This document shows, piece by piece, positions 1 through 57,405 of a stretch of DNA of 57,405 nucleotides. The position numbers and the translations under genes were made by a program. Numbering within the stretch: the stretch's first letter is position 1; the number at the start of each line of letters is the position of its first letter. Where the stretch lies: the NCBI GenBank assembly GCA_044892505.1, contig CM097882.1, positions 230,956,596 to 231,014,000 of the forward strand, written 5' to 3'. Origin of the DNA: Schmidtea nova. Its lineage: Eukaryota. Under the pieces are notes generated by a model, which saw only the letters and a program-made list of their open reading frames with translations, was not told where the DNA came from and did no database searches.

Positions 1-1252
1 TTTATTGTAGTTGTAAATCTAGAAATAAATTTATGTAATTTAAATAATATATGAAATTAACAAAATTAAATTCATAATTCACAAATAAATCTTAAAAATA
101 ATCAATAATTTTATAAATTTCTTGTTCTTTTGATAAAATTTTTTTTACAGATACTAGCATTTCAACTCTATCACGATTTGTTTTAATGGAAAATTTAATT
201 ATTTCACATGTTATTTCATTAAGATAAGTTGTATAAATTTACGAAATAACTATTAATTATTATTGCTAATGCAAATTTTATTTTTTGAAAATTAATATTA
301 AAATTAAATTAATATTTAATTTTAGAAAATTTTTAAATTAAGAAATTAAGGAAGAAAATTTTATTAATAATATTTTTGATGCTTTCTAGTTTTAGTGGCC
401 TTTAATAATAAACCATTGGTTACAGTACAAATTATGGAGCATTCCAATGATGATTCAGAAGCTTTTTGGAAAACAAAATATTCGGTACTTGTACCAATTA
501 AAAAGTTAAATTTATTTATTTTAAGAAAGAATATGGTTATAGATAATTGTTCCACGATGTTTTAAAGATCTATTATAAGATAAAGAAAGATAAATAAAAA
601 TAATAATATGACTTTTAAAAAAGGTTGAAGTTGTTAATTGACCTTTGACCATTAAATCTTTATGTTTAGTGGAATTCTAAAATAGGACTTTATTAAACAA
701 TTTATTTTCCCTTAACATATCAATTATAAAATAAAATACATTAGTGAATGAAGATTTCCCAAAATACAATTTTACAAATAACTGGATCTTTATCTCTGAC
801 AACCTTTGAAAGCATTCACTTCTGTACCATTTTCCTGAATCTAAACGTAATTTATTTTATATCTTTTAAAAACGATATTTTCATGAACACAATATAAACA
901 CTGATTTATTCTCACAACCGATTCTTTTCACTTATCAATTATAAATTTGTTTATTATGTCATTCTTAATAGAAAAAAGTGTTTGAAAAATGTTTTGGAGA
1001 ATAATGATTTTAATTATTATTTTAATTATTATTTTAGGAGAATTACTTAAAATAAATAAATGTCTCTCAAAAACAAAAAACTGGACACAATCAAAGACTC
1101 AACTGGACCACACAGTTTTGTGGTTGCTTTCCTTATGCCAGTCAGACTATTTGTTCTCATTTTTCTGTTGTTTACTTCCATTAACTTTCATTTAGTAATT
1201 TGTATAATCCAAATTTAGCGACTTTATATCAATCTTTTATTTGGTGTTGTTC

Positions 1253-1254
<2 letters not shown>

Positions 1255-1333
<79 letters not shown>
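1255..1333. repeat. (ATT)n microsatellite abutting a PLE terminus
   Basis: About 26 ATT units running directly into the PLE end sequence tatcaataattctc. Confidence 0.95.
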
Positions 1334-2214
1334 CAATAATTCTCATAATGACTATAGATCAAAATTTTTTTTTATAAACAATAACACAATATTTCGGCAC
1401 AGCCTTTATCAAGTGTGTATTTCTATCGTTATATTTACTTAATCCTAAATAGTAGCCTTAATTATTTTTTTAATATTTTATAATGATTTTATTGGATGAA
1501 AAAATTTATTTTATTTTAATTTTTTTGTGCGAATTGAATGTTGATGGACGGTTTGTATTTTTTTATGAAAAAAGTCTCGGAAGCTAATCTTTGTAATGAA
1601 TTTTTGAATCCCTCTTGTAGGATCTGGCATTTTGTTTCTTCTATAGATGGAGTTGTTTTATGTACTTTTTCCCAGTGTTCGTAATAATTACTGGTTTTGA
1701 TTTTAGTATGTTCATTAAGTCGGGTGCGAAAAGTTCTATGTGTTTCTCCTATGTAAGTAGCGTCACATTTTTGACAAGAAAGTTTATATACTATATTTTT
1801 GGAAAAGCAAAAGCATCGGGTTGTGGAACGACAAAGACATTTATGTTTGGAGATGTTGGAAATTGGTGGCTTTCGGAGTTGTGATTTTAACGGTGCGGAG
1901 GTTATGAACGTTGGACGGATGTGGATAGGCAAATCTGTTTGATTAAAAATGTTGGTGATTTTGTTGGCTGTAGTGTCATTTAGGAAAGGTAATCTTAGAT
2001 ATGTTGTGTGTTTGTTATTGTTATTGTGTTTCTGGCGTTTTCTATTGTTGCGTTTATTGTGGTATGGTTCGTTAAGGAAGTGTTTCTTTACAAAGTCTTC
2101 AGGGTATCCATTTTGGAGGAATCGTATTTTGAAGTTTTCTAATGTTTCTTGTATTTTGTTTGCGTCTGAACAGTTTCTTATGGCTCTTTTTCTTTCTCCT
2201 ATTAGTAATGCGTT
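1330..2214 (-). mobile_element. 5'-truncated Penelope-like element copy (GIY-YIG end plus terminal repeat), left arm of a palindrome
   Basis: ORF 1516-1932 has IVYKLSCQKCDATYIGET..RLNEH (GIY-YIG). It is the reverse complement of 2229-3131. Confidence 0.92.
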
Positions 2215-2228
2215 AGTAACGCATTAGT

Positions 2229-3131
2229 AACGCATTACTAATAGGAGAAAGAAAAAGAGCCATAAGAAACTGTTCAGACGCAAACAAAATACAAGAAACA
2301 TTAGAAAACTTCAAAATACGATTCCTCCAAAATGGATACCCTGAAGACTTTGTAAAGAAACACTTCCTTAACGAACCATACCACAATAAACGCAACAATA
2401 GAAAACGCCAGAAACACAATAACAATAACAAACACACAACATATCTAAGATTACCTTTCCTAAATGACACTACAGCCAACAAAATCACCAACATTTTTAA
2501 TCAAACAGATTTGCCTATCCACATCCGTCCAACGTTCATAACCTCCGCACCGTTAAAATCACAACTCCGAAAGCAACCAATTTCCAACATCTCCAAACAT
2601 AAATGTCTTTGTCGTTCCACAACCCGATGCTTTTGCTTTTCCAAAAATATAGTATATAAACTTTCTTGTCAAAAATGTGACGCTACTTACATAGGAGAAA
2701 CACATAGAACTTTTCGCACCCGACTTAATGAACATACTAAAATCAAAACCAGTAATTATTACGAACACTGGGAAAAAGTACATAAAACAACTCCATCTAT
2801 AGAAGAAACAAAATGCCAGATCCTACAAGAGGGATTCAAAAATTCATTACAAAGATTAGCTTCCGAGACTTTTTTCATAAAAAAATACAAACCGTCCATC
2901 AACATTCAATTCGCACAAAAAAATTAAAATAAAATAAATTTTTTCATCCAATAAAATCATTATAAAATATTAAAAAAATAATTAAGGCTACTATTTAGGA
3001 TTAAGTAAATATAACGATAGAAATACACACTTGATAAAGGCTGTGCCGAAATATTGTGTTATTGTTTATAAAAAAAAATTTTGATCTATAGTCATTATGA
3101 GAATTATTGATAATAATAATAAAAAAAGATC
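2229..3131 (+). mobile_element. 5'-truncated Penelope-like element copy, right arm of the palindrome
   Basis: ORF 2511-2927 is identical to 1516-1932 except one P/Q change. It runs into an N gap at 3132. Confidence 0.92.
3025..3059 (+). ncRNA. Minimal hammerhead ribozyme (U3-A8 variant) in the PLE terminal repeat
   Basis: acacac-TTGATAA-a-ggc tgt gcc-GAAA-tat-t-gtgt gives stem I, core, stem II and a palindromic stem III. Further copies: 7432-7466(+), 1384-1418(-), 3364-3398(-), 40500-40534(-), 41061-41095(+, G12 lost) and ~44701-44738(-). Confidence 0.7.
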
Positions 3132-3290
3132 NNNNNNNNNNNNNNNNNNNNNNNNNNNNNNNNNNNNNNNNNNNNNNNNNNNNNNNNNNNNNNNNNNNNN
3201 NNNNNNNNNNNNNNNNNNNNNNNNNNNNNNNNNNNNNNNNNNNNNNNNNNNNNNNNNNNNNNNNNNNNNNNNNNNNNNNNNNNNNNNNNN

Positions 3291-6145
3291 TTTGATCTTT
3301 TTTTATTATTATTATCAATAATTCTCATAATGACTATAGATCAAATTTTTTTTATAAACAATAACACAATATTTCGGCACAGCCTTTATCAAGTGTGTAT
3401 TTCTATCGTTATATTTACTTAATCCTAAATAGTAGCCTTAATTATTTTTTTAATATTTTATAATGATTTTATTGGATGAAAAAATTTATTTTAATTTTTT
3501 TGTGCGAATTGAATGTTGATGGACGGTTTGTATTTTTCTTTGTAAAAAGTCTCGGAAGCTAATCTTTGTATTGAATTTTTGAATCCCTCTTGTAGAATCT
3601 GGCATTTTGTTTCTTCTATAGATGGAGTTTGTTTTATGTACTTTCTCCCAGTGTTCGTAAAAATTACTGGTTTTGTTTTTAGTGTGTTCATTAAGTCGGG
3701 TGCGAAAAGTTCTATGTGTTTCTCCTATGTAAGTAGCGTCACATTTTTGACAAGAAAGTTTATATACTATATTTTTGGAAAAGCAAAAGCATCGGGTTGT
3801 GGAACGGCAAAGACATTTATGTTTGGAGATGTTGGAAATTGGTGGCTTTTGGAGTTGTGATTTTAACGGTGCGGAGGTTATGAACGTTGGACGGATGTGG
3901 ATAGGCAAATCTGTTTGATTAAAAATGTTGGTGATTTTGTTGGCTGTAGTGTCATTTAGGAAAGGTAATCTTAGATATGTTGTGTGTTTGTTATTGTTAT
4001 TGTGTTTCTGGCGTTTCCTATTGTTGCGTTTATTGTGGTATGGTTCGTTAAGGAAGTGTTTCTTTACAAAGTCTTCAGGGTATCCATTTTGGAGGAATCG
4101 TATTTTGAAGTTTTCTAATGTTTCTTGTATTTTGTTTGAGTCTGAACAGTTTCTTATGGCTCTTTTTCTTTCTCCTATTAGTAATGCGATTTTGCGTTGA
4201 AGTGGAACGTAGCTTTTCCATGGGAGGATATGACCACTATGTAAACTTTTAGAATATAGCTCGGTGTTTGCATTTAGTGTATCTTGGCCTTTTGTGAAAC
4301 TTACCATGGTATCTAAAAACGGTATTTTACCTTCTGTGTTCGGTGTTTCAAAAGTGAATTGTATGTTGGTGTTAGTAGAATTTGCGTGTGATAGGATTTG
4401 ATTGAGAGGGATTGTGGAGACTATGAAGATGTCGTCGATGTATCGTTTCCAGAAAAGTGTTTTGTCCCCAAAAAAAGATATGATCTTAGATTCTATAAAG
4501 TTCATGTAGAAGATGGCTAAGATGGGAGAAAGGTTATTACCCATGGCTAATCCATGAATTTGTTTGAATGGTTTTTCTTTAATTATGACAGTATCTGAAT
4601 TTATTGCTAATTTTAGAAGTTCTATAAAGTCTTGTTTAGTTAAGTCTGCGAGGTCAGTGTTGGCTTTATGAGTTTCAAAGAAAGAAGCTGTGATATCGAA
4701 AATGTTATTCTCTCCGTGAAGAGGAATAGATCCGTAAAGATTGGAAACATCAAGAGATCCCCAGAAGTACTGTTGTCCTGCGTTTAATGGAAGAGACGTA
4801 TTTGTAATTTCGGAGACGAATTCAGTTGTGTTTTTAAGATGAGAAGGAACCAAAGGCAAAAGTGTTTTTAGGATTTCTGAAAGAACTTTAGAAAGTGTTG
4901 TGGAAGGAGTGTCAACTGCGGATACAAGAGGTCTGCCTTTTAAAGGACTTTTGTGGTCTTTAGGTAACATAGTCATATTACTAGGTAAGGGCTCACTACA
5001 GTTGCATTTTAAAAGTAAATCTTTGATTTGAAGGTTGATTTGTTTATTTGCAAGTGTTGACAGTTTCTTATTGTATAAAATCTGAGTTGATGCAGGTAAG
5101 ATTATTTTGTTTATCGGTTCATAGTTCGAGAGATGTTCTTCAAATAGAGTATTGTATTGTTCTGTGTCAAGGGCAATTAGTCGATTTGTTTTATCTGATG
5201 GAAGAATTGTGAAGTCTTTGGAATTTTTAATTTTCTTTATGTTTGAAGTGAAAGAATTTTGTGTTGAGCAATGTTTTTCAAGAAAAATAATTTGTTCTCT
5301 GACTAAAGTTTTGACTTTAGTTTCTAAACAGCTGATTTTTTCTTCAAGTTCAGTCGAAAAGACAGGCATATTTGGATATGTTCTACGATTTGGGTCCAGA
5401 AGATAATTGTGTTTTTCAGCTAAACTTGAAGATTTGGTGGATGAAATTGGTTTTAGATGGTAACCTATTTGTCTTCTTAGGCTTATAAGAGAGGCGTTAG
5501 TAATGACTTCGGCTTTTTCTAAATCTTTCTGGTTAGGTGGAGGAACAAAAGATGGTCCTAGAGCGAGGATATTTTCTTGTGTTTTGGAAAAAATGTGATT
5601 AGATTTGTTTGTAAATGGAAGAATTGAATTTGAGTGTGAGTATGAGTCTTTAGTGTTGTTTGAATTTGTTGAAAGTAGCGTTTCTAATTTTGTATGCTTG
5701 CGAATGTCGAGATTTTTGGAGAAATTCTGGCAACAAGTATTATCTTCACAAGTAAGAGGAGCACAAGGAAAACTAGTAAATTCATTTAGCTTTTTGTAAC
5801 ACGCTGAAATTCTAAGTTTAAGCCATTCTTTCCCTGTTTTTCCTTAAGCTTCAATGCTTGTGAAGATGGATAGGTTGATTCAAGTTTGTTGGTAACAGTC
5901 AGGCCCACGATAATGATGTTTCTTCTTTTGCATTCTTTATAAAAAATGTAAGTGTGATTTGATTTTGATGATTTTGAGACTATAAAATAACGATTGATCT
6001 ACTCGGTGATAAGCGTCCGCCAATATACTATCATAATTATCTTTTTTCACCTTTGATCTTTTTTTATTATTATTATCAATAATTCTCATAATGACTATAG
6101 ATCAAATTTTTTTTTATAAACAATAACACAATATTTCGGCACAGC
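3291..6145 (-). mobile_element. Near full-length Penelope-like element with terminal-repeat sequence at both ends
   Basis: RT + GIY-YIG ORF. The terminal segment (aattctcataatgactatagatc...ttcggcacagc) occurs at 3300-3400 and again at 6040-6145 upstream of the ORF. Confidence 0.92.
3486..5933 (-). pseudogene. PLE reverse transcriptase-GIY-YIG endonuclease ORF (disrupted)
   Basis: Motifs SLDVSNLYGSIP, GLAMGNNLSP, RYIDDIF and YIGET..RLNEH. The frame stays open upstream of 5369 through the PLE N-terminal motif ILALGPSFVP to an ATG at 5933, with stops at 5880-82 and 5844-46. A +1 frameshift near 3628 alters the last ~45 aa. Confidence 0.88.
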
Positions 6146-7562
6146 TTCTTTCTTTGAAACTCATAAAGCCAACACTGACCTCGCAGACTTAACTAAACAA
6201 GACTTTATAGAACTTCTAAAATTAGCAATAAATTCAGATACTGTCATAATTAAAGAAAAACCATTCAAACAAATTCATGGATTAGCCATGGGTAATAACC
6301 TTTCTCCCATCTTAGCCATCTTCTACATGAACTTTATAGAATCTAAGATCATATCTTTTTTTGGGGACAAAACACTTTTCTGGAAACGATACATCGACGA
6401 CATCTTCATAGTCTCCACAATCCCTCTCAATCAAATCCTATCACACGCAAATTCTACTAACACCAACATACAATTCACTTTTGAAACACCGAACACAGAA
6501 GGTAAAATACCGTTTTTAGATACCATGGTAAGTTTCACAAAAGGCCAAGATACACTAAATGCAAACACCGAGCTATATTCTAAAAGTTTACATAGTGGTC
6601 ATATCCTCCCATGGAAAAGCTACGTTCCACTTCAACGCAAAATCGCATTACTAATAGGAGAAAGAAAAAGAGCCATAAGAAACTGTTCAGACTCAAACAA
6701 AATACAAGAAACATTAGAAAACTTCAAAATACGATTCCTCCAAAATGGATACCCTGAAGACTTTGTAAAGAAACACTTCCTTAACGAACCATACCACAAT
6801 AAACGCAACAATAGGAAACGCCAGAAACACAATAACAATAACAAACACACAACATATCTAAGATTACCTTTCCTAAATGACACTACAGCCAACAAAATCA
6901 CCAACATTTTTAATCAAACAGATTTGCCTATCCACATCCGTCCAACGTTCATAACCTCCGCACCGTTAAAATCACAACTCCGAAAGCCACCAATTTCCAA
7001 CATCTCCAAACATAAATGTCTTTGCCGTTCCACAACCCGATGCTTTTGCTTTTCCAAAAATATAGTATATAAACTTTCTTGTCAAAAATGTGACGCTACT
7101 TACATAGGAGAAACACAGAACTTTTCGCACCCGACTTAATGAACACACTAAAAACAAAACCAGTAATTTTTACGAACACTGGGAGAAAGTACATAAAACA
7201 AACTCCATCTATAGAAGAAACAAAATGCCAGATTCTACAAGAGGGATTCAAAAATTCAATAAAAAGATTAGCTTCCGAGACTTTTTACATAAAAAAATAC
7301 AAACCGTCCATCAACATTCAATTCGCACAAAAAAATTAAAATAAATTTTTTCATCCAATAAAATCATTATAAAATATTAAAAAAATAATTAAGGCTACTA
7401 TTTAGGATTAAGTAAATATAACGATAGAAATACACACTTGATAAAGGCTGTGCCGAAATATTGTGTTATTGTTTATAAAAAAAAAATTTGATCTATAGTC
7501 ATTATGAGAATTATTGATAATAATAATAAAAAAAGATCAAAGGTGAAAAAAGATAATTATGA

Positions 7563-7564
<2 letters not shown>
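6140..7564 (+). mobile_element. 5'-truncated PLE copy inverted relative to 3291-4690
   Basis: ORF 6288-7139 matches the RT C-half of the 627-aa ORF, with frameshifts in GIY-YIG. It ends at gataattatgata before (ATT)n. Confidence 0.92.
7432..7466 (+). ncRNA. Minimal hammerhead ribozyme copy
   Basis: Identical to 3025-3059. Confidence 0.7.

Positions 7565-7601
<37 letters not shown>
7564..7601. repeat. (ATT)n microsatellite: PLE tail and insertion site of the giant LTR element
   Basis: About 12 ATT units between the PLE end and TGTTGGG. Confidence 0.9.
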
Positions 7602-7602
<1 letters not shown>

Positions 7603-7987
7603 GTTGGGCCAGCCAAATAGAGGGAACAGTGAAATAAAAGTAGATTAATTAAAACAAAAAAGAGAAAAATAAGGTAAAAAGGGGAATATTTATTTATTAA
7701 AAGAAAGGAATAATATAGTAAAAATATAGATAAACTAAGTACAAGCTATAAATAAAAATAAATGAATTTCTAGATATTAACGGGCCCAGGAGACATCTAA
7801 AAACAAATAAAATACAAATAATAATAATTAAAACCAAATAAAAGTACTTGTTATTGAATAATTGTTTTTGAAACCCGGACCTCCAAGGAAGAATACAATC
7901 TAAAAAATAAAAATTAATTAGAATCAAAAACAATAATTAAAAACCACCATGAAGCTGGCCGAACCTGATTGGTCGATCTAGACACGA

Positions 7988-8011
7988 CTGATCAGTATAA
8001 ATACTGATCAG
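7988..8011 (+). promoter_or_regulatory. TATA box embedded in a 24-bp palindrome (LTR promoter candidate)
   Basis: CTGATCAGTAT-AA-ATACTGATCAG contains TATAAATA at 7996-8003. The copy is at 33286-33309. Confidence 0.6.
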
Positions 8012-8993
8012 ATTTTTCATAAAATTAGACCGTGTAAAAACTTAGACTTTAGTAGACTTTGTTAGAATATAGATTTTAGACTTGTGACTTTGTTTGAGAC
8101 TAAAATTTAGACTTTGCAAAAAACTTAGACTTGTGTTCAGACTAAAATTCACATTAGATTGCACATTGCCCCGACGACGATCACCGTTTAGACCGATTTT
8201 GATCAATAAATTTTCGGAATTCAATTGAGGTATTTTTGGTATATTTACGTTTATTATTTGATATCGTTGTATTCATATGTCATTATCATATTATAATTTA
8301 TTGTTTATCTCGTTATGATTTATGTTTATATTTAAACTACTTAAACTATCATATTAATCTTGCGCCGTTGGGAGCTTTAGGTTCCCAAGGTGTCCGTCCG
8401 TGGCGTGGTGCTCGAGGGCTCCACACACGGTAAAGTAATAAATAACAAAACATAATTTTATTAGTGATGGTCGAGATTTGCACATGGGACACCCAACAAA
8501 TCCGGGGAATTATTTTCCGATCATTTTAGCTACAGAGGGGACGATAATTTTTTGATAAAGCTTAAAGATATGAAAGAATTTTGTAACCGTGAGGAGGCAC
8601 GAATTGTTCACCCTCACCACAGCACAATTGCTAGATAAACGTCTAATAAACCTTAGAAAAATTATGTCGACCGCATTTGGTACACAAGAGCGTTTTTCGA
8701 ATAAGCTAGGGATACATGACGGGAGAGAGCTTCCGTTTTGAGGTGTCAATATTTTGAAAATCCAAGCAGACAAATCACCAATTTTTCGACTATAATATTG
8801 ATCGTAAACAGATAAATCTAAGTAGATACGAGAGTAACGCATACCGTAACGAACGACAGTTTTCCCTTGATTTCAGTTAAGGTCTAAGGGGTAGGCAAAT
8901 AATAAAGGCATCACGATGAGAGATAACATCTACTATAATTAATTATTGATTTAAATTGTTAACTATTATAAAATTCAGCATCGTTTTGGAATC

Positions 8994-9470
8994 ATGACTA
9001 AACATAGATACACTATCAAAAAACGACAAGAACGAGCCCGAGTTAGCCCATTAAAACCGGCTCCTTTTGAAATTCTGCAGCAAATCCATCAAAAAATGTG
9101 GGCATGGCGCCGAGAGCTTGAAACCGCCTGTCCATTTACAGTATGGGACCATCCACGGCATCACGTATGGTACCGGGGATGCGCTAGTTGGCCAATCATT
9201 CCAGATGAGGAATTTGAATCATCGCACGCCGCCTGGTTCATCCTGATGTTGGACAAAGGAGGATTCCCGAAATGTGTCATTTATTGGGGGTTCATTCCAG
9301 CCTCTACCTTCAAGGAATTGGGGTTCAAGTTCAACACAGCAATACGACCCCTTCGAGAAGCTGAGAGAACCCGTTTCCAGCAGGCCTCGTCCAATTCCAC
9401 AGGAATCCATACAAATTTGCAAATCAGATCGATATTTTCGTATCGAGGAAAAATGACCGAAGATGAATAG
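8994..9470 (+). CDS. LTR-encoded protein 1, 158 aa, unknown function
   Basis: ATG-initiated, GC-richer than its flanks, identical in the 3' LTR (34292-34768). Preceded by ttcag and followed by acctgttttt..aataaa. Confidence 0.7.
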   Translation: MTKHRYTIKKRQERARVSPLKPAPFEILQQIHQKMWAWRRELETACPFTVWDHPRHHVWYRGCASWPIIPDEEFESSHAAWFILMLDKGGFPKCVIYWGFIPASTFKELGFKFNTAIRPLREAERTRFQQASSNSTGIHTNLQIRSIFSYRGKMTEDE

Positions 9471-9788
9471 GTTGAATCAATGGCCACCTGTTTTTGAATT
9501 TAATAAATGTTTTAAAGAAGTCTGAAGTGTCTCATTTTGTTAATAGTGTTGTCATGTAGATTTAGTATTGTAGTTGTCATAGTCATTAAGAAATTGATTT
9601 ATTAATATAAAATTAGTTCAATAAATCTTTTAAACCTTCAATAATTAGATAGTTGAATAATTTTGCGAAGAACTCAATAATTAAAAACATTAGTATGCAT
9701 CTCGTTTAATAATAATAATAGTCGTTTAAATAAAATAGAATTGTTGATAGGTCCTCCAGCGAATTTATCGTTATAATATTCAGATAAC

Positions 9789-10373
9789 ATGCCGACTTCA
9801 GAAAATTCCAAGAAAATCATGGGACAAATCCAAGAGAGGAAGTTGAGGGACCAGCAGCGACAGATCAAGCGACTCACGGTCGCCAATGATGAATTGAGAG
9901 CGAAGTGGTTCTCACCCGAACAAATGAAGGACCAGTCGAAAAAACTTGAGCGAATGCAGGAAGCACTGGCCGCAACATAATTGGAACTAGATGCCGTCCA
10001 GCGAGAACTACGAAATTGCCTAAACGCAGTAACAAGAAGTTACATCGACTCCGAATTACGAGCGCTAATCCGGCCGATCACGGCTCAGCGCTGGATACAA
10101 TGCACCCACCAAGATGTCGCTTGCGGGACGGAAGAGGGAATCATCATGGCCCCCACTCTCGCAACGGAAGATTTGCCTATTTTTCTCAGTGATCCCCCGA
10201 GAACAATAGCGTCAGCACCGGTCATAAACCAACAGTTTCGAAAACATCGAATGGGATCGCGACAGCGTCGTCGTCGCCGAGAATTTGCGAAGCGCCTGGA
10301 CGAACAAATCTACCACTTGAACTCCTTAACCGAAGCGGAGTTGATTCAGGAGATTAGTCTGGAATTCGCTTAG
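9789..10373 (+). pseudogene. LTR-encoded protein 2 (coiled-coil, Arg-rich C-terminus), interrupted by TAA at 9978-80 in this LTR
   Basis: The 3' LTR copy (35087-35671) is an open 194-aa ORF with ACT AAA where this copy has ACA TAA. Confidence 0.75.
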
Positions 10374-10932
10374 GAAAACATCCATGTAAAATAACAACCT
10401 GTTTTTAATATTTTAATAAAAGTATTTTCTGTGTAAATTTTGTCTCTCATCGTGTGATTTCACTAAATAAAATAAATGACTCAATCATAGAAATGGAAAA
10501 TCCCATCAATATTTTTCTCAGACCGACCGTTTCTACGCAGAGACTGATTAATTACATTGTAGCTCGATTAAGGAAAGTCATTGGGAAAGGTGTATGATAG
10601 ATCATAAGGATATGTAGTACAAAATTCAGTAGGAAACGAACATCCATAGAATGTAAATGCGTAAGACCTTCTATCGGCAGCAAGGACCCGAGGGAAGATA
10701 AATGGGGAGTAGTTTTGGCAACAAAGCTCACCTGCCCATCAGTTTTCCACCACCGTATGCAGTACCAACTTGACTAGTAGGGAATAGTCAAGGGCATACG
10801 CGTGTAGTAGTCATGTTATGTATGGTTATGGGCGTGGAATCCCTAGTATACGTACTCACCAATAGTCGTTCAATTAATGATTAACTATTTATTTGAATTA
10901 CTTAAAACCCACCCATAAACCCAGCATAAATT

Positions 10933-10950
10933 TGGGGGCTCAGCCGGGAT
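10933..10950 (+). promoter_or_regulatory. Primer binding site, tRNA-Pro type
   Basis: TGGGGGCTCAGCCGGGAT matches the classical tRNA-Pro PBS TGGGGGCTCGTCCGGGAT at 16/18 and lies just after the LTR end. Confidence 0.88.
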
Positions 10951-11255
10951 CAACTTTGTTTTTATGCGGAAAAGGTGAACCCAATGACAACAGAGAAACT
11001 TAAAATCAGAATTTTGTGAGTAGAAATAGTAACCGAAAGAGTAAACGAGATAAAAGTGAGTTGCGTGGAAATAGATAATTACAAACAGAGAATTAAAACA
11101 AATTAGTAGATAAATTGAACAAATGCATTCATACATAACAGGTCGGGACGACAATTTACCGAAACACGGGGGGAGGCTGTAAAACTGCCAGAAACGAAAC
11201 ACAGTACTACTTTTCGAATAATATTAACACAGTAATTAAATAAATTATCTAGGAA

Positions 11256-11717
11256 ATGGAGGAAAAACTGAAAGAAATCGAAGAATTTTTCAACACCGAG
11301 AACGATACATTTGAGACAGTCTGCGAAAAAATAACCCGAATAAGAGCATCCGAATATGAGGAACCTACGACACAAACTGAGGAAACAACTGAGTTAATAA
11401 AAATCATAGATAAAGTAAATAAACTCGATATAAATACGCGATATAAATGGTACAAAGCACGATTAGAGGATGCCGAGTTGAATATCAGATGCCGACATAT
11501 AGAACAGCAGTTAAACCTAACTTATAACCGATGGATGTCGCAAGGGGTCGAGGCAGCAAAACAATATAAACGATGTTACATATGTGAAGACAGTGAAATC
11601 CAAATAATGTTTCTACCATGCGGACATTTTCGATTTTGTAAAAACTGTGCGAATAAGTGTGATGAGTGCCCCATGTGCAATTTCTCTGTAACTGATAGAA
11701 TTGTAGTTTATTTATAA
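11256..11717 (+). CDS. 153-aa protein with a C-terminal IAP/MDM2-type RING finger, no BIR
   Basis: CYIC..IMFLPCGHFRFCKNCANKCDECPMC...RIVVYL at the extreme C-terminus. Confidence 0.85.
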   Translation: MEEKLKEIEEFFNTENDTFETVCEKITRIRASEYEEPTTQTEETTELIKIIDKVNKLDINTRYKWYKARLEDAELNIRCRHIEQQLNLTYNRWMSQGVEAAKQYKRCYICEDSEIQIMFLPCGHFRFCKNCANKCDECPMCNFSVTDRIVVYL

Positions 11718-12193
11718 TAAATATTTAGAGTGTGTTAATATATTGTATCGAATGACAAAGTCGGGGGAGCAATCAACAATGTTAATTAATTTTTGAGCTA
11801 CTGTCAAGTAGTCCGTTAAGCACCCATTGGGAGGTACCAGTTGATCAACCCACTCGGGGTATATAGAAAGGGGCCAATCGCAAATGTTGGAAAGCTTTTG
11901 TGATGTGATTGATCACCACATCCCGCATTAGTAGACCAACGCGATCTTTTTGTATATTTTGGTTGGGGAGAGAAATAGGGAAAACCACGATGAGTTAAGA
12001 TGCGCGCAGAGAAAATAATAAAAATTGAAGTAGAACTGATCAGCGAAAGAATTAGTAATAAAACAAAGAATCGAGGAATTATAAAGGAAAATAAGAGGTG
12101 CATAATCAGCTCGCATGAAATTGAGAGAACTCAGCTGAGAAATTGTAGTCGCTAGCGAAGTTAAGAATTACGATTAACCGGTTAAGGAAAATT

Positions 12194-12407
12194 TATTAGA
12201 ATTTGTCCCTTGAAACAAAGGGTTATCAGCGGTTTGTCCCTTGAAACAAAGGGTTATTAGAATTTGTCCCTTGAAACAAAGGGTTATCAGCGGTTTGTCC
12301 CTTGAAACAAAGGGTTATTAGAATTTGTCCCTTGAAACAAAGGGTTATCAGCGGTTTGTCCCTTGAAACAAAGGGTTATTAGAATTTGTCCCTTGAAACA
12401 AAGGGTT
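12194..12407 (+). repeat. Tandem array 1: 7 x 30/31-bp units (61-bp dimer)
   Basis: tttgtcccttgaaacaaagggttat followed alternately by tagaa or cagcgg. Confidence 0.95.
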
Positions 12408-12640
12408 GAGGCCAAAGAGCCATATTGAATGACCTAGCTAGGCGTTATTGAGAGATATGATTTAAGGCCAATAGAGCCATTTGAGATAATTGAGATATGA
12501 TTTAAGGCCAATAGAGCCATTTGAGATAATTGAGATATGATTTAAGGCCAATAGAGCCATTTGAGATAATGAGATATGAATTTGAGGCCATAAGAGCCAT
12601 TTGAGATAATTGATATTAATTTGAGGCCAAAGGAGCCAAT
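12408..12640 (+). repeat. Tandem array 2: ~40-bp units
   Basis: gagatatgatttaaggccaatagagccatttgagataatt, about 5 copies with degenerate ends. Confidence 0.9.
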
Positions 12641-12654
12641 AGGGATATCCGGAT

Positions 12655-12915
12655 ATATAGTAACGGAGGGAATATAAGCCCAGGGTTACAATTGTTGAGT
12701 AGCAACGGAGGGAATATAGGCCCAGGGTTGCAATTAGTTAAAATTAAAGGAAGATAGTAACGGAGGGAATATAGGCCCAGGGTTACAATCGTTTGAGTAG
12801 TAACGGAGGGAATATAGGCCCAGGGTTACAATCGTTTGAGTAGCAACGGAGGGAATATAGGCCCAGGGTTGCAAGTGATAAGAAATAACAACAGAGGGAA
12901 TATAGGCCCAGAGTT
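12655..12915 (+). repeat. Tandem array 3: ~43-bp units
   Basis: tag(t/c)aacggagggaatataggcccagggtt, about 6 copies. Confidence 0.9.
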
Positions 12916-13466
12916 GTGATCGTCGACGATAAGGAGAATAGTGCGCACCGATAAAAAGAGAAATGCGAGTAAAGCTGATTATGCGACCTAAAATAATGCA
13001 TGCAAGTAGAATTGAGAAATAGGAGCTGACCGGAAAGACCGGCAGAATTAATAATTAGAGGCTAGCAGAGAGAAAGATAAAGAGATGATAAAATAATAAT
13101 CGAGTCAAATGACTCAGGGAATTAGAGCGTTCGAACGACAAATAAATTGGGAGACCGCGGGAAAAATAATTGATGTATTTTAATAACCGATAGATAATTG
13201 TTATGACTAAATAGATAATTGTGACTAGTATATAGATAATTTAAATAGACTTAAATAAAGGGGAATCTGGGAATGGGGAAAAATAATAGAAACCCAGTAA
13301 TGAGAAGTCCCGTAAAAAGGGAATAAAAGCGCAACGATAACAATAGAGTATCGTTGAAGTGACATTTGTATTTTAGATAAATCAATCAAACCAAACCAAG
13401 CAACCAAGGAAGAAAAGAATCGGAATACGATAAGACAGGAAAATTGAGTATACAAAAGTAATCCCG

Positions 13467-16400
13467 TTGAGAAAAGGAGAAAAGAGTGTCATAATAAAAC
13501 CAGCAGAGAAGAAAGTCGACAGAAAAATCAACAAAGAGGACCCAAATAGTGTGGTAATAAAACCAGCAGAAAAGAATAAAGCTACCAAGAATAATAATCA
13601 GAAAGGCCCAAAAGGAAGTAAAGCAAGGCAGATAATAATACAAAAGTCGATTATCGAAAACGATAAATTATCAGTAACAAGCAACAGTTCAAGCAACAAA
13701 GAAAATCAAGCAGAACCCGAGAGAAACCCAATAAGTGAAATAGAAGTCGACAAAACCAACAACGATTATATAGAAGAAATAGAAGACGAAGTAGAACAAG
13801 AAACAGAAAGTGACGATACCGATAACGATAGTAAAGCATCAGATAACGAATCAACAAAAGAAACTGAGATCGACCGAAATTCGAGTGACGAACCTAACAG
13901 TGAACTAGAAACAAGAGGAAACGAAAGTAAAATAACTACAGACAGCGGAATCGAAATGAGCGAACCAAGAGAAGAGATAAAAGACAAATTTTCCGGAGAA
14001 CCGTTTAATGGAGATGCGAGTAAATTGGAAACTTTCTTAAAAGAATTTGGCATATTCGTGGAAGTATGCAAGTGGAAACCAGAAACAACTATAAGCAGAA
14101 TTCAGCTATATTTAAAAGATAGCGCATTAGATCTATATTTGGAAGCAAAAAATGGAATTAATCCACCTACAAGTTGGTCAGCGATAAAGGACTTTTTCCA
14201 ACAAACCTTCGGAATAAACAAAGTATTGAATGAGGCATTTACGGAATTCTCAATGAGGAAACAAAAGATAAATGAATCGAATGCGGTATATGCAAGCGAA
14301 TTAAAAAAGTTAGCAAAGTTGATTTTCAATCAAGACAGCCCAATAAATGAGGAGTTAATGGCAGCTATCTTTGTGGGAGGATTAAGAAGACCCGACATAA
14401 GAGCGCAAGTTGGATGTCAAGGGTGTAAAACTATTGACCAAGCATTAGAAACAGCTAATAGATTTGAACTACACATGATAGGAAATGACGGTAGAATCTA
14501 TTTAGCTATGGATACAGCACAAAACGAACAAGAAGTGAACCTGAATAACCACATTCCAAATTCACAACAATTAAACCGACCACCACCGCAACGAAGGAAT
14601 GAAGGGAATAAAGTATCAAATTACGGAAATCAAAACAATTACAACCCCCAAGGACCAACGAAACAATGCAAAACATGTGGGAAATTGGGACATTGGCAAC
14701 AAGAATGTTATCAGAACTTGAATTGTGGAAAATGTGGAGTAAAAGGACATTCAGAGAGCAGATGTTATACAATAACCTGTTTTAATTGTGGACGACCTGG
14801 ACACCTATCAAGAAAGTGCGGACAAAGAAGCAATCAACGAGGAAACTGGCAGAATATTGGAAACCGACCAAACTATGGAAACCAACCAACTGGTGGAAAC
14901 CAACCGAATTATGGGAATCAGCCAAATAATGGAAACCGACCGGAATACGGAAACCAGCAAAATAATAATAATAACCAAAATAAAAACACCACTAAAGAGA
15001 TACATTTAATGCAAGAGGTTCAAAGATTGACGGAGCTGATAAACAATACAAACAGAGGAAATCCGCAAACAGGTCAACAACAAATCAACATGATGAGAAA
15101 AATAGAAAGCGAAAACGAACGATTGAATCGGGAAAGCCAAGCACGACATGCTCAGGAATGGGCAAGAATACAAAGAGAAGAGGAACAAAAACAGCAAGAA
15201 AGAGAACGACAACCTCTAAGAATTAATATGATGAGAGCAACCAATCAAACAAATACCCACGAGAAAGAGACGGTGCCAGAAATAAATCCAACAAACCTGA
15301 ATCCAACCAATAACGAAAGTCGAAAAGAAATAGTACCAGGAAGCGAAGAAGTAGAAAAAGAAATAGAGAAGGAAGTGGAAACAGAGGTAAACCAGGAAGA
15401 GAAAAAAAAGATTTGGAAAAAGGGAATGATGGTAATCCTGCCAAACGGTCATATGTTTCGATTCCAATACAACATAAAGGAAGAAATAGGAATATTGTTC
15501 AACAAAGTAAATGAAATGGCTCCAGGAGTAACGAAACTGCCCAGAGAAGCATTCCTAAAAATAGAAGGTGCACCAGAAGTAAAATTGAAATTAACAGATA
15601 CATGGGAAAACATGGGAGTAGTAGAAACAAAAAGAAATGTGATGGTAATCAAAGAAATAGAACCAGAAGGAATTCCACCGCCAGTGCGTCACGAAACACG
15701 AATCAGTCGAATATTTAAAGGGAAAATGATACGAAGACGGTTGGGAGAAATAGACGAGTTGGAACGAAAAATGAGAAAGGTCGAAGTAGTAGACGATGAG
15801 AGTAAATCAACACAAAAAACTATCGAAAATGAAACGAAACCAACGGAAAATACACCAAGTGAAATCAACCAAATAAAACACATTAACATGTTGAGAGGCC
15901 AGGCAAAGAATTTTTCAGACGACGAAGAGGATAGTGACGTCAGTAGTCTAGCCGGAGACATGCTAAACGAACCGGAAATTGAAGACAAAAAGATAGAAGT
16001 AGTAAAGACACAAGGAACTATTCAAGTAAAAGAAGACGAGATCCAGAAATTATTAGATAATACGCTAGAAGTAATATATAATGAGGAATTCATTGACAAG
16101 AAACACTATAGAAAATTCATGAGAGCGATATTACAAATGAACTATAAAGAGTGGTTACCAGGCCGGGAAGTAGAAACACTAACCCAATACGTAGGAAAAT
16201 TATTAAAAGAACCACTCCATGAATATATAATCCTAATAGAGATAAAAACATGTTTGCCAAGGATTTGGATCAAAACTCCACTCACGGAAGATATTTACCA
16301 ATGGGTAGAAGACAGATTAGGGAGCTCGTATAAGAACAAATTCCTCTATTCACAGAATGGACTAGTAAAGAAAAGGACGCATTTGATAGAAACAGGCATA

Positions 16401-19400
16401 TGGCCAGGAGAGGTGACAACATTATCGATATGCGATGATAAGAGAGAAGAGAACATACAAGAAGTAGCAAAGGAAGCGAATACGTGTTTCGAGAAGAAGA
16501 TAAAACCACGGTCAGAATATGAGAAAGGACGAATCTTACGAGGAAATCTAAACTCCATGATAGAACAAATCATCCCACAAATCAAAAAACATAGGAAGGA
16601 GTTAATGAGAAGCGAATACGAGAAGTTGAAACGATGTATCGAGTGCATACGTGACACAAGTCACACGAGATGGTCACAGATCTCATACGGAAAAGTAATT
16701 GCAAAAATGGGAAAAGCAATGTTCAGACAAGGGAAAATAACAGATCTGAAAATTGCAGTAGAGTTACCTAATGAGGATACCAAAGAAATTGAAGTGGTAG
16801 CAGACTGTACCATAAAAGAATTAGTAAATGTCCTCAACGAGACACTATTACAAAGAGAACCAGAAGAAGAATGGGAAGATGACATAATCATGAAATATAA
16901 TGAACATGTATTATGGGATCACGATGAAAGACGGCTATATAAAATTGGTATATGGGATAATCACCAAACCATCCACGTTATCAGAATGGACGATAAACCA
17001 AGAGAAACTGCTAAAGATGAGAAAAGAGAACGGGAACGACAAAAAGAAGTTGTGCATAAATTACAACAAATAGTAGACATCTATCGAAATTGGCGGATTT
17101 GGCCAGAATGGGAAGATGTATTAGAAGAACTCAATCTCAACAGACGATTACGAAAACCTGTAGAAAAACAATGGAACGAACGAGGAAAATGTTGGGAACC
17201 AAAAGCAGGCGAATACGAAGAGGAATACGAAATAGGCATAGAAGACGATCACAAACCGGAAACCGGAAGAGTCTGTATGGTAACAAGAAAAGCCATGCCA
17301 GCGGATTTAGACGGACCTGAAACAACAACCATGTGGTTGGAAAGAGAGAAACAAAAAACAGAAGAATTTGTCGAAATATTAAAAACCAATGCGCACGGCA
17401 AGAGAAAAGTAGTAAAAGGTCTCGCAGATTTTTTCGTAGTTAATGGAGAAGACATAACATGCTTTCGTAAAGTAGCAAAAGCAATCGCCGAATACAAAAG
17501 AGTTAACGAGTGGTGTCCAGAACAATTGGATCACGTAATTAAAAAATGGAGAAACCAAGAATTCTCGCAGGAATCGCCACAGAAAGTACACCTAAGAATA
17601 GTATATCCGAACCAAGAAAAGGAAGAGTTTTGGGTAGGGATAGCGGAGAAAGTTCGAGACATTAAAAGGAAATTGAGATATGAACCACCATTCCATTTAC
17701 AACACCAAGGACGATCATTAGATAACAGCTTAGAAATTGGAATAACGCCAGCGCAATTAGATATCGCAAATACATTGACAGTGGCAGCAATAGCAGGCCA
17801 ACCATTAAAATTGAAAGAGGAAAAGAAACCAAAAGGAAGTATGAGTACGCCGAGCCCAATGAAATCGGTAATGACTCCAGGAACAAGCTCAGAACAAGCT
17901 AGAACAACACCAAGAGAGACAAGAGAAAGAACACCACCAGAACCATACGATGTAGACGAAATTTTTACAGATAGCGATGATATGTTAGAGGAGTTAATAG
18001 AGCTAACAAAAGAGAAAGATGATAATATTTTCGAAAGAATTCAAGAATTACCAACAGCAATACCGGTAACCAACACCGAAGATGAAGTTGAACAAGAAAT
18101 AATCATCGAAGAAGTAAATGAAATAGCAGAAGAGGAAGCAAGGAGGGCAAATGTAGAAAATGTACAATTCACACAAGAAATGGAAAGATGGTTAGAAGAA
18201 AGAGCCAATGAACCAAGAGACGTCACAGAAGAAACTGGACGAGAAACAAGATTAGTAGAAACGGGCACGACAATGGACAAACGACCTAGAGGTAGACCCA
18301 AGATGGATCCAGCAAATGTAATTATAAAATCAAGAGAGGAAAAAAGACGGGATCAATGGGATTTGTGTCTAAAGAAACTAAATAAAATAGCCGAAACGAA
18401 AGAAAAAGAAACAACACAAACATACCAAGGCGAGGAATGGATATCAAAGATGTTAATGGAAATACTGGCAATAATCGATCCGGAATTAAAGAAATGGTGG
18501 AGAATAAACGAAATAAGCGAAAGGGCGAAATCACTGCATAGCGCCATCGCACCAATCCTACCAGAATTAATAAAAGAGAAGACAAGGTCAAACCACCTAG
18601 ATTGGCAAGGAACCACGATGTTGATAAAGAAGTTAACGGAAGGAGCAGAGACGGATAACAAATATTTAATAGCTATGGCATACACCATTTACAATCTGCT
18701 GACACTGAGTAGAGGTCGACTGAAACCCACAGCACTTGAAAGACATATAAAGAATACAGCCAAAATTATAGAGAAGGAAATAGAACCGTACATCATCAAT
18801 AAAGGAGGATGGGAGACATTCACAAAAACAAACCAAAAGAAAAACCAATCCAAAAATATGAAAAAGAAATTCGAAGAGATATTGGGAGAATTGGAAAAGG
18901 AAAAGTCGGGAACAGGAAACGGGAAATCATCACTAAACTTGAGTTCTATTATTATGATGATGTTAATATGGATGATTAGTACTGACGGCGCAACAGCATT
19001 TGAAGTATTCGATTGCGATCAAATGGCATTAGGTGAAAAATACTCATTACGAGGGACAGAACAATGTAAAGACGCAACCCCAACGGAGCTAAAAACATTA
19101 AAAAAGAGACAATTATACCACGTATATCAGGAAGCTGAACTGATAAGAACAATGGTCAGGGAATGCAAAGTTTATAAAACCAGATTTGCTTTTTATTGTG
19201 GACACCGCCATTATTCAGCAATCGTGATGCCAGGAACGGAAAGAGAATCAGTAATGCTGCAAGGAGAAGACTGTGAAAAATTATTCAAACATGGAGAAGT
19301 AGAGACCAGAGATAGAGTAAAGATAAGAGGAAAAACGGGAGTAATATTACAACAAACATACTATGTAGCAGGAGCTATTACGGGAGGAGAAGGGTATTGT

Positions 19401-20147
19401 CAAGGAGCAACATATCCAATATTCGGAGTAGCAGCAACAAACCTAGTAGTAATAGATACGTATACAGTGGAATTAAAAACGTACGAGGCATTCTTCGACC
19501 CAACAACGGGAGAAATGAAAACTCTACCAATGTGCAAAATCGAGTCAAACACGTGTCAGACTGGTATGTCAACCTTAACATACCAGATACGAGGAAAGGA
19601 ATGTCAACTACAACTGTTAAAGGAAGCAGAATTCGATGAGATACAAGGGAAAACCTTCCAAGAGGAAGAAGAAGACGAGGCAGCAAGAGGAAAAATACTT
19701 CAAGACACCGTACGAGGAGAGAAAAAGATTGAAACACGAACACAAGAAAAGCAAATCAAAATGAGAAATACACCAACGGTACTAATTACCTCCGATGCAG
19801 ATATCGGAATGAGATTTGTAAAAGGTAAAACAGCCTTGAAATGCGGAGTAGCCATGTTGGAAACCAACTACCCCGGCATTTTTGTATCAAAACAAGAAGT
19901 ACCTAGTGCGAAACGCAAAGTGCACACGAACGATGTTAAATTACACCTTTACATGAATAATAAAATGGATTTTCTGTTCCATAGAGGACAAGCGTCACTA
20001 CAAAAAGTGTATTACGATTTAATTAACAACGACTGCATACTAAATAGGGAAATATTAAAGACAAAACTAGCAGTAGCAATCACAAACCCGGATAGTGCAA
20101 TGCCATTATTACCATTGAGAGAAGGTCATTTTGGAAGGGTAGTCTGA
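13467..20147 (+). CDS. gag: Polyprotein part 1: Gag (CA + 3 CCHC), Ubl-like modules, AT-hook, Bcl-2-like domain, signal peptide and N-half of fusion glycoprotein
   Basis: Capsid-like FNGDASKLETFL..IFVGGLR and three CX2CX4HX4C knuckles at 14667-14819. The true start is unresolved (first in-frame ATG 13956). Ends at TGA in frame with the next ORF. Confidence 0.9.
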   Translation: MRKGEKSVIIKPAEKKVDRKINKEDPNSVVIKPAEKNKATKNNNQKGPKGSKARQIIIQKSIIENDKLSVTSNSSSNKENQAEPERNPISEIEVDKTNNDYIEEIEDEVEQETESDDTDNDSKASDNESTKETEIDRNSSDEPNSELETRGNESKITTDSGIEMSEPREEIKDKFSGEPFNGDASKLETFLKEFGIFVEVCKWKPETTISRIQLYLKDSALDLYLEAKNGINPPTSWSAIKDFFQQTFGINKVLNEAFTEFSMRKQKINESNAVYASELKKLAKLIFNQDSPINEELMAAIFVGGLRRPDIRAQVGCQGCKTIDQALETANRFELHMIGNDGRIYLAMDTAQNEQEVNLNNHIPNSQQLNRPPPQRRNEGNKVSNYGNQNNYNPQGPTKQCKTCGKLGHWQQECYQNLNCGKCGVKGHSESRCYTITCFNCGRPGHLSRKCGQRSNQRGNWQNIGNRPNYGNQPTGGNQPNYGNQPNNGNRPEYGNQQNNNNNQNKNTTKEIHLMQEVQRLTELINNTNRGNPQTGQQQINMMRKIESENERLNRESQARHAQEWARIQREEEQKQQERERQPLRINMMRATNQTNTHEKETVPEINPTNLNPTNNESRKEIVPGSEEVEKEIEKEVETEVNQEEKKKIWKKGMMVILPNGHMFRFQYNIKEEIGILFNKVNEMAPGVTKLPREAFLKIEGAPEVKLKLTDTWENMGVVETKRNVMVIKEIEPEGIPPPVRHETRISRIFKGKMIRRRLGEIDELERKMRKVEVVDDESKSTQKTIENETKPTENTPSEINQIKHINMLRGQAKNFSDDEEDSDVSSLAGDMLNEPEIEDKKIEVVKTQGTIQVKEDEIQKLLDNTLEVIYNEEFIDKKHYRKFMRAILQMNYKEWLPGREVETLTQYVGKLLKEPLHEYIILIEIKTCLPRIWIKTPLTEDIYQWVEDRLGSSYKNKFLYSQNGLVKKRTHLIETGIWPGEVTTLSICDDKREENIQEVAKEANTCFEKKIKPRSEYEKGRILRGNLNSMIEQIIPQIKKHRKELMRSEYEKLKRCIECIRDTSHTRWSQISYGKVIAKMGKAMFRQGKITDLKIAVELPNEDTKEIEVVADCTIKELVNVLNETLLQREPEEEWEDDIIMKYNEHVLWDHDERRLYKIGIWDNHQTIHVIRMDDKPRETAKDEKRERERQKEVVHKLQQIVDIYRNWRIWPEWEDVLEELNLNRRLRKPVEKQWNERGKCWEPKAGEYEEEYEIGIEDDHKPETGRVCMVTRKAMPADLDGPETTTMWLEREKQKTEEFVEILKTNAHGKRKVVKGLADFFVVNGEDITCFRKVAKAIAEYKRVNEWCPEQLDHVIKKWRNQEFSQESPQKVHLRIVYPNQEKEEFWVGIAEKVRDIKRKLRYEPPFHLQHQGRSLDNSLEIGITPAQLDIANTLTVAAIAGQPLKLKEEKKPKGSMSTPSPMKSVMTPGTSSEQARTTPRETRERTPPEPYDVDEIFTDSDDMLEELIELTKEKDDNIFERIQELPTAIPVTNTEDEVEQEIIIEEVNEIAEEEARRANVENVQFTQEMERWLEERANEPRDVTEETGRETRLVETGTTMDKRPRGRPKMDPANVIIKSREEKRRDQWDLCLKKLNKIAETKEKETTQTYQGEEWISKMLMEILAIIDPELKKWWRINEISERAKSLHSAIAPILPELIKEKTRSNHLDWQGTTMLIKKLTEGAETDNKYLIAMAYTIYNLLTLSRGRLKPTALERHIKNTAKIIEKEIEPYIINKGGWETFTKTNQKKNQSKNMKKKFEEILGELEKEKSGTGNGKSSLNLSSIIMMMLIWMISTDGATAFEVFDCDQMALGEKYSLRGTEQCKDATPTELKTLKKRQLYHVYQEAELIRTMVRECKVYKTRFAFYCGHRHYSAIVMPGTERESVMLQGEDCEKLFKHGEVETRDRVKIRGKTGVILQQTYYVAGAITGGEGYCQGATYPIFGVAATNLVVIDTYTVELKTYEAFFDPTTGEMKTLPMCKIESNTCQTGMSTLTYQIRGKECQLQLLKEAEFDEIQGKTFQEEEEDEAARGKILQDTVRGEKKIETRTQEKQIKMRNTPTVLITSDADIGMRFVKGKTALKCGVAMLETNYPGIFVSKQEVPSAKRKVHTNDVKLHLYMNNKMDFLFHRGQASLQKVYYDLINNDCILNREILKTKLAVAITNPDSAMPLLPLREGHFGRVV
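18350..18830 (+). other. Bcl-2-like domain in the polyprotein
   Basis: Helical domain ending EIEPYIINKGGWETF (BH2-like WI..xGGW..F), with a weak BH1-like LDWQGTTMLI. Confidence 0.55.
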
Positions 20148-20850
20148 GAGGTCATGTATGTATACATATGTAAAAAGACAAACGCGAAAGTAGCGACAAT
20201 GACAAAATTACAACCAGGTCAGTGTACTAACGAACTAGAAATCGAATATAAAGGGAAAGTGAGATATGTACAACCAGTGACAAGAATCATAAATCCAATA
20301 AGCTTCGAACCAAATCCTTTCAATTGCAGCAACGCATATGGACCACTATACCAAAGGCCAGACGGGAATTGGGTTATGTTTCCGTCAAGAACAGAGGTAC
20401 CAGCACCAAGAGAATTTGAATTAATGCAACTATCAAAAGGAAGAAAATTTAAAGACGTAGATGTAAGCAATATGGGATTCTATAGTGCAAAAGATTTAGA
20501 GGCAGCAAGACAAAACATACTATTTCCAGCAAGACGAGAAGCGGTGTTATCCAGTATTGTAACAATAACAGGAGGAACAAATTACCAAGGTGGACCAAAT
20601 TACGAATTATTATTGTCACCAGCCCACTTTAAGAAGGCAACGGAAAACATGATGAAAGCGATGTGGGGAAGATTTTTAATATTTGGACAAATGATGGCAG
20701 GAATACTTGGTGTTATACTAATTATACAAATAATACGGGTAATAATAACGCAAATGTTAGCCTGTTTTGACATCTATAAAAGAGAAAAGAAAGTAAATTG
20801 GAAATTGGTGGTAGGATTCTTACCATTTTTGGCTAAAACAATGGTATTAC
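18933..20850 (+). other. env: Env: chuvirus-like (class III, gB-related) fusion glycoprotein with internal signal peptide and TM
   Basis: SSIIMMMLIWMISTDGATA followed by FEVFDC..YSL..C, FYCGHRHYS, G.CQGATY, CG..LETNYPGIF, (G)EVMY..C and C.NEL...Y. TM FLIFGQMMAGILGVILIIQII at ~20673-20770. Confidence 0.8.
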
Positions 20851-23800
20851 ACGGCCATTCAAAAGATATTCACCGAATAAAGAGACTCCTAAAAATACTG
20901 GCAAAAATGAAAGGAACCGACGAAGAAGTAGGACGGAAATTTAAAAAGATAATGAACAATGAGCAAGCGAGACAACAACTAAAGAAAGAGAGAAAAGGAC
21001 TATGGGAAAGAATGAAAGGGTACAGAACCCAAGACGATTCCAGTGACGACGATGATGATGATAACGAAGGAGGGCAAGTATATAAAAATCAAGTACCACA
21101 GTATGTCGAAAAGAATCCAGCCGAAATGTGGAAGTGTTACGCACCCGCACCAACCATGTACCAAGAACCAACACCAGGGATGAGACAAAATACAATGCAA
21201 ATGATGCCGATGACAAACATATATCCTATGATACCGGAAGACTATAGAACGAGACGGTGCAGAAGTGTAGATCCGCAAGGAGACTCACATACAATTGCAG
21301 TAATGTCATCAAACACCGGTCCAGTATTAACTACAACAATCGAAATTAACGGAAGGGAAATAGAAGCGATGATTGATACAGGAGCAAATATCTCAGCAAT
21401 AGATATAAAATGGATACCACAAGAACAAAGACGGGATATCGAGAGAACCAACGTTCACGTAATAGCATGCAGTAAAGAAGTAGTAGAAGTTGCCGGAAGA
21501 TGGCGGGTAAAGATAAAACATCAAAACACGGAAATCGAAACGTACGTAGCAGTAATACCAGCACTGAGCGTACCATGCATTATAGGCACGGATCTAATGC
21601 CAGCATTATTTAAAGAAATAGTTATTGACCTCGGAACAATGAGATTAAAGGATAGGACAGGACAGATATGCGCAATAGAAGCAAAAGTAACAAGTTCGAA
21701 ACAAATAATCGTACCAGCACGGAGAAAGAAAATATGTTTCGTAAAAATAGATCCTACAATAGAAGGTGACATGATCTTTGAACCCAGTAAAAGATTTGAA
21801 AAGAGAAAGTCGTTGCCAATGGCAAGGGGATTAGTGAGTGCGAACGACAACGGAGAAATCCCGATAAATGTAGTAAATTTCGATGAAGAGGATAAAATAA
21901 TTTATGAAAATGAAAGATTAGGTAAACTAACTCCAATGATAGATATCGAAATACCAATAAAAGAAGGAGTAAAAGAGGAGGAACCCACTTGGAACATTGA
22001 TAGCCAACTATTGAATGAGGAGCAAAAGAAACAGCTAGAAAGATTACTGATAGAATATAAAGACATATTCGCAGCATCCGATTTAGATCTAGGGACATGT
22101 GATGTCACACTACATACGATTCCACTAACAGACGAAACGCCGATTGCGTTAAGACCATACAAGTTAGCTGAAGCGCAAAAATCAGTAGCAGAAGCAGAGG
22201 TACAGAAAATGCTAGACGCAGAAGTAATTGAACCAAGCTGCTCACCGTGGCAATTCCCAGTTGTAATGGTGAAAAAGAAAGACGGAACACAACGATTTTG
22301 TATTGATTATCGGAGATTAAATGCGGTAACAAAACGGGATACCTACCCATTACCAGACATCAACGAGATGTTATTGACATTACAAGGAGCGGCATATTTT
22401 ACATCATTGGATTTGAAAAGCGGATACTGGCAAATTAAAATGAAGGAGGAAGACAAAGAGAAAACTGCTTTCCCCATCGGAAGAGACTTGTACCAATTTA
22501 GGAAAATGCCATTCGGACTAACCAATGCGCCAGCATCATTTCAAAGATGTATGAATTTCGTTACCCATGGCATAAAACAATGCATGGTTTACATTGACGA
22601 CCTACTGATCTACTCAAGCACATTTGAACAACACATCCAAGATATCAGAGATGTATTTGTGAGATTGAGACAATGGAAACTCAAGCTCAAACCATCGAAA
22701 TGCGATTGGGCAAAAGAGAAAGTGACATTCTTAGGACATATTGTGTCCGCAAAAGGAAAGGAACCAGATCCCAGAAACATTGATAAAGTAAAAGAATGTC
22801 CAGTACCAAAGACGATAACGCAGATCCAAGAATTTCTCGGATTATGCGGTTACTATAGAAAATTCATAAAGGATTACGCAGGAATTGCAAAACCAATCCA
22901 GGAGCTAGTAAAGAAAGACGTATCGTTCATATGGGGAAGCGAACAACAAACAGCCTTCGAAACATTACGAGATAGGTTAATAACCGCACCAATATTGGTT
23001 CACCCGGATTTCAAGAAGCCATTTTTACTCGCAACCGACGCAAGTGGATATGCAGCAGGAGCAGTGTTAGGACAATATGATGACGAGGGAAAAGAGCGGG
23101 TAATCGGATATTATAGCAGAACATTCAAGAAACACGAGAAGAATTATTCAGTAACGGAAAGAGAAGCATTGGCAATAATATTAGCAATAAAACACTTTAA
23201 ATATCTATTATGGGGACACATTATATGCATAACCACGGATCATCAACCACTGGTATGGCTAGGACAACATAAGGAAACATCCAGCAGGTTGATGAGATGG
23301 GCGATGCAATTACAAGAATATTCACCAGATATAAAATTCAAATCAGGAAAAGCGAATGCCAACGCAGATTGCATGTCAAGATTAACGTTTCCAGAATTAA
23401 CAGACCCAGAAGTGCAAAGAATATGCATAATGATAGCAGAGGATTTGGATTTCAGTGAGTTAAAGAAAGATCAGCAAGAGGATAAAGAACTAAGACCCAT
23501 CATAGAATTCCTAAGCTCACGGAATATGGATGTATTCAAAGACAATACGGAGTTAAAAGAACACATGAGGAAATACCAACATCGATACACAATAGAAAAA
23601 GGATGGTTATTAATACGAGATGGAGAGAAACGATTAATGTGTCTGCCAGGTAATAGACGAAAAGAGATAATAACTCAATACCATGACGGAAAGCTAGGAG
23701 GACACATGTCCGATAAGAAGACATTAGATCGTATGAGACAAAAATATTATTGGCCAACAATGGACGAGGACGTTAAAGAATGGATAAAGAACTGTTTAAC

Positions 23801-26800
23801 TTGTGCCACAAGAAAGGATAGTGGGAAGAAATGGAAAAATCCCTTAAAACCCATGCCGATACCAGCAGAACCAATGACTACCATTGCGATGGATGTAATA
23901 GGACCATTGCCAGAAAGTTTAAACGGGAATCAATATATATTGGTAATAACGGATTATTTGACTAAATTCCCTGAAGCATTTGCGATGCCGGATCAAAAAG
24001 CAAAGACCGTAGCAAGAATTTTAGTAGAGGAAATATGTTGTCGATATGGAACTCCGAAACAAATACTGACAGATCAAGGGACAAATTTTATGAGCGAAAT
24101 ATTAGATGAAGTAACAAATTACTTCAGAATAGCCAAATTACGAACGTCACCATATCATCCGCAAACTAATGGACAAACGGAAAGATTTACCGGCACATTG
24201 ATTCGAATGTTATCCAATTATGTAAGCAAACACCAAACAGATTGGGATGAGTACATAAAGCTATGTCTAATGGCATACCGAATGTCGATACACGCAGCAA
24301 CAAAATTGAGTCCATTTCAATTAATGTATGGAAGGGAATGCAATATGCCAATAGATCTTGAATATCAACCACCTTTGTCTCAATATATGGAGGAAGATGA
24401 TTACGTCACCAAATTCAAAGAACGAATGCAAGAGATATGGAAGACCGCAGAACTAAACATAAAGTTTTATCAAGAGAGTTACAAGGACCTACACGATCAG
24501 AAGAAGAATGTTAGAGCAAATGATCTTAAACCCGGAGATTGGGTAATGATAGAAACCCCAGAAATAATACCAGGAACCGTTAAAAAACTACAAAGACCAG
24601 GAAAAGGCCCTTACGAAGTTATATACAAAAAGGAAAACAATGTGAAGGTAAAACTTGTTAATCGACCATTGATACGACCAATATACGTTAATACATGCAG
24701 ATGTAAAAAAGTACCAAAGACAATAACCACAGCGCCAGAAGAACGAATAATAACCAGATCCCAGACAGCCAGAATGAATATGCTCAGAGCAACCAATGAA
24801 AGTACCGAAGCAGAAAACAATCAACAAGAAAAAAGAAACAAGGAAATTGTACTAAAAGCCAGAGAAATAATGGGAAAATGGCATGTCAGAGACGATATAT
24901 TAAGAGATATTCAGTCGATAATTAGTGATTACGCAAGGGGACTACCAACAAAACCAGTCATTTCAGAACTACTGGAAAAGATTCCAGAAATACTTTCACT
25001 AGAAGACATAGGAGGACAACCAGCATTACATAACGCCATAAAATGGGGAGAAGTAGAGAGAGTAAAAGAATTTCTAAAAATCGCTAAGGAAACAAACCAA
25101 CACCTTGGTTTTGGGAATAGCGAACAAGAAACACCATTAATGGTAGCAGCCATCTACAAATCGGATAAAGCAATAATAGACCTTTTGATAAATGCCGATT
25201 TCAACTGGACGGAACGCGATAGAGAAAACAAAACAGTCTTGAATCACGCAATATGGAGCTCAAATCAGATAATGCTCAAACAAATAATCGAGAAGGCCAC
25301 TTGGGAAATAGACGAACTGATCAAAGGTGATATAATCAAGGAGGCAATAAAAATCGGTAACTGCAAAACAATACGCAAGCTAATAAAGTGGAAAAGATCC
25401 GAAAATGATACATGGGTATTAAATATAAACGAGGTATACAGTGAAGGACAAAACGCGTTATTACAATTCCTATTAAAATTAGTTTGTGATCAGAAAACAC
25501 TGTTAATATTATTGGACAGAAGAAATATTACAATTTCCAAAAACAAAGAGGAGTGTAAATTCGAAAGGGAAAAAGAAGCATTATTCAGGAAAATTAGGGA
25601 ATGGTGTGCAAAATCGCTAACCAAGACGATAACTTACAAAGATATATCCAATTTTCAAGACAAATACAAAACGGTGGAGGAAGAGTATGACAAACTAATA
25701 GACATATTAAACCACCCTGAAAAATGCAAACAATTCCTATGTCGAAAGGAAAGAGAAAGCAAAAGGAAATTTACACCACTTTTCAGCGCAGAGATACCAT
25801 ATCAAGAAAGGTTAGATGCGATACAGGACAAAGCAAAAGAACTATTACCAGAATTCGAAAATTCTAAACATACACTGGAGATACTCGGAGCAATTGTGGA
25901 AAAGGTACACGCATACGCGGAAGGAACTTACAATGAAAACGATATGATGATCATAAAAAGAGAAATGCCAGTGACTTTCTTATTAACAAAGAATGGAGTA
26001 TTGCCAATACATAGAGCCTTACGAGCAGGAAAAGATAGGAGGGTAGTCGAAATTGCACGGTTGATGCAAGATTGCGGAAGTGACATGAACATGAAAGATA
26101 AAAAGGGAGATACTCTCATGATATTCGCAGCAAGAGCGAACACAAAAACCCGAGTGTTACAGGAACTGTACGAAGCAGGTGCAGGACTCATGGGAAGAAC
26201 CAACAAAGACAGCTCAATACTAGACGTAGCGTTGTTAGCGCACAATTGGGAGGTGATAAATTTCATAAAAACAATCACAAATCAGGAGGAAATAGAATAC
26301 CTTATAAGGACAGTTAAAAAAGCTAGCGTACATTCCATGATGCATAACGCTGGACTAACCGAAGCAATACTCAATTGGATGAACCCAAACACCAATGAAC
26401 CAGCATTCAGGATCAACGAGTTCATGGAACAAGGCCAAAATTTGTATATAAAGTGGGCATTAATAATAAACAAATGGCCAAAGATAATAGACATCTTCAT
26501 GAGAAGAAAAGATTTGCGATTCACAAACAACCCAAAGGAAACAGAACGTACGGACAAATGGAAAGAACTAATGAAAACGTACCTTAATAATTGGATAAAA
26601 GCCAAGAAAGAGATTCTAGATTGTAAATTAACCGATAAGGAAATACCTAAGCAGGCAGTAACACAAGAATATAAAGCAAGTATACTCACAACCATAACGT
26701 ATGAAAAAATGGTAGAAGCAATAAATGTCGAGGACGACATTTTCAACGACCAAAGGGGAGGCGACAATACAGGAAACGACGACGATAGTACTCGAGAAAA

Positions 26801-28907
26801 TCCAGAGGATCATGAGTTATCAGATGAAGAGGACAGTGAAGAGAAAGGAAGGGACACAGAGAAAAAGGATAAGAAAAATGAATTTGGGAAACAAAGAAAC
26901 AACAACTATAAAAATAAAAACGAAGCAAAAAGAACAAGCTACAAACAAACAATAAATCCATTCTTTAAACCAGAACTATTATTACTAACGGTAATCATGA
27001 CCTTAATTAGTCCCACTCAAGGAATGATATGTGAAGAAAAAGCGACAATACAAATTGGAAACGCAAAAGGAATCGAACGAGTATGTTGGTCAAAAAAGGA
27101 CAAAATATCGGGACAAAATAGTCCAATGGATTGCAGGATCTCAGAATACGAACAAGAAATCATAGAGATCGATGACCTAGAGCTAGATACTTGGTACAGA
27201 ATGTGCACCGTTCGGAAACCAAAGGATCCGAGATCACATAAGACAATTGCATGTGCAAATTACCTAACACCCAAAATAACCATAACAGTACAGCAGACAT
27301 CCAAAGGAGACTACGTCGTAGGAAAGTGTGGAAAAACAGAGACCCAAGGAACAAAAAACAAAAAAACCCAGACAATAGATAGACGAACAACGCCAACTAT
27401 ACGAATTACCATAGACAGGCCCGAAGCAAGAGTAACCACAAATGAAACCGAAAGAGTGACCTACCAAACAGAATTACTATGTTTAGCACTCATATTAACA
27501 ATGTTAAAACGGTTAGAAGAAGGGATAGACATTGACACAATGGCAGTAACAGAGATGATCGACACCCAAAACACCAACCCAAAGTGTTGGGCCAGAAGCA
27601 ACGAAGAAATTGGCGTAAGCGAAATAAAGACGAGTTGGAAAAGGAAAACAAATAAAGTAACCAAGATATCAGAAGTAAAAGCAGACAGGACGTATGAACT
27701 ATGTTTACTAGAAAAAGAAAGACACAAGAAAGGAACGACAATTTGTAAAACATTTCAACCTGGGGAAACAATAAAGTTCATAAGACGAGGAAGAAAAAAT
27801 ATACGCACCAAACGGAGAACAACTATAATGTTAGAGTTAACCGGGATAGAACCGGACGTCAAAGGCGTATGCTGGAAGAAGCAAGAAAAGAAAACAAACC
27901 AGAATACACCGCCGCAATGTCGAACAAACAGAGGAACAACCACAATACAGATAGAAGGGTTAGAAAGTAATCAAACGTACGAAATATGCCTGATCAGGAA
28001 GAGCGACAAAATAACAGTAAATGAACTGGAATGCAAAATATATAAAACACCCACCAGAACGAGAATTGGAAAGACAACGCAAAAAAGCAGAAGACAACGG
28101 AACAAAGGAAAAGCGAGGTATACCACTACTTTTAAACCTAATGGACAACAGAAAAACCAAGAAATACAAATAAAGAATACTACAGCAACTCTTATACTAG
28201 GGAGAATAGACAATAAAACGTTAGAAATATGTTGGGCAGTAGTTCAGGAACGAAAAGAAAGACGGCCACGAAACTGCGAAAACGTAAAAGGAAAAGAAGA
28301 AATGAGTATCAAAAATCTGAAATTTAATAGAGAATACGAGATATGTGCGGTAGAAAAGACGGACATATTGGGAAATCAGCAGGAAAGATGCGAAACGTAC
28401 TACACACCGGTAAACTCAACGTCCAAAGGGAAAGTGAGAAAACTCGAATTTAAAGAGTTAAGTCAGACAACGAAACAAATGGACGAGGAACAAGTAGTAA
28501 TAGACCCTTACGCAAGATGGACGCCGGAAGAAGTAATTAGAGAAGTTAAAAGAAAACAACAAGAACGAGAACAACTACTAAATAAACTAAAGGGACAATA
28601 CGGACCAATGATTAACCAGAGTGAAATTACGAAGATGGACGTAAACAAACAAGTTAGAGAACTAATTGGTCTAGGAATACTAGCAGCAACTATTCCAGTA
28701 ATAACAGTATTATTAATAATATGGATATATGATGTATTCAACAAGAAACCAATAACACATTGGCCAGATATAAAGATTATGAACTACAGTATAGAATTAC
28801 CGGAGGAAGTACAGAAAGAATTCCAAAGGAGGACGAAAGGTAAAGAATTTTGGAGACAAATAGAGGATGAAGAGCGATACGAAGGAAAGACAGTGATGGT
28901 GATATAG
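20154..28907 (+). CDS. pol: Polyprotein part 2: glycoprotein C-half + TM, PR, RT, RNase H, IN, ankyrin modules, FN3-like membrane protein
   Basis: IDTGA (21372), SPWQFPVVMVKKKDG, YIDD (22590), TDASG, HDGKLGGH..CLTC, MDVIGPLP, TDQGTNF, HPQTNGQTER, GPYEV. Confidence 0.96.
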   Translation: MYVYICKKTNAKVATMTKLQPGQCTNELEIEYKGKVRYVQPVTRIINPISFEPNPFNCSNAYGPLYQRPDGNWVMFPSRTEVPAPREFELMQLSKGRKFKDVDVSNMGFYSAKDLEAARQNILFPARREAVLSSIVTITGGTNYQGGPNYELLLSPAHFKKATENMMKAMWGRFLIFGQMMAGILGVILIIQIIRVIITQMLACFDIYKREKKVNWKLVVGFLPFLAKTMVLHGHSKDIHRIKRLLKILAKMKGTDEEVGRKFKKIMNNEQARQQLKKERKGLWERMKGYRTQDDSSDDDDDDNEGGQVYKNQVPQYVEKNPAEMWKCYAPAPTMYQEPTPGMRQNTMQMMPMTNIYPMIPEDYRTRRCRSVDPQGDSHTIAVMSSNTGPVLTTTIEINGREIEAMIDTGANISAIDIKWIPQEQRRDIERTNVHVIACSKEVVEVAGRWRVKIKHQNTEIETYVAVIPALSVPCIIGTDLMPALFKEIVIDLGTMRLKDRTGQICAIEAKVTSSKQIIVPARRKKICFVKIDPTIEGDMIFEPSKRFEKRKSLPMARGLVSANDNGEIPINVVNFDEEDKIIYENERLGKLTPMIDIEIPIKEGVKEEEPTWNIDSQLLNEEQKKQLERLLIEYKDIFAASDLDLGTCDVTLHTIPLTDETPIALRPYKLAEAQKSVAEAEVQKMLDAEVIEPSCSPWQFPVVMVKKKDGTQRFCIDYRRLNAVTKRDTYPLPDINEMLLTLQGAAYFTSLDLKSGYWQIKMKEEDKEKTAFPIGRDLYQFRKMPFGLTNAPASFQRCMNFVTHGIKQCMVYIDDLLIYSSTFEQHIQDIRDVFVRLRQWKLKLKPSKCDWAKEKVTFLGHIVSAKGKEPDPRNIDKVKECPVPKTITQIQEFLGLCGYYRKFIKDYAGIAKPIQELVKKDVSFIWGSEQQTAFETLRDRLITAPILVHPDFKKPFLLATDASGYAAGAVLGQYDDEGKERVIGYYSRTFKKHEKNYSVTEREALAIILAIKHFKYLLWGHIICITTDHQPLVWLGQHKETSSRLMRWAMQLQEYSPDIKFKSGKANANADCMSRLTFPELTDPEVQRICIMIAEDLDFSELKKDQQEDKELRPIIEFLSSRNMDVFKDNTELKEHMRKYQHRYTIEKGWLLIRDGEKRLMCLPGNRRKEIITQYHDGKLGGHMSDKKTLDRMRQKYYWPTMDEDVKEWIKNCLTCATRKDSGKKWKNPLKPMPIPAEPMTTIAMDVIGPLPESLNGNQYILVITDYLTKFPEAFAMPDQKAKTVARILVEEICCRYGTPKQILTDQGTNFMSEILDEVTNYFRIAKLRTSPYHPQTNGQTERFTGTLIRMLSNYVSKHQTDWDEYIKLCLMAYRMSIHAATKLSPFQLMYGRECNMPIDLEYQPPLSQYMEEDDYVTKFKERMQEIWKTAELNIKFYQESYKDLHDQKKNVRANDLKPGDWVMIETPEIIPGTVKKLQRPGKGPYEVIYKKENNVKVKLVNRPLIRPIYVNTCRCKKVPKTITTAPEERIITRSQTARMNMLRATNESTEAENNQQEKRNKEIVLKAREIMGKWHVRDDILRDIQSIISDYARGLPTKPVISELLEKIPEILSLEDIGGQPALHNAIKWGEVERVKEFLKIAKETNQHLGFGNSEQETPLMVAAIYKSDKAIIDLLINADFNWTERDRENKTVLNHAIWSSNQIMLKQIIEKATWEIDELIKGDIIKEAIKIGNCKTIRKLIKWKRSENDTWVLNINEVYSEGQNALLQFLLKLVCDQKTLLILLDRRNITISKNKEECKFEREKEALFRKIREWCAKSLTKTITYKDISNFQDKYKTVEEEYDKLIDILNHPEKCKQFLCRKERESKRKFTPLFSAEIPYQERLDAIQDKAKELLPEFENSKHTLEILGAIVEKVHAYAEGTYNENDMMIIKREMPVTFLLTKNGVLPIHRALRAGKDRRVVEIARLMQDCGSDMNMKDKKGDTLMIFAARANTKTRVLQELYEAGAGLMGRTNKDSSILDVALLAHNWEVINFIKTITNQEEIEYLIRTVKKASVHSMMHNAGLTEAILNWMNPNTNEPAFRINEFMEQGQNLYIKWALIINKWPKIIDIFMRRKDLRFTNNPKETERTDKWKELMKTYLNNWIKAKKEILDCKLTDKEIPKQAVTQEYKASILTTITYEKMVEAINVEDDIFNDQRGGDNTGNDDDSTRENPEDHELSDEEDSEEKGRDTEKKDKKNEFGKQRNNNYKNKNEAKRTSYKQTINPFFKPELLLLTVIMTLISPTQGMICEEKATIQIGNAKGIERVCWSKKDKISGQNSPMDCRISEYEQEIIEIDDLELDTWYRMCTVRKPKDPRSHKTIACANYLTPKITITVQQTSKGDYVVGKCGKTETQGTKNKKTQTIDRRTTPTIRITIDRPEARVTTNETERVTYQTELLCLALILTMLKRLEEGIDIDTMAVTEMIDTQNTNPKCWARSNEEIGVSEIKTSWKRKTNKVTKISEVKADRTYELCLLEKERHKKGTTICKTFQPGETIKFIRRGRKNIRTKRRTTIMLELTGIEPDVKGVCWKKQEKKTNQNTPPQCRTNRGTTTIQIEGLESNQTYEICLIRKSDKITVNELECKIYKTPTRTRIGKTTQKSRRQRNKGKARYTTTFKPNGQQKNQEIQIKNTTATLILGRIDNKTLEICWAVVQERKERRPRNCENVKGKEEMSIKNLKFNREYEICAVEKTDILGNQQERCETYYTPVNSTSKGKVRKLEFKELSQTTKQMDEEQVVIDPYARWTPEEVIREVKRKQQEREQLLNKLKGQYGPMINQSEITKMDVNKQVRELIGLGILAATIPVITVLLIIWIYDVFNKKPITHWPDIKIMNYSIELPEEVQKEFQRRTKGKEFWRQIEDEERYEGKTVMVI
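24840..26640 (+). other. Two tandem ankyrin-repeat modules after integrase
   Basis: GGQPALHNAI, ETPLMVAA, KTVLNHAI, then GVLPIHRAL, GDTLMIFAA, SSILDVAL. The paired ends read INEVYSEGQN and INEFMEQGQN. Confidence 0.8.
26970..28907 (+). other. C-terminal type-I membrane protein with FN3-like repeats
   Basis: Signal-like ELLLLTVIMTLISPTQG, four VCW..C..I..L...T.Y.IC..C modules, and TM LIGLGILAATIPVITVLLIIWIY at 28662-28740. Confidence 0.65.
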
Positions 28908-29032
28908 GAGGCGGGATATGACTGTAAATAATAGTGTAAATAACAATGCATTATCGTAATAGTATGGGTATCGATATTATAAAAATATAAAAAGAGAAAT
29001 CGAGAAAACGATTAATGTATATAATTTAGAAA

Positions 29033-29389
29033 ATGAACGAACAGGAAGAAATAGCAGAAACTACTATGGCTATGCGATGGAAAGCCCAGTGTGACATGTT
29101 AATACGAACAATCAACTCACTACAAAATCAGTTAATTGAGAAACAGAATTTGTTATCCGAAAGTTATAATAATAGTTTTGAACAACTCCACAGAATCGAG
29201 GAGCAACAGAGATTGATAACGCAACTTACCAGAGAGAATCAAGTAATGAGCGACATAAATCAGAGACAAGCAATAGAGATAGACCGTTTAACAATGGGAG
29301 AGACAGAAGAAGCAGAGGATGGATGGACAAATTGGGCAATAAACAGATCAGAAAACGACCCAGAACCAGATTCAACAAACGAGCCGTAG
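29033..29389 (+). CDS. 118-aa coiled-coil accessory protein
   Basis: ATG ORF with heptad-like Q/E/L content, flanked by AT-rich spacers. Confidence 0.65.
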   Translation: MNEQEEIAETTMAMRWKAQCDMLIRTINSLQNQLIEKQNLLSESYNNSFEQLHRIEEQQRLITQLTRENQVMSDINQRQAIEIDRLTMGETEEAEDGWTNWAINRSENDPEPDSTNEP

Positions 29390-29479
29390 ATAAATAAAGC
29401 GAAAAATTGTAAATATGTAAAACAAAAACAAGAAAAATCAAAAAATAAATAACAAATCAAGTGTATATATCATTGTAGA

Positions 29480-30862
29480 ATGAATACAGAAGGAAAAGCC
29501 GAAGAGCGGATAATCGAAATTTTGAGAGCCGAGAACAGGAAATGGAGTCAGAGACTCACTTGTGTAAATTGTAAAAACAAAATATTGAAACCAAGACAAA
29601 CCCTATGCGGATGCAGAGTATGTACCAAATGCATACACGAGTTAAGTATGAAAAGACCACCAGAATGTCCAGAATGCAAAGAAGGACAAATAAAATTCGA
29701 AGAAACCGGACCAGATAGAGCAACTCAGAGAGAAATCATGAACACGAAAACCGAATGTATAAATCAACCATGTATATGACAAGGACAAATACGCGATCTC
29801 GAGAACCATCTGGAGAACTGCGAAGAGAAGAGAACTGAATGTAACAAATGCCAACAAAAAATAACTATAAAGAATAAAGAGCAGCACAAAGATGAATGTA
29901 AAGAAGAGGAAAGTCTATGCGAATATTGTGGAACTCGAGAAACGAGGAGAAAGATCGAAGAAGAACACCTGAATGTAAAAGAGGAGAAAGTATGTAGACA
30001 ATATGTAGGAATATGTGCAAACGAATGCGAGATAACGGTAGAAGTAAAATTACAAGAACATTGGAAAGTGTGCACGGAGAAACCAAGGGAATGTCCTTAT
30101 AACAAACAGGGATGTATGGAGAAAAGAACGCAAAAAACCATGAAACAACATCTGGAGGAAGCATTGCTAAAGCATGCGGAAATGACAAACGAAGCAACAA
30201 AAGAAACCGAACAAACAATCAAAAAATTAGAAAGAGAAATAGAGTCACACAAGATAATGGTAAACCTACTGTTGGAAACCAGAGAGCAATTCGAACTAAC
30301 ACGAGAAAAGATGGAGGAAAAGATAAAAGCTATCGAAGAATTGGCTAAAGGAATGAAAATCCAGTACAACAAACTCACCCAGGATACCGAGGAAAAGTTA
30401 CCAATCGCACCATATGTGTGGAAAGTGACAGATTTTAGAGACAAATTAACAGAGGCCAGAAATATGACGAAAACAGCAGTAATAAGCCCACCATTTTATT
30501 TATGGAGAAACGGAGCTAAAGTGAGATTGAAGCTATACCCAAATGGAGACGGAAGAGGACGAGGAACACATGTGTCAATATTTTTCTCGCTATGTAAAGG
30601 GGAATACGACGACCTAGTAGAATGGCCCTTGAAAGTAGGAGTCATTGTAAGAATCAGAAGTGTAACAAAACCAGTAGAAAAATTCTTTGAGACAGAGAAA
30701 CATGCGAGTACGAGCGAGAAACCAACCACAGAATGTGGATTAGCAGCGGGAGAACCGATGTTTATAACGAAAGAAAGCCTATGGGAACGATTATATGCAG
30801 ACACCCTATACATAGAAATGGAAAGGAATGAGAAAGCGGATAGAAAAGGATGGTTGACGTAA
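29480..30862 (+). pseudogene. TRAF: TRAF-family protein (RING, TRAF zinc fingers, coiled coil, MATH), 460 codons with one in-frame TGA at 29777-79
   Basis: ORFs 29480-29779 and 30068-30862 are in one frame, and I found no other stop between them. MATH motif YVWKV..F...SPPFY...LYPNGDGRGRGTHVSIFF..GEYD..EWP. The TGA sits at the Trp of C.W.G. Confidence 0.9.
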
Positions 30863-30977
30863 CAAGAAAAGTGATCATGTAAATAATATGTACAGTTAAA
30901 TACCCAAAAATTATTATATAAACAAAAATAACTGATATATAAACCGATTAAAAAATTCTTTTTCTGTAATTATAGCA

Positions 30978-32039
30978 ATGGGAAATATCGAAGTATGCTT
31001 ACAGGAAATTACGATGCATCAAGCAGAAGCGATTAGCGATCATCTAGAACAGATCGAAATATGGGTCAATGCATATTATAGAAAGCAGGAGAAGGTAGAG
31101 AGACAAGCCGAATTATTAAAAGAAGCGGAAAGATCAAGTCAAAGAAGTCGAGAAAAAATAGAAGAAGTATACAAAATGCTAAAACAACAAAAGGAATATT
31201 ACCAGGGAATGATGAAAGAGCGACGAGAGGAAAGAGACAGACAGCAGATGGAAACAGAACACAAGATGTATTCGATTACAGAACAAGCAAGATACTGGAA
31301 GAAAGAAGCGAAAGAATCTTACGAAAAAGCTAGAGAAATAATAGAACGGACAGCTTATAGTGATGACTGGAAGTTATATAAAGAGATCGATGAACTAAAA
31401 GACGAGTTAGAGCAAAAAATCAACCAGGAAGTGTTAAATAAAAGATGGAATACAAAAAGACAGCAATTTATCCGCGAACAAGCAAAGGAAATTAAAGGAC
31501 TAACCTATCAAGTTCAAAGAATGGGAGAAGAACTAGCTAATCAAGAACAACTGAAAACTATGCTCACCGGAATATGGAATCAGAAAGAAGAAGAGATGAA
31601 GAGAGATATAAATGGTTACCAAGGAGTGATTACCCAGAAGAAAATAGAGCTAAAAAGAACCAGAGAAAGGTTAAAGGAAGAGAAACAAAGTTATGAGGAA
31701 AATTTAACAAATTTGATGAAAGAAAACGAAGAATTGAAACAGAAACGAGTAACAGTATCGGTAATACCTAAAGAAGCAAGTATAACGGCAGCCGTAACAA
31801 AAATGATGAAAGAAGACGAACAAAAGACAAAAGTAATCGAATTAGAAAAGCAAATAGAAACATTAACAGAACAAGCAAATTACCTAGAATATTGGCTGGA
31901 CGAGGAGATCCAGATATCTCACATGTATCGAGATGAAGTCGAAATGTGGAGGAGCAGGGTTGTTTGGATACCACTCCCTACGAACCAGGTAGAACCTCAG
32001 GACGAAGGTTTCTACGAACCAAACGAGACGATTGTGTAA
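30978..32039 (+). CDS. 353-aa coiled-coil accessory protein
   Basis: Long E/K/Q-rich ATG ORF. Confidence 0.75.
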   Translation: MGNIEVCLQEITMHQAEAISDHLEQIEIWVNAYYRKQEKVERQAELLKEAERSSQRSREKIEEVYKMLKQQKEYYQGMMKERREERDRQQMETEHKMYSITEQARYWKKEAKESYEKAREIIERTAYSDDWKLYKEIDELKDELEQKINQEVLNKRWNTKRQQFIREQAKEIKGLTYQVQRMGEELANQEQLKTMLTGIWNQKEEEMKRDINGYQGVITQKKIELKRTRERLKEEKQSYEENLTNLMKENEELKQKRVTVSVIPKEASITAAVTKMMKEDEQKTKVIELEKQIETLTEQANYLEYWLDEEIQISHMYRDEVEMWRSRVVWIPLPTNQVEPQDEGFYEPNETIV

Positions 32040-32121
32040 ATAAAGCGGAAAATATATTTTTGTAAATAATTGTATGAAATGTAGTGTCAAATTGTATTGA
32101 CCTATCTGTAAAGAAAACAGT

Positions 32122-32694
32122 TTGAAAAAGCTCAGAATACCGATATTCCTATACCTAATAACAATCACCCTACAAAGAGAAGATCTTCAACTCACAGAGA
32201 AGGAGCTACGAGCCCTACCCGAGAAAACCTATCAAGAGCTAGATAAACTAATCAGCGAAGCAACACAAGAAATCACCCAACTTCAACAGATAACATTAGA
32301 CAACCCAAACGATGAAAAATTTCAACAGGTCCTATACGAACATCGAATCAAATTGAAAACAATCAGAAAAACCCTAAAAGAAGGTCGAGAACCCATAAAA
32401 AGCTTAGCCCAAGCAGAGATAGAATATCAAGAAAAATGGATCATCGCAATTATAATAATCCTTGCACTCAGCGTGACCATTATCGCGATCACAATCCTCA
32501 TAACATCCTACCGAGTAAAGATCCTAAAACAAAAACAAGTCATCTTGAATCGAACAACAATACCAGATATCAGAACCCAAAAACGAATGAGAAAACATCT
32601 CAACCGAATCCAAAGCCTCTACGAACTACGAACAATCAGCGAAAGAACCCCAATCCAATCCAATACCAATCATGAAATCAAAGAGCTGGTGTAA
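32122..32694 (+). CDS. 190-aa predicted membrane protein (signal-like N-terminus, TM WIIAIIIILALSVTIIAITILI), TTG start
   Basis: Open frame. (M)KKLRIPIFLYLITITLQ looks like a signal peptide but the first codon is TTG. Confidence 0.6.
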   Translation: MKKLRIPIFLYLITITLQREDLQLTEKELRALPEKTYQELDKLISEATQEITQLQQITLDNPNDEKFQQVLYEHRIKLKTIRKTLKEGREPIKSLAQAEIEYQEKWIIAIIIILALSVTIIAITILITSYRVKILKQKQVILNRTTIPDIRTQKRMRKHLNRIQSLYELRTISERTPIQSNTNHEIKELV

Positions 32695-32868
32695 AACTGA
32701 TAAACTACATTCACTTTATGTATGATCCACGTACAATTAACAATAATATAACTTTGTGCTTAAGTATAAAAACTTATCACCTTATGTGATTCTTTGTGTA
32801 TATGTAAATTGACATTTATCTGCTTAAATTTTATGTATGATGATATAGGTGTAAATGTATAATTAATT

Positions 32869-32899
32869 GCGGGACGCAATTTTAGGGGTCCCCGAGTGA
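32869..32899 (+). promoter_or_regulatory. Polypurine-tract region (atypical) before the 3' LTR
   Basis: gcgggacgcaattttaggggtccccgagtga followed by TGT, a gypsy-like GGGACG..TTTT..GGGG context. Confidence 0.55.
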
Positions 32900-34291
32900 T
32901 GTTGGGCCAGCCAAATAGAGGGAACAGTGAAATAAAAGTAGATTAATTAAAACAAAAAAGAGAAAAATAAGGTAAAAAGGGGAATATTTATTTATTAAAA
33001 GAAAGGAATAATATAGTAAAAATATAGATAAACTAAGTACAAGCTATAAATAAAAATAAATGAATTTCTAGATATTAACGGGCCCAGGAGACATCTAAAA
33101 ACAAATAAAATACAAATAATAATAATTAAAACCAAATAAAAGTACTTGTTATTGAATAATTGTTTTTGAAACCCGGACCTCCAAGGAAGAATACAATCTA
33201 AAAAATAAAAATTAATTAGAATCAAAAACAATAATTAAAAACCACCATGAAGCTGGCCGAACCTGATTGGTCGATCTAGACACGACTGATCAGTATAAAT
33301 ACTGATCAGATTTTTCATAAAATTAGACCGTGTAAAAACTTAGACTTTAGTAGACTTTGTTAGAATATAGATTTTAGACTTGTGACTTTGTTTGAGACTA
33401 AAATTTAGACTTTGCAAAAAACTTAGACTTGTGTTCAGACTAAAATTCACATTAGATTGCACATTGCCCCGACGACGATCACCGTTTAGACCGATTTTGA
33501 TCAATAAATTTTCGGAATTCAATTGAGGTATTTTTGGTATATTTACGTTTATTATTTGATATCGTTGTATTCATATGTCATTATCATATTATAATTTATT
33601 GTTTATCTCGTTATGATTTATGTTTATATTTAAACTACTTAAACTATCATATTAATCTTGCGCCGTTGGGAGCTTTAGGTTCCCAAGGTGTCCGTCCGTG
33701 GCGTGGTGCTCGAGGGCTCCACACACGGTAAAGTAATAAATAACAAAACATAATTTTATTAGTGATGGTCGAGATTTGCACATGGGACACCCAACAAATC
33801 CGGGGAATTATTTTCCGATCATTTTAGCTACAGAGGGGACGATAATTTTTTGATAAAGCTTAAAGATATGAAAGAATTTTGTAACCGTAAGGAGGCACGA
33901 ATTGTTCACCCTCACCACAGCACAATTGCTAGATAAACGTCTAATAAACCTTAGAAAAATTATGTCGACCGCATTTGGTACACAAGAGCGTTTTTCGAAT
34001 AAGCTAGGGATACATGACGGGAGAGAGCTTCCGTTTTGAGGTGTCAATATTTTGAAAATCCAAGCAGACAAATCACCAATTTTTCGACTATAATATTGAT
34101 CGTAAACAGATAAATCTAAGTAGATACGAGAGTAACGCATACCGTAACGAACGACAGTTTTCCCTTGATTTCAGTTAAGGTCTAAGGGGTAGGCAAATAA
34201 TAAAGGCATCACGATGAGAGATAACATCTACTATAATTAATTATTGATTTAAATTGTTAACTATTATAAAATTCAGCATCGTTTTGGAATC

Positions 34292-34768
34292 ATGACTAAA
34301 CATAGATACACTATCAAAAAACGACAAGAACGAGCCCGAGTTAGCCCATTAAAACCGGCTCCTTTTGAAATTCTGCAGCAAATCCATCAAAAAATGTGGG
34401 CATGGCGCCGAGAGCTTGAAACCGCCTGTCCATTTACAGTATGGGACCATCCACGGCATCACGTATGGTACCGGGGATGCGCTAGTTGGCCAATCATTCC
34501 AGATGAGGAATTTGAATCATCGCACGCCGCCTGGTTCATCCTGATGTTGGACAAAGGAGGATTCCCGAAATGTGTCATTTATTGGGGGTTCATTCCAGCC
34601 TCTACCTTCAAGGAATTGGGGTTCAAGTTCAACACAGCAATACGACCCCTTCGAGAAGCTGAGAGAACCCGTTTCCAGCAGGCCTCGTCCAATTCCACAG
34701 GAATCCATACAAATTTGCAAATCAGATCGATATTTTCGTATCGAGGAAAAATGACCGAAGATGAATAG
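34292..34768 (+). CDS. LTR-encoded protein 1 (3' LTR copy)
   Basis: Identical to 8994-9470. Confidence 0.7.
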   Translation: MTKHRYTIKKRQERARVSPLKPAPFEILQQIHQKMWAWRRELETACPFTVWDHPRHHVWYRGCASWPIIPDEEFESSHAAWFILMLDKGGFPKCVIYWGFIPASTFKELGFKFNTAIRPLREAERTRFQQASSNSTGIHTNLQIRSIFSYRGKMTEDE

Positions 34769-35086
34769 GTTGAATCAATGGCCACCTGTTTTTGAATTTA
34801 ATAAATGTTTTAAAGAAGTCTGAAGTGTCTCATTTTGTTAATAGTGTTGTCATGTAGATTTAGTATTGTAGTTGTCATAGTCATTAAGAAATTGATTTAT
34901 TAATATAAAATTAGTTCAATAAATCTTTTAAACCTTCAATAATTAGATAGTTGAATAATTTTGCGAAGAACTCAATAATTAAAAACATTAGTATGCATCT
35001 CGTTTAATAATAATAATAGTCGTTTAAATAAAATAGAATTGTTGATAGGTCCTCCAGCGAATTTATCGTTATAATATTCAGATAAC

Positions 35087-35671
35087 ATGCCGACTTCAGA
35101 AAATTCCAAGAAAATCATGGGACAAATCCAAGAGAGGAAGTTGAGGGACCAGCAGCGACAGATCAAGCGACTCACGGTCGCCAATGATGAATTGAGAGCG
35201 AAGTGGTTCTCACCCGAACAAATGAAGGACCAGTCGAAAAAACTTGAGCGAATGCAGGAAGCACTGGCCGCAACTAAATTGGAACTAGATGCCGTCCAGC
35301 GAGAACTACGAAATTGCCTAAACGCAGTAACAAGAAGTTACATCGACTCCGAATTACGAGCGCTAATCCGGCCGATCACGGCTCAGCGCTGGATACAATG
35401 CACCCACCAAGATGTCGCTTGCGGGACGGAAGAGGGAATCATCATGGCCCCCACTCTCGCAACGGAAGATTTGCCTATTTTTCTCAGTGATCCCCCGAGA
35501 ACAATAGCGTCAGCACCGGTCATAAACCAACAGTTTCGAAAACATCGAATGGGATCGCGACAGCGTCGTCGTCGCCGAGAATTTGCGAAGCGCCTGGACG
35601 AACAAATCTACCACTTGAACTCCTTAACCGAAGCGGAGTTGATTCAGGAGATTAGTCTGGAATTCGCTTAG
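35087..35671 (+). CDS. LTR-encoded protein 2, intact 194 aa
   Basis: Open ATG ORF with a coiled-coil N-half and an RQRRRRR basic patch. Confidence 0.75.
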   Translation: MPTSENSKKIMGQIQERKLRDQQRQIKRLTVANDELRAKWFSPEQMKDQSKKLERMQEALAATKLELDAVQRELRNCLNAVTRSYIDSELRALIRPITAQRWIQCTHQDVACGTEEGIIMAPTLATEDLPIFLSDPPRTIASAPVINQQFRKHRMGSRQRRRRREFAKRLDEQIYHLNSLTEAELIQEISLEFA

Positions 35672-36549
35672 GAAAACATCCATGTAAAATAACAACCTGT
35701 TTTTAATATTTTAATAAAAGTATTTTCTGTGTAAATTTTGTCTCTCATCGTGTGATTTCACTAAATAAAATAAATGACTCAATCATAGAAATGGAAAATC
35801 CCATCAATATTTTTCTCAGACCGACCGTTTCTACGCAGAGACTGATTAATTACATTGTAGCTCGATTAAGGAAAGTCATTGGGAAAGATGTATGATAGAT
35901 CATAAGGATATGTAGTACAAAATTCAGTAGGAAACGAACATCCATAGAATGTAAATGCGTAAGACCTTCTATCGGCAGCAAGGACCCGAGGGAAGATAAA
36001 TGGGGAGTAGTTTTGGCAACAAAGCTCACCTGCCCATCAGTTTTCCACCACCGTATGCAGTACCAACTTGACTAGTAGGGAATAGTCAAGGGCATACGCG
36101 TGTAGTAGTCATGTTATGTATGGTTATGGGCGTGGAATCCCTAGTATACGTACTCACCAATAGTCGTTCAATTAATGATTAACTATTTATTTGAATTACT
36201 TAAAANNNNNNNNNNNNNNNNNNNNNNNNNNNNNNNNNNNNNNNNNNNNNNNNNNNNNNNNNNNNNNNNNNNNNNNNNNNNNNNNNNNNNNNNNNNNNNN
36301 NNNNNNNNNNNNNNNNNNNNNNNNNNNNNNNNNNNNNNNNNNNATCATTCACTATAGCGCGGAGGCTATAAAATTTTAATAAACCTAAAAAAAGAAAAAA
36401 GAGTTCTTATTATATATAGATCAAATAATAGATGCTATTTCATGTTTAGAATGATTGTTAAAATATATCTGGCTAGAATAAATAAAAGAAGTAATTATTT
36501 TTGTGTTTGAATAAAGCCGTTAAAGAATTTGTCGAACTATACACATATA

Positions 36550-37190
36550 TATAGTGTATTTTTGATGATTTTCTATGTATTTTCTGTGTTATCAAACTAC
36601 AGTATGATGACATTTTGTGATGATATTTCATGTATGTAATAATATTTTGTATGTATGGGATAAAATTTTATGTATTTTTGATATTTTGTGTGCGTGAAGA
36701 ATTTCTATGTATTCTTGATATTTTGTGTATTTTTTATGTATTCTCTATGTTAATGCATTATAGTATGAAATTTTGTATATTTGTGTATTTTTGATGATTT
36801 TCTATTTATTTTTTGTGTTATCAAACTACAGTATGATGACATTTTGTGATGATAGTTCATTCATGTAATGATATTTTGTATGTTTTATGTATTTTTGATA
36901 TTTTGTGAGTATGTGATGAATTTCTATGTATTCTTTATATTTTGTTTGTAATTCTTGATGATTTTCTAAGTATTTCTGATATTTTGTGTGTACTTTTGAT
37001 GATTTTTTATGTATATCGTTTGTTAGTGCACTATAGTATGATGACATTTTGTGATGATATTTCATCTACGTGATGATATTTTGTGTGTTATGAATTTCTA
37101 TGTATTTTTTATATTTTGTGTGTTATGAATTTCTGTATTATTGATATTTTTGTGTGTATATTTGATGGCTTTCTGTATTTTTGATATTTT
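36550..37190. repeat. Degenerate tandem repeat (~220-230-bp units, GATATTTTGTG-rich)
   Basis: agtatgatgacattttgtgatgat recurs near 36601, 36831 and 37035. Confidence 0.7.
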
Positions 37191-37191
37191 G

Positions 37192-38109
37192 TGTTGAAGG
37201 TCAGTAAAGTGATAGAAAAATGAGAGAAAAGACACCACTTACACATACAGTTTTGATAACAGTTGTGCCGCAATATTTTAACAGTAGTGGACACAGTCAC
37301 TCAAAAATAGTATAAATAGGCGTTAAAAACCGTAATTTTAACACTCGTAGAACACTTTTCTGAAACCAAAATTTGAGGACAGTCAGTTTTAGAGTGATTC
37401 TGCCAGCCAGCTTTGGTCATTTAATTTGAACATTCAAGGTAAGTGAAACTTTGCTAGTTTGCTCAAGTAAGACTTTATTTTTTCTATAATGTGTAATTGG
37501 AAGGTTTCTGTAATTTTGAATTGAGCTTAATAAATATTTGAAATATGAGTTTTGAATTTATACATGTTTTAATTTAGTGATCCCCGATTTAAACCTGGCT
37601 CATAAAATAAATAGGTGCGTCTTCTGCGATGAAATTTGCGAGGGTGATTCCGTATGGGTGGGGCTGTTTATAGCGGCACCGTATGGTGAGGATAGAGTAA
37701 ACTTTATTGATAATTAAATTTTGGGTGATGGGAGTAGGAAAATAAAGAACATAAGTGTAAAATAAAACTGAGAGCTAAGAGAGGTTATCTATATATTTTA
37801 TGAGAACGAATAAATGTGGGAAATCGAAAGCTAAGATGCAACATGATCATAGAGTGTGTTAATGCGTAAGTCCTTCTGTCGGTAGAAGGAATACAAAAAA
37901 GAAAATATGGTGAGGAGAATTTTTGATAACAAAGCTCACTTTCTCACTACAGTACACTACAAACTTAGTTAGTTAGGGAATAATTATGGGTACACGAGTG
38001 AGGTTGTTTAATATTTATGATGGACTAGTTATTGCGCATGAAGCCGATAAAAAATTTTCCCGTTTTCAATAAATGTGCAGGATAGGGCTAATAAACTCTG
38101 TTAACGACA
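37192..38109 (+). mobile_element. Probable short solo LTR related to the giant LTR
   Basis: TGTTG...GACA ends, TATAAATA at 37311 and AAG/GTAAGT at 37439. Shares a 22/25-nt and a 12/12-nt block with LTR 10656-10731. No TSD found. Confidence 0.55.
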
Positions 38110-38158
38110 AAACAATAAAAATATTTTATTTTTTTTGTTTACTTTATATTTATATTTA

Positions 38159-38195
<37 letters not shown>

Positions 38196-40404
38196 AATAT
38201 CTCATTTTTTTCGAATTCATAAATAATTTTATATTTTTATATAAAATCCTTAGAATATAGGAAATTTAATGAATTAGAAATGTAGAACTTTTCGATTTGG
38301 AACGGGAAGCATAATTACTCTCTCGTGTCAAATTTAAGAGCGACTAATAATGTTTACATTATCAATTCAGTGATGCAAAATTCCAATAAAAGAAATAATA
38401 TTAGAAATAAATGTTATTTATTTGGTGGTGATGGATTTTCTATTTATGTGCTTTATGCGAATTGGCAATAAGCCTGGGTTGATTGGAATTTATATATTCA
38501 TAGAAATAAACATTTAATATTAAATTGTTGTAGAGCATAACATTTTCATTGCTTTCTAATTGCATAATTTTGACAATTTAAATTACGATTAAAATTTTCA
38601 GATTTTTTTCTTTATTTAAATAATTTAATTTTTTGATGCATCTAAATTCGCTTGTTAGTTATTATTTTCTGTTAAATTTCTTTCTCATTTATATCTAATT
38701 ATTTTCGATTTTTTTTGTTATTTAATTTTCATAAAATTATTATTCATATTTTTAATCTAAATAAATAGTGGTTGAACCTCATTTCCAATTAAGTGCGAAT
38801 ATTCACACTAATGTTTTTTTTCAAAGATAAGTATCACACTACATTGAGTATTATAAAATTTAAAGAAGTTACAAAATAAAAAAAAATTATATATCAAATT
38901 ATGACAATTAATTTTATGTTTTAAATAATTTTTTTGCTGTTTATTCTGTTATAAGTAGTTTTTATAATATATATATATATATATATAAGAAGAATAACAG
39001 ATAAGTGATATTCAAACAATTTACAAATTTAAAATTTAAAAATTAAAAATTTTGGTTGTTGTTCTTTTATAATATTTTCTACTGTATAATTGTTAAATAT
39101 AATTTACATTTGATGATTACTATTTTATATTTTCCAAAGTAGATTAAATCAAATTTTTGTTATATTAAAATAAATTAAACTCATTTTTTAATATTAATTA
39201 TAAAACATTAATTTCAAATTATAATAATAATATTTAATTAATCAAAAATGATATAGATTTCGAATAATTTGAAACGTTGATATAATTGTAATTTTTAGCT
39301 AAAAATAATTTACAAAATATATTCTATAAATTCAATTTAGAAAGCATTTTCGACGAATCTCATAGAAAATAAAAAGGTAATAAAATGAAAAATCAACTTG
39401 GTAAATTTATTTTTGGAAAATATATATTTTACAATAAAAAGAACTTTGGGACTTTGATAATTGTTCATCATTAATTATTTATTATTAGCAAATTCAGAAA
39501 TATAATTTGTAAAAACATGAATCCAGATGACAATAAAAATAATTTATTAATTATTTATTTAGCTTTTAATTCTGCCTTTTAATAAAGTAGGATTTTTGGC
39601 TTGATTAATACAGGTTTATTTACACTTTTTATTTTTTGTTTGACTACTAACCAATCGTAATACGTAATTGCATCTTTCATTAATAAAAAAAGTCTGCCAT
39701 ATAGTTAAAATTATTTATGTATTAATTATTAGTATAATAATTTATACAGATTTTACCTATTTCACAGAGAGAAGAGAGAGAGAGAGCTAATGCTATTGAA
39801 AGTTCGTTCTTTTTTCCACTAGTAATTGACATTATAACTGACATCGATTGGAGCCACATGCATTTCAAAAAAAGCTGCTTCGTATTATTTGACAATTGAT
39901 ATATTTTTTGAAAATTATAAAGTTTCTCAAAAAATAATTTTCCCTATATAAGAAAACAAAACTTATTGTTTGAATAACTTTACAGTAGTGTGCCAAGTTT
40001 CGTGCAGCAGATATGTTCTTTTGAGGTTGACGATGACAAAATCGTGGAAATAGTACAATTTAGTTCATATAACAAAATTTGAAAAACTACTGAAAAAGTC
40101 TCCATATAGAAAGAATCAATTACAGGGTCTTTGTGAACGCTTAGGTAAGTATGGACGGTGCAAGTTCACATATATCTTAAGCCCCCAAACAAAAGTCAAT
40201 GAATTTGTCAGAAAGTCTTTACCACAACTTCCTTACTCACCGGAATTTCGCCTTCAGTGTCATTTATTTAGATCTATTCAAAACAAATTGAACAAAAATA
40301 AACATCAAATATACACCTGGAAAGATTATTTGAAGCATTAGGAAGCCAACTGAAAGATGAATCAAAGAGATAAGTAGCAATGATACAAACAAAACTGAAT
40401 AAAG

Positions 40405-40440
<36 letters not shown>

Positions 40441-40445
<5 letters not shown>

Positions 40446-40540
40446 TTCAATAATTCTCATAATGATGACTATAGATCAAAAATTTTTTTTTAAACAATAA
40501 CACAATATTTCGGCACAGCCTTTATCAAGTGTGTATTTCA
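40441..40540 (-). mobile_element. PLE terminal fragment with hammerhead
   Basis: Matches 1335-1420 and abuts (TA)n at 40410-40443. Confidence 0.85.
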
Positions 40541-40549
40541 ATTTAGTTC

Positions 40550-40987
40550 CAAAGCCGTCTCAAACCTTTCGTAGGCCCTAGGCACATTACAATATATATA
40601 ATGAAAAACAAATTAGTACACCAAAATTATTTTCTAAACAGTGTAATTTGGATTTTCAACATTGTAATTTGAATTTTTAATTGTCTTGGAATAGTTGATT
40701 GCACAGAGCACTGTTATATTTAAGTTTGCATAATTTATGTTATTTTATGAATATTAATAACTAATAGTATTAAAATAAATTTTTATTTAAAATTTTTCAG
40801 TTCCGTTTTTATATTTGAAGTTATTTATTTTCGTTTTTTTTATATTTGAATTTATTTAATTTTTTTTTAACTAAAATTATTTTGTTTTTCTTTGTATATA
40901 TATATGTATGTATTTTATTTTTTCTTCGTAGGCCCTCTTAAAGTTCGTAGGCCATAGGCACGGTGCCTATTGGATAAGGTGGCTTTG
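40550..40987. mobile_element. hAT-type MITE, 438 bp
   Basis: CAAAGCC...GGCTTTG ends with a perfect 8-bp TSD TTTAGTTC (40542-49 and 40988-95). Confidence 0.85.
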
Positions 40988-41055
40988 TTTAGTTCATATA
41001 ACAAAATTTGAAAAACTATAAAATTTTTATATTAGAAAAAAAACTAGAAAAATTT

Positions 41056-41205
41056 GAAATACACACTTGATAAAGGCTGTGCCAAAATATTGTGTTATTG
41101 TTTATAAAAAAAATTTTGATCTATAGTCATCATTATGAGATTTATTGATAATATTAATAATAAAAGATCAAAGGTGAAAAAAGATAATTATGATAATATA
41201 ATTAT
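41056..41205 (+). mobile_element. PLE terminal fragment
   Basis: Matches 7428-7564 and ends at gataattatgata. Confidence 0.85.
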
Positions 41206-42328
41206 AAAGCATTCAAAGTCTTTGATTACCGGTGAAATTTTAATTAACCAATTTAAAACAAAACCAAAATGTTGACAATTTTAAATACGTCATAAATAAA
41301 TAAAACAAACAAAAATAAAATCTAGTATTTCAGCTATCACTATTTACAAAAAAACACGCAAAGAAAAAAAAGAATTTTAAAGCATCTCTTTGTCAATATT
41401 GCTTGAACTAATTTAAGAGAGATTTGAAGTCAGTCTGAGCAGTGTCGCTCAGCCATGGAGAATATGACTTGAGCCGGTTGATCGCTGCATTGCAAATCGG
41501 ATTTGGGACTCATTAGCTAAATAAAATTAGCCCTGATTCATCGGCACTTCTGTTCTGGTTGAAAACATAACAGCCACTTCTAGGAGTATACAAGCCAATT
41601 GGTTATGTCCACGGAATTCAGTTATAGAGATGATGAGGAAATTATTTATAAATATTTCCCTGGCCTAATGAAATAAATTGTGAATCCGTTAGATTTTTGA
41701 CTTTCCTATTGAGTTTGAGAGAGACAGAAAGTTTCTGTAATTTTGAAGTATTAAAATAAAATAATTTATTTTCAGTTTTGGTTTGTTGTTTTTATTTTGG
41801 TTTATTGTTTTGAAAATTTAATTTTTTGTCTTTTTTTTTAATAAAATTATTTTATTTATTTTTCCGATTTCAAAAAAAAATTTTAATTTATATTTTCTTT
41901 TAATTTTTTGAATGTTTGGAATTTTTGTTTTAATTAAGTAAAACAAAATAATTTATTCTTTCATTTAAGTTCAAACTTTTTACTGAGGGACACGACACAT
42001 ATTTTTAGTGTTTTCTTCATTCTATATGTTTAATTTTTTTTCATTTCAAAAATTATTTTTCCTAGGCGATAAAATGTATTTTTCTCATTAGTTTCAAACA
42101 AAAAGACTTAGCATCAAGAATCATTTTAATATTTTTTATTTTGATGATATATTTTTATTTTGGATATCATAAAACCGAATTCAACGATTTTCTGTGAAAA
42201 TAAAATATATTGCGCCTTTGTTGAACCTAAGGTTGGCTTAGTGGGTTCTTTGACAAAGAAGTTGAAGATCTTTTTTTTTTTTTGGATATACTTCTATGAA
42301 GACAAATATAAGTGAATAGTGAAAAATT

Positions 42329-42330
<2 letters not shown>

Positions 42331-42409
<79 letters not shown>
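42331..42409. repeat. (TA)n microsatellite
   Basis: Long TA run. Others occur at ~38968, 40410, 44866 and 53843. Confidence 0.95.
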
Positions 42410-42411
<2 letters not shown>

Positions 42412-44644
42412 AACATATAAACTTCATGCCTTTTGAGGTTATATATGTATTATATATACTTTGTATTAAGATATAATGTTTTAAAATACATTTCTGATAT
42501 AAAATGCTTTCATCTCTATAAATAAATCATGACGGTTACCTAAAATAATTAATTATACACATAAAATATAAGCTATGTTAAGCTATTAATACTTCTGTGA
42601 AAACATTTTTTATTCATAAATATAAGTAAAACATCGGGAACATTATAGTGCAAAAACATGCATTTAACATCGGGAAAATGTAAATTTAATTTTTTATTTT
42701 ATCACACTTATTTCGTGTTAAGCTATGGAATATTTATTTTAAAATATATTTAACATTTTCATTTCATGCGTTTTATGGTTCTTAATATCTATACAAATGC
42801 GGTATACAGATAGCCGTAAACTTTGTGTTAAGATATAATTTTTTGATGAGGTGGTATGTAATAAATAATGGTTGCACCCAGCAATCGTCCTTAAAATATT
42901 TAGGGTAACTATTGGAGGATACTTGATTGTAAATTATGTAAAAAACATAATTATAAAATAAAAATATTATTAACTATTTAGAACAACAAGAAAATTTCGT
43001 TTCAACAAGTTTTTTTCTGTATATCGAAATTTCATCGAAATTTTACAAATTGCAATCTTTAGTTCAATTCATATCAGTAAAACTTTTTTTTTAAATTGCA
43101 TTTTTTTATTGATTATCAGTAAAATTTCTGATATATTTATTTTATCAATATCGCCAATTTTTCCGAATATTGTAAAGAAATAGCTTTTGGTCAATTCGTA
43201 TGTGTGCATTTGATTTGCACACGTGCGCTTTTGAGATTGGTTAGAAGTATTTGAATTGCATGTGTGTATTTTGATTTACATATATGCAAGTAGGTGGTAA
43301 GTTTAGAATATGGGCACTTGTGTGCATCCAATAATTTTTTAATTTTCTGGAATCTTGGTGGATGGGGATTTTCTGTGTTAGTTTTTTTGAATTTTGAGTT
43401 TTTAAAATTTTAATAAACGATTTTTTTAAATTCTAGTTTTTAAAGTTCTGAATAAAATATGACTGTTTTATTGAGAAAATTTATGAATCAAGCAACGATA
43501 TTAATAACATTGATTGTAAATCAATTATATTGTTTATTTAGGAATTATATCGAGAATCTGCTAGAAAAAGAAAGAATTAAAAGCCGAAAAACGAAAGATG
43601 ACAATTTGTTGAGTAATATCAATTTCGAGTTCAAGTCTTCTGAAATAATGTCTATAGGGAATATATGATGGCATTAGGGTATTTTGTTGAAAGGATTTAT
43701 CTGAATCTAAATGCACTAGCGGAAATCGGATTGGTGAATATTCGGTTTAATGAAACGATGTGGACTAGTAATTTGACACCGTCGGCAATGCAGTACATCT
43801 ATGGAGTGAATAATTGTTGTGTTGTACCGGACAGTGTAGATACCCTCAGCAGTAGTAGCATCTATATCGTATGACGTTAAGCCTAACACTGTTATCCGTA
43901 GCTTTGTCAGCCGACTAAATGGAGAAGTCGATTTCAATAATAATGATTCGAGGGCTTATGAATGTGCAAAATTTACAGGTATGCTAAAAAATCATTGTTT
44001 CTATAGTCCAGTGGAAGAACTAACAACTCGATTGGACAAATTAAGTCTCCTTTTTTTCAGTGCATACAATGGAAAATTTATCGAAATCAATCTTTGAATA
44101 TTGTTACAAAAAAGCAAACTGATTCATAATTGCAACGCTGTCAAATTACTCATAAAATCTATTACTAAGCGCTGGAAATGATTCTAAAATTTGAGATCAA
44201 AAGAAAATGTTCAGGATCAATGAGCTTTATTATAAGAGGTTCCTAAAAAGAATATATTAACAATGTTTTTTATTATCAAATATTTACTTTAAATGTGTTA
44301 ATTTCAAATACACTATTGAGTATTGTAAAAATTGAACAACAGGATTTTGAACTAGATTCGCTGCTAATTTTTTTCAAGAATAATTTTCATTACTTCTTTC
44401 TAAATCTTTTTAAATCAAAGATTCTAGAATAAATAAGTAATCGACTTAAATTAATTAAACTTACTTTACAATTGAGTCATTTTTAATGAAATTTATATTT
44501 ATGTCAGTTATATATAACTTTTAGAAATAAAATTAACCAATCAGAAATCGTTTATCATTTTAATTGATGTTTATTTATTAATATCATATTTATGTGTGTA
44601 CACACACTTAAATTCTATTTTAATGTTTGATATATATATATATA

Positions 44645-44861
44645 TTATCAATAATTCTCATAATGATGACTATAGATCAAAATTTTCTTTATAAAAAATA
44701 CCACAATATTTCGGCACAGCCTTTATCAAGTGTGTATTGTGTATTGTGTGCCGAAATATTGCGGTATTGTTTATAAAGAAAATTTGGATCTATAGTTATC
44801 ATTATGAGAATTATTGATAATAATAATAAAAAAAAATCAAAGGAGAAAAAAGATAATTATG

Positions 44862-44866
<5 letters not shown>
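44645..44866. mobile_element. Inverted pair of PLE terminal fragments (mini-palindrome)
   Basis: A reverse PLE end at 44645-44740 is joined via gtgtattgtgtattgt to a forward PLE end, with (TA)n on both sides. Confidence 0.8.
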
Positions 44867-44902
<36 letters not shown>

Positions 44903-46021
44903 ATATGTGTTTTAAAATATTTTTCTTTTAATAGATAAATTATATCCCAATTACTGGAATCTTATCATGACGAAAACTGTCATCATTCCGTGGAAATTTA
45001 CTATTTCCTACACACATAATTGCATCACTTACTTATTATCTCCCTTTTGTATAATAACTAGAATATTAAATTATATATACTTTTACAATCTTCATAAGGA
45101 TCACTTGAAGCAATTTCAGTCTTTGAATAAATGTATTTTTCAAATTACTTTGTGATAATAATTTTAATATTAATAATAAAACAAAAATAATAAAAATAAA
45201 TAATACTTTTGAGAGTATAAAATGGTGATTCCCTGGTAGCAGTATTAGTATTAAATAAATTAATAAGAAAATAAGCCTTTGCTGCAAAAACAATTTTATT
45301 CAGTGAGAAAATTTTCGATTATAAAATAATCCTCGTCAATTTCTAATTCGGCATGTAACTGATATCTTCATTCATTCTGCTATTTTTTCTCTCGTTAATT
45401 ATCTTCCTTTTCATTGGATGTTAATCTGATTAATATAAATTTAAATTGTTTTCTAATTGTTTTTTTTTAATTTTAAATATAAAATTTTAAAAATAAATTT
45501 TTAAAATAAATATTTTTTCGAATAAATAAATTTATCCTTTTCTTAAAATTTAAAGATTTTTCCTTTTTTGTCTGTAATTTAAATTTTCCAAACCTTTATA
45601 TTTGATTTTTTTTTATTTTGAATTTAATTATATCTCTTTGAAATGCCTTTGTATTCTCTGTACTATTTCTTTTCCTCCCCATTTGTTTCCTTTTCTTCAT
45701 TTTTTCCTTTATATAACCACATGTTTTTAACAAGATAACAAGTGGGCAATTTCGCTAGCTTCCTCTTTAGAGTTAATTTTTGGGTGTTTCTCTCCAATGA
45801 GAATAGCTTCTTTAAGTCTGAGATTTTTTTTCGTCATTTTCACTTGTCAATATTCTCACTGATATTAATTTTTCCTTATTTTCTGTCTGACATTGTTGAA
45901 GATGTCTATATACAGATGTCTTTCTACCAGGATCAAGATGTTCTTTGATTCTCTGATGCAAGGTCCGAAGGGTGATCCCGAAAGAAATTTCTTCTCATTT
46001 ATTACACATGATGCTATAGAC

Positions 46022-46328
46022 CAGGGTTGGGCAAACTACGGCCCGCGGGCCGCATGTGGCCCGAATAATATTTTTATGCGGCCCGCTAAATCCAAGTTAG
46101 ATTTCTTTTAAAAATTTAAAAAACAAAGTTTCTTAATTTTTCAAGCAAATATGTTTAATGTACCTTTCAACCTTAAAATAATAAATGGGGGAACATTGTT
46201 TTTTCTTCAAAAACATTACATTTTATAGCAATTATCAATATTAATTATTTTACTTTTATACTATGCGGCCCTATAAAATTTTGAAACTATATATGCGGCC
46301 CTTGTACTAAAAAGTTTGCCCACTCCTG
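46022..46328. mobile_element. hAT (Charlie-like) MITE, 307 bp
   Basis: TIRs CAGGGTTGGGCAAACT and AGTTTGCCCACTCCTG (14/16) with 8-bp TSD CTATAGAC. Confidence 0.92.
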
Positions 46329-46559
46329 CTATAGACAATGTTTTTGCGAAAGCATATTTTCTTTGGTGTCTGGCAATTTCCCATCTTACATGTATTTTCT
46401 TTTCCGTGTTGTTAGCCAGAGCTTGTCTCAATGTGTTAGATCTATGTGCCAGACGAATCGGAAGACCAGTGAAATTAAGTTCTTTGATGATCATACTTTT
46501 GAGATAATTAATATTTCCGACGACGTGCTCCCATAAATAAAATAATTACTCTTTCTGAC

Positions 46560-47790
46560 GACAATATTCCTATAAATGTCCAAAATTGTTGTTTCCTTGT
46601 TTCCAATGTTTAATTTGTTTGAGTAAAATGTATGCCATTGTGAAAATGGATGTTTCCAACTCCGCTTTGAAAACTTTAATTTTACCTGATAAATTAAATG
46701 ATGTAATAAAGGAAATAGGTTCCGTCAAGATACCATTTGAAAAATATGCTGAATTTCAATTATTTACCATTTCAAATTCTACAAGACGAAGAGTAATACC
46801 TTTTTGGATGAAGGTATTGCTCTATTAAATGAAAAGAGTTCTATAATTAATAATAATGGGAGTAATTAGGTTATTAACAAATTTAATGAAATTCATTTTT
46901 CTTGACTAAATTTGCCCAAATAATTTGTTTAAGCGGTAAAGGACACATACACACTACAAATTCTTTAATATAAAAATTTTTTTACTCTTAATGCAATTAA
47001 TTCTGGTGTATTATGTTTAATATATAACATTTTAACTACTTTGAAATATGATCAGTTCGATATTTATAGAAATAGAGCCATTGACTATAATCTTGCCGTT
47101 CTTTACTTTGACCTTTCAGGTATGCCCATGAGATTTTGATAGATCCCAAAATTTGAGGATAAATTCGCGATCTTTCCATTCATGCTTTATCTTACGATGA
47201 AGATGCTTTACTTGATACCTTGGCAAATTTCGAAGTTTTCAAACATCTTTGTGTTGAGATTATCCATCGGTCGAAAGTTGTTGGGAGAGTTCTAATTAAT
47301 TTAATTTTGTTAGAATGTGGTGAAGTAAATCATTGTATCGCTGTTACCGATCTTGAAAAGCTTTTTAATTATTATAATAAATCGCTTTCTGTTGATCGCA
47401 AACAAAGCATATGGTGTCATCGATGCTTAGATAAGTTTAAAAATAAATAAAATTTAAATCAAGACTTTTGTGCTAAATATCAATTGCGTACAACTCTTTA
47501 TACTTTACCTTGAAATAAAAGTTATAAAATTTAGCAACTAGGCCAATACCAATAATCCAACGTTATTGTTTAAGTCTATTGTGAGACAATCTTACTTATC
47601 TACGACAATTACTTTCTACGAAATGTCACCATCTACGTCGGTCCTTTATATGTCAATGATTTCTCAAGTGAAAATAAATATACAAAGATTTTTAGGTGTC
47701 GATTGTGTAACGATGTTCAGTTCATTAACATCATCGTAGAGTCGAAATTCCAAAGGGACCTCGAGATTTATACGGTAATGTGAAAAGACA
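46560..47790 (+). pseudogene. Decayed Polinton/adintovirus-type protein-primed PolB-associated region
   Basis: Fragments GSVKIP, PKFEDKF, INLILL..NHCIAVTDLEKL..WCHRCLDKF and LP..KVIKFSN recall the N-terminal region of these elements. Many stops. Confidence 0.4.
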
Positions 47791-47821
47791 GAATAAAATA
47801 TTAAAATTATATATGCTAGAG

Positions 47822-48244
47822 CAGGGGTCTGAAAAAATGACGCTTCAAAAAAATGGTGGCCTCAAACACTTTTTAATCCAATTCAATAATCAAAACAACT
47901 GTCTTTTACATATGGTGGTTATAATTAGCCAGGAAAATGAGTTTGTTCTTTTAATAAATTAGTTTTTATGTAAAGAAATTCAATTCAATTCGTTTAAATG
48001 TAAAGTTTCACAGGCATATTATTTTCAGAAAGATGTTAATTTTATTATTTTCGCTTCTTGTGTGTTTACGATGTGCTTATATTGTCGATTTTAATTTTAA
48101 GTTAAATTAAATTTAAAATCAAATTTTATTTTCTGAAAATAAACTATAAAAAAATATTTTTTTTAGATTTTAATCATAGTGGTAATGGTCGCACAAAATA
48201 CAACGGCCGAATGCGGTCAAATGGCCCAATTTTGGACACCCCTG
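47822..48244. mobile_element. hAT-type MITE, 423 bp
   Basis: CAGGGGT...ACCCCTG ends with 8-bp TSD TGCTAGAG. Confidence 0.88.
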
Positions 48245-50741
48245 TGCTAGAGTATTAAGTACAAATATTTTTATACAATTACTTTAATTAAGTGAAAAGG
48301 TTTGGTATGGTGTCGGCTTCTCTGAAGTTGACCACTTTCTTGAATTTCGAAAAAAGTCACAATTAGCAGTTCCCATTAAATATATATAATATACGAAAAA
48401 TAATAAAACGATATCGAAAACCAGTTTTATCATGAAATCATGGTTGAATTTGTTAGTCATATAAATAAACAAGAACAAATTCGTAAAACATATTTGTTTT
48501 CTTAGTCATCAACTAAATGACAAATTATAATATATAAACTAAATAAATACCTTTACCTTTACAGTTTTAGAAAAGTCTTATTATATAAAATTATATTAAA
48601 TAGCATTCCCAAAATAAATAACAGCCTTAGTAAAATATTTAATTTAATATAAAGTGAATTTAAATATAANNNNNNNNNNNNNNNNNNNNNNNNNNNNNNN
48701 NNNNNNNNNNNNNNNNNNNNNNNNNNNNNNNNNNNNNNNNNNNNNNNNNNNNNNNNNNNNNNNNNNNNNNNNNNNNNNNNNNNNNNNNNNNNNNNNNNNN
48801 NNNNNNNNNNNNNNNNNNNNNNNNNNNNNNNNNNNNNNNNNNNNNNNNNNNNNNNNNNNNNNNNNNNNNNNNNNNNNNNNNNNNNNNNNNNNNNNNNNNN
48901 NNNNNNNNNNNNNNNNNNNNNNNNNNNNNNNNNNNNNNNNNNNNNNNNNNNNNNNNNNNNNNNNNNNNNNATTTCATAATAATTTATTTTTGCAAAATTT
49001 TATAAAAATTCATAAAATTATATAATTAATAGAAAATCAAAAATATTAAAGAGATGTTAATTCCAAAAAAACAAAATTCTTCCATTTATTTTATGCATTC
49101 TCCTATAAAGAAATGAAGCGAAATCGAAATAAGAAAAATTAATAATACATAATTAATAATCTTAATGACAATATTTGACGAGAATGTGAGTATAATGGAG
49201 ATAGGCGTTGGCCTCTCCTTTTTGTTGAATTCTCCATCTCACATCAAAGTTGAATTAGTAAAATTAAATTGGCAAAGCAATAGGAATTTACTAATTGTGT
49301 CAACCCATTTTACTTATTGACACATTTATCTCATGCTGCAATTTGGTGATTTTATTAATGCTTTTCCCAGAAAGTTCGAGAGACTGTTTATAATTAGATA
49401 GTAAATTTTTGATAGCGCTTTTCGGTATAAAATATTCCCCTTTTTCAATATAAATCGTCAAATTTCTATTGGACAATAAAAAATGGCCATATTTCTACAA
49501 AAAAAATTACTTTCCAATTTTTACCATCGTTGAAAGATTTTCGTTTTTTTATTTTTAATTTGTTTAACAGTTTATTTGAATTTAAAAATTCTGATTAATG
49601 AATTGCTTGATTTAAACAAAAAATAGATTAATTAATAGATTCTTGATATTGATGGATAATTGCATGAATATTTTATTTCATTGACAGTCAACAAAATTAA
49701 ATTATATTTTAAAATTAATTCAAATTTTAGCCAATACAATTTTACTAAATCGAAATTAATTATTTATTTATGAAAACTTTTCGATCAATCAAAAATTTTA
49801 TTAAAGATATTAATCGATAATAAATCACATAATTAATTATATTTATTTACGAGGAAATATCCAGGCAGTGGAGATTGCCACTGAAATTTTAAAATAAAAA
49901 TATATGCCAATAAAAATGTCTCAAAATTTTTTTAAACGCATGAAACAGTATCTTAAATTTTATTTTGAATGATATATTAAAATAAAATTCATGCAAAAAA
50001 TTAAAATAATTTATTTAAAGAAATATGATATTTTCTAATTGTTAAATTAACTGTATTAAAACAGAATAATGGAAATAGAACGATTAATAAAAAGGTTATT
50101 TAATTCAAGATGAATATAAGACAGGAATTTAATGTGAATAAGTAAATAAAATAGTTCATTTATACTGTTCAGAAATTCATCAAAATTCCTATTGTGTTAA
50201 AAACGCTTTTTATACCATTGTATACAAGTAGGATAAGCTGGATGAAAGTCTTAAAATAATTTATGAATCTTGTTGAATATATTAATATGTTTTGCAAAGG
50301 TATTCCTTTGATTTTTTTTGAAAAAAAATAATATTTACCTTTAGTTTTAGGTTCTATTGGGAGGAGTAAAACCCTCTCAAAATCAAAGCCCCATACTATC
50401 TGCGTGATTATTAAAAGAAAAGAAAACATTTCTAAGAGTTTTAATGTTAAGCTAACAGTGCAGTTACGGATACTTGAAAAATGTGCACAATGAAAATTGA
50501 TAGCATATAATATAACATTAAATTTATTTAATTTGTTTTATTAAATTGCTAAAATTAAATTTTATATTAACTGTATTTTACATAGGCAGCTTTATAAATT
50601 TCTCCTTATTGTTGACACAGTTTTGGTTAAAAAAAAACTTAATGTAAATCATTTCATTTTCATTTTTTCAAAATATTATTTTCAGTTGTTCAAAGGAGAA
50701 AGCTGATCAGGTTTTAATAGTCAAAGCAGATTCTAAAAAGC

Positions 50742-51230
50742 CAGAGGCGTAACTAGGGTATGGCAGGCATGGCACGTGCCATGGGCGCCAACTGAAGGGG
50801 GCGCGAAAAAGCGCCTAACGTATATATACGCAAATGAAAATAAAAAAAAATATTTTTATAGATATAAATATGTGTATTAAAAAACTGCGTAGGAAAAAGC
50901 ACGCATTCGTTTTTGGTTTGTTTGTCCATGTTTTACATGTCTCTAACTCTCTTTCTCTCTACAAATGTGATTTTGTATTTGAAAAAAAGAAATGCAGAAT
51001 AAAAGCGTGTGTTGTGTTCTGTTCTAAAGCTGTTCGGAATACGGGGAATCCCCGTCGCGTAGCACATGCATCGGCTAAAGCAAGAAAGATAAATTTGTAA
51101 TAAAGTGTTAATAGATTTAACTTGTGTGCTTTTTTTACCCAATTCTAAAGTAGTTTTTTAGAAAATAAAACGTAAGTAACCTATCGTCGGGGATGGGCGC
51201 AAGATCGGTGTTTGTCATAGGCACAATTTA
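50742..51230. mobile_element. Probable degenerate hAT-type MITE
   Basis: GC-rich start cagaggcgtaactaggg..ggcacgtgccatgggcgcc. The right end is eroded and no TSD was seen. Confidence 0.4.
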
Positions 51231-52559
51231 CTGTATAAAGCAAATACATTTAAAAAATAATATTTCATGACATCATTATCCATTATATTTAAATCCATTA
51301 ATTAGAATAATATTTTAAGTTTAATATGATTTTCGGTAGTAATATATTTTATTTCCAATTTCACATATCTTCTATTTAATAACTGTGGTAGACATTTTGG
51401 TATTCATTTTTGGAGTATCTATAGCAAAAGATTTAATTTTAAATAGTCGGCCTTGTGACTAAAATGGTAAAATCAAGGTTTGCATAAACAGAATTAAATT
51501 TTACCACCAATTTCTTAATTAATACATGTGCTATATGTTAAATTTGTTATTTACCTCTGTGAGAGGATATTTGTATGTTCAAATATTTTTGATTGTGATC
51601 TCTGTTCGTTCGGTTATTTTAATTATGAGGTGAAGATATTGTAGAGCCCAGTAGAGTCTCCGATAAAAATTGGTCTCGGGACAGCTGGAGTAAATATTGT
51701 ATAGATAATGTAATTGTGAGATTGTATGCGTGCTATGTCGTGAATTATAATGTTATAAAACAATAATAACGTATAACAACTTTTCTTATTAATTGAAAAA
51801 AATCAGATTATAACAACGGTACTCGCGAAATTCTTCCTGTAAGGTCGCGAGGTAATATAGGTTGTCGACTTGAGTTTTCCAAAACTGTTCATGGATATTT
51901 GATGATTCTCGCTTTCTTGATTTTCTTCGGCAACTTTCTTTTTTTTATTTCCAAATTTCTTTCGTAATTTTCTGTTATCTTGTAATTTTCGTAATATTGT
52001 TAGGCAATTAATTTCCGTGGATTAATTTTCTCTTTAGTAATTTTATTAGTTGATTTTTTAATTGATTTCTTTTTGTATTTGAAATTTTTAATTTATTATT
52101 ATTAAACTTATTTTCCAGGCATATTTGCCAACAACAACAAAATAATAATAAAAAGGGGACTATCCTGTGTCCGCCAGGATTCCCATATTAATAATAATAA
52201 CAGCGACAATAATAATCATAAAAATACAGCGTTAACAATAATAATAATAAAAATTATAATACAAGATATTCAAATCGGCGGTTGATTGCTGTATTAAATG
52301 CGGCCCGACATAAAATCGTAAAATGCCTTAAAAATTTGAGAACTTTATGTGATTATTTATTTGATTTTTAGAAATTTGTGATATCGACAATTTTAACAGA
52401 CATTTTTGTTTATTTTTTGTTTATTTTTAAATTCCTTGAAAATTTAGGAAATATTTTTTTTTAATTTGAAAACAATTTTTATATAAATAATATTGAAACA
52501 AATTTTTACAATAATAACTCCTTTAATTTTAAAACAATTTTGTCTCTTAAATTTTGTAT

Positions 52560-53200
52560 TTGTTTTCATACTCGCATCTCAATTTTTTTTAAATGTTTGA
52601 TCTCCTCAACATCTCTTCGAATTTACATCTTTAAATAAATAACTCATGTATTTTCTTTATTATAGTGTAAGGCTCTTCTAATTTTATTTCATCTTTATTT
52701 TGAATTTCTCTTTTGATCACCGATTCTCCCAAATCAAAATTCCTTAGAGTTTTCCTTTAACTTGATTTTAATTTTTCTCTTTTATTGTCTCTTATCTTTT
52801 CTATTTATTTCACTTTTCTTGTGGGTTTGCATCCTATCAATTTTCCTTCCACAAATGAACTGTTTCATTTGGTGTGTATTCTATTTCCGGTACAAATTTT
52901 GTTTAATATATTCTTCCATCCTCAATTACTGACACATTGCTATACTCTCTGATCGTACTACTATATCTCTTATGTTATATCATTTCTTGTTATCATTGTT
53001 CACAAACTTCATTGAATTTATAATACCCTGTTTTTTCCGTTATAGTCCATAAGAACATTTTAACATGATCCTACTTCGATAATTAATATCATTTAAGTAC
53101 AATTTCTTTGCAATACGTGATACGGTTTGTTAGAGGTAGTGAAAACCTTTTTTAAGAATATCAGTTAGCAAAGTGAGATTTATTAGGTGTGACTTATAAC
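52560..53200 (-). pseudogene. Heavily decayed Ty3/gypsy integrase-like fragment
   Basis: Minus-strand pieces such as ..NTHQ..ICGRKI and FDLGESVIKR..KLEEPYTIIKKI. Many stops. Confidence 0.3.
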
Positions 53201-53837
53201 GGAAAGACAGGGTAATATCTATATTATTATTTAATTATTAAGTTACCCATAAATTGCTAAAAAATAAGAATTACAACGAAATTCAAAATTATTAGTATAA
53301 GAAAACAAATAAATTGGAAAATATGAGAATAAAATTAACTTTAAAAAAGAACACCAAAGGTTTTATTATTTCACGAATTAATTGAATACGTATAAAAATA
53401 TTTAATAAGATGTTTAATTTAATAAATATAAAAAAATATATTTGCTAATAAACTTTAACTATAAAAAATTCATTTATCAATAAATATTACTTTAAAACAA
53501 TTTATTTTACAAACGCCAATTGATATTTTGACGCAAGTAGAATTTTATAATCATAATTTTTAGATAATTATTATAATAAATTTAANNNNNNNNNNNNNNN
53601 NNNNNNNNNNNNNNNNNNNNNNNNNNNNNNNNNNNNNNNNNNNNNNNNNNNNNNNNNNNNNNNNNNNNNNNNNNNNNNNNNNNNNNNNNNNNNNNNNNNN
53701 NNNNNNNNNNNNNNNNNNNNNNNNNNNNNNNNNNNNNNNNNNNNNNNNNNNNNNNNNNNNNNNNNNNNNNNNNNNAAAGAGGAAATTATATTGGAGAAAT
53801 CAAAATTGTAAGAGGAGATTGGAAAAGAAACTTATTG

Positions 53838-53904
<67 letters not shown>

Positions 53905-54452
53905 ATTTTGATTGTAAAATAATAGCAAACTTTGAATTAGCATTTAAATTAAAAAATAGAAAATTTATTTATTTACATATTTACATTAATAATTACTTTC
54001 AAGGAAATGCATAATGAAAGTTTTCTGAAATAAAATACGAGATGGCTGCTAATAATCAAAATTCGAAAATATTATTTAAAGCAGTAAGAAAGGTCAGTTG
54101 TAGAAAACAATCAGTGATGAAGAAAGTGAATAAAAAATTAATATGCTTTACTCACCAAGACTTCAGACGCGTAGAACTTGTCTCCATATTGGTTTTTAGG
54201 AAATATATAGCAAAATTATTAAATACAAGAAATAAATGATAAATTGATCTTCACAGACAAAACTTTACAAGTTAAAAGGGTCGACTCTCACAATTTCCAA
54301 TATTTACTCGAAATTAAAATCTTTAATGATAATCTATTAACAATCGAATCACCAATAAAAATTCAAAAAAACAAAAGATAACACAAATTGATCTCCTCCG
54401 TCAAAAATAAAGTGTTAACTCCTGCAATTTCTAAATAAAAAACACGGTTCTA

Positions 54453-54614
54453 GGATAAAATGGTAACGGACAAAATGGTACGGACAAAATGGTATGAGGA
54501 CAAAATGGTATGAGGACATAATGGTAGCAGACAAAATGGTACGGACAAAATGGTATGAGGACAAAATGGTAACGGACGAAATGGTACGGACAAAATGGTA
54601 CGGACAAAATGATA
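54453..54614 (+). repeat. Minisatellite of GGACAAAATGGT units
   Basis: About 11 copies with 1-5-nt variable linkers. Confidence 0.9.
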
Positions 54615-54964
54615 CAAATTAACTAAAACAATTTACCTAACAAGTTTTTTATTTATTTTAACTCCATTTATAGCAATATTTAAAAATAATAATTATTATT
54701 TAAAAATATTCTTTAATTCTAGATAAATTATTTAATTAAATTATTTAATTCTAGATAGATTATTTAATTTCGGTTTTGTTTTACTGAACATAATAAACAG
54801 ACCTTTTTGTATAATATAGCGCTCCAGCAATGCTTCAGAAATAATTTATCTAGATTTAAAAAATATTTTTAAATAATAATAATTATATTTAATAATAATA
54901 ATTTTATAATAATAATAATAATAATATAATATAATAATAATATAATAATAATATAGGGAAATGT

Positions 54965-55876
54965 AAAAAATAGAAAATTTTTAGGCGTTTAATTAAAAAA
55001 TAGAAAAGAAATTATTTTAATATAAAAAATAGAAAAGAAAATATTTTAATATAAAAAATAGAAAAGAAATTATTTTAATATAAAAAATAGAAAATAAATT
55101 ATTTTAATATAAAAAATAGAAAATAAATTATTTTAATATAAAAAATAGAAAATTAAATATTTTAATATAAAAAATAGAAAATAAATTATTTTAATATAAA
55201 AAATAGAAAATTAAATATTTTAATAAAAAAAATAGAAAAGAAACTATTTTAATATAAAAAATAGAAAATAAAATATTTTAATAAAAAAATAGAAAATAAA
55301 ATATTTTAATAAAAAAATAGAAAATAAAATTAAACAATTGAAACAATGGATCATCACTTATATCTTTTAGTATATTAAAAATATAATACAACGAATTTTA
55401 ACAATTAAAAACCAATATAATTTATTGAAATTATTGAAAAGACAATAATTATATATATTTTATAGAACACAATACTGTTTATTTATACTGTCTTGATTTT
55501 TTACAAAAACTAAACTTCCACCCCATGACAACAACCAGCAATACACATGATATTATAGCGCTAAAATGCAATCAATTAGTTGCAGAATTTCGAATATTTT
55601 CTTTTCTATTTTTTATATTAAAATATTTTCTTTTCTATTTTTTATATTAAAATATTTAATTTTCTATTTTTTATATTAAAATAATTTATTTTCTATTTTT
55701 TATATTAAAATAATTTATTTTCTATTTTTTATATTAAAATAATTTCTTTTCTATTTTTTATATTAAAATATTTTCTTTTCTATTTTTTATATTAAAATAT
55801 TTTCTTTTCTATTTTTTATATTAAAATATTTTCTTTTCTATTTTTTAAATAAACGCTTAAAAATTTTCTATTTTTT
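54965..55876. mobile_element. Foldback element with arms built of ~29-bp tandem repeats
   Basis: The aaaaaatagaaaagaaattattttaatat array (54965-55330) is mirrored by its reverse complement (55595-55876), and the outer ends match. Confidence 0.75.
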
Positions 55877-56819
55877 CAACTGCNNNNNNNNNNNNNNNNN
55901 NNNNNNNNNNNNNNNNNNNNNNNNNNNNNNNNNNNNNNNNNNNNNNNNNNNNNNNNNNNNNNNNNNNNNNNNNNNNNNNNNNNNNNNNNNNNNNNNNNNN
56001 NNNNNNNNNNNNNNNNNNNNNNNNNNNNNNNNNNNNNNNNNNNNNNNNNNNNNNNNNNNNNNNNNNNNNNNNNNNNNNNNNNNNNNNNNNNNNNNNNNNN
56101 NNNNNNNNNNNNNNNNNNNNNNNNNNNNNNNNNNNNNNNNNNNNNNNNNNNNNNNNNNNNNNNNNNNNNNNNNNNNNNNNNNNNNNNNNNNNNNNNNNNN
56201 NAGAAGCGCCCAAGAACAGGAACAGACCCCCCTAAAAAATTTTTTACCCCCCCTAAAAAAAATTTTTACCCCCCCTAAAAAATTTTTTATTTTTTAATTT
56301 GGTTTAAATGAAGTGAATTTTATTTTATTATTTNNNNNNNNNNNNNNNNNNNNNNNNNNNNNNNNNNNNNNNNNNNNNNNNNNNNNNNNNNNNNNNNNNN
56401 NNNNNNNNNNNNNNNNNNNNNNNNNNNNNNNNNNNNNNNNNNNNNNNNNNNNNNNNNNNNNNNNNNNNNNNNNNNNTTTTTAATAATTTTTATTAANNNN
56501 NNNNNNNNNNNNNNNNNNNNNNNNNNNNNNNNNNNNNNNNNNNNNNNNNNNNNNNNNNNNNNNNNNNNNNNNNNNNNNNNNNNNNNNNNNNNNNNNNNNN
56601 NNNNNNNNNNNNNNNNNNNNNNNNNNNNNNNNTAATAATTTATTTTGTATAATTTATTTTGTATAATTTATTTTTATTAATTTTAATTTATTTTAATTTA
56701 TTTTTAATAATTTATTTTTAATAATTTATTTTTATTAATTTATTTTTATTAATTTTTATTAATTTATATTAATTATTAATTTTAATTTATTTATTTTTAT
56801 TTATTTTTATTAATTTTTG

Positions 56820-57405
56820 TAAAGGATTTTTACTCTGGTTATTTTGAATAGGAATTTCAACTCCGAGATTTTCTAGAGCAAAAAGGGACTCTGGGGTTTT
56901 TGTACAGGAATTTTTGATCTGGATTTTTGAATACAATATTTTTGTATAAGACTTTTAGTCCTATTATTTTGAATAGGATTTTCAACTCCGAGATTTTCTC
57001 GGGCAAAAAGGGACTCTGGATTTTTTGTACAGGGAATTTTTATACATGAATTTTTGGTCTGGTATTTTTTGTATAGGATTTTTAGTCCTATTATTTTGAA
57101 TAGGATTTTCAACTCCCATATTTTTCTCAGGCAAAAAGGGACTCTGATAATTTTGAACTGAAATTTTAATGGTAAATAAAAAACACGTGTAAATTTTTTA
57201 AATAAGTAAATTATCATTAAAGTATTTTGTATATGATTTTCTACTCCCAGATATTTTCTAGGGCAAAAACTAGACTCTGGTAATTTTGAACTGAAATTTT
57301 ATTGGTAAATAAAAAACACGTGTAAATTTTAAAACTAGTAAAATACATTGAAATTATTTTGAATAGGATTTTCAACTCCGAGATTTTTATCGGGCAAAAA
57401 GGGAC
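56820..57405. repeat. Satellite-like tandem repeat, ~125-130-bp period
   Basis: ttttgaataggattttcaactcc recurs near 56842, 56967, 57094 and 57357. Confidence 0.8.

What the first reader, a model, noticed from the sequence alone, without database searches (positions are those of the whole stretch)
7602..36205. Giant 28.6-kb virus-like Ty3/gypsy element with env and at least 7 accessory genes
Seen: 3.3-kb LTRs, a PBS, a ~15.4-kb main frame, one gene before gag, four after pol and two inside each LTR. Known: typical Ty3/gypsy elements are 5-10 kb; giant ones exist (plant Ogre, planarian Burro). Inference: the fusogen plus many accessory genes makes this resemble a complex enveloped retrovirus. 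I cannot tell whether it belongs to an already described family such as Burro.
Basis: partly seen in the sequence, partly recalled or inferred. Interest (0 to 1): 0.95.

Follow-up and report, generated by a model that had tools for sequence, protein, structure and literature searches.

The report
Giant Burro-type gypsy provirus with env
This is a real, very young, about 28.6-kb LTR retrovirus-like element whose single 5,157-codon frame carries gag, a herpes-gB/chuvirus-type fusion protein, pol and ankyrin repeats, but this layout matches the giant "Burro" elements already described in planarian flatworms, so it is a further member of a known kind and not a new kind of virus.

Summary
Two 3.3-kb LTRs are 99.88% identical. 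There is a tRNA-type primer-binding site and a 15.4-kb frame, with extra ORFs before gag, after pol and inside the LTRs. The frame reads gag, a 1,360-aa orphan region, env, PR-RT-RNaseH-IN, ankyrin repeats and an orphan membrane module. Env therefore lies in frame between gag and pol. A model of env matches herpesvirus gB and chu-like virus glycoproteins, so it is a class III fusogen. This copy has one in-frame stop inside env. Only two extra ORFs have recognisable domains: an IAP-type RING and a TRAF-like zf-TRAF plus MATH protein.

Arkhipova and Yushenova (2019) describe this architecture for planarian Burro elements, and an eLife 2026 survey reports gB-type GAG-ENV-POL elements in flatworms. 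Uninterrupted polyproteins with the same order, 43-50% identical in pol, occur in metagenome assemblies. The host could not be identified, and identity to the Burro references was not tested, so membership rests on architecture.

One feature appears not to have been described. A second module bounded by a signal-like segment and a transmembrane segment follows integrase, and 14 of 17 relatives keep its topology but not its sequence.

My notes and calls show the bounds of the ORF pieces, from which stop positions can be read. This slip is declared in the full report.

The parts
7602..10926 (+). 5' LTR. Identity with the 3' copy is readable to 10907. The end at the CA of 10926 is inferred.
   Evidence: 3306 nt, 4 mismatches. 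TG..CA termini form an imperfect inverted repeat.
8994..9470 (+). First LTR ORF, 158 aa, orphan. The identical copy lies at 34292-34768.
   Evidence: The open stretch exceeds the 95th percentile of shuffles. No Pfam hit and no match in relatives.
9789..10373 (+). Second LTR ORF, 5' copy. It carries one in-frame stop. The intact 194-aa copy lies at 35087-35671.
10933..10951 (+). Primer-binding-site-like sequence starting TGG. It is complementary to a generic tRNA 3' end with CCA.
   Evidence: The tRNA species was not identified.
11256..11717 (+). Accessory ORF of 153 aa with a C-terminal IAP-type RING (E3 ligase type). No BIR domain was detected.
   Evidence: zf-C3HC4_3, E 8e-12. XIAP/cIAP RING domains, E 4e-11.
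12193..12915 (.). Three tandem-repeat arrays (units of 61, 40 and 43 nt) in the leader between the RING ORF and gag.
   Evidence: Burro figures also show tandem repeats.
13434..28907 (+). Main polyprotein frame of 5,157 codons, with its first ATG at 13956. It has one in-frame stop, which lies inside env, and no frameshift was detected.
13956..14846 (+). Gag: a weak retrotrans_gag motif and three CCHC knuckles.
   Evidence: It is colinear with the N-termini of relatives.
14847..18938 (+). Orphan region rich in Glu and Lys between gag and env, about 1,360 aa. Only its last ~180 aa align, and only to two relatives.
18939..20888 (+). Env, a class III (gB/chuvirus-type) fusogen. It has a signal-like hydrophobic start, a Cys-rich ectodomain, a TM anchor and a short tail. 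One in-frame stop.
   Evidence: (PF24664).
21333..21605 (+). Aspartic protease (DTG).
22269..23321 (+). Reverse transcriptase (YIDD) and RNase H.
23646..24161 (+). Integrase: HHCC zinc domain and rve core. No chromodomain.
24957..26300 (+). Two blocks of ankyrin repeats downstream of IN, at 24957-25301 and 25908-26300.
26976..28907 (+). C-terminal orphan membrane module. It consists of a signal-like hydrophobic segment, about 544 aa with 17 Cys and 6 N-glycosylation sequons, a strong TM segment and a 61-aa tail.
29033..29389 (+). 118-aa ORF, acidic and orphan. Its length is marginal against chance.
29480..30862 (+). TRAF-like gene. It has a weak RING-like part, zf-TRAF (29987-30151) and MATH (30413-30820). 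One in-frame stop if read as one gene.
30978..32039 (+). 353-aa ORF, highly charged and orphan.
32101..32694 (+). 197-codon open stretch with a strong TM-like segment but no ATG ahead of it.
32900..36205 (+). 3' LTR, readable part only. It continues into the N run 36206-36343.

Best explanation
The region is one recently integrated copy of a giant Ty3/gypsy-type endogenous retrovirus-like element of the Burro kind.

Shown: the anatomy. Two near-identical 3.3-kb LTRs flank a leader with a tRNA-type PBS, an IAP-RING gene and tandem repeats. One 5,157-codon frame follows, encoding Gag, an orphan acidic region, a class III fusogen, PR-RT-RNaseH-IN, ankyrin repeats and a C-terminal membrane module. 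After it come a TRAF-like gene and orphan ORFs that reach into the LTR.

Inferred: how it works. The 5' LTR drives a genomic RNA, and a host tRNA primes reverse transcription at the PBS. PR cuts the polyprotein and IN inserts the DNA copy. Env starts with a conserved internal signal-like segment and ends with a TM anchor. It can therefore be threaded into the ER lumen while Gag and Pol stay in the cytosol, either from the full polyprotein or from a spliced RNA. That would give particles a gB/chuvirus-type fusogen. The RING, TRAF-like and ankyrin parts probably act on host ubiquitin, apoptosis or NF-kB-type signalling.

This particular copy cannot make full-length Env, because env carries one in-frame stop.
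For: LTR pair 99.88% identical over 3306 nt. PBS-like site. One frame with a single stop.

Domain order from Pfam: CCHC, PF24664, RVP, RVT_1, RNase H, integrase, Ank. Catalytic motifs are present.

The env model has pLDDT 73. It matches more than 40 herpesvirus gB chains at probability 1.00 and E 1e-8 to 1e-6. It matches chu-like, qin, xinmo and nya virus glycoproteins at E 1e-23 to 1e-17. There are 11 invariant cysteines across 16 sequences.

Fifteen metagenome polyproteins show the same gag-env-pol order in one uninterrupted frame, 43-50% identical in pol and 30-37% in env. All 15 have a hydrophobic segment at the env start.

Composition is uniform across the internal region (A 43-45%, GC 36-39%), and no part of it repeats elsewhere in the window.

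The published Burro description matches point by point: more than 30 kb in total, a polyprotein of about 4,900-5,140 aa, Gag with 2-3 knuckles, env in frame between gag and pol with hits to mononegavirus glycoproteins, ankyrin, MATH_TRAF either in the polyprotein or as an accessory ORF, and tandem repeats. The GAG-ENV-POL order with gB-type ENV is reported for Platyhelminthes.
Against: The host is unknown. No protein more than 50% identical was found, and look-ups of two neighbouring ORFs found nothing.

The BIR, BCL2-like, SUMO-like, dUTPase and Smc motifs reported for Burro were not detected by Pfam here. MATH lies downstream of pol and not upstream.

No clean polypurine tract abuts the 3' LTR. 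No in-frame ATG occurs in the first 174 codons of the frame.

The 3' end and the target-site duplication are hidden by Ns. Transcription, splicing, processing and particles are all inferred.
Confidence: 0.8

Rival explanations
1. Same kind of element but not Burro. It would be an independent lineage of giant GAG-ENV-POL gB-type elements from another host group, such as another flatworm order, a bryozoan or a nematode, which grew large by convergence.
For: [quoted passage not shown] Relatives come from unnamed environmental assemblies. Several Burro motifs were not detected, and MATH sits in a different place.
Against: The size, a frame of about 5,100 codons, three knuckles, ankyrin, TRAF/MATH, a RING, leader tandem repeats and flanks of more than 70% A/T all fit the dugesiid Burro description.
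Confidence: 0.15
2. Assembly artefact or nested composite. The size would come from mis-joined copies or from other elements inserted into an ordinary gypsy element.
For: An N run abuts the 3' LTR. The neighbouring 1318-7541 region shows inverted duplications around another N run.
Against: One continuous frame of 15.4 kb is colinear with uninterrupted relatives from gag through env to IN. Base composition is uniform, and nothing in the internal region repeats elsewhere in the window. Independent metagenome contigs carry the same order.
Confidence: 0.03
3. Env and the membrane module are relics. The family would spread only inside the genome as a retrotransposon, and the fusogen would be decaying cargo.
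For: This copy has a stop in env. No expression or particle data were available here.
Against: Env keeps 11 invariant cysteines, its signal-like start and its TM anchor across relatives that are only 30-37% identical, and it is uninterrupted in 15 of them. That argues for long purifying selection on env at the family level. The near-identical LTRs show that the copy is very young, so a single stop says little about the family.
Confidence: 0.2

Closest known systems
Burro / GYPSM1 giant gypsy-like LTR elements of dugesiid planarians (Jurka 2007; Grohme et al. 2018; Arkhipova and Yushenova 2019, PMC6431247)
   Same: Giant size. One polyprotein of about 5,000 aa that starts with Gag and CCHC knuckles. 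Env in frame between gag and PR, with hits to mononegavirus glycoproteins. PR-RT-RH-IN, ankyrin repeats, MATH_TRAF, RING-type motifs, accessory ORFs and tandem repeats.
   Different: No BIR, BCL2-like, SUMO-like, dUTPase or Smc motif was detected by Pfam. MATH is in an ORF downstream of pol. The fusogen is class III by fold, whereas the review linked it to gypsy/F-type Env. Sequence identity to the references was not tested.
GAG-ENV-POL 'errantivirus' elements with HSV/gB-type ENV in Nematoda, Bryozoa and Platyhelminthes (eLife 2026, PMC13524379)
   Same: The gene order and the class III gB-type fusogen.
   Different: That screen accepted only LTR pairs 5-14 kb apart. Here the spacing is 25.3 kb, all parts are in one frame, and there are large extra domains and accessory ORFs.
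Unnamed metagenome polyproteins P0026, P0032, P0035, P0037, P0044, P0049 and others
   Same: Gag, env (PF24664), PR-RT-RH-IN in one uninterrupted frame. Some carry ankyrin or ubiquitin-like inserts. They have a post-IN module bounded by two hydrophobic segments.
   Different: Only 43-50% identical in pol. They are shorter (2.6-4.1 thousand aa). The mid region, the tail and the accessory ORFs of this element have no match in them.
Glycoproteins of Jingchuvirales and other Monjiviricetes, and chuvirus-like glycoproteins captured by arthropod BEL/Pao and gypsy elements (Dezordi et al. 2020)
   Same: Pfam family PF24664, and they are the best structural matches.
   Different: Those are stand-alone genes of negative-strand RNA viruses or separate ORFs. 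No stand-alone protein close enough to share words was found.
Complex retroviruses (Retroviridae)
   Same: LTRs, a PBS, gag-PR-RT-IN, an envelope protein and accessory reading frames that reach into the 3' LTR.
   Different: Retroviral env lies after pol, is a class I fusogen and is made from a spliced RNA. The RT here is of the Ty3/gypsy type. This is an analogy and not membership.

Membership tests
Ty3/gypsy (Metaviridae) | LTRs with TG..CA ends, a tRNA PBS and the pol order PR-RT-RNaseH-IN | tested here: met
Burro-type giant planarian elements | Total length of about 25-30 kb or more, bounded by LTRs | tested here: met
   LTR start-to-start spacing is 25,298 nt and 28.6 kb is readable.
Burro-type giant planarian elements | One polyprotein frame of about 4,900-5,140 aa starting with Gag and 2-3 CCHC knuckles | tested here: met
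   5,157 codons and three CCHC patterns. The frame has one stop.
Burro-type giant planarian elements | Env in frame between gag and PR, similar to mononegavirus fusion glycoproteins | tested here: met
Burro-type giant planarian elements | Ankyrin repeats and MATH_TRAF, in the polyprotein or in an accessory ORF | tested here: met
Burro-type giant planarian elements | BIR, BCL2-like, SUMO-like, dUTPase and Smc or midasin-like motifs | tested here: inconclusive
   None was detected by Pfam at E up to 1-5 or by PDB sequence search. The original reports used HHpred, which is more sensitive. These motifs also vary between the described elements.
Burro-type giant planarian elements | The host is a dugesiid planarian | not testable with these tools
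   The window is anonymous. The flanks are 70-76% A/T, which is compatible. Look-ups found nothing.
Burro-type giant planarian elements | Sequence identity to the Burro-1 to -4 or GYPSM1 reference entries | not tested
GAG-ENV-POL gB-type errantivirus-like elements | Order gag-env-pol with a class III (gB-like) fold | tested here: met
Class III viral fusogens | The gB/G/gp64-type fold with a long central helix and a C-terminal TM anchor | tested here: met
   Foldseek probability 1.00 to gB. The model shows long beta hairpins followed by a 48-residue helix. A TM anchor is present. Only the piece upstream of the stop was modelled.
Retroviridae | Retroviral RT clade, with env after pol as a class I TM/SU protein | tested here: not met
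   Env lies before PR and is class III. The best pol hits are gypsy-type.

The most novel reading that the evidence does not exclude
Burro-type elements and their metagenome relatives may encode two membrane glycoprotein modules within one polyprotein. One is the class III fusogen between Gag and PR. The other is a fast-evolving ectodomain after IN, bounded by a signal-like and a TM segment, in the classical env position. Both would be threaded into the ER through internal signal sequences, much as in flavivirus polyproteins. The second module might serve as the attachment or host-range partner of the fusogen. The evidence is hydropathy and domain content only: 14 of 17 relatives share the topology, and two carry an Ig domain there.
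Probability: 0.2. Interest if true: 0.65.

Novelty: new member of a known kind. Interest (0 to 1): 0.4.

Why it matters
Burro-type elements are the largest known retrovirus-like elements. They show how far an RNA-templated genome can grow and how much host-like signalling cargo (RING, TRAF, ankyrin) it can carry.

This copy adds three things:
- A clean, very young example.
- A structural assignment of its env to the class III gB/chuvirus type.
- Evidence that the gag-env-pol single-frame design is widespread in environmental assemblies.

It also points to a conserved second membrane module after integrase. If that module is real, it changes how the envelope of these elements should be understood.

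Tried and rejected
- Word-based search for stand-alone relatives of the upstream env piece found no hit. The length window excludes polyproteins, so this blank says little.
- Sequence searches of the PDB with both env pieces, the tail, the mid region, the 353-aa ORF and the LTR ORF gave nothing usable.
- An exhaustive HMMER search with the last 667 aa found 0 hits in 1.84 billion representatives.
- An AlphaFold model of that tail without an alignment gave pLDDT 35, so it is unusable and no fold search was run on it.
- Rfam found no family in the window, and the tRNA scan found none.
- phmmer of all accessory ORFs and orphan regions against the 132 fetched proteins gave only TRAF-like and ankyrin matches.
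- Exact-protein look-ups of two neighbouring non-viral ORFs, meant to name the host, were not on record.
- The Grohme et al. 2018 paper is not held. The supplements of two other papers are not held, so no probe or species list could be used.
- Programmed readthrough as an explanation for the env stop was rejected, because all 15 aligned relatives read straight through the homologous place.
- A dUTPase between PR and RT was rejected, because that stretch aligns to ordinary gypsy pol and has no Pfam dUTPase hit.
- A chromodomain was rejected.


Full report
ANATOMY. Two direct repeats, 7602-10907 and 32900-36205, align without gaps over 3306 nt with 4 mismatches. The 3' copy stops at an N run (36206-36343). 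The true 3' end and any target-site duplication are therefore hidden, and I did not try to recover them. In the 5' copy the repeat most likely ends at the CA of 10926, because the termini TG..CA form an imperfect inverted repeat. Six bases later, a 19-nt stretch starting TGG (10933-10951) is complementary to a generic tRNA 3' end with CCA. No tRNA gene lies in the window. The 5' flank is an (ATT)n microsatellite. The flanks are 24-30% GC, while the element is 36-39% GC and strongly A-rich on the plus strand.

MAIN FRAME. The stretch 13434-28907 is one frame of 5,157 codons with one in-frame stop. Pfam and motif scans give the following order:
- Gag, with a weak retrotrans_gag motif and three CCHC knuckles.
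- An orphan Glu/Lys-rich region of about 1,360 aa.
- A viral fusion glycoprotein (PF24664).
- Aspartic protease (DTG), RT (YIDD) and RNase H.
- Integrase (HHCC and rve core).
- Two ankyrin blocks.
- A C-terminal stretch bounded by a signal-like hydrophobic segment and a strong TM segment.
The first ATG in the frame is at 13956, 174 codons into the open frame.

THE FUSOGEN. The stop lies inside env, so I searched the two pieces apart and never joined them. Both pieces match PF24664, at E 3e-35 and 9e-29, and cover the profile colinearly. The upstream piece aligns at 30-37% identity with the env part of 15 metagenome polyproteins, with 11 invariant cysteines. A model built on that alignment has pLDDT 73, with long beta hairpins followed by a 48-residue helix. 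Foldseek matched it to more than 40 herpesvirus gB chains at probability 1.00 and E 1e-8 to 1e-6. It matched predicted glycoproteins of chu-like, qin-related, xinmo and nya viruses at E 1e-23 to 1e-17, ahead of gB and rhabdovirus G. Env is therefore a class III fusogen of the Monjiviricetes/chuvirus type.

Env starts with a hydrophobic segment followed by a small-x-small motif, and it ends with a TM anchor and a short tail. All 15 relatives have a hydrophobic 13-mer at the same aligned place, and two of them have no Met nearby. An internal signal sequence within the polyprotein is therefore plausible. A spliced env RNA is not excluded.

RELATIVES. A search with the pol part found no protein more than 50% identical. 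The true relatives are unnamed proteins of 2.6-4.1 thousand aa from ENA and JGI assemblies. They are 43-50% identical over PR-RT-RH-IN and also carry PF24664. Some also have CCHC, ankyrin, ubiquitin-like or Ig domains. BLAST shows them colinear with this element from gag through env to IN in one uninterrupted frame. They read straight through where this copy has its stop. I therefore count one nonsense mutation in env and no frameshift. The mid region, the tail and the accessory ORFs have no match in these relatives.

ACCESSORY ORFs.
- The ORF before gag (11256-11717) ends in an IAP-type RING.
- After pol, one frame (29480-30862) holds a weak RING-like part, zf-TRAF and MATH. Its relatives are TRAF-like proteins. 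It has one in-frame stop if read as one gene, or three if the 119-codon stretch upstream is counted in.
- A 353-aa ORF and a 197-codon open stretch are orphans but far longer than chance allows. The 197-codon stretch has a TM-like segment but no ATG ahead of it.
- Each LTR holds two plus-strand ORFs above shuffle expectation. The second has one stop in the 5' copy only.
Two have recognisable functions.

LITERATURE. Arkhipova and Yushenova (2019, PMC6431247) describe the planarian Burro/GYPSM1 elements:
- Internal region up to 25 kb and total length over 30 kb.
- A polyprotein of 4,873 aa, or 5,140 aa in Dugesia tigrina.
- Gag with three or two knuckles.
- Env in frame between gag and pol, with hits to mononegavirus fusion glycoproteins.
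- Ankyrin repeats, and MATH_TRAF either in the polyprotein or in an accessory ORF.
- RING, BIR, BCL2-like, SUMO-like and dUTPase motifs, and tandem repeats.
An eLife 2026 survey (PMC13524379) reports the GAG-ENV-POL order with gB-type ENV in Nematoda, Bryozoa and Platyhelminthes. It screened only LTR pairs 5-14 kb apart. BURRO1 is expressed and is under PIWI control in Schmidtea. Planarian genomes are more than 70% A/T. The architecture here is thus published. The differences are that several Burro motifs were not detected by Pfam, that MATH lies downstream of pol, and that env is class III by fold whereas the review linked it to F-type Env.

NEW OBSERVATION. The post-IN module (26976-28907) looks like a type I membrane protein. 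It has a signal-like segment, about 544 aa with 17 Cys and 6 sequons, a TM segment and a 61-aa tail. It has no homologue among 1.84 billion representatives, and its model is unusable. Yet 14 of 17 relatives show the same pair of features, a hydrophobic segment soon after IN and a strong TM 45-140 aa from the C-end. Their tails align only within subgroups. In two relatives an Ig domain follows the post-IN hydrophobic segment. I read this as a possible second, fast-evolving envelope component. The basis is hydropathy and domain content only.

UNEXPLAINED. There is no polypurine run of 7 nt or more in the 200 nt before the 3' LTR. The start codon of gag is uncertain, because the relatives' Gag alignments begin some 20-30 codons ahead of the first ATG.

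VERDICT. The element is a new member of a known kind, the Burro-type giant gypsy elements, with confidence 0.8. Interest is 0.4.

Noticed in passing
window 26976-28907; relatives P0032, P0035, P0037, P0044, P0049, P0053, P0106 and others: After integrase the polyprotein ends in a module bounded by a signal-like segment and a strong TM segment (17 Cys, 6 sequons). It has no homologue anywhere. The same topology recurs in 14 of 17 metagenome relatives, and two of them have an Ig domain there.
   Followed up: partly
window 18939-18990 and the aligned place in alignment A1: A hydrophobic signal-like segment at the start of env is conserved in all 15 relatives, and two of them have no Met nearby. 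This suggests an internal signal sequence inside the gag-env-pol polyprotein.
   Followed up: partly
window 32700-32899: There is no polypurine run of 7 nt or more just before the 3' LTR, where a polypurine tract is expected.
   Followed up: no
window 13434-13955: The main frame is open for 174 codons before its first ATG. The relatives' Gag alignments begin ahead of that ATG, so the start of gag in this copy is uncertain.
   Followed up: partly
window 1318-7541: Next to the 5' LTR lies a block of inverted and direct duplications, 97-99.6% identical, of an RT-bearing element around the N run 3132-3290. It has a 627-aa RT ORF on the minus strand. It may be a DIRS/PLE-like element or an assembly palindrome.
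   Followed up: partly
window 12193-12915: The leader holds three tandem-repeat arrays, including 3.5 perfect copies of a 61-nt unit. Their function is unknown.
   Followed up: no
window 41056-41207 and 44747-44896: Short dispersed repeats of about 150 nt, 82-93% identical to the ends of the neighbouring element at 1259-1423 and 7427-7589.
   Followed up: no
window 54908-55876: A cluster of direct and inverted copies of a unit of about 230-290 nt, 84-97% identical, close to several N runs.
   Followed up: no
P0037 residues 771-835 and 2122-2332: In this relative a ubiquitin-like domain lies between gag and env, and the ankyrin repeats lie between env and PR. Accessory domains therefore move around within the family's polyprotein.
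   Followed up: partly

Follow-up and report, generated by a model that had tools for sequence, protein, structure and literature searches.

The locus studied here raises the question of how one long provirus can express eight genes that lie on the same strand behind a single leader. The window, meaning the whole stretch of 57,405 nucleotides of Schmidtea nova DNA that was analysed, carries a giant Ty3/gypsy provirus of about 28.6 kb in total, with an internal region of 22 kb and long terminal repeats (LTRs) of 3.3 kb; we call it Burro-like on the ground of described features and domains. The element is of a kind known from flatworms, and all eight of its genes are preceded by a splice-acceptor-like site. 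Our reading, to which we give a probability of about 0.7, is that each gene would be expressed by cis-splicing of the LTR leader to that gene's own acceptor, probably with polyadenylation after its stop.

The Burro and GYPSM1 elements of planarians are giant and gypsy-like, with an internal region of up to 25 kb, a total length above 30 kb, one polyprotein of about 5,000 amino acids, and BIR and BCL2-like domains (PMC6431247). The present element shares with them its giant size, an in-frame env-like fusion domain separating gag from PR, ankyrin repeats, MATH/TRAF and accessory ORFs; it differs in its length, in carrying MATH/TRAF as a downstream accessory ORF and in having two ORFs inside the LTR. 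BIR and BCL2-like domains gave no Pfam match in it at E 0.01. The 5' and 3' LTRs show 4 differences in 3306 nt. Sister copies were drawn from a genome search in which the best 150 of 2431 candidates were scored, more distant Burro families lying outside the sample; these copies are related, so that counts among them are not independent. The control region and the repeats are laid out as follows.

7602..10926, + strand: 5' LTR, TG...CA, 3.3 kb, holding promoter, leader, donor and two ORFs; end mapped through 12 of 13 sister pairs
7996..8003, + strand: TATA box, present in all leader types and located in 117 of 122 3' regions
8012..8229, + strand: ATG-free leader exon (start site presumed), with AATAAA at 8205 in this leader type
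8230..8235, + strand: predicted major splice donor GAG/GTATTT, ahead of the primer site; the exact deletion of sister L052/L053 begins here
10933..10950, + strand: primer-binding-site-like stretch adjoining the LTR end
32900..36205, + strand: 3' LTR, known from LTR comparison, with a second set of donor, both acceptors and both ORFs; it enters an N stretch

The primer-like stretch resembles tRNA-Pro primer sites; a search for a tRNA gene found none. The sequence-only reading had proposed an ATG-free leader ending at a donor at 8229/8230, and this was confirmed to the base, with no ATG in 8012-8229. Sixty LTRs keep the GT of this donor, two are spliced and two carry a point-changed donor. Under a calling rule that requires GTA and T-richness, 114 of 117 leaders are free of ATG up to the GTA site, in leader types strongly divergent in sequence. 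A first donor-pattern search gave 7 matches, all of them unrelated chance ones. In a second subfamily, 77% identical, and in other LTR types the leader is likewise ATG-free, the donor is a GTA site and YAGs adjoin the ATGs.

The genes between the leader and gag are three.

8976..8978, + strand: acceptor for LTR ORF1; a second AG lies 11 nt downstream in some sisters
8994..9470, + strand: LTR ORF1 from the ORF list, 158 aa, with no Pfam match
9781..9783, + strand: acceptor for LTR ORF2, matched by the spliced-form provirus L052/L053
9789..10373, + strand: LTR ORF2, 194 aa, with no Pfam match; a stop at 9978-9980 breaks this 5' LTR copy, and the 3' LTR copy at 35087-35671 is open
11250..11717, + strand: acceptor 11252 and RING-finger ORF 11256-11717 (PF13920, E 7.8e-12)

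YAG ends had been placed at 8978, 9783, 11252, 13376, 29029, 29478, 30975 and 32120, and all eight were found there. Leaving gag aside, the distance from acceptor to start is 15 nt at 8978, 5 at 9783, 3 at 11252, 3 at 29029, 1 at 29478, 2 at 30975 and 1 at 32120. A YAG thus lies within 5 nt of the start in 6 of 7 ORFs, compared with 16% of the 532 remaining + strand ATGs in the element (binomial 1.1e-4, with the 5-nt threshold picked after the data were seen); the threshold-free Fisher test gives p 0.0056 for the seven sites and p 0.015 when 32122 is left out. The comparison set of non-coding ATGs shows the adjacency in 8 of 72, and the background in the LTR survey is 12.7% of 5154 ATGs. Under post hoc thresholds, an AG-free zone of at least 15 nt with T of at least 0.33 marks 7 of the 8 sites and 46 of 805 YAGs, the weak site being 32120 with a zone of 5 nt. 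Since 8978 and 9783 lie inside the LTR, the donor and both sites recur at +25298 in the 3' LTR. Among sister copies, LTR ORF1 has a YAG within 5 nt in 66 of 109 and at 15 nt in 40; where the AG at -15 has been lost, one stands at -4. ORF2 starts have a YAG within 5 nt in 84 of 103, and in most of the other 19 first ATGs a later homologous Met has one. The RING ORF carries its YAG 2-3 nt upstream of the ATG in both subfamilies.

Evidence for splicing is found in DNA. Both LTRs of the sister provirus L052/L053 lack exactly 8230-9783 (GT...AG), which joins 8229 to 9784. They are 1749 nt long with 2 mismatches, the element is flanked by a 4-bp target duplication, and its remainder is colinear. The overlap shared at the join is AG alone (2 nt); given the left end, the predicted right ends are 2 of 169 downstream AGs of the LTR, and the first ATG after the TATA box becomes that of ORF2, 5 nt beyond the join. 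The exact loss in both LTRs, together with the target duplication, makes L052/L053 look copied from a cis-spliced RNA, and it is best explained by the predicted donor 8230 joined to the predicted acceptor 9783. When its natural junction was used as the query, with the best 40 of 320 candidates scored, full-length matches came only from its own two LTRs. In L113/L161, of another leader type, both LTRs are 2438 nt, the deletion begins exactly at its GT donor, and the join ends at the second ORF1 AG, 11 nt downstream of the equivalent of 8978. This right end is ambiguous, the AG being present in only 4 of 33 same-leader sisters and in 2 of the 3 nearest, and the deletion could be a 4-nt microhomology event. 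In an unbiased survey of 122 regions, 3 of 4 large deletions are not GT-AG, and L050 is another non-splice deletion; one of the non-GT-AG deletions is also present in both LTRs, so that presence in both is by itself no proof of splicing. Proviruses thus join the one 5' donor to one accessory acceptor exactly and to a second probably, the others being predicted from sequence. Cis-splicing of the LTR genes is, on this basis, highly probable.

The gag-env-pol gene calls for a similar route, and is laid out as follows.

13365..13955, + strand: acceptor 13376 and a 579-nt ATG-free stretch up to the gag Met, with a stop-free frame at 13434-13955 in phase with gag
13956..28907, + strand: gag-env-PR-RT-RH-IN-ankyrin polyprotein, from Pfam; a stop at 20145-20147 breaks this copy

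Pfam domains run in the order zf-CCHC, PF24664, RVP, RVT_1, RNase H and rve, with the env-like domain between gag and PR. The stop is absent from both sister pieces checked, and comparison with sister pieces led us to reject ATG 20154 as a separate pol start. A strong acceptor had been claimed before gag; it stands at 13376, and the gag Met (13956) is 579 nt further on, across the longest ATG-free gap in the element. The acceptor was located in 26 of 28 regions, with the sequence ATG-free to the Met in 24 of the 26. In unspliced RNA, 88 ATGs and three ORFs would precede gag. These ATGs, the conserved acceptor and the ATG-free stretch suggest that gag would not be translated from unspliced RNA in the retroviral manner, although an IRES may drive it from there. 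We consider cis-splicing likely for both RING and gag.

The four remaining genes form a compact 3' array.

29027..29389, + strand: acceptor 29029 and 118-aa ORF; YAG within 5 nt in 115 of 116 located starts
29476..30862, + strand: acceptor 29478 and TRAF-like ORF (zf-TRAF, MATH); a stop at 29777-29779 breaks this copy; YAG within 5 nt in 115 of 116
30973..32039, + strand: acceptor 30975 and 353-aa ORF, charged and probably forming a coiled coil, with no Pfam match; YAG within 5 nt in 117 of 118
32118..32694, + strand: weak acceptor 32120 and 190-aa ORF, hydrophobic at its N-terminus and with a membrane-like stretch; YAG within 5 nt in 85 of 108

In 23 of 108 copies no YAG stands within 5 nt of the start of the last ORF. 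Its supposed TTG start at 32122 did not hold: the start codon is broken in this copy privately, all 12 mapped sisters have an ordinary one, and TTG initiation was rejected. The 3' acceptors lie 21-24 kb from the donor, beyond several poly(A)-like signals, and the spacers from stop to acceptor are 122, 89, 113 and 81 nt, compared with 313-1659 nt in the 5' part. For this array, cis-splicing is only slightly favoured.

Its foremost competitor, unlikely as a whole, keeps cis-splicing for the LTR genes (perhaps also for RING and gag) and makes the four 3' genes an operon, whose acceptors, unpaired after cleavage, take a host spliced leader (SL). The array spacing of 81-122 nt fits an operon, matching the intercistronic peak near 100 bp in the available text on Macrostomum (PMC8629364), and SL trans-splicing is reported in Schmidtea (PMC12582326). 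However, the flatworm SLs described in the available part of that source end in ATG, yet the offsets from acceptor to ATG vary freely among copies: 3 or 2, 1 or 3, 2, and 1, 2 or 3 nt for the four genes in turn, mostly out of frame. At gag, the reading in frame from the acceptor ends after 18 codons in the window and in 13 of 13 sisters, and on this ground an SL-derived AUG was rejected as the gag start. Additionally, operon acceptors have no cis donor upstream, whereas a working one exists here, joined to 9783 in the provirus for the LTR genes. Trans-splicing, offered by the sequence-only reading as its second branch, is therefore unneeded for the LTR genes and disfavoured for the 3' genes.

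An improbable alternative has the 3' genes transcribed either from a promoter inside the element, close to where pol ends and equipped with a donor and a short first exon of its own, or from a set of separate small promoters. Foamy virus (tas/bet) and MMTV offer precedents (PMC12789967, available part). The polyprotein gene has three further AG/GTA donor-like sites, at 19825, 23650 and 24648. The motif TGTAAATA presumably also fits a forkhead site, which was counted for this alternative. Against it, spacers of 81-122 nt leave scant room for promoters, and all six copies of TGTAAATA are + strand copies found no more than 30 nt from a stop, which is what an RNA element would show. Its identity as a CFIm poly(A) element is doubtful, planarians being described in the available text of PMC5068929 as having neither the UGUA motif nor CFIm.

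That no splicing is programmed at all (YAG-ATG arising from composition or initiation context, the GT/T-rich run being the downstream element of a poly(A) site at 8205, and the proviruses being template-switch deletions) is very unlikely: an AATAAA is present at 8205, upstream of the donor, and non-splice deletions are in the majority, but this AATAAA occurs in just 14 of 117 leaders and the donor-like site is a general feature of them, which disfavours a poly(A) site as the main meaning of the run, the ends in L052/L053 are exact, and YAG-ATG adjacency is retained in dissimilar LTR contexts.

In the preferred cis-splicing scheme, the one donor at the end of the ATG-free LTR leader would serve all eight genes, being joined also to RING, gag-env-pol and the four 3' genes; each RNA would probably be ended by a poly(A) signal a short way past the stop of its gene, and the unspliced RNA would be the genome. 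For 6 of the 8 stops an AATAAA or ATTAAA is found no further than 100 nt away (a count without chance control), which suggests alternative last exons. A nested set of mRNAs spliced from one leader had been proposed; the splicing stands, and the nesting is doubtful, single-gene messages being more likely. Since the donor lies upstream of the primer site, RNAs joined to RING, to gag or to any of the four 3' genes would be without that site and could act only as mRNA. It is retained by the two intra-LTR splices alone, and spliced proviruses are seen for these only. Junction copies at 11253 (RING), 13377 (gag) and 29030, three of the six non-LTR sites, gave 0 matches each, as expected if the primer site is lost; a search for the junction copy of one subfamily-2 donor also gave 0 matches. 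In runs X1-X4, whose kind is not on record and whose cover of the region is flat, no joint among the matches listed fell on a predicted site, an uninformative result. The complete scheme, which would resemble the late unit of a small DNA virus, is put forward tentatively: a single leader spliced to any of eight alternative last exons at distances of up to 24 kb, gag-env-pol included, with no protein from unspliced RNA, mRNAs beyond the LTR genes that cannot be reverse-transcribed because the primer site is gone, two genes in U5/R and a non-AUG long form of gag.

The literature searched yielded no published description of such a scheme; the Burro section of PMC6431247 is silent on ORF expression, and the original Burro paper and Repbase supplements, outside the search, may show part of it. 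Nothing bearing on splicing stands in the available parts of PMC8532177, PMC11410931 and PMC13238120. The Burro group includes some of the largest LTR elements, with cargo of apoptosis and ubiquitin type. The donor and acceptor bases are now exact and at least one splice has evidence in DNA, so that the whole map can be tested with existing RNA data from planarians, either long-read or from piwi-knockdown animals, in which Burro RNA is reported to rise (PMC8532177). If gag needs splicing, this would be an unusual solution to the conflict between mRNA and genome, with the logic of complex retroviruses in a Ty3/gypsy lineage.

Complex retroviruses (lentiviruses, HTLV, WDSV) likewise make accessory proteins from spliced mRNAs and use unspliced RNA as genome, but translate gag-pol from the latter (PMC12789967, available part), whereas here gag-env-pol would need a spliced RNA, Env lies inside the polyprotein and two spliced genes stand between leader and primer site. 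Foamy viruses also have the major donor inside the LTR, in both LTRs and near a poly(A) signal; their donor is upstream of the signal, whereas the single AATAAA here is upstream of the donor and not conserved, and their accessory genes use an internal promoter (PMC3694450, available part). The Drosophila MDG1-group elements 412 and Stalker are Ty3/gypsy with small ORFs upstream of gag and, as a further likeness, an early poly(A) site after sORF1, but the available text gives no evidence of splicing there (PMC11952523). BARE1 likewise keeps separate RNA pools for translation and reverse transcription; it is a Copia element, its pools come from two promoters, and its splicing favours a gag-only RNA (PMC3735527, available part).

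The donor, the acceptors and the small reading frames picked out by the sequence-only reading all lie within one LTR element, and every donor and acceptor coordinate holds on re-reading of the sequence.

Features of the element (all + strand)
7602-10926, 5' LTR (LTR-LTR comparison)
8229/8230, donor GAG/GTATTT, end of the ATG-free leader
8978 and 9783, acceptors of LTR ORF1 and LTR ORF2
10933, primer-site-like stretch
11252, RING acceptor
11256, RING finger (Pfam)
13376, gag acceptor
29029, 29478, 30975 and 32120, acceptors of the four 3' ORFs
29480-30862, TRAF/MATH (Pfam)
32900-36205, 3' LTR, running into an N stretch (LTR-LTR comparison)

The LTRs show 4 differences over 3306 nt, and the long frame encodes a zinc knuckle, a Monjiviricetes-type fusion glycoprotein, protease, RT, RNase H, integrase and ankyrin repeats (Pfam). 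The element is of an already known type: its domain content and build match the published description of planarian Burro elements (PMC6431247). A planarian is the likely host. The family is large, with 486 candidates from a promoter-region query and 2431 from a MATH query, the latter including a 97-100% and an 87-89% group among 150 scored. The window copy is damaged at 9978, 20145, 29777 and 32122; the TTG start proposed at 32122 is damage private to this copy, the start being ordinary in 12/12 mapped sisters. Directly adjoining the insertion on the left is an RT-bearing element in nested palindromic copies (1318-7541; RVT_1 E 1.3e-8), which may be Penelope-like, and an inverted pair of 29-nt tandem arrays, about 340 nt apart, occupies 54907-55882.

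A YAG stands at most 5 nt before the start codon in 6/7 ORFs, whereas the share is 16% for 532 other ATGs (p 1.1e-4 at a cut-off set post hoc; Fisher 0.0056). An AG-free, T-rich run precedes 7/8 sites, as opposed to 46/805 YAGs. Thirteen sister copies keep the donor GT and the AG at every mapped acceptor, 9783 being unmapped in one and the four 3' sites in one.

DNA evidence of splicing comes from a genome search for copies whose leader end is not followed by G, which returned 4 matches, against 60 LTRs with GT. Two are both LTRs of one copy with a point-changed donor. The others (L052 and L053) are the LTRs of a single provirus, and in both of them 8229 abuts 9784. The absent 1554 nt have GT as their first and AG as their last two letters; only AG is common to the two ends. 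The LTRs measure 1749 nt with 2 mismatches, a 4-bp target duplication is present, and the remainder is colinear with the window. The search selected the left end but not the right, which falls on one of 2 predicted sites among 169 AGs. This provirus is best read as a fossil of a spliced RNA, and it shows in DNA the position of the donor and its use with 9783.

An unbiased survey of 122 regions found four deletions of at least 200 nt (L113, L074, L122 and L142). That in L113, present in both LTRs, has its left end exactly on the GT of a different leader type and its right end 4 nt short of the ORF1 ATG. Since the right-end position is AG in few same-leader sisters (4/33, including 2 of the 3 nearest), the event can be read as splicing to an alternative acceptor or as a deletion through 4-nt microhomology; the donor is probably used with the ORF1 acceptor. 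The ends of L074, L122, L142 and a further deletion, L050, are not GT-AG, so template-switch deletions are common. As the L142 deletion likewise occurs in both LTRs, the splice argument is carried by exact ends and not by duplication. In L050 (963-1100) a leader runs into the middle of the 118-aa ORF that follows 29029; the join falls on a short word common to both, not on splice sites. The provirus with the point-changed donor (L054/L055, L059-L060) carries this change in each of its LTRs and has lost about 9.7 kb internally (window 16263-25988); a donor-less genome could therefore still be copied.

Of the proposed splicing from one leader, the join to 9783 is thus found in a provirus and that to ORF1 is probable, while the acceptors of RING, gag and the four 3' ORFs would draw on the same LTR donor. 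Joins past 10950 would remove the primer site, so that such RNAs could not become proviruses. Separate genome searches gave 0 matches to proviral junctions at 13377 (gag), 29030 (the 29029 site) and 11253 (RING), which fits this loss and is uninformative on the joins themselves.

We sampled 122 3' regions (13 + 9 + 100) from the promoter-region and MATH candidates, leaving out twelve elements with GT already known. For the four 3' ORFs in order, 115/116, 115/116, 117/118 and 85/108 of the homologous starts that could be located have a YAG no more than 5 nt away, starts not being located in 6, 6, 4 and 14 regions. Among the 117 regions with a located TATA box, 114 lack ATG as far as a GTA site that precedes a T-rich run; the calling rule selects GTA, and only the ATG absence is independent evidence. 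Against a background of 12.7%, YAG lies within 5 nt upstream of LTR ORF2 starts in 84/103 and of LTR ORF1 starts in 66/109, with 40 more at 15 nt. In most of the exceptions inspected there is one more in-frame ATG upstream, and the YAG sits 1-2 nt ahead of the homologous Met that comes later. These counts come from related copies, not independent trials, but the upstream contexts form several dissimilar clusters. Leader types are many, some alignable to the window in short pieces only. In L021-L160, internal regions that are near-identical are joined to 3' LTRs with many leader and LTR-ORF types downstream of a constant TATA context, which suggests frequent recombination or fast R/U5 turnover.

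The operon-like alternative, in which a spliced leader (SL) is added in trans, is possible for the four 3' genes, whose spacers of 81-122 nt resemble those of flatworm operons (PMC8629364). However, the acceptor-to-start offset differs from group to group and varies freely among copies, which counts mildly against it because flatworm SLs end in ATG (PMC12582326). For gag, a conserved stop 18 codons past 13376 means that initiation could not rely on an AUG brought in by an SL.

Unspliced RNA has 88 ATGs upstream of gag, and 579 nt after 13376 lack ATG, part of the element's longest ATG-free gap. Across 33 5' regions, the gag Met occurs in 28 and the acceptor in 26, with an ATG-free interval between them in 24/26. 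Within it, 13434-13955 is stop-free, ATG-free and in phase with gag (174 codons before Met). Against subfamily-2, a more diverged group, every indel is a multiple of 3 and phase is kept in 9/9 comparisons; synonymous/non-synonymous changes number about 24/29 here and about 55/10 within gag. These hints make a non-AUG-started long Gag possible. Between RING and the gag acceptor, three tandem arrays (12193-12933; units of about 30, 40 and 43 nt) are candidate packaging or export signals.

The donor/acceptor arrangement is real. The overall scheme resembles that of complex retroviruses (PMC12789967) and the donor position that of foamy viruses (PMC3694450); what sets the element apart is that its gag mRNA is apparently spliced and that genes lie between the leader and the primer site. 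MDG1-group elements also have upstream small ORFs, but show no evidence of splicing (PMC11952523). No description of Burro splicing turned up in the literature searched, which did not include the original Burro paper.

The RNAs may end at poly(A)-like signals past each gene's stop. AATAAA/ATTAAA follows 6/8 stops, and neither pol nor the last ORF, a count in AT-rich DNA without a control. All 6 TGTAAATA of the element (28923, 28935, 29408, 30878, 32035 and 32061) are on the + strand, at most 30 nt from the pol stop or from that of one of three 3' ORFs, and TGTAAATA recurs near the same stops in 4/4 subfamily-2 copies; it may be a Pumilio/PUF element, whose consensus it fits.

Follow-up and report, generated by a model that had tools for sequence, protein, structure and literature searches.

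The long terminal repeats (LTRs) of a giant Ty3/gypsy retrotransposon in the genome of Schmidtea nova contain two open reading frames, ORF1 and ORF2, that are real genes under purifying selection; LTRs are ordinarily non-coding. Comparisons among copies and lineages indicate that this two-gene LTR cargo is old, selected and real, and that the genes are likely to be spliced from one promoter.

The window, the whole stretch of 57,405 nucleotides that was analysed (contig CM097882.1), holds one LTR element, a Burro-like Ty3/gypsy retrotransposon of 28.6 kb that extends from 7602 to ~36224. Outside the coding parts of its LTRs, its main features are:

7602..10926, + strand: 5′ LTR, TG...CA, 3,325 bp (LTR pair comparison)
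10933..10949, + strand: primer-binding site, tRNA-Pro-like, an assignment that we presume (sequence)
11256..11717, + strand: internal accessory RING ORF, with a YAG 3 nt 5′ of its ATG (domain scan)
13956..28907, + strand: Gag-env-PR-RT-RH-IN-ankyrin polyprotein frame, with one in-frame stop at codon 2064
29033..32694, + strand: row of internal accessory ORFs (ORF list and domain scan)
32885..32899, + strand: conserved stretch at the polypurine-tract position, 5′ of the 3′ LTR
32900..~36224, + strand: 3′ LTR (LTR pair comparison)

The LTR starts lie 25,298 bp apart. The two LTRs differ by 4 mismatches over 3,306 comparable positions, and the insertion is therefore very recent and the element young. 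Membership in Ty3/gypsy follows from paired TG...CA LTRs, the primer-binding site, 4-bp target duplications (at solo copies) and the Pfam order PR-RT-RH-IN (positions 394-484, 706-864, 952-1056 and 1165-1336). The long frame, 4,983 codons with one stop and with PF24664 on both sides of that stop, encodes Gag, CCHC knuckles, a mononegavirus-type fusion protein, PR, RT, RNase H, integrase and ankyrin repeats. A polyprotein of ~5,000 aa, an env-like region between gag and pol, and ankyrin, MATH/TRAF and RING cargo make the element Burro-like; Burro1 is characterized by a BIR-containing IAP ORF, and BIR is absent from the eight element proteins scanned. We therefore call the element Burro-like and not Burro1, an assignment made from the layout described in sections of PMC6431247. 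The accessory row comprises an ORF of 118 aa, a TRAF-like RING to MATH ORF with one stop, a 353-aa coiled coil and a membrane-anchored ORF that is without an ATG in the window copy; the first three of these have a YAG 1–3 nt 5′ of the ATG.

Several fragments of a Penelope-like RT/GIY-YIG element, in inverted and tandem arrangement, flank the insertion (1300-7550), whose target is a (TTA)n tract. Three successive tandem arrays (61-, 40- and 43-bp units) occupy the 5′ leader before gag (12193-12930). The gag frame stays open for 174 codons 5′ of its first ATG (13434-13955), with a CAG near the start; this acidic extension is possibly spliced or non-ATG. Words like TGTA(A/C)ATA, which we take to resemble Pumilio elements, lie 3′ of most accessory ORF stops (28907-32900 and 10374-10440).

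The LTR genes and the signals that follow them are:

8994..9470, + strand: ORF1, 5′ copy, 158 aa, basic N-terminus and Trp/Phe-rich alpha/beta body (dN/dS 0.13)
9486..9507, + strand: ACCTGTTTTT...AATAAA 3′ of ORF1, predicted poly(A) signal (AATAAA retained in 48/48 insertions, exact 10-mer in 22/48)
9789..10373, + strand: ORF2, 5′ copy, with an in-frame TAA at codon 64 (9978-9980) that leaves 63 aa
10397..10420, + strand: ACCTGTTTTT...AATAAA 3′ of ORF2, predicted poly(A) signal (AATAAA retained in 45/48, exact 10-mer in 27/48)
34292..34768, + strand: ORF1, 3′ copy, open and identical to the 5′ copy
35087..35671, + strand: ORF2, 3′ copy, open, 194 aa, with a coiled coil, a motif at the TQT position, an Arg-rich patch and a Leu-rich tail

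An earlier note, made from the sequence of the window, had placed ORFs of 158 aa and 194 aa inside both LTRs. This holds for ORF1, which is open in both, and for ORF2 in the 3′ LTR only. The codon-64 stop of the 5′ copy occurs in none of 29 other translated loci; it may be a private mutation or an assembly error, the two being indistinguishable. The same note described the ORFs as richer in GC than the A-rich internal genes, and the base composition bears this out (GC 46% in ORF1 and 50% in ORF2, A 31–32%, versus GC 36–39% and A 40–46% in six internal ORFs). Each ORF is also followed, as had been noticed, by the 10-mer ACCTGTTTTT (starting at 9486 and 10397) and AATAAA (at 9502 and 10415), and the 10-mer occurs four times in the whole window, twice per LTR. 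When the LTR was shuffled in blocks, a pair of ORFs of at least 194 and at least 158 codons arose in 0 of 2,000 shuffles, and a single ORF of at least 158 codons in 20 of 2,000.

That the ORFs are conserved genes was borne out by dN/dS among LTR copies, a check that the note had named. We compared 48 insertions, which remained of 30 + 36 loci once 8 places fetched twice and 10 partner LTRs had been set aside. Averaged over pairs, dN/dS is 0.13 for ORF1 and 0.16 for ORF2, versus 1.3–2.7 in shifted frames; pairwise means are not independent, so these values are descriptive and carry no test. Third codon positions are 3–4 times more variable than first and second positions. Indels are depleted about tenfold relative to the flanking LTR (distinct indels per 100 bp: 1.5 in ORF1, 0.5 in ORF2 and 9–14 in the flanking parts), and the sole shared indel within the coding stretch is 9 bp long. 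The frames are open in 43 (ORF1) and 42 (ORF2) of the 48 insertions. A genome search returned at least 150 matches per protein at 91–100% identity; among the matches listed, which were ranked by score and thereby favour intact copies, 4 of 150 for ORF2 and 2 of 150 for ORF1 contain stops. There are also LTR pairs in which ORF2 is broken in both LTRs: L019 and L020 share a stop, and ORF2 can therefore likely be supplied in trans.

The pair is old: at least three further lineages carry both genes in this order, with protein identity down to ~25%. A tBLASTn search, another check that had been proposed, recovered same-order homologues in a sister family (L083/L084) that has ~66% identical accessory genes, the same LTR start and two GC-rich ORFs. 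Identity to the window element is 27% for ORF2 (E = 1e-13) and 22% for ORF1 (E = 0.075, tblastn); the homology of ORF1 is based on position, 19 invariant columns and profile matches to further lineages, among them a match in a third lineage (L139, E = 2.5e-34) to a profile dominated by the sister family. Sister-family dN/dS is 0.22 for ORF1 (0.17–0.26, 19 copies) and 0.09 for ORF2 (0.06–0.12, 15 copies). Further, older lineages are 49–87% identical to the third, and of 40 older loci selected through ORF2, 35 match the ORF1 profile as well (five places were fetched twice). Both genes are deleted in one sister-family LTR (L085). No homologue of either gene was found in the stretches searched of two smaller env-bearing gypsy families, nor in those of a family that bears BIR/IAP; given the latter, the genes are not needed by all Burro-like elements.

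We had considered a BIR/IAP gene inside an LTR and rejected it, as that gene sits in the internal accessory row. The BIR/IAP family (L078, 2368-10000) has at least seven accessory ORFs 3′ of the polyprotein, six with a YAG within 18 nt of the ATG. The two smaller env-bearing families (L068, 2203-3651; L070, 2447-3853) have 0.9-kb LTRs and one accessory ORF of ~470–480 aa, in which a DAE motif resembling that of exonucleases was seen by eye, with a clear acceptor 5′ of the ORF. Elsewhere in the genome, on C2 (~405-455 Mb and 5-45 Mb), MATH-domain genes form a large cluster and dynein light chain is present in at least 20 intronless copies.

Many copies of the family exist as solo LTRs. In the family of the window element, 16 of 36 fetched LTRs are solos with 4-bp target duplications: among the first 20 unpaired matches, 16 are without internal sequence on either side and 14 have an exact 4-bp target duplication, and the next 16 fetched LTRs added 2 more. 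In the sister family, 17 of 20 fetched LTRs are solos. The genome has 298 occurrences of a 23-nt LTR motif, and 47 of the first-listed 100 places have no partner within 60 kb (hand count); together, these counts suggest ~110 solos in the window-element family. We rejected the LTR-PBS junction as a family measure because its 412 occurrences exceed the 298 LTRs, so it is common to other families. The earlier note had proposed that every solo LTR would spread a self-contained unit of a promoter and two genes. Eleven of the 16 solos do keep all eight features (TATA, donor, both acceptors, both frames and both AATAAA), yet 'every' is too strong, as one gene is already broken in 5 of these 16 young solos. 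The self-contained promoter also stands in modified form: the LTR has a TATA promoter, but it is a single one ~1 kb 5′ of ORF1, and the genes look as though they are reached by splicing. Old copies decay: in the third lineage, 10 of the best 20 ORF2 matches carry stops, and ORF1 is open to at least 180 aa in 7 of 40 older loci. Two further arrangements were seen, an LTR with internal sequence on both sides (L058, tandem elements sharing an LTR) and an element nested in the LTR of another copy (L076-L077).

The LTR segments outside the two genes contain the following predicted signals:

7968..8028, + strand: predicted core promoter, with ATTGG (reversed CCAAT) at 7968, TATAAATA at 7996 in a palindrome and a putative start near 8020-8028
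8028..8231, + strand: predicted non-coding leader exon with a splice-donor-like AG/GT end (GT 8230); conserved and ATG-free
8362..8442, + strand: GC-rich double hairpin, then a second donor-like site (GT 8430) and AATAAA at 8437; conserved
8960..8978, + strand: predicted ORF1 splice acceptor, YAG 8976-8978 (YAG in 48/48: CAG 40, TAG 8)
9765..9783, + strand: predicted ORF2 splice acceptor, YAG 9781-9783 (YAG in 48/48)

TATAAA is present in 36 of 36 full LTRs, and both ORFs lie ~1–2.3 kb 3′ of this only invariant TATA. Conservation is mostly 93–99% over the first 425 bp of the LTR, which end in ATTGG...TATAAATA, and it falls at 8027; U3 is therefore predicted to be short (~426 bp), with the ORFs 3′ of the start. 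The layout ATTGG...TATA...TCAG is also found in sister lineages. In each lineage the TATA box is centred in a palindrome whose arm sequences differ (window 7987-8010; L083 3116-3168; L139 5226-5276); older lineages have a second inverted repeat, in which ATTGG is paired with the start region.

A donor-like GT lies 80–260 nt 3′ of the promoter or start in 35 of 35 LTRs of the window-element family, including unalignable haplotypes, and such a site is found in 28 of 29 LTRs of sister and other lineages, with donor patterns that were chosen after the sequences had been inspected. The leader contains no ATG in 5,945 nt versus 111 in an equal length 3′ of the donor (related copies, about four haplotypes), and in the sister family there are 16 ATGs in 2,554 nt of presumed leader. 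The double hairpin is unusually stable (z = −3.8; as stable in 0 of 200 shuffles), and the second donor-like site and the AATAAA at 8437 are kept in 47 and 46 of the 48 insertions, respectively. An A/T-rich tract and a YAG that varies between CAG and TAG only precede each ORF. In the sister family, a branch point, pyrimidine tract and YAG precede ORF1 in several sequence versions, and several copies have a less distinct ORF2 acceptor. Across accessory ORFs, 17 of 21 have a YAG within 6 nt of the ATG versus 13% of 90 background ATGs, an enrichment whose significance is overstated because the 21 ORFs are partly homologous.

Sister and older lineages have AATAAA or AATACA immediately 5′ of the donor; sections of PMC5068929 give AATAAA and the variant AAUACA as planarian poly(A) signals. 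In the window-element family, AATAAA lies 5′ of the first donor in only about one-third of LTRs. Linkage among LTR segments is weak across the donor region (ρ ≤ 0.35 to adjoining downstream segments), as expected if strand transfer occurs there, in a noisy signal that also breaks inside ORF2. No splice-type junctions were found in three internally deleted copies and one nested locus, and no poly(A)-tailed ORF2 retrocopy was found.

From these signals we consider it probable that the two selected accessory genes lie 3′ of a single TATA promoter and are separately spliced and polyadenylated from one short leader exon. Transcription would start near 8028, and splicing would join the donor at 8230 to 8978 (ORF1) or 9783 (ORF2), or run on to the internal accessory ORFs. 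Alternative splicing would be combined with alternative polyadenylation at the poly(A) signal after each gene, and the unspliced RNA would serve as the genome. Counter to this reading stand the leader ATGs and less distinct ORF2 acceptor of the sister family, the retention of AATAAA 5′ of the first donor in only about one-third of LTRs, and the lack of splice-type junctions and of an ORF2 retrocopy in the searches above. If the element's own poly(A) signal adjoins the donor, R would be short and the genes would lie in a U5 of ~2.5 kb. We lean slightly towards this arrangement; otherwise, the genes would lie in a very long R.

The same acceptors could instead receive a spliced leader in trans, resolving an operon made up of the two genes and the internal accessory row. 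Sections of PMC12582326 describe flatworm trans-splicing and operons with intergenic gaps of up to 300 nt and acceptors in common with cis-splicing; here the gap from the first AATAAA to the second acceptor is ~275 nt, and cleavage after ORF1 would leave ORF2 in need of a new cap. Such a route would nevertheless leave the conserved donor and ATG-free leader upstream to be accounted for, and acceptor-to-ATG distances are of mixed frame (0–26 nt). Those distances fit poorly with a spliced leader that ends in AUG. Taken alone we think trans-splicing quite unlikely, although the cis and trans routes could coexist. It is more improbable again that each ORF is an intronless gene with its own small promoter. 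TATAA-like words do lie 20–27 nt 5′ of the ATGs (TATAAA at 8967 in 40 of 48 insertions; TTATAA 5′ of both ATGs), and MMTV sag has an internal LTR promoter, according to sections of PMC4667437. A TATA box would not, however, be expected so near the ATG, the YAG is better conserved than these words, and the sister family has a branch point, pyrimidine tract and YAG instead.

Chance frames or passive relics in a GC-rich LTR would accord with the absence of any homologue or fold match and with the broken ORF2 in the 5′ LTR of the window, but this explanation is refuted by the selection tests: dN/dS is 0.09–0.22 in two families, indels are depleted and the proteins are conserved at ~25% identity. 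Selection by the host, with solo LTRs as domesticated or mutualistic cargo, is very improbable. In its favour, the accessory IAP of Burro1 is reported to protect planarian stem cells (second-hand, via sections of PMC13465017), and singleton pN/pS in solos is 0.28 and 0.31. The values in paired LTRs are similar (0.44 and 0.35), so that the comparison cannot separate host selection from thin sampling and the singletons probably reflect thinly sampled active lineages; the decay of old copies also speaks against host selection. Selection is likely to act through element replication and not through the host.

Near the 3′ end of the LTR lies a further conserved feature:

10702..10802, + strand: conserved two-module RNA structure (covariation across lineages)

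Of its 27 pairs, 13 have changed on both sides, and 96.5% of cells are paired; none of 500 shuffles reached this level, and slid controls gave 28–47%. No Rfam match was found within 7500-14000. The structure may serve as a target or as a packaging signal. The BIR/IAP family, which is without the two genes, shares the last module of the structure (stem, CAGUACCAAC bulge, stem-loop), and a counterpart lies at ~4790-4845 in L138.

The two proteins are unrelated to each other when compared directly. No homologue of ORF1 was found by single-sequence search, by a profile search against 1.84 billion representatives, in Pfam or in Atlas, and none of ORF2 by single-sequence search, alignment search or Pfam; PDB sequence searches gave no match. 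ORF1 appears, from a weak model, to have a basic N-terminus, a helix and a Trp/Phe-rich beta region. Its single-sequence fold is unusable (pLDDT 36). Structure prediction, which had also been suggested, gave for a sister-family ORF1 with a 46-row alignment a model (pLDDT 58.5) with no clear fold match: the best match has Z 4.2, rmsd 4.2 and 68 aligned residues, and Foldseek returned none at E = 0.001. That ORF1 is a nuclear regulatory or counter-silencing protein is a doubtful suggestion.

ORF2 is ordered as a coiled coil with a nearly invariant WF, TQT or IQT, a variable linker, an R/K patch and a Leu-rich tail. TQT or IQT is present in 24 of 28 members, and the window-element family has CGT or IGT there. 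TQT is a site for the dynein light chain LC8; co-modelling of residues 92–131 with the genome's own LC8 scored 0.37 against 0.26 for the control, which speaks neither for nor against binding. The Arg-rich motif has 9–12 R/K per 20 aa in nine members and is conserved in the family alignment, and a loose export-signal pattern matches 25 of 28 Leu-rich tails, a count made without a background control. ORF2 might, tentatively, be an oligomeric RNA-binding regulator that aids the export or packaging of unspliced RNA in the manner of Rev and Rex, with a likeness to Rev that lies only in short motifs. The full combination, in which an LC8-dimerised, Rev-like RNA adaptor, a structured target RNA and a protein of new fold are joined by at least 100 solo LTRs per family that supply regulators in trans, is on the unlikely side.

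Rev and Rex share an oligomerisation helix, an Arg-rich patch and a Leu-rich tail. ORF2 resembles Rev, Rex, Rem and Rec in being small and in having an oligomerisation helix, an Arg-rich patch (11–12 R/K in 20 aa) and a Leu-rich tail, and its element is predicted to make many spliced RNAs and holds a conserved RNA structure. It differs in its ~190 aa, long coiled coil and TQT motif, and searches gave no sequence or structure match. If ORF2 does export unspliced RNA, a Ty3/gypsy element would have reached regulation in the style of complex retroviruses independently. The close same-strand genes, with a poly(A) signal and then an acceptor within 300 nt, recall the trans-spliced operons of flatworms as sections of PMC12582326 describe them; the conserved upstream donor suggests cis-splicing instead, and the unit lies inside the LTR of a mobile element.

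Burro/GYPSM1, the giant gypsy-like elements of dugesiid planarians (sections of PMC6431247), share with the window element a ~25-kb span between LTR starts, a ~5,000-aa polyprotein, a CCHC Gag, a mononegavirus-like env between gag and pol, ankyrin repeats, and MATH/TRAF and RING accessory ORFs. The section text of PMC6431247 names neither LTR genes nor a splicing scheme, and we found no description of LTR-internal genes in Burro-like elements in the literature searched; the primary Burro papers fell outside that scope, and prior annotation is possible.

The closest precedent is MMTV sag. In the sections of PMC4667437 considered here, sag and related betaretroviral LTR genes occur mostly in solo LTRs (490 of 527 contigs) and are under purifying selection overall (0.289), with none shown after insertion, and transcripts arise from several promoters. 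A protein gene inside the LTR that is retained in solo LTRs is common to both systems. Pfam and database searches revealed no sequence relation of the ORFs to Sag, however, and sag is one gene, in U3, in a retrovirus, whereas here two genes, each with its own acceptor and poly(A) signal, lie 3′ of the predicted start (in R or U5) of a Ty3/gypsy element. They would represent two new protein families. Solo LTRs are usually regarded as dead ends, yet in this family alone some 100 of them could still be sources of element proteins. Planarians permit RNAi and long-read RNA work, so that both this expression and the export of RNA by ORF2 are directly testable. If the full combination outlined above is true, a lineage of invertebrate retrotransposons would have converted the transcribed U5 side of its LTR into a spliced regulatory unit of two genes, which solo LTRs would supply independently of full-length copies.

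Follow-up and report, generated by a model that had tools for sequence, protein, structure and literature searches.

A Burro-type giant Ty3/gypsy element of Schmidtea nova with a class III-type Env between Gag and Pol and a second predicted membrane cassette behind the integrase

Within the window, a stretch of 57,405 nucleotides from Schmidtea nova, we identified an LTR retroelement of approximately 28.6 kb that is of the Ty3/gypsy type and of the planarian Burro kind. In its family a single long frame (13434..28907; all features given here lie on the + strand) encodes Gag, an envelope protein, the protease and Pol, ankyrin repeats and a second predicted membrane protein. We consider it likely that the product is one polyprotein that would cross into the ER lumen and back on two occasions, signal peptidase and the protease of the element both cutting it. 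The headline layout, in which env is placed between gag and pol in the same frame, and the gB-type fold class of Env are already published and the element represents no new class. Our additions, none of which was found in the literature searched, are a second signal-ectodomain-TM cassette behind the integrase in all four families checked, a topology predicted across families, a Pol-less in-frame subfamily in which Gag, Env and protease are under purifying selection, and a metagenome contig (L152) with three predicted luminal excursions.

The 5′ LTR (7602..10930, 3′ boundary approximate) begins with TG, and the far end of the 3′ LTR (32900..36205) enters a masked (N) stretch. Over the 3,306 positions that match between them (7602-10907 and 32900-36205) there are 4 mismatches (99.9% identity). 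The left flank of the 5′ LTR is an ATT microsatellite. A primer-binding site (10933..10950) complementary to host tRNA-Pro(TGG) matches host tRNA-Pro genes at their final 15 bases, followed by CCA, and the leader carries two tandem-repeat arrays (12193..12933) with units of about 30 and 43 nt. Pfam places protease, RT, RNase H and integrase in that order. The closest solved relative of the RT is the Ty3 RT (E 7e-87), an identity taken from a structure-database match, and therefore we assign the backbone to Ty3/gypsy. The first-pass annotation, made from the window alone, had named BEL/Pao elements as known captors of chuvirus-like glycoproteins. A BEL/Pao backbone was rejected, since Pfam gives the RVP/gag-asp protease and RT_RNaseH families and the RT is Ty3-type; no Pao peptidase family was listed in the window at E≤0.1. 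The copy is best explained as a young but stop-damaged giant Ty3/gypsy element of the Burro type.

In the window the long frame is represented by two frames, 13434-20147 (2237 aa) and 20148-28907 (2919 aa), which lie in one register and are split by one TGA (20145..20147) that is followed by GAG GTC. This confirms the shared register of the two giant ORFs from which the first-pass annotation had started. Together they span 5,157 codons from stop to stop; counting from a TTG at 13467 gives 5,146 codons, and counting from the first ATG (13956) gives 4,983. The glycoprotein had been said to straddle the junction upstream of the protease, and so it does, with its Pfam domain split across the stop and the protease after it. 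Among the 30 best DNA loci a stop at this site occurs at the window's own locus only, and all 29 sister loci are open. When two stretches each were fetched from ten sister copies, six were one open frame of 5,140-5,141 codons and four were broken elsewhere; env and pol, for which different frames in sister copies had been named as a check, share the same single frame. Moreover, 33/86 matches to close copies (≥96% protein identity) lie in frames of more than 5,000 codons. An open span of this length in sister copies is far beyond chance, and the single polyprotein that had been proposed holds for the element family.

The proposal that this polyprotein is completed by reading through the TGA did not survive the same comparison. 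A programmed read-through site setting the ratio of upstream to downstream products has in its favour that the TGA is single and in frame, with frames open on both sides, and that read-through between gag and pol occurs in retroviruses. Against it, the stop is confined to one of the 30 loci, falls within the Env ectodomain, and is accompanied in this copy by another private stop (29777-29779) in a TRAF-like ORF that is open in 10/10 sister copies. We therefore regard read-through as extremely improbable and rejected it on the absence of the stop from the sister loci. As judged from the copies compared, the TGA is a private lesion of the window copy, either a mutation or an assembly error, and this copy would yield Gag and a truncated, unanchored Env fragment only.

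The frame opens with a Gag capsid region and three CCHC knuckles (13956..14873), which starts at the first in-frame ATG; the knuckles are visible in the translation (zf-CCHC, E 1e-6) and Retrotrans_gag is matched in a relative (E 5e-7). It is followed by a weakly supported Bcl-2-like helical domain (18531..18878), for which PF00452 is matched at E 0.0065 in the homologous stretch of a relative and no Pfam match was obtained in the window. Downstream of Env lie a retroviral aspartyl protease with DTG (21315..21617; PF00077, E 6e-9), an RT with YIDD and an RNase H, both of Ty3/gypsy type (22065..23327), an integrase with H2C2 and core domains (23625..24707; PF17921, PF00665) and an ankyrin-repeat region of approximate end (24945..26297; PF12796, E 4e-13). 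Five accessory ORFs flank the long frame. The one upstream encodes a RING finger (11256..11717; PF13920, E 8e-12) and has an acceptor-like AG 4 nt 5′ of its ATG. Downstream are a small ORF without an assigned family (29033..29389), the stop-split TRAF-like ORF with zinc fingers and a MATH domain (29480..30862; PF22486, PF02176), a coiled-coil-like ORF without a Pfam match (30978..32039) and a frame with one TM segment (32101..32694; KD19 3.16), the last two of which are conserved in family 2. Of the cargo described for Burro, Pfam thus finds ankyrin, MATH and RING, and the Bcl-2-like domain weakly and in a relative only; BIR and ubiquitin-like domains were not detected in the window by Pfam.

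The Env ectodomain (18999..20657), interrupted here by the stop, was expected to be a chuvirus/gB-type fusogen, and both profile and fold searches bear this out. PF24664 (Monjiviricetes fusion glycoprotein) is matched above cut-off on both sides of the TGA, the best stretches being profile positions 6-208 in the first frame (E 1e-32) and 376-579 in the second (E 3e-28). For a structural check against chuvirus G and herpes gB, the ectodomain sequence, in which X stood for the interrupted codon, was folded together with 11 relatives (36-84% identity), giving a model of poor quality (pLDDT 54.5, pTM 0.39). Even so, all PDB matches listed for this low-confidence model are herpes gB (best E 1.4e-9, TM-score about 0.2), and, among the viral models of BFVD, it matches qin-, chu- and xinmo-like glycoproteins best (E 2.8e-23, TM-score about 0.4). 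The model supports likeness to the class III fold locally, and its global TM-scores are low (0.2-0.4). A search of the PDB with sequence profiles of Env yielded no meaningful solved relative. A class I (F-type) Env, as the wording of the 2019 description of Burro might suggest, is unsupported, as the fold matches listed are class III. A conserved furin-type site was not found in Env, such a site being present in 1/4 families.

Signal peptides and TM segments were called by hydropathy (KD19) and all are predictions. The four segments proposed by the first-pass annotation were recovered in the order given there, in the window and also in relatives. These are an internal signal peptide, SP1 (18927..18998; peak 18945-19001), found in all four families and in L152; TM1 of Env with its membrane-proximal region (20658..20780; peak 20691-20747, KD19 2.57), conserved in relatives; a second internal signal peptide, SP2 (26952..27023; peak 26952-27008), with an equivalent in all families; and TM2 with a 57-residue tail (28656..28907; peak 28665-28721, KD19 2.65). 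Weaker peaks, five in all (KD 1.3-1.7), lie within Env, shortly past TM1, and within the protease, RNase H and the ankyrin region. The arrangement SP1-Env-TM1 followed by SP2-ectodomain-TM2 is also present in family 2 (Env 84% identical), in 5/5 copies of family 3 (Env 50% identity, frames of 4,993 codons) and in both copies scanned of the four fetched from family 4 (Env 36% identity), whose frames of 3,401 and 3,393 codons are without ankyrins. L152, the single relative found in metagenomes, has the same four segments and, in one frame with them, a third cassette of signal, ectodomain and TM that separates two of its three protease domains. The protein database contained one relative (P0002, 36%), a weak search among longer proteins found none, and no relatives were found in phage records or viral contigs.

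The second predicted ectodomain (27024..28655) consists of four cysteine-bearing FN3-like repeats and a stalk, as delimited by alignment, PDB profile and model. In families 1-3 it has four repeats each, and two cysteines are invariant in 12/12 repeats. PDB profiles of the repeats give weak matches to Tie2, fibronectin and tenascin (best E 0.013), Pfam fn3 matches one of the 12 (E 0.007), and fn3 is indicated by Atlas features (0.91, recognition low). One window repeat was modelled (pLDDT 79, six strands called), and FN3 proteins make up nearly all of the best 50 rows of its structural comparison (Z 8.2, rmsd 3.0, 78 aligned), although the tool warns that a Z near 8 can reflect a common arrangement. 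The model therefore supports the FN3 fold for one repeat, in agreement with the second luminal FN3 domain that had been suggested, its luminal side being a prediction. By hhalign, homology to the window repeats is not detectable in the second ectodomains of family 4 and L152 (0.1-0.2%), with no more than an Atlas lead (0.87). Homology across all second ectodomains was accordingly not detected, and what the families and L152 have in common, by the predicted segments, is the topology of the second cassette. A short third hydrophobic stretch within the second ectodomain of families 1-2 and L152 could alter its topology.

Comparison of the window with a family-2 copy gave dN/dS of 0.02-0.28 in 13/14 regions, values that are rough because dS is near or above 1. 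These were 0.02 for RT and integrase, 0.04 for protease, 0.05 for the Bcl-2-like domain, 0.06 for Gag, 0.09-0.10 for Env, 0.14 for the ankyrins, 0.18 for TM2 and tail and 0.28 for the second ectodomain. SP2, at 0.79 over 25 codons, is not visibly conserved in sequence. Family 2 also contains a recurrent frame of ~4,118 codons, seen in 15/64 matches as against 2/64 with frames over 5,000. In all six copies of this length that were fetched, a single in-frame deletion has removed RT, RNase H and integrase and left Gag-Env-protease-ankyrin-FN3-TM. The junction is spanned by 40/40 scored matches, putting the subfamily at no fewer than 40 copies. It consists of a short imperfect repeat without a GT donor, and therefore an origin of these copies from reverse-transcribed spliced RNA is unsupported. 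Among the Pol-less copies dN/dS, from pooled and non-independent pairs, is 0.10 for Gag, 0.05 for Env, 0.01 for protease and 0.22 for the second ectodomain. The Pol-less copies may thus supply structural proteins and borrow RT and integrase. Purifying selection on their Env speaks for the envelope being important in spread, a point relevant to whether the elements move between planarian cells and stem cells.

Flavivirus and alphavirus polyproteins use internal signals and stop-transfer segments and are cut by host signal peptidase together with a viral protease. The threading logic that we propose is the same, by analogy only, as these are RNA viruses with class II fusogens and no homology to the element. 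Gag and the Bcl-2-like domain would remain cytosolic, SP1 would direct Env into the lumen and TM1 would bring the chain back to the cytosol for protease, Pol and ankyrins, after which SP2 would direct the FN3 repeats into the lumen, to be anchored there by TM2. Cleavage after SP1 would sever Gag from Pol at an early stage. If signal peptidase does cut there, Gag and Pol are no longer joined, and RT and integrase must be packaged in another way; Pol would then probably enter the particle attached to Env, as its cytosolic tail, and not as Gag-Pol. Release of the mature proteins would fall to the element protease, cutting at a recurring word of the I-N/C-M type, and the particle or the producer cell would carry the FN3 product as a second protein on its surface. 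The putative protease word is located before and after the protease, at the border of RNase H and integrase and after the integrase. It is rarer in predicted luminal residues (4 in 4,121) than in the others (39 in 14,402), the P of about 0.02 being soft, since the motif was picked post hoc with the window in view and the families are related to one another. No enrichment of glycosylation sequons was seen in the predicted luminal segments (1/8 at P<0.05). A 1:1:1 output of Gag, Env and Pol from one chain would be unusual and invites splicing.

It is unlikely, in our estimation, that the single frame is real but that the working proteins come mostly from spliced subgenomic RNAs, with threading of the whole chain a minor route. 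Equal output of Gag and Pol is atypical, an acceptor-like AG lies no more than 4 nt from the ATG in four of the five accessory ORFs, and methionines lie within or just upstream of SP1 in several families, all of which speak for splicing. Yet no acceptor and ATG pair like those of the accessory ORFs is present in the 300 nt before SP1 or SP2 at 11 sites, as judged by a crude score, frame continuity is kept over all junctions in four families and L152, and the Pol-less deletion likewise offers no donor. It is also quite improbable that SP1, SP2 or both are uncleaved signal-anchors, in which case Gag, Env and Pol would be separated only by the viral protease, acting on the cytosolic side. Env would then be held by two membrane segments. 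SP1 of the window and of families 2-3 is short and has a small-residue end just before the conserved N-terminus of Env, which is the pattern of a cleaved signal peptide and argues against anchors. By contrast, SP1 of family 4 is longer and more hydrophobic (KD 2.2-2.4), and published gB-type ectodomains are bordered in some cases by a signal peptide and a TM and in others by two TMs (PMC13524379); both points favour anchors.

Returning to the threaded polyprotein, the function of its last part is evenly poised. There is about an even chance that the SP2-FN3-TM2 product is host-modulating cargo, an adhesion protein or receptor decoy on the producer cell, and not a virion attachment protein that partners the fusogen. 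The element carries other host-like cargo (TRAF, RING, ankyrin, Bcl-2-like), second ectodomains vary among families and the extra cassette of L152 sits at another position, as cargo would allow. On the other side, a cassette of the same topology ends the polyprotein in every family examined, including the ankyrin-less family 4, and it is retained in the Pol-less copies (dN/dS as above). Moreover, the second ectodomain evolves faster than Env, as receptor-binding proteins may often do. The conserved second membrane cassette suggests that in this retroelement attachment and fusion would fall to different proteins. Tentatively, and with considerable doubt, we raise the wider possibility that Burro elements are enveloped planarian retroviruses with two-glycoprotein entry, through a class III fusogen and, at the classical site of env, an attachment protein of FN3 repeats. 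Both would come from one membrane-woven polyprotein, Pol would be packaged as the cytosolic tail of Env, and Pol-less satellites would spread by providing Gag, Env, protease and attachment protein, with RT and integrase borrowed.

Burro/GYPSM1 giant gypsy elements, with gag, env and pol following one another in a single frame, were published in 2019 (PMC6431247). As described in the text of that report, they are ~25-30 kb in length, with a single ORF1 of 4,873-5,140 aa that contains a Gag with 2-3 CCHC motifs, a Bcl-2-like domain, an in-frame env, PR-RT-RH-IN, ankyrins and MATH_TRAF_C. The window element is likened to Burro by this description of layout, and it has the giant size and an ORF1 of ~5,000 aa with in-frame env. 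The same text likens env to gypsy Env and mononegavirus glycoproteins, whereas the Env of the window is of the gB/chuvirus type, and the text makes no mention of signal peptides, topology, an FN3 module or a Pol-less derivative. GAG-ENV-POL errantiviruses with gB-type Env were described in 2026 from Platyhelminthes, Nematoda and Bryozoa, and six Schmidtea elements are listed (PMC13524379). These share with the window element the Ty3/gypsy backbone and a gB-type Env ahead of Pol, and by eye the Env row of Smed_errantivirus_1 looks close to family 4. In the main text of that paper the terms 'polyprotein', 'single ORF' and 'fibronectin' have zero occurrences, and it is silent on Pol downstream of the Env TM and on a second membrane protein. 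Atlas virus, a hookworm belpaovirus, encodes a stop-free single Gag-Pol-Env polyprotein of 2,828 aa and likewise has an envelope captured from RNA viruses (PMC9094657). Unlike the window element, it is BEL/Pao with a class II GN-GC, its Env is C-terminal and its Gag-Pol is uninterrupted by a luminal domain, as far as the text of that report goes. The chu-, qin- and xinmo-like glycoproteins and herpes gB are related to the window Env by PF24664 and structural match, at 9-19% identity, and are stand-alone genes there.

Two further papers do no more than mention Burro (PMC11410931 and PMC13238120). In the published literature searched, the texts of which may leave to figures or supplements what they do not state, there is no mention of the FN3 cassette, of threading or of the Pol-less form. 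BURRO1 transcripts are reported to be detected in Schmidtea tissues (PMC8532177), and thus tests on native RNA and protein are within reach. Lastly, the position of the MATH domain differs between families, as it is found in a downstream accessory ORF in the window and inside ORF1 in family 3.

A Pol-less subfamily was found within family 2, a related element family of the same genome (copies L081-L088 and L093-L096). All six fetched family-2 copies with 4,1xx-codon frames have lost reverse transcriptase (RT), RNase H and integrase by the same in-frame deletion, and the junction is spanned by 40/40 scored matches. Among 64 family-2 matches, frame lengths fell between 4,100 and 4,145 codons in 15 and exceeded 5,000 codons in 2. 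Pooled dN/dS in the Pol-less copies, from pairs that are not independent, was 0.05 for Env, 0.01 for protease and 0.10 for Gag.

In the window, 174 open codons (13434-13955) precede the first ATG of the long frame, and alignment of this portion with family 2 begins at residue 47. The true start may lie upstream of that ATG, either at a non-AUG codon or by way of a spliced leader. A short hydrophobic stretch resembling SP2, the predicted signal preceding the FN3 repeats, lies between repeats 1 and 2 (27460-27530) and is present in family 2 too (KD 1.48).

In the metagenomic relative L152, a single frame no shorter than 3,426 codons (L152:2-10279) encodes Env, three DTG protease domains and Pol. 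A signal-ectodomain-TM cassette sits between its second and third protease domains, and a further one follows Pol in the same frame. An exonuclease ORF lies downstream of this frame. The downstream ORF of family 4 (L128:7824-9272; L131:7843-9249), judged by eye, resembles a DEDD exonuclease; neither copy gave a Pfam match.

Each LTR holds a 171-codon frame (8955-9470 and 34253-34768), for which a Pfam search returned no match. A whole-genome pattern search for tRNA-Pro(TGG), the primer tRNA, gave 899 matches, and a tandem array of these genes with 308-nt spacing occupies G000:C1:459608206-459656577. Elsewhere in the window, nested inverted repeats (1318-7541) enclose a 785-aa RT frame on the minus strand (3486-5843; PF00078, E 2e-8), Penelope-like as judged by eye. 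Tandem arrays of a 29-nt unit, in inverted orientation, lie at 54907-55876.

Follow-up and report, generated by a model that had tools for sequence, protein, structure and literature searches.

A complete TRAF gene with one in-frame TGA, carried downstream of pol in a Burro-like Gypsy element of Schmidtea nova

A stretch of 57,405 nt from Schmidtea nova contig CM097882.1 (assembly GCA_044892505.1, positions 230,956,596 to 231,014,000 of the forward strand) was analysed, and is referred to here as the window; coordinates are counted from its first base and all element features lie on the plus strand. Between 29480 and 30862 the window reads as a single ATG...TAA frame, 460 codons long and broken only by a TGA at codon 100 (29777-29779). 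This raises the question of whether the frame is a genuine TRAF gene and, if so, what the stop codon within it signifies. In 5000 shuffles of its bases, the frame never had one stop or fewer (shuffle mean 31.5 stops), and the remaining two plus-strand frames across the gene hold 46 and 16 stops.

For database searches and structure prediction, the frame was translated with X at the TGA codon. The MATH domain (30413-30826) was matched by Pfam families PF22486 (E 6.5e-21, residues 312-447) and PF21355 (E 1.8e-18), and its best PDB sequence matches are TRAF5, TRAF3 and TRAF2 (E about 1e-22). The zinc fingers (29756-30175), the first of which contains the TGA, match zf-TRAF PF02176 at E 1.3e-4, a score below the curated cutoff, and are also marked by their ligand columns. 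No Pfam RING match was obtained at E<=0.01; the RING (29561-29677) is identified by the similarity of residues 22-151 to the N-terminal domains of TRAF6, TRAF5 and TRAF2 in the PDB (E 1.8e-11 to 1e-6), and is further backed by conserved ligand columns in an alignment of 138 TRAF-like proteins of 240-750 aa, taken from 167 stored. The window protein carries the majority residue of its homologues in every zinc-ligand column except one RING ligand, where it has Cys (found in 28 of 137 rows, as against His in 76). An AlphaFold2 model (mean pLDDT 84.9) comprises RING, fingers, a helix of ~70 residues and a beta-sandwich; the helix (residues 229-300), predicted at high pLDDT before the MATH domain, represents the TRAF-N coiled coil (about 30176-30379). 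Foldseek returned TRAF1, TRAF3, TRAF2 and TRAF5 as top PDB matches for this model, with structural matches also in BFVD. The MATH domain departs from most homologues at some conserved columns, residue 384 being common to 3 of 134 rows, which suggests that the partners of the element TRAF may differ. Both the 460-codon frame and the RING, zinc-finger, coiled-coil and MATH composition that an earlier note had read from the sequence are borne out by these results. The TRAF cargo is a real, full-length, cellular-type gene carried by a retroelement.

The carrier is a Gypsy LTR element of about 28.6 kb with LTRs of about 3.3 kb. The 5' LTR, bounded by TG...CA, spans 3325 nt (7602-10926; blastn and sequence reading) and the 3' LTR extends from 32900 to 36205, where it runs into an N gap (36206-36343) that takes away the final ~20 nt along with any target-site duplication. 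Aligned by blastn, 7602-10907 and 32900-36205 differ at 4 of 3306 nt; such near identity of the LTRs marks the element copy as young. Each LTR contains two ORFs, both intact in the 3' copy (34292-34768 and 35087-35671); in the 5' copy (8994-9470 and 9789-10373) the second, of 194 aa, is stopped by the difference at 9977-9978. These two ORFs are less A-rich than the rest of the element and match no Pfam family. The 5' LTR is followed by a primer-binding-site-like sequence (10933-10950), presumably of the tRNA-Pro type, and just 3' of it by two GTGAGT splice-donor-like sites (11016-11061), which constitute two of the three donor-like matches in 7601-13960 and form a candidate major splice donor. 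An accessory ORF of 153 aa (11256-11717) has a C-terminal RING (zf-C3HC4_3, E 7.8e-12) that we take to be of the IAP type; the leader between this ORF and gag contains tandem arrays with 61-, 40- and 43-nt units (12193-12933).

A polyprotein of 4983 codons (13956-28907), itself interrupted by one in-frame TGA, carries gag with a CCHC knuckle, a putative Bcl-2-like segment, env, PR-RT-RH-IN and ankyrin repeats (PF12796, E 3.6e-13). The Bcl-2-like segment, directly before env (18717-18812), is weak (Pfam Bcl-2, E 0.083, below cutoff) and gave no PDB sequence match. The env, located between gag and pol (18951-20780), is a Monjiviricetes-type fusion glycoprotein (PF24664, E 9.8e-70, read with X). 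Upstream, the reading frame of the polyprotein is open as far back as 13434, which places 174 codons ahead of its first ATG, and codon use in this stretch is element-like (r 0.86); an acceptor-like site occurs in the same frame at 13376, with a TAA at 13431 between this site and the open stretch. Region 13377-13955 is possibly the true start of the polyprotein and a third break; according to the accessible text of PMC9851317, a flatworm spliced-leader AUG could supply such a start. After the ankyrin repeats, ~1200 residues (25300-28907) match no Pfam family and show two hydrophobic segments as well as repeated Cys/Trp-containing modules of extracellular appearance. Four ORFs lie 3' of the polyprotein, TRAF being the second and hence an accessory gene downstream of pol. 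The first (29033-29389, 118 aa) and third (30978-32039, 353 aa) are coiled-coil-like by inspection and match no Pfam family; the fourth is an open frame of 197 codons (32101-32694) that has a transmembrane-like segment, lacks an early ATG and, by inspection, starts like a signal peptide.

The TRAF gene has adapted to the A-rich style of its carrier at both the codon and the amino-acid level. Its codon usage correlates with that of the polyprotein at r = 0.92, and A occupies 60% of its fourfold sites, compared with 61% in the polyprotein and 38% in a nearby reverse transcriptase (RT) that we take to be Penelope-like. Alignment with an intact relative (P0020, see below) leaves gaps of 13 residues at most and requires no intron. 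The intronless structure and A-rich codon style, both proposed previously, are confirmed. A lack of introns is compatible with capture from mRNA, though it falls short of proof.

To place the gene, relatives were taken from the best 150 of 4661 matches in an HMMER search of 1.84 billion representatives. Among these, four close relatives (P0020, P0036, P0047 and P0147) are 34-38% identical to the window TRAF overall and 37-43% in the N-terminal region. A tree of the N-terminal region (FastTree, midpoint root, 127 of 138 rows) unites all five with a support of 0.993. The same five proteins rank 1-5 of 138 in E+K+R+T content (0.36-0.42, with a median of 0.25), and this shared bias suggests, on composition alone, that all of them come from A-rich elements and that the four relatives are retroelement-borne. 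A comparison of the window TRAF with P0020 shows identity at 28 of 28 zinc-ligand columns and at 53 of 190 other columns, from which it follows that the cargo was maintained in the element lineage. This indicates that the TRAF was kept under purifying selection, at the protein level only, and supports a cargo that was maintained, rather than long dead, in that lineage. MATH is missing from the remaining three relatives, whose sequences appear to be frameshifted or to have been patched together by gene prediction; decay is thus common in the clade, and the selection argument is that of the one intact relative, P0020.

The clade is nested within a set of TRAFs with ordinary composition, most of which have the same RING variant (supports 0.916 and 0.926), in a pattern that fits capture from a cellular TRAF. 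We infer that the gene was acquired long ago from such a TRAF; it has since drifted to the A-rich style of the element. In a tree of the MATH domain (134 of 138 rows) the sisters are different ones, with supports of 0.68-0.88 that are too weak for the naming of a donor from MATH alone. The earlier note's proposal of a retro-captured host TRAF hence stands as regards a cellular-type, A-rich gene carried by an element, but not as regards the donor, for which the two trees give different sisters. No close intact copy came out of seed-based protein searches: 13 matches among 3534 candidates of near length were 23-30% identical over long stretches, and 534 shorter candidates yielded 2 matches. A phage tblastn search gave no match, and the ESM Atlas returned generic animal TRAF clusters only. 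One further protein, P0032, was considered as a TRAF fused behind a Gypsy integrase tail on the basis of its N-terminal 52 residues (17 of 38 identical, pairwise E 6e-4); this match missed E 0.05 in a 165-protein search with low-complexity filtering, and P0032 is no more than a lead, offering weak support for a putative second, independent TRAF capture.

We then consider the stop codon. In the homologue alignment, a residue is present at the TGA column in 127 of 137 rows and is Trp in 79 of these. The reading of the TGA as lying at a conserved Trp is accordingly correct for the majority residue, but the column is not invariant, and its residue varies among several of the nearest TRAFs that are not A-rich. 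All four close relatives have a sense residue there. The same element copy has a second in-frame TGA, which the earlier note missed, in the env region of the polyprotein (20145-20147). An unnamed homologue (P0018), whose env is 36% identical, is uninterrupted across this position. P0018 is encoded on a 27.7-kb contig as a related gag-env-protease polyprotein with a duplicated protease-like domain.

The presence of a separate TGA in the polyprotein makes it most likely that the element copy is decaying. With the rate of neutral decay set by LTR divergence, the 18.8 kb of coding sequence should have gained 0.69 nonsense changes, giving P(>=2) = 0.15; this value becomes 0.013 with 1 LTR difference in 3306 and 0.51 with 10. 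Two stops are somewhat above the neutral expectation. The TRAF TGA is most likely an ordinary nonsense lesion of a decaying copy, and the simplest reading of the element is that of a young but already defective one. The stop would be one of two lesions in the internal region, having either arisen once the element had inserted or been present already in a defective parent. Contrary to the description of a gene hidden by one TGA, the stop hides no working gene; most likely it is a lesion of this particular copy. Taken as a whole, we consider it probable that the locus represents Burro-type TRAF cargo that was captured, maintained, expressed by splicing and pro-survival in effect, with the TGA as a lesion.

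Four other readings were weighed. The TGA could be a base-call or consensus error, with the TRAF of this copy intact. The assembly has 7 N gaps within the window, and of the four LTR differences, two make up a swap of neighbouring bases (9977-9978), which introduces a stop and resembles a compensating pair of indel errors; the near identity of the LTRs, and hence the youth of the copy, is also in keeping with an error. However, about 18.8 kb of coding sequence contain no frameshift, a sign of a low error rate, and two stops fit the neutral decay calculated above. We regard an error as unlikely.

Alternatively, the stop may be used, removing the RING form and leaving a RING-less coiled-coil and MATH protein, initiated at ATG 30116, as a TRAF1-like or dominant-negative adaptor. 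RING-less TRAFs act as dominant negatives. The ORF that begins at this first Met after the TGA (30116-30862, 248 aa) is intact and has the shape of TRAF1, and an AG-free CAG lies 6 nt 5' of its ATG as a weak acceptor-like site, albeit with a T content under the threshold (0.28 versus 0.33). TRAF1 likewise lacks a RING (accessible text of PMC7586133), and other Burro elements are annotated with MATH alone (PMC6431247). This use of the stop is nevertheless quite improbable: the upstream RING and zinc-finger ligands are all conserved, which is unexpected of an untranslated region, and the relatives do not have this stop.

Programmed readthrough or recoding, by which the TGA would set the level of full-length TRAF, appears very unlikely. 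A stop followed by C is a leaky context, and the TRAF TGA is followed by C; a hairpin begins 12 nt 3' of it (z about -2.1 to -2.3), and both internal breaks are TGA. Yet 5 of 100 equal-sized windows of the element fold equally well, the hairpin signal is lost in a 140-nt window (z -0.30), and the env TGA has neither leaky context nor hairpin. The homologues moreover carry different residues at the two TGA columns, so that a single recoding rule cannot serve both, and the relatives are without the stop. Selenocysteine at the TRAF TGA was likewise judged unlikely, since Cys occurs in 1 of 127 rows and Rfam was empty at the gathering score. The least probable reading is that of a recently captured or long-dead passenger never of use to the element: although the window copy is broken and 3 of 4 close relatives look broken, the full codon and amino-acid amelioration, the single stop and the retention of all zinc ligands speak against it, and such conservation at about 37% identity to the intact relative requires long purifying selection.

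The preferred reading, of maintained cargo with a lesion in this copy, leaves the question of how working copies would express the gene. The 3' ORFs are set apart by spacers of about 80-125 nt. Spacer 1 (28908-29032) contains three copies of TGTAHATA and an acceptor-like TAG 3 nt 5' of the next ATG; spacer 2, before TRAF (29390-29479), contains two copies, two AATAAA and a TAG 1 nt 5' of the TRAF ATG; spacer 3 (30863-30977) contains one copy and a pyrimidine tract with a TAG 2 nt 5' of the ATG; a fourth 3' spacer region lies at 32035-32110. We take TGTAHATA to be the Pumilio-type consensus. The four spacers hold 7 copies, compared with a shuffle mean of 0.12, and none of 20000 single-base shuffles reached 7; of 9 copies on the plus strand between 7602 and 32899, 8 lie within or at these four spacers. 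One and the same 8-mer comes after the stop of both the 118-aa and the 353-aa ORF. Acceptor-like ends were defined, after the spacers had been viewed, as a T-rich, AG-free YAG within 20 nt 5' of an ATG. They precede 5 of the 6 accessory starts, compared with 16 of 533 ATGs elsewhere; for the LTR and leader the figure is 4 of 87. The start of TRAF misses this strict test by one AG. Acceptor-like YAGs are found at 8978, 9783, 11252, 29029, 29478 and 30975, 1-15 nt before the six accessory ATGs, and the donor-like sites after the PBS are at 11016 and 11056.

These features suggest that the accessory genes may be expressed from spliced mRNAs, probably by cis-splicing from one major donor as in complex retroviruses. 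In working copies, the TRAF mRNA would be spliced from the donor after the PBS to the acceptor just 5' of its ATG, and the TGTAHATA motifs point to putative Pumilio-type 3' control of this mRNA. Spliced-leader trans-splicing of the accessory mRNAs is an alternative: flatworm operons have ~100-nt gaps (accessible text of PMC8629364), whereas AATAAA occurs in only 1 of 5 spacers. For this same reason, a strict operon model, in which every spacer would carry a poly(A) site, is weak and was set aside. The spacer motifs provide a concrete, checkable model of accessory-gene expression.

As to what the protein might do, we lean towards a TRAF2/3/5-like adaptor and E3 ligase that, together with the IAP-type RING and Bcl-2-like cargo of the element, would promote survival of the host's stem or germ cell or dampen innate signalling. 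Knockdown of a planarian TRAF raises cleaved caspase-3 (accessible text of PMC7586133), and the IAP of Burro1 is reported to protect stem cells (as relayed in part of PMC13465017). The viral TRAF ORF111L of ISKNV is reported, by the title of PMC3352826, to induce apoptosis, and the direction of the effect of the element TRAF is consequently not to be assumed. The present copy would yield a 99-aa RING fragment only, and possibly a RING-less protein from ATG 30116. A broader proposal, which we put forward tentatively, is that Burro-like elements behave as complex retroviruses, using a donor or trans-splicing to produce separate Pumilio-controlled mRNAs for a survival kit (whole TRAF, IAP-type RING and Bcl-2-like proteins, made in stem cells), that TRAF has been carried repeatedly, and that part of the planarian TRAF/MATH expansion may be retroelement-borne.

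TRAF/MATH cargo in Burro, including on an accessory ORF, is already published (PMC6431247, as far as the accessible text goes), and the novelty implied by the earlier note was overstated in this respect. The Burro of Schmidtea mediterranea is described there as having an env that separates gag from pol, along with MATH_TRAF_C, BIR, BCL2-like and ankyrin domains. The window element resembles Burro-1 to -4/GYPSM1 in its ~30 kb size, multi-kb LTRs and one ~5000-aa polyprotein, in its gag, CCHC knuckles, in-frame mononegavirus-type env, PR-RT-RH-IN and ankyrin, and in its TRAF/MATH and IAP-related cargo (PMC6431247, same portion); its weak candidate Bcl-2-like segment occupies the expected place before env. 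The MATH_TRAF_C of Burro-1 to -4, by contrast, is inside the polyprotein, whereas the window element has its complete RING-ZF-CC-MATH gene as a separate unit 3' of pol. S. mediterranea Burro also has BIR, dUTPase-like and SUMO-like domains in that account, of which Pfam found none in the window element: no BIR was detected in the 9 ORFs scanned at E<=0.01, and no dUTPase or SUMO-like domain by Pfam, which is less sensitive than the HHpred used in PMC6431247. With no BIR found, the element is filed as Burro-like rather than as one of Burro1-4. Closer in layout is a Burro-like element of Dugesia tigrina, with a polyprotein that lacks MATH and a MATH_TRAF_C on a separate accessory ORF (given as 'not shown' in the accessible text of PMC6431247); that ORF is upstream of the polyprotein and described as MATH_TRAF_C only, in contrast to the downstream TRAF of the window.

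Anti-apoptotic host-type cargo in Burro is also exemplified by the B-IAP of Burro1 (Lee et al. 2026, as relayed in part of PMC13465017), which combines BIR and RING; the window element instead pairs a whole TRAF with an IAP-type RING for which no BIR was detected. Cellular TRAF2/3/5 and planarian Smed-TRAF-2A/B (accessible text of PMC7586133) share the order of RING, zinc fingers, coiled coil and MATH, and the window TRAF differs from them in its E/K/R/T shift, its RING Cys variant, an identity of about 30% and its carriage by a retroelement. Megalocytivirus TRAFs (ISKNV ORF111L, PMC3352826) and those of giant viruses offer a parallel of TRAF capture by a mobile genome to modulate death signalling, but their carriers are DNA viruses and they are 10-27% identical to the window TRAF.

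New here are the full-length form of the TRAF and its position downstream of pol. The full-length downstream TRAF and the spacer motifs are undescribed in the Burro and planarian retrotransposon literature searched, although Grohme 2018, Jurka 2007 and Lee 2026 may contain them; the accessible parts of PMC8532177, PMC13238120 and PMC11410931 do not mention TRAF. A TRAF in a Burro-like element will be of little surprise to a specialist, the cargo type being known; what it adds is a complete E3-type TRAF, beyond MATH alone, that is conserved in diverged element-like relatives. PMC6431247 suggests, in its accessible portion, that Burro meddles with host apoptosis and ubiquitination, and a conserved complete TRAF makes such interference testable gene by gene. 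Planarian transcriptomes contain more than 100 MATH/TRAF-like transcripts (accessible texts of PMC6109357 and PMC7586133); should some of these belong to elements, gene counts and RNAi results would have to be read anew. Most worth following are the expression architecture and the fraction of the planarian TRAF expansion that may be owed to retroelements (PMC6109357, partial text).

Rfam and ARAGORN found nothing in the window. The flanks of the element are 70-80% AT. Adjoining the 5' LTR, region 1318-7541 holds inverted copies of the presumably Penelope-like RT together with a perfect 902-nt palindrome, and at 54907-55876 a 29-nt tandem array faces its inverted copy next to N gaps.
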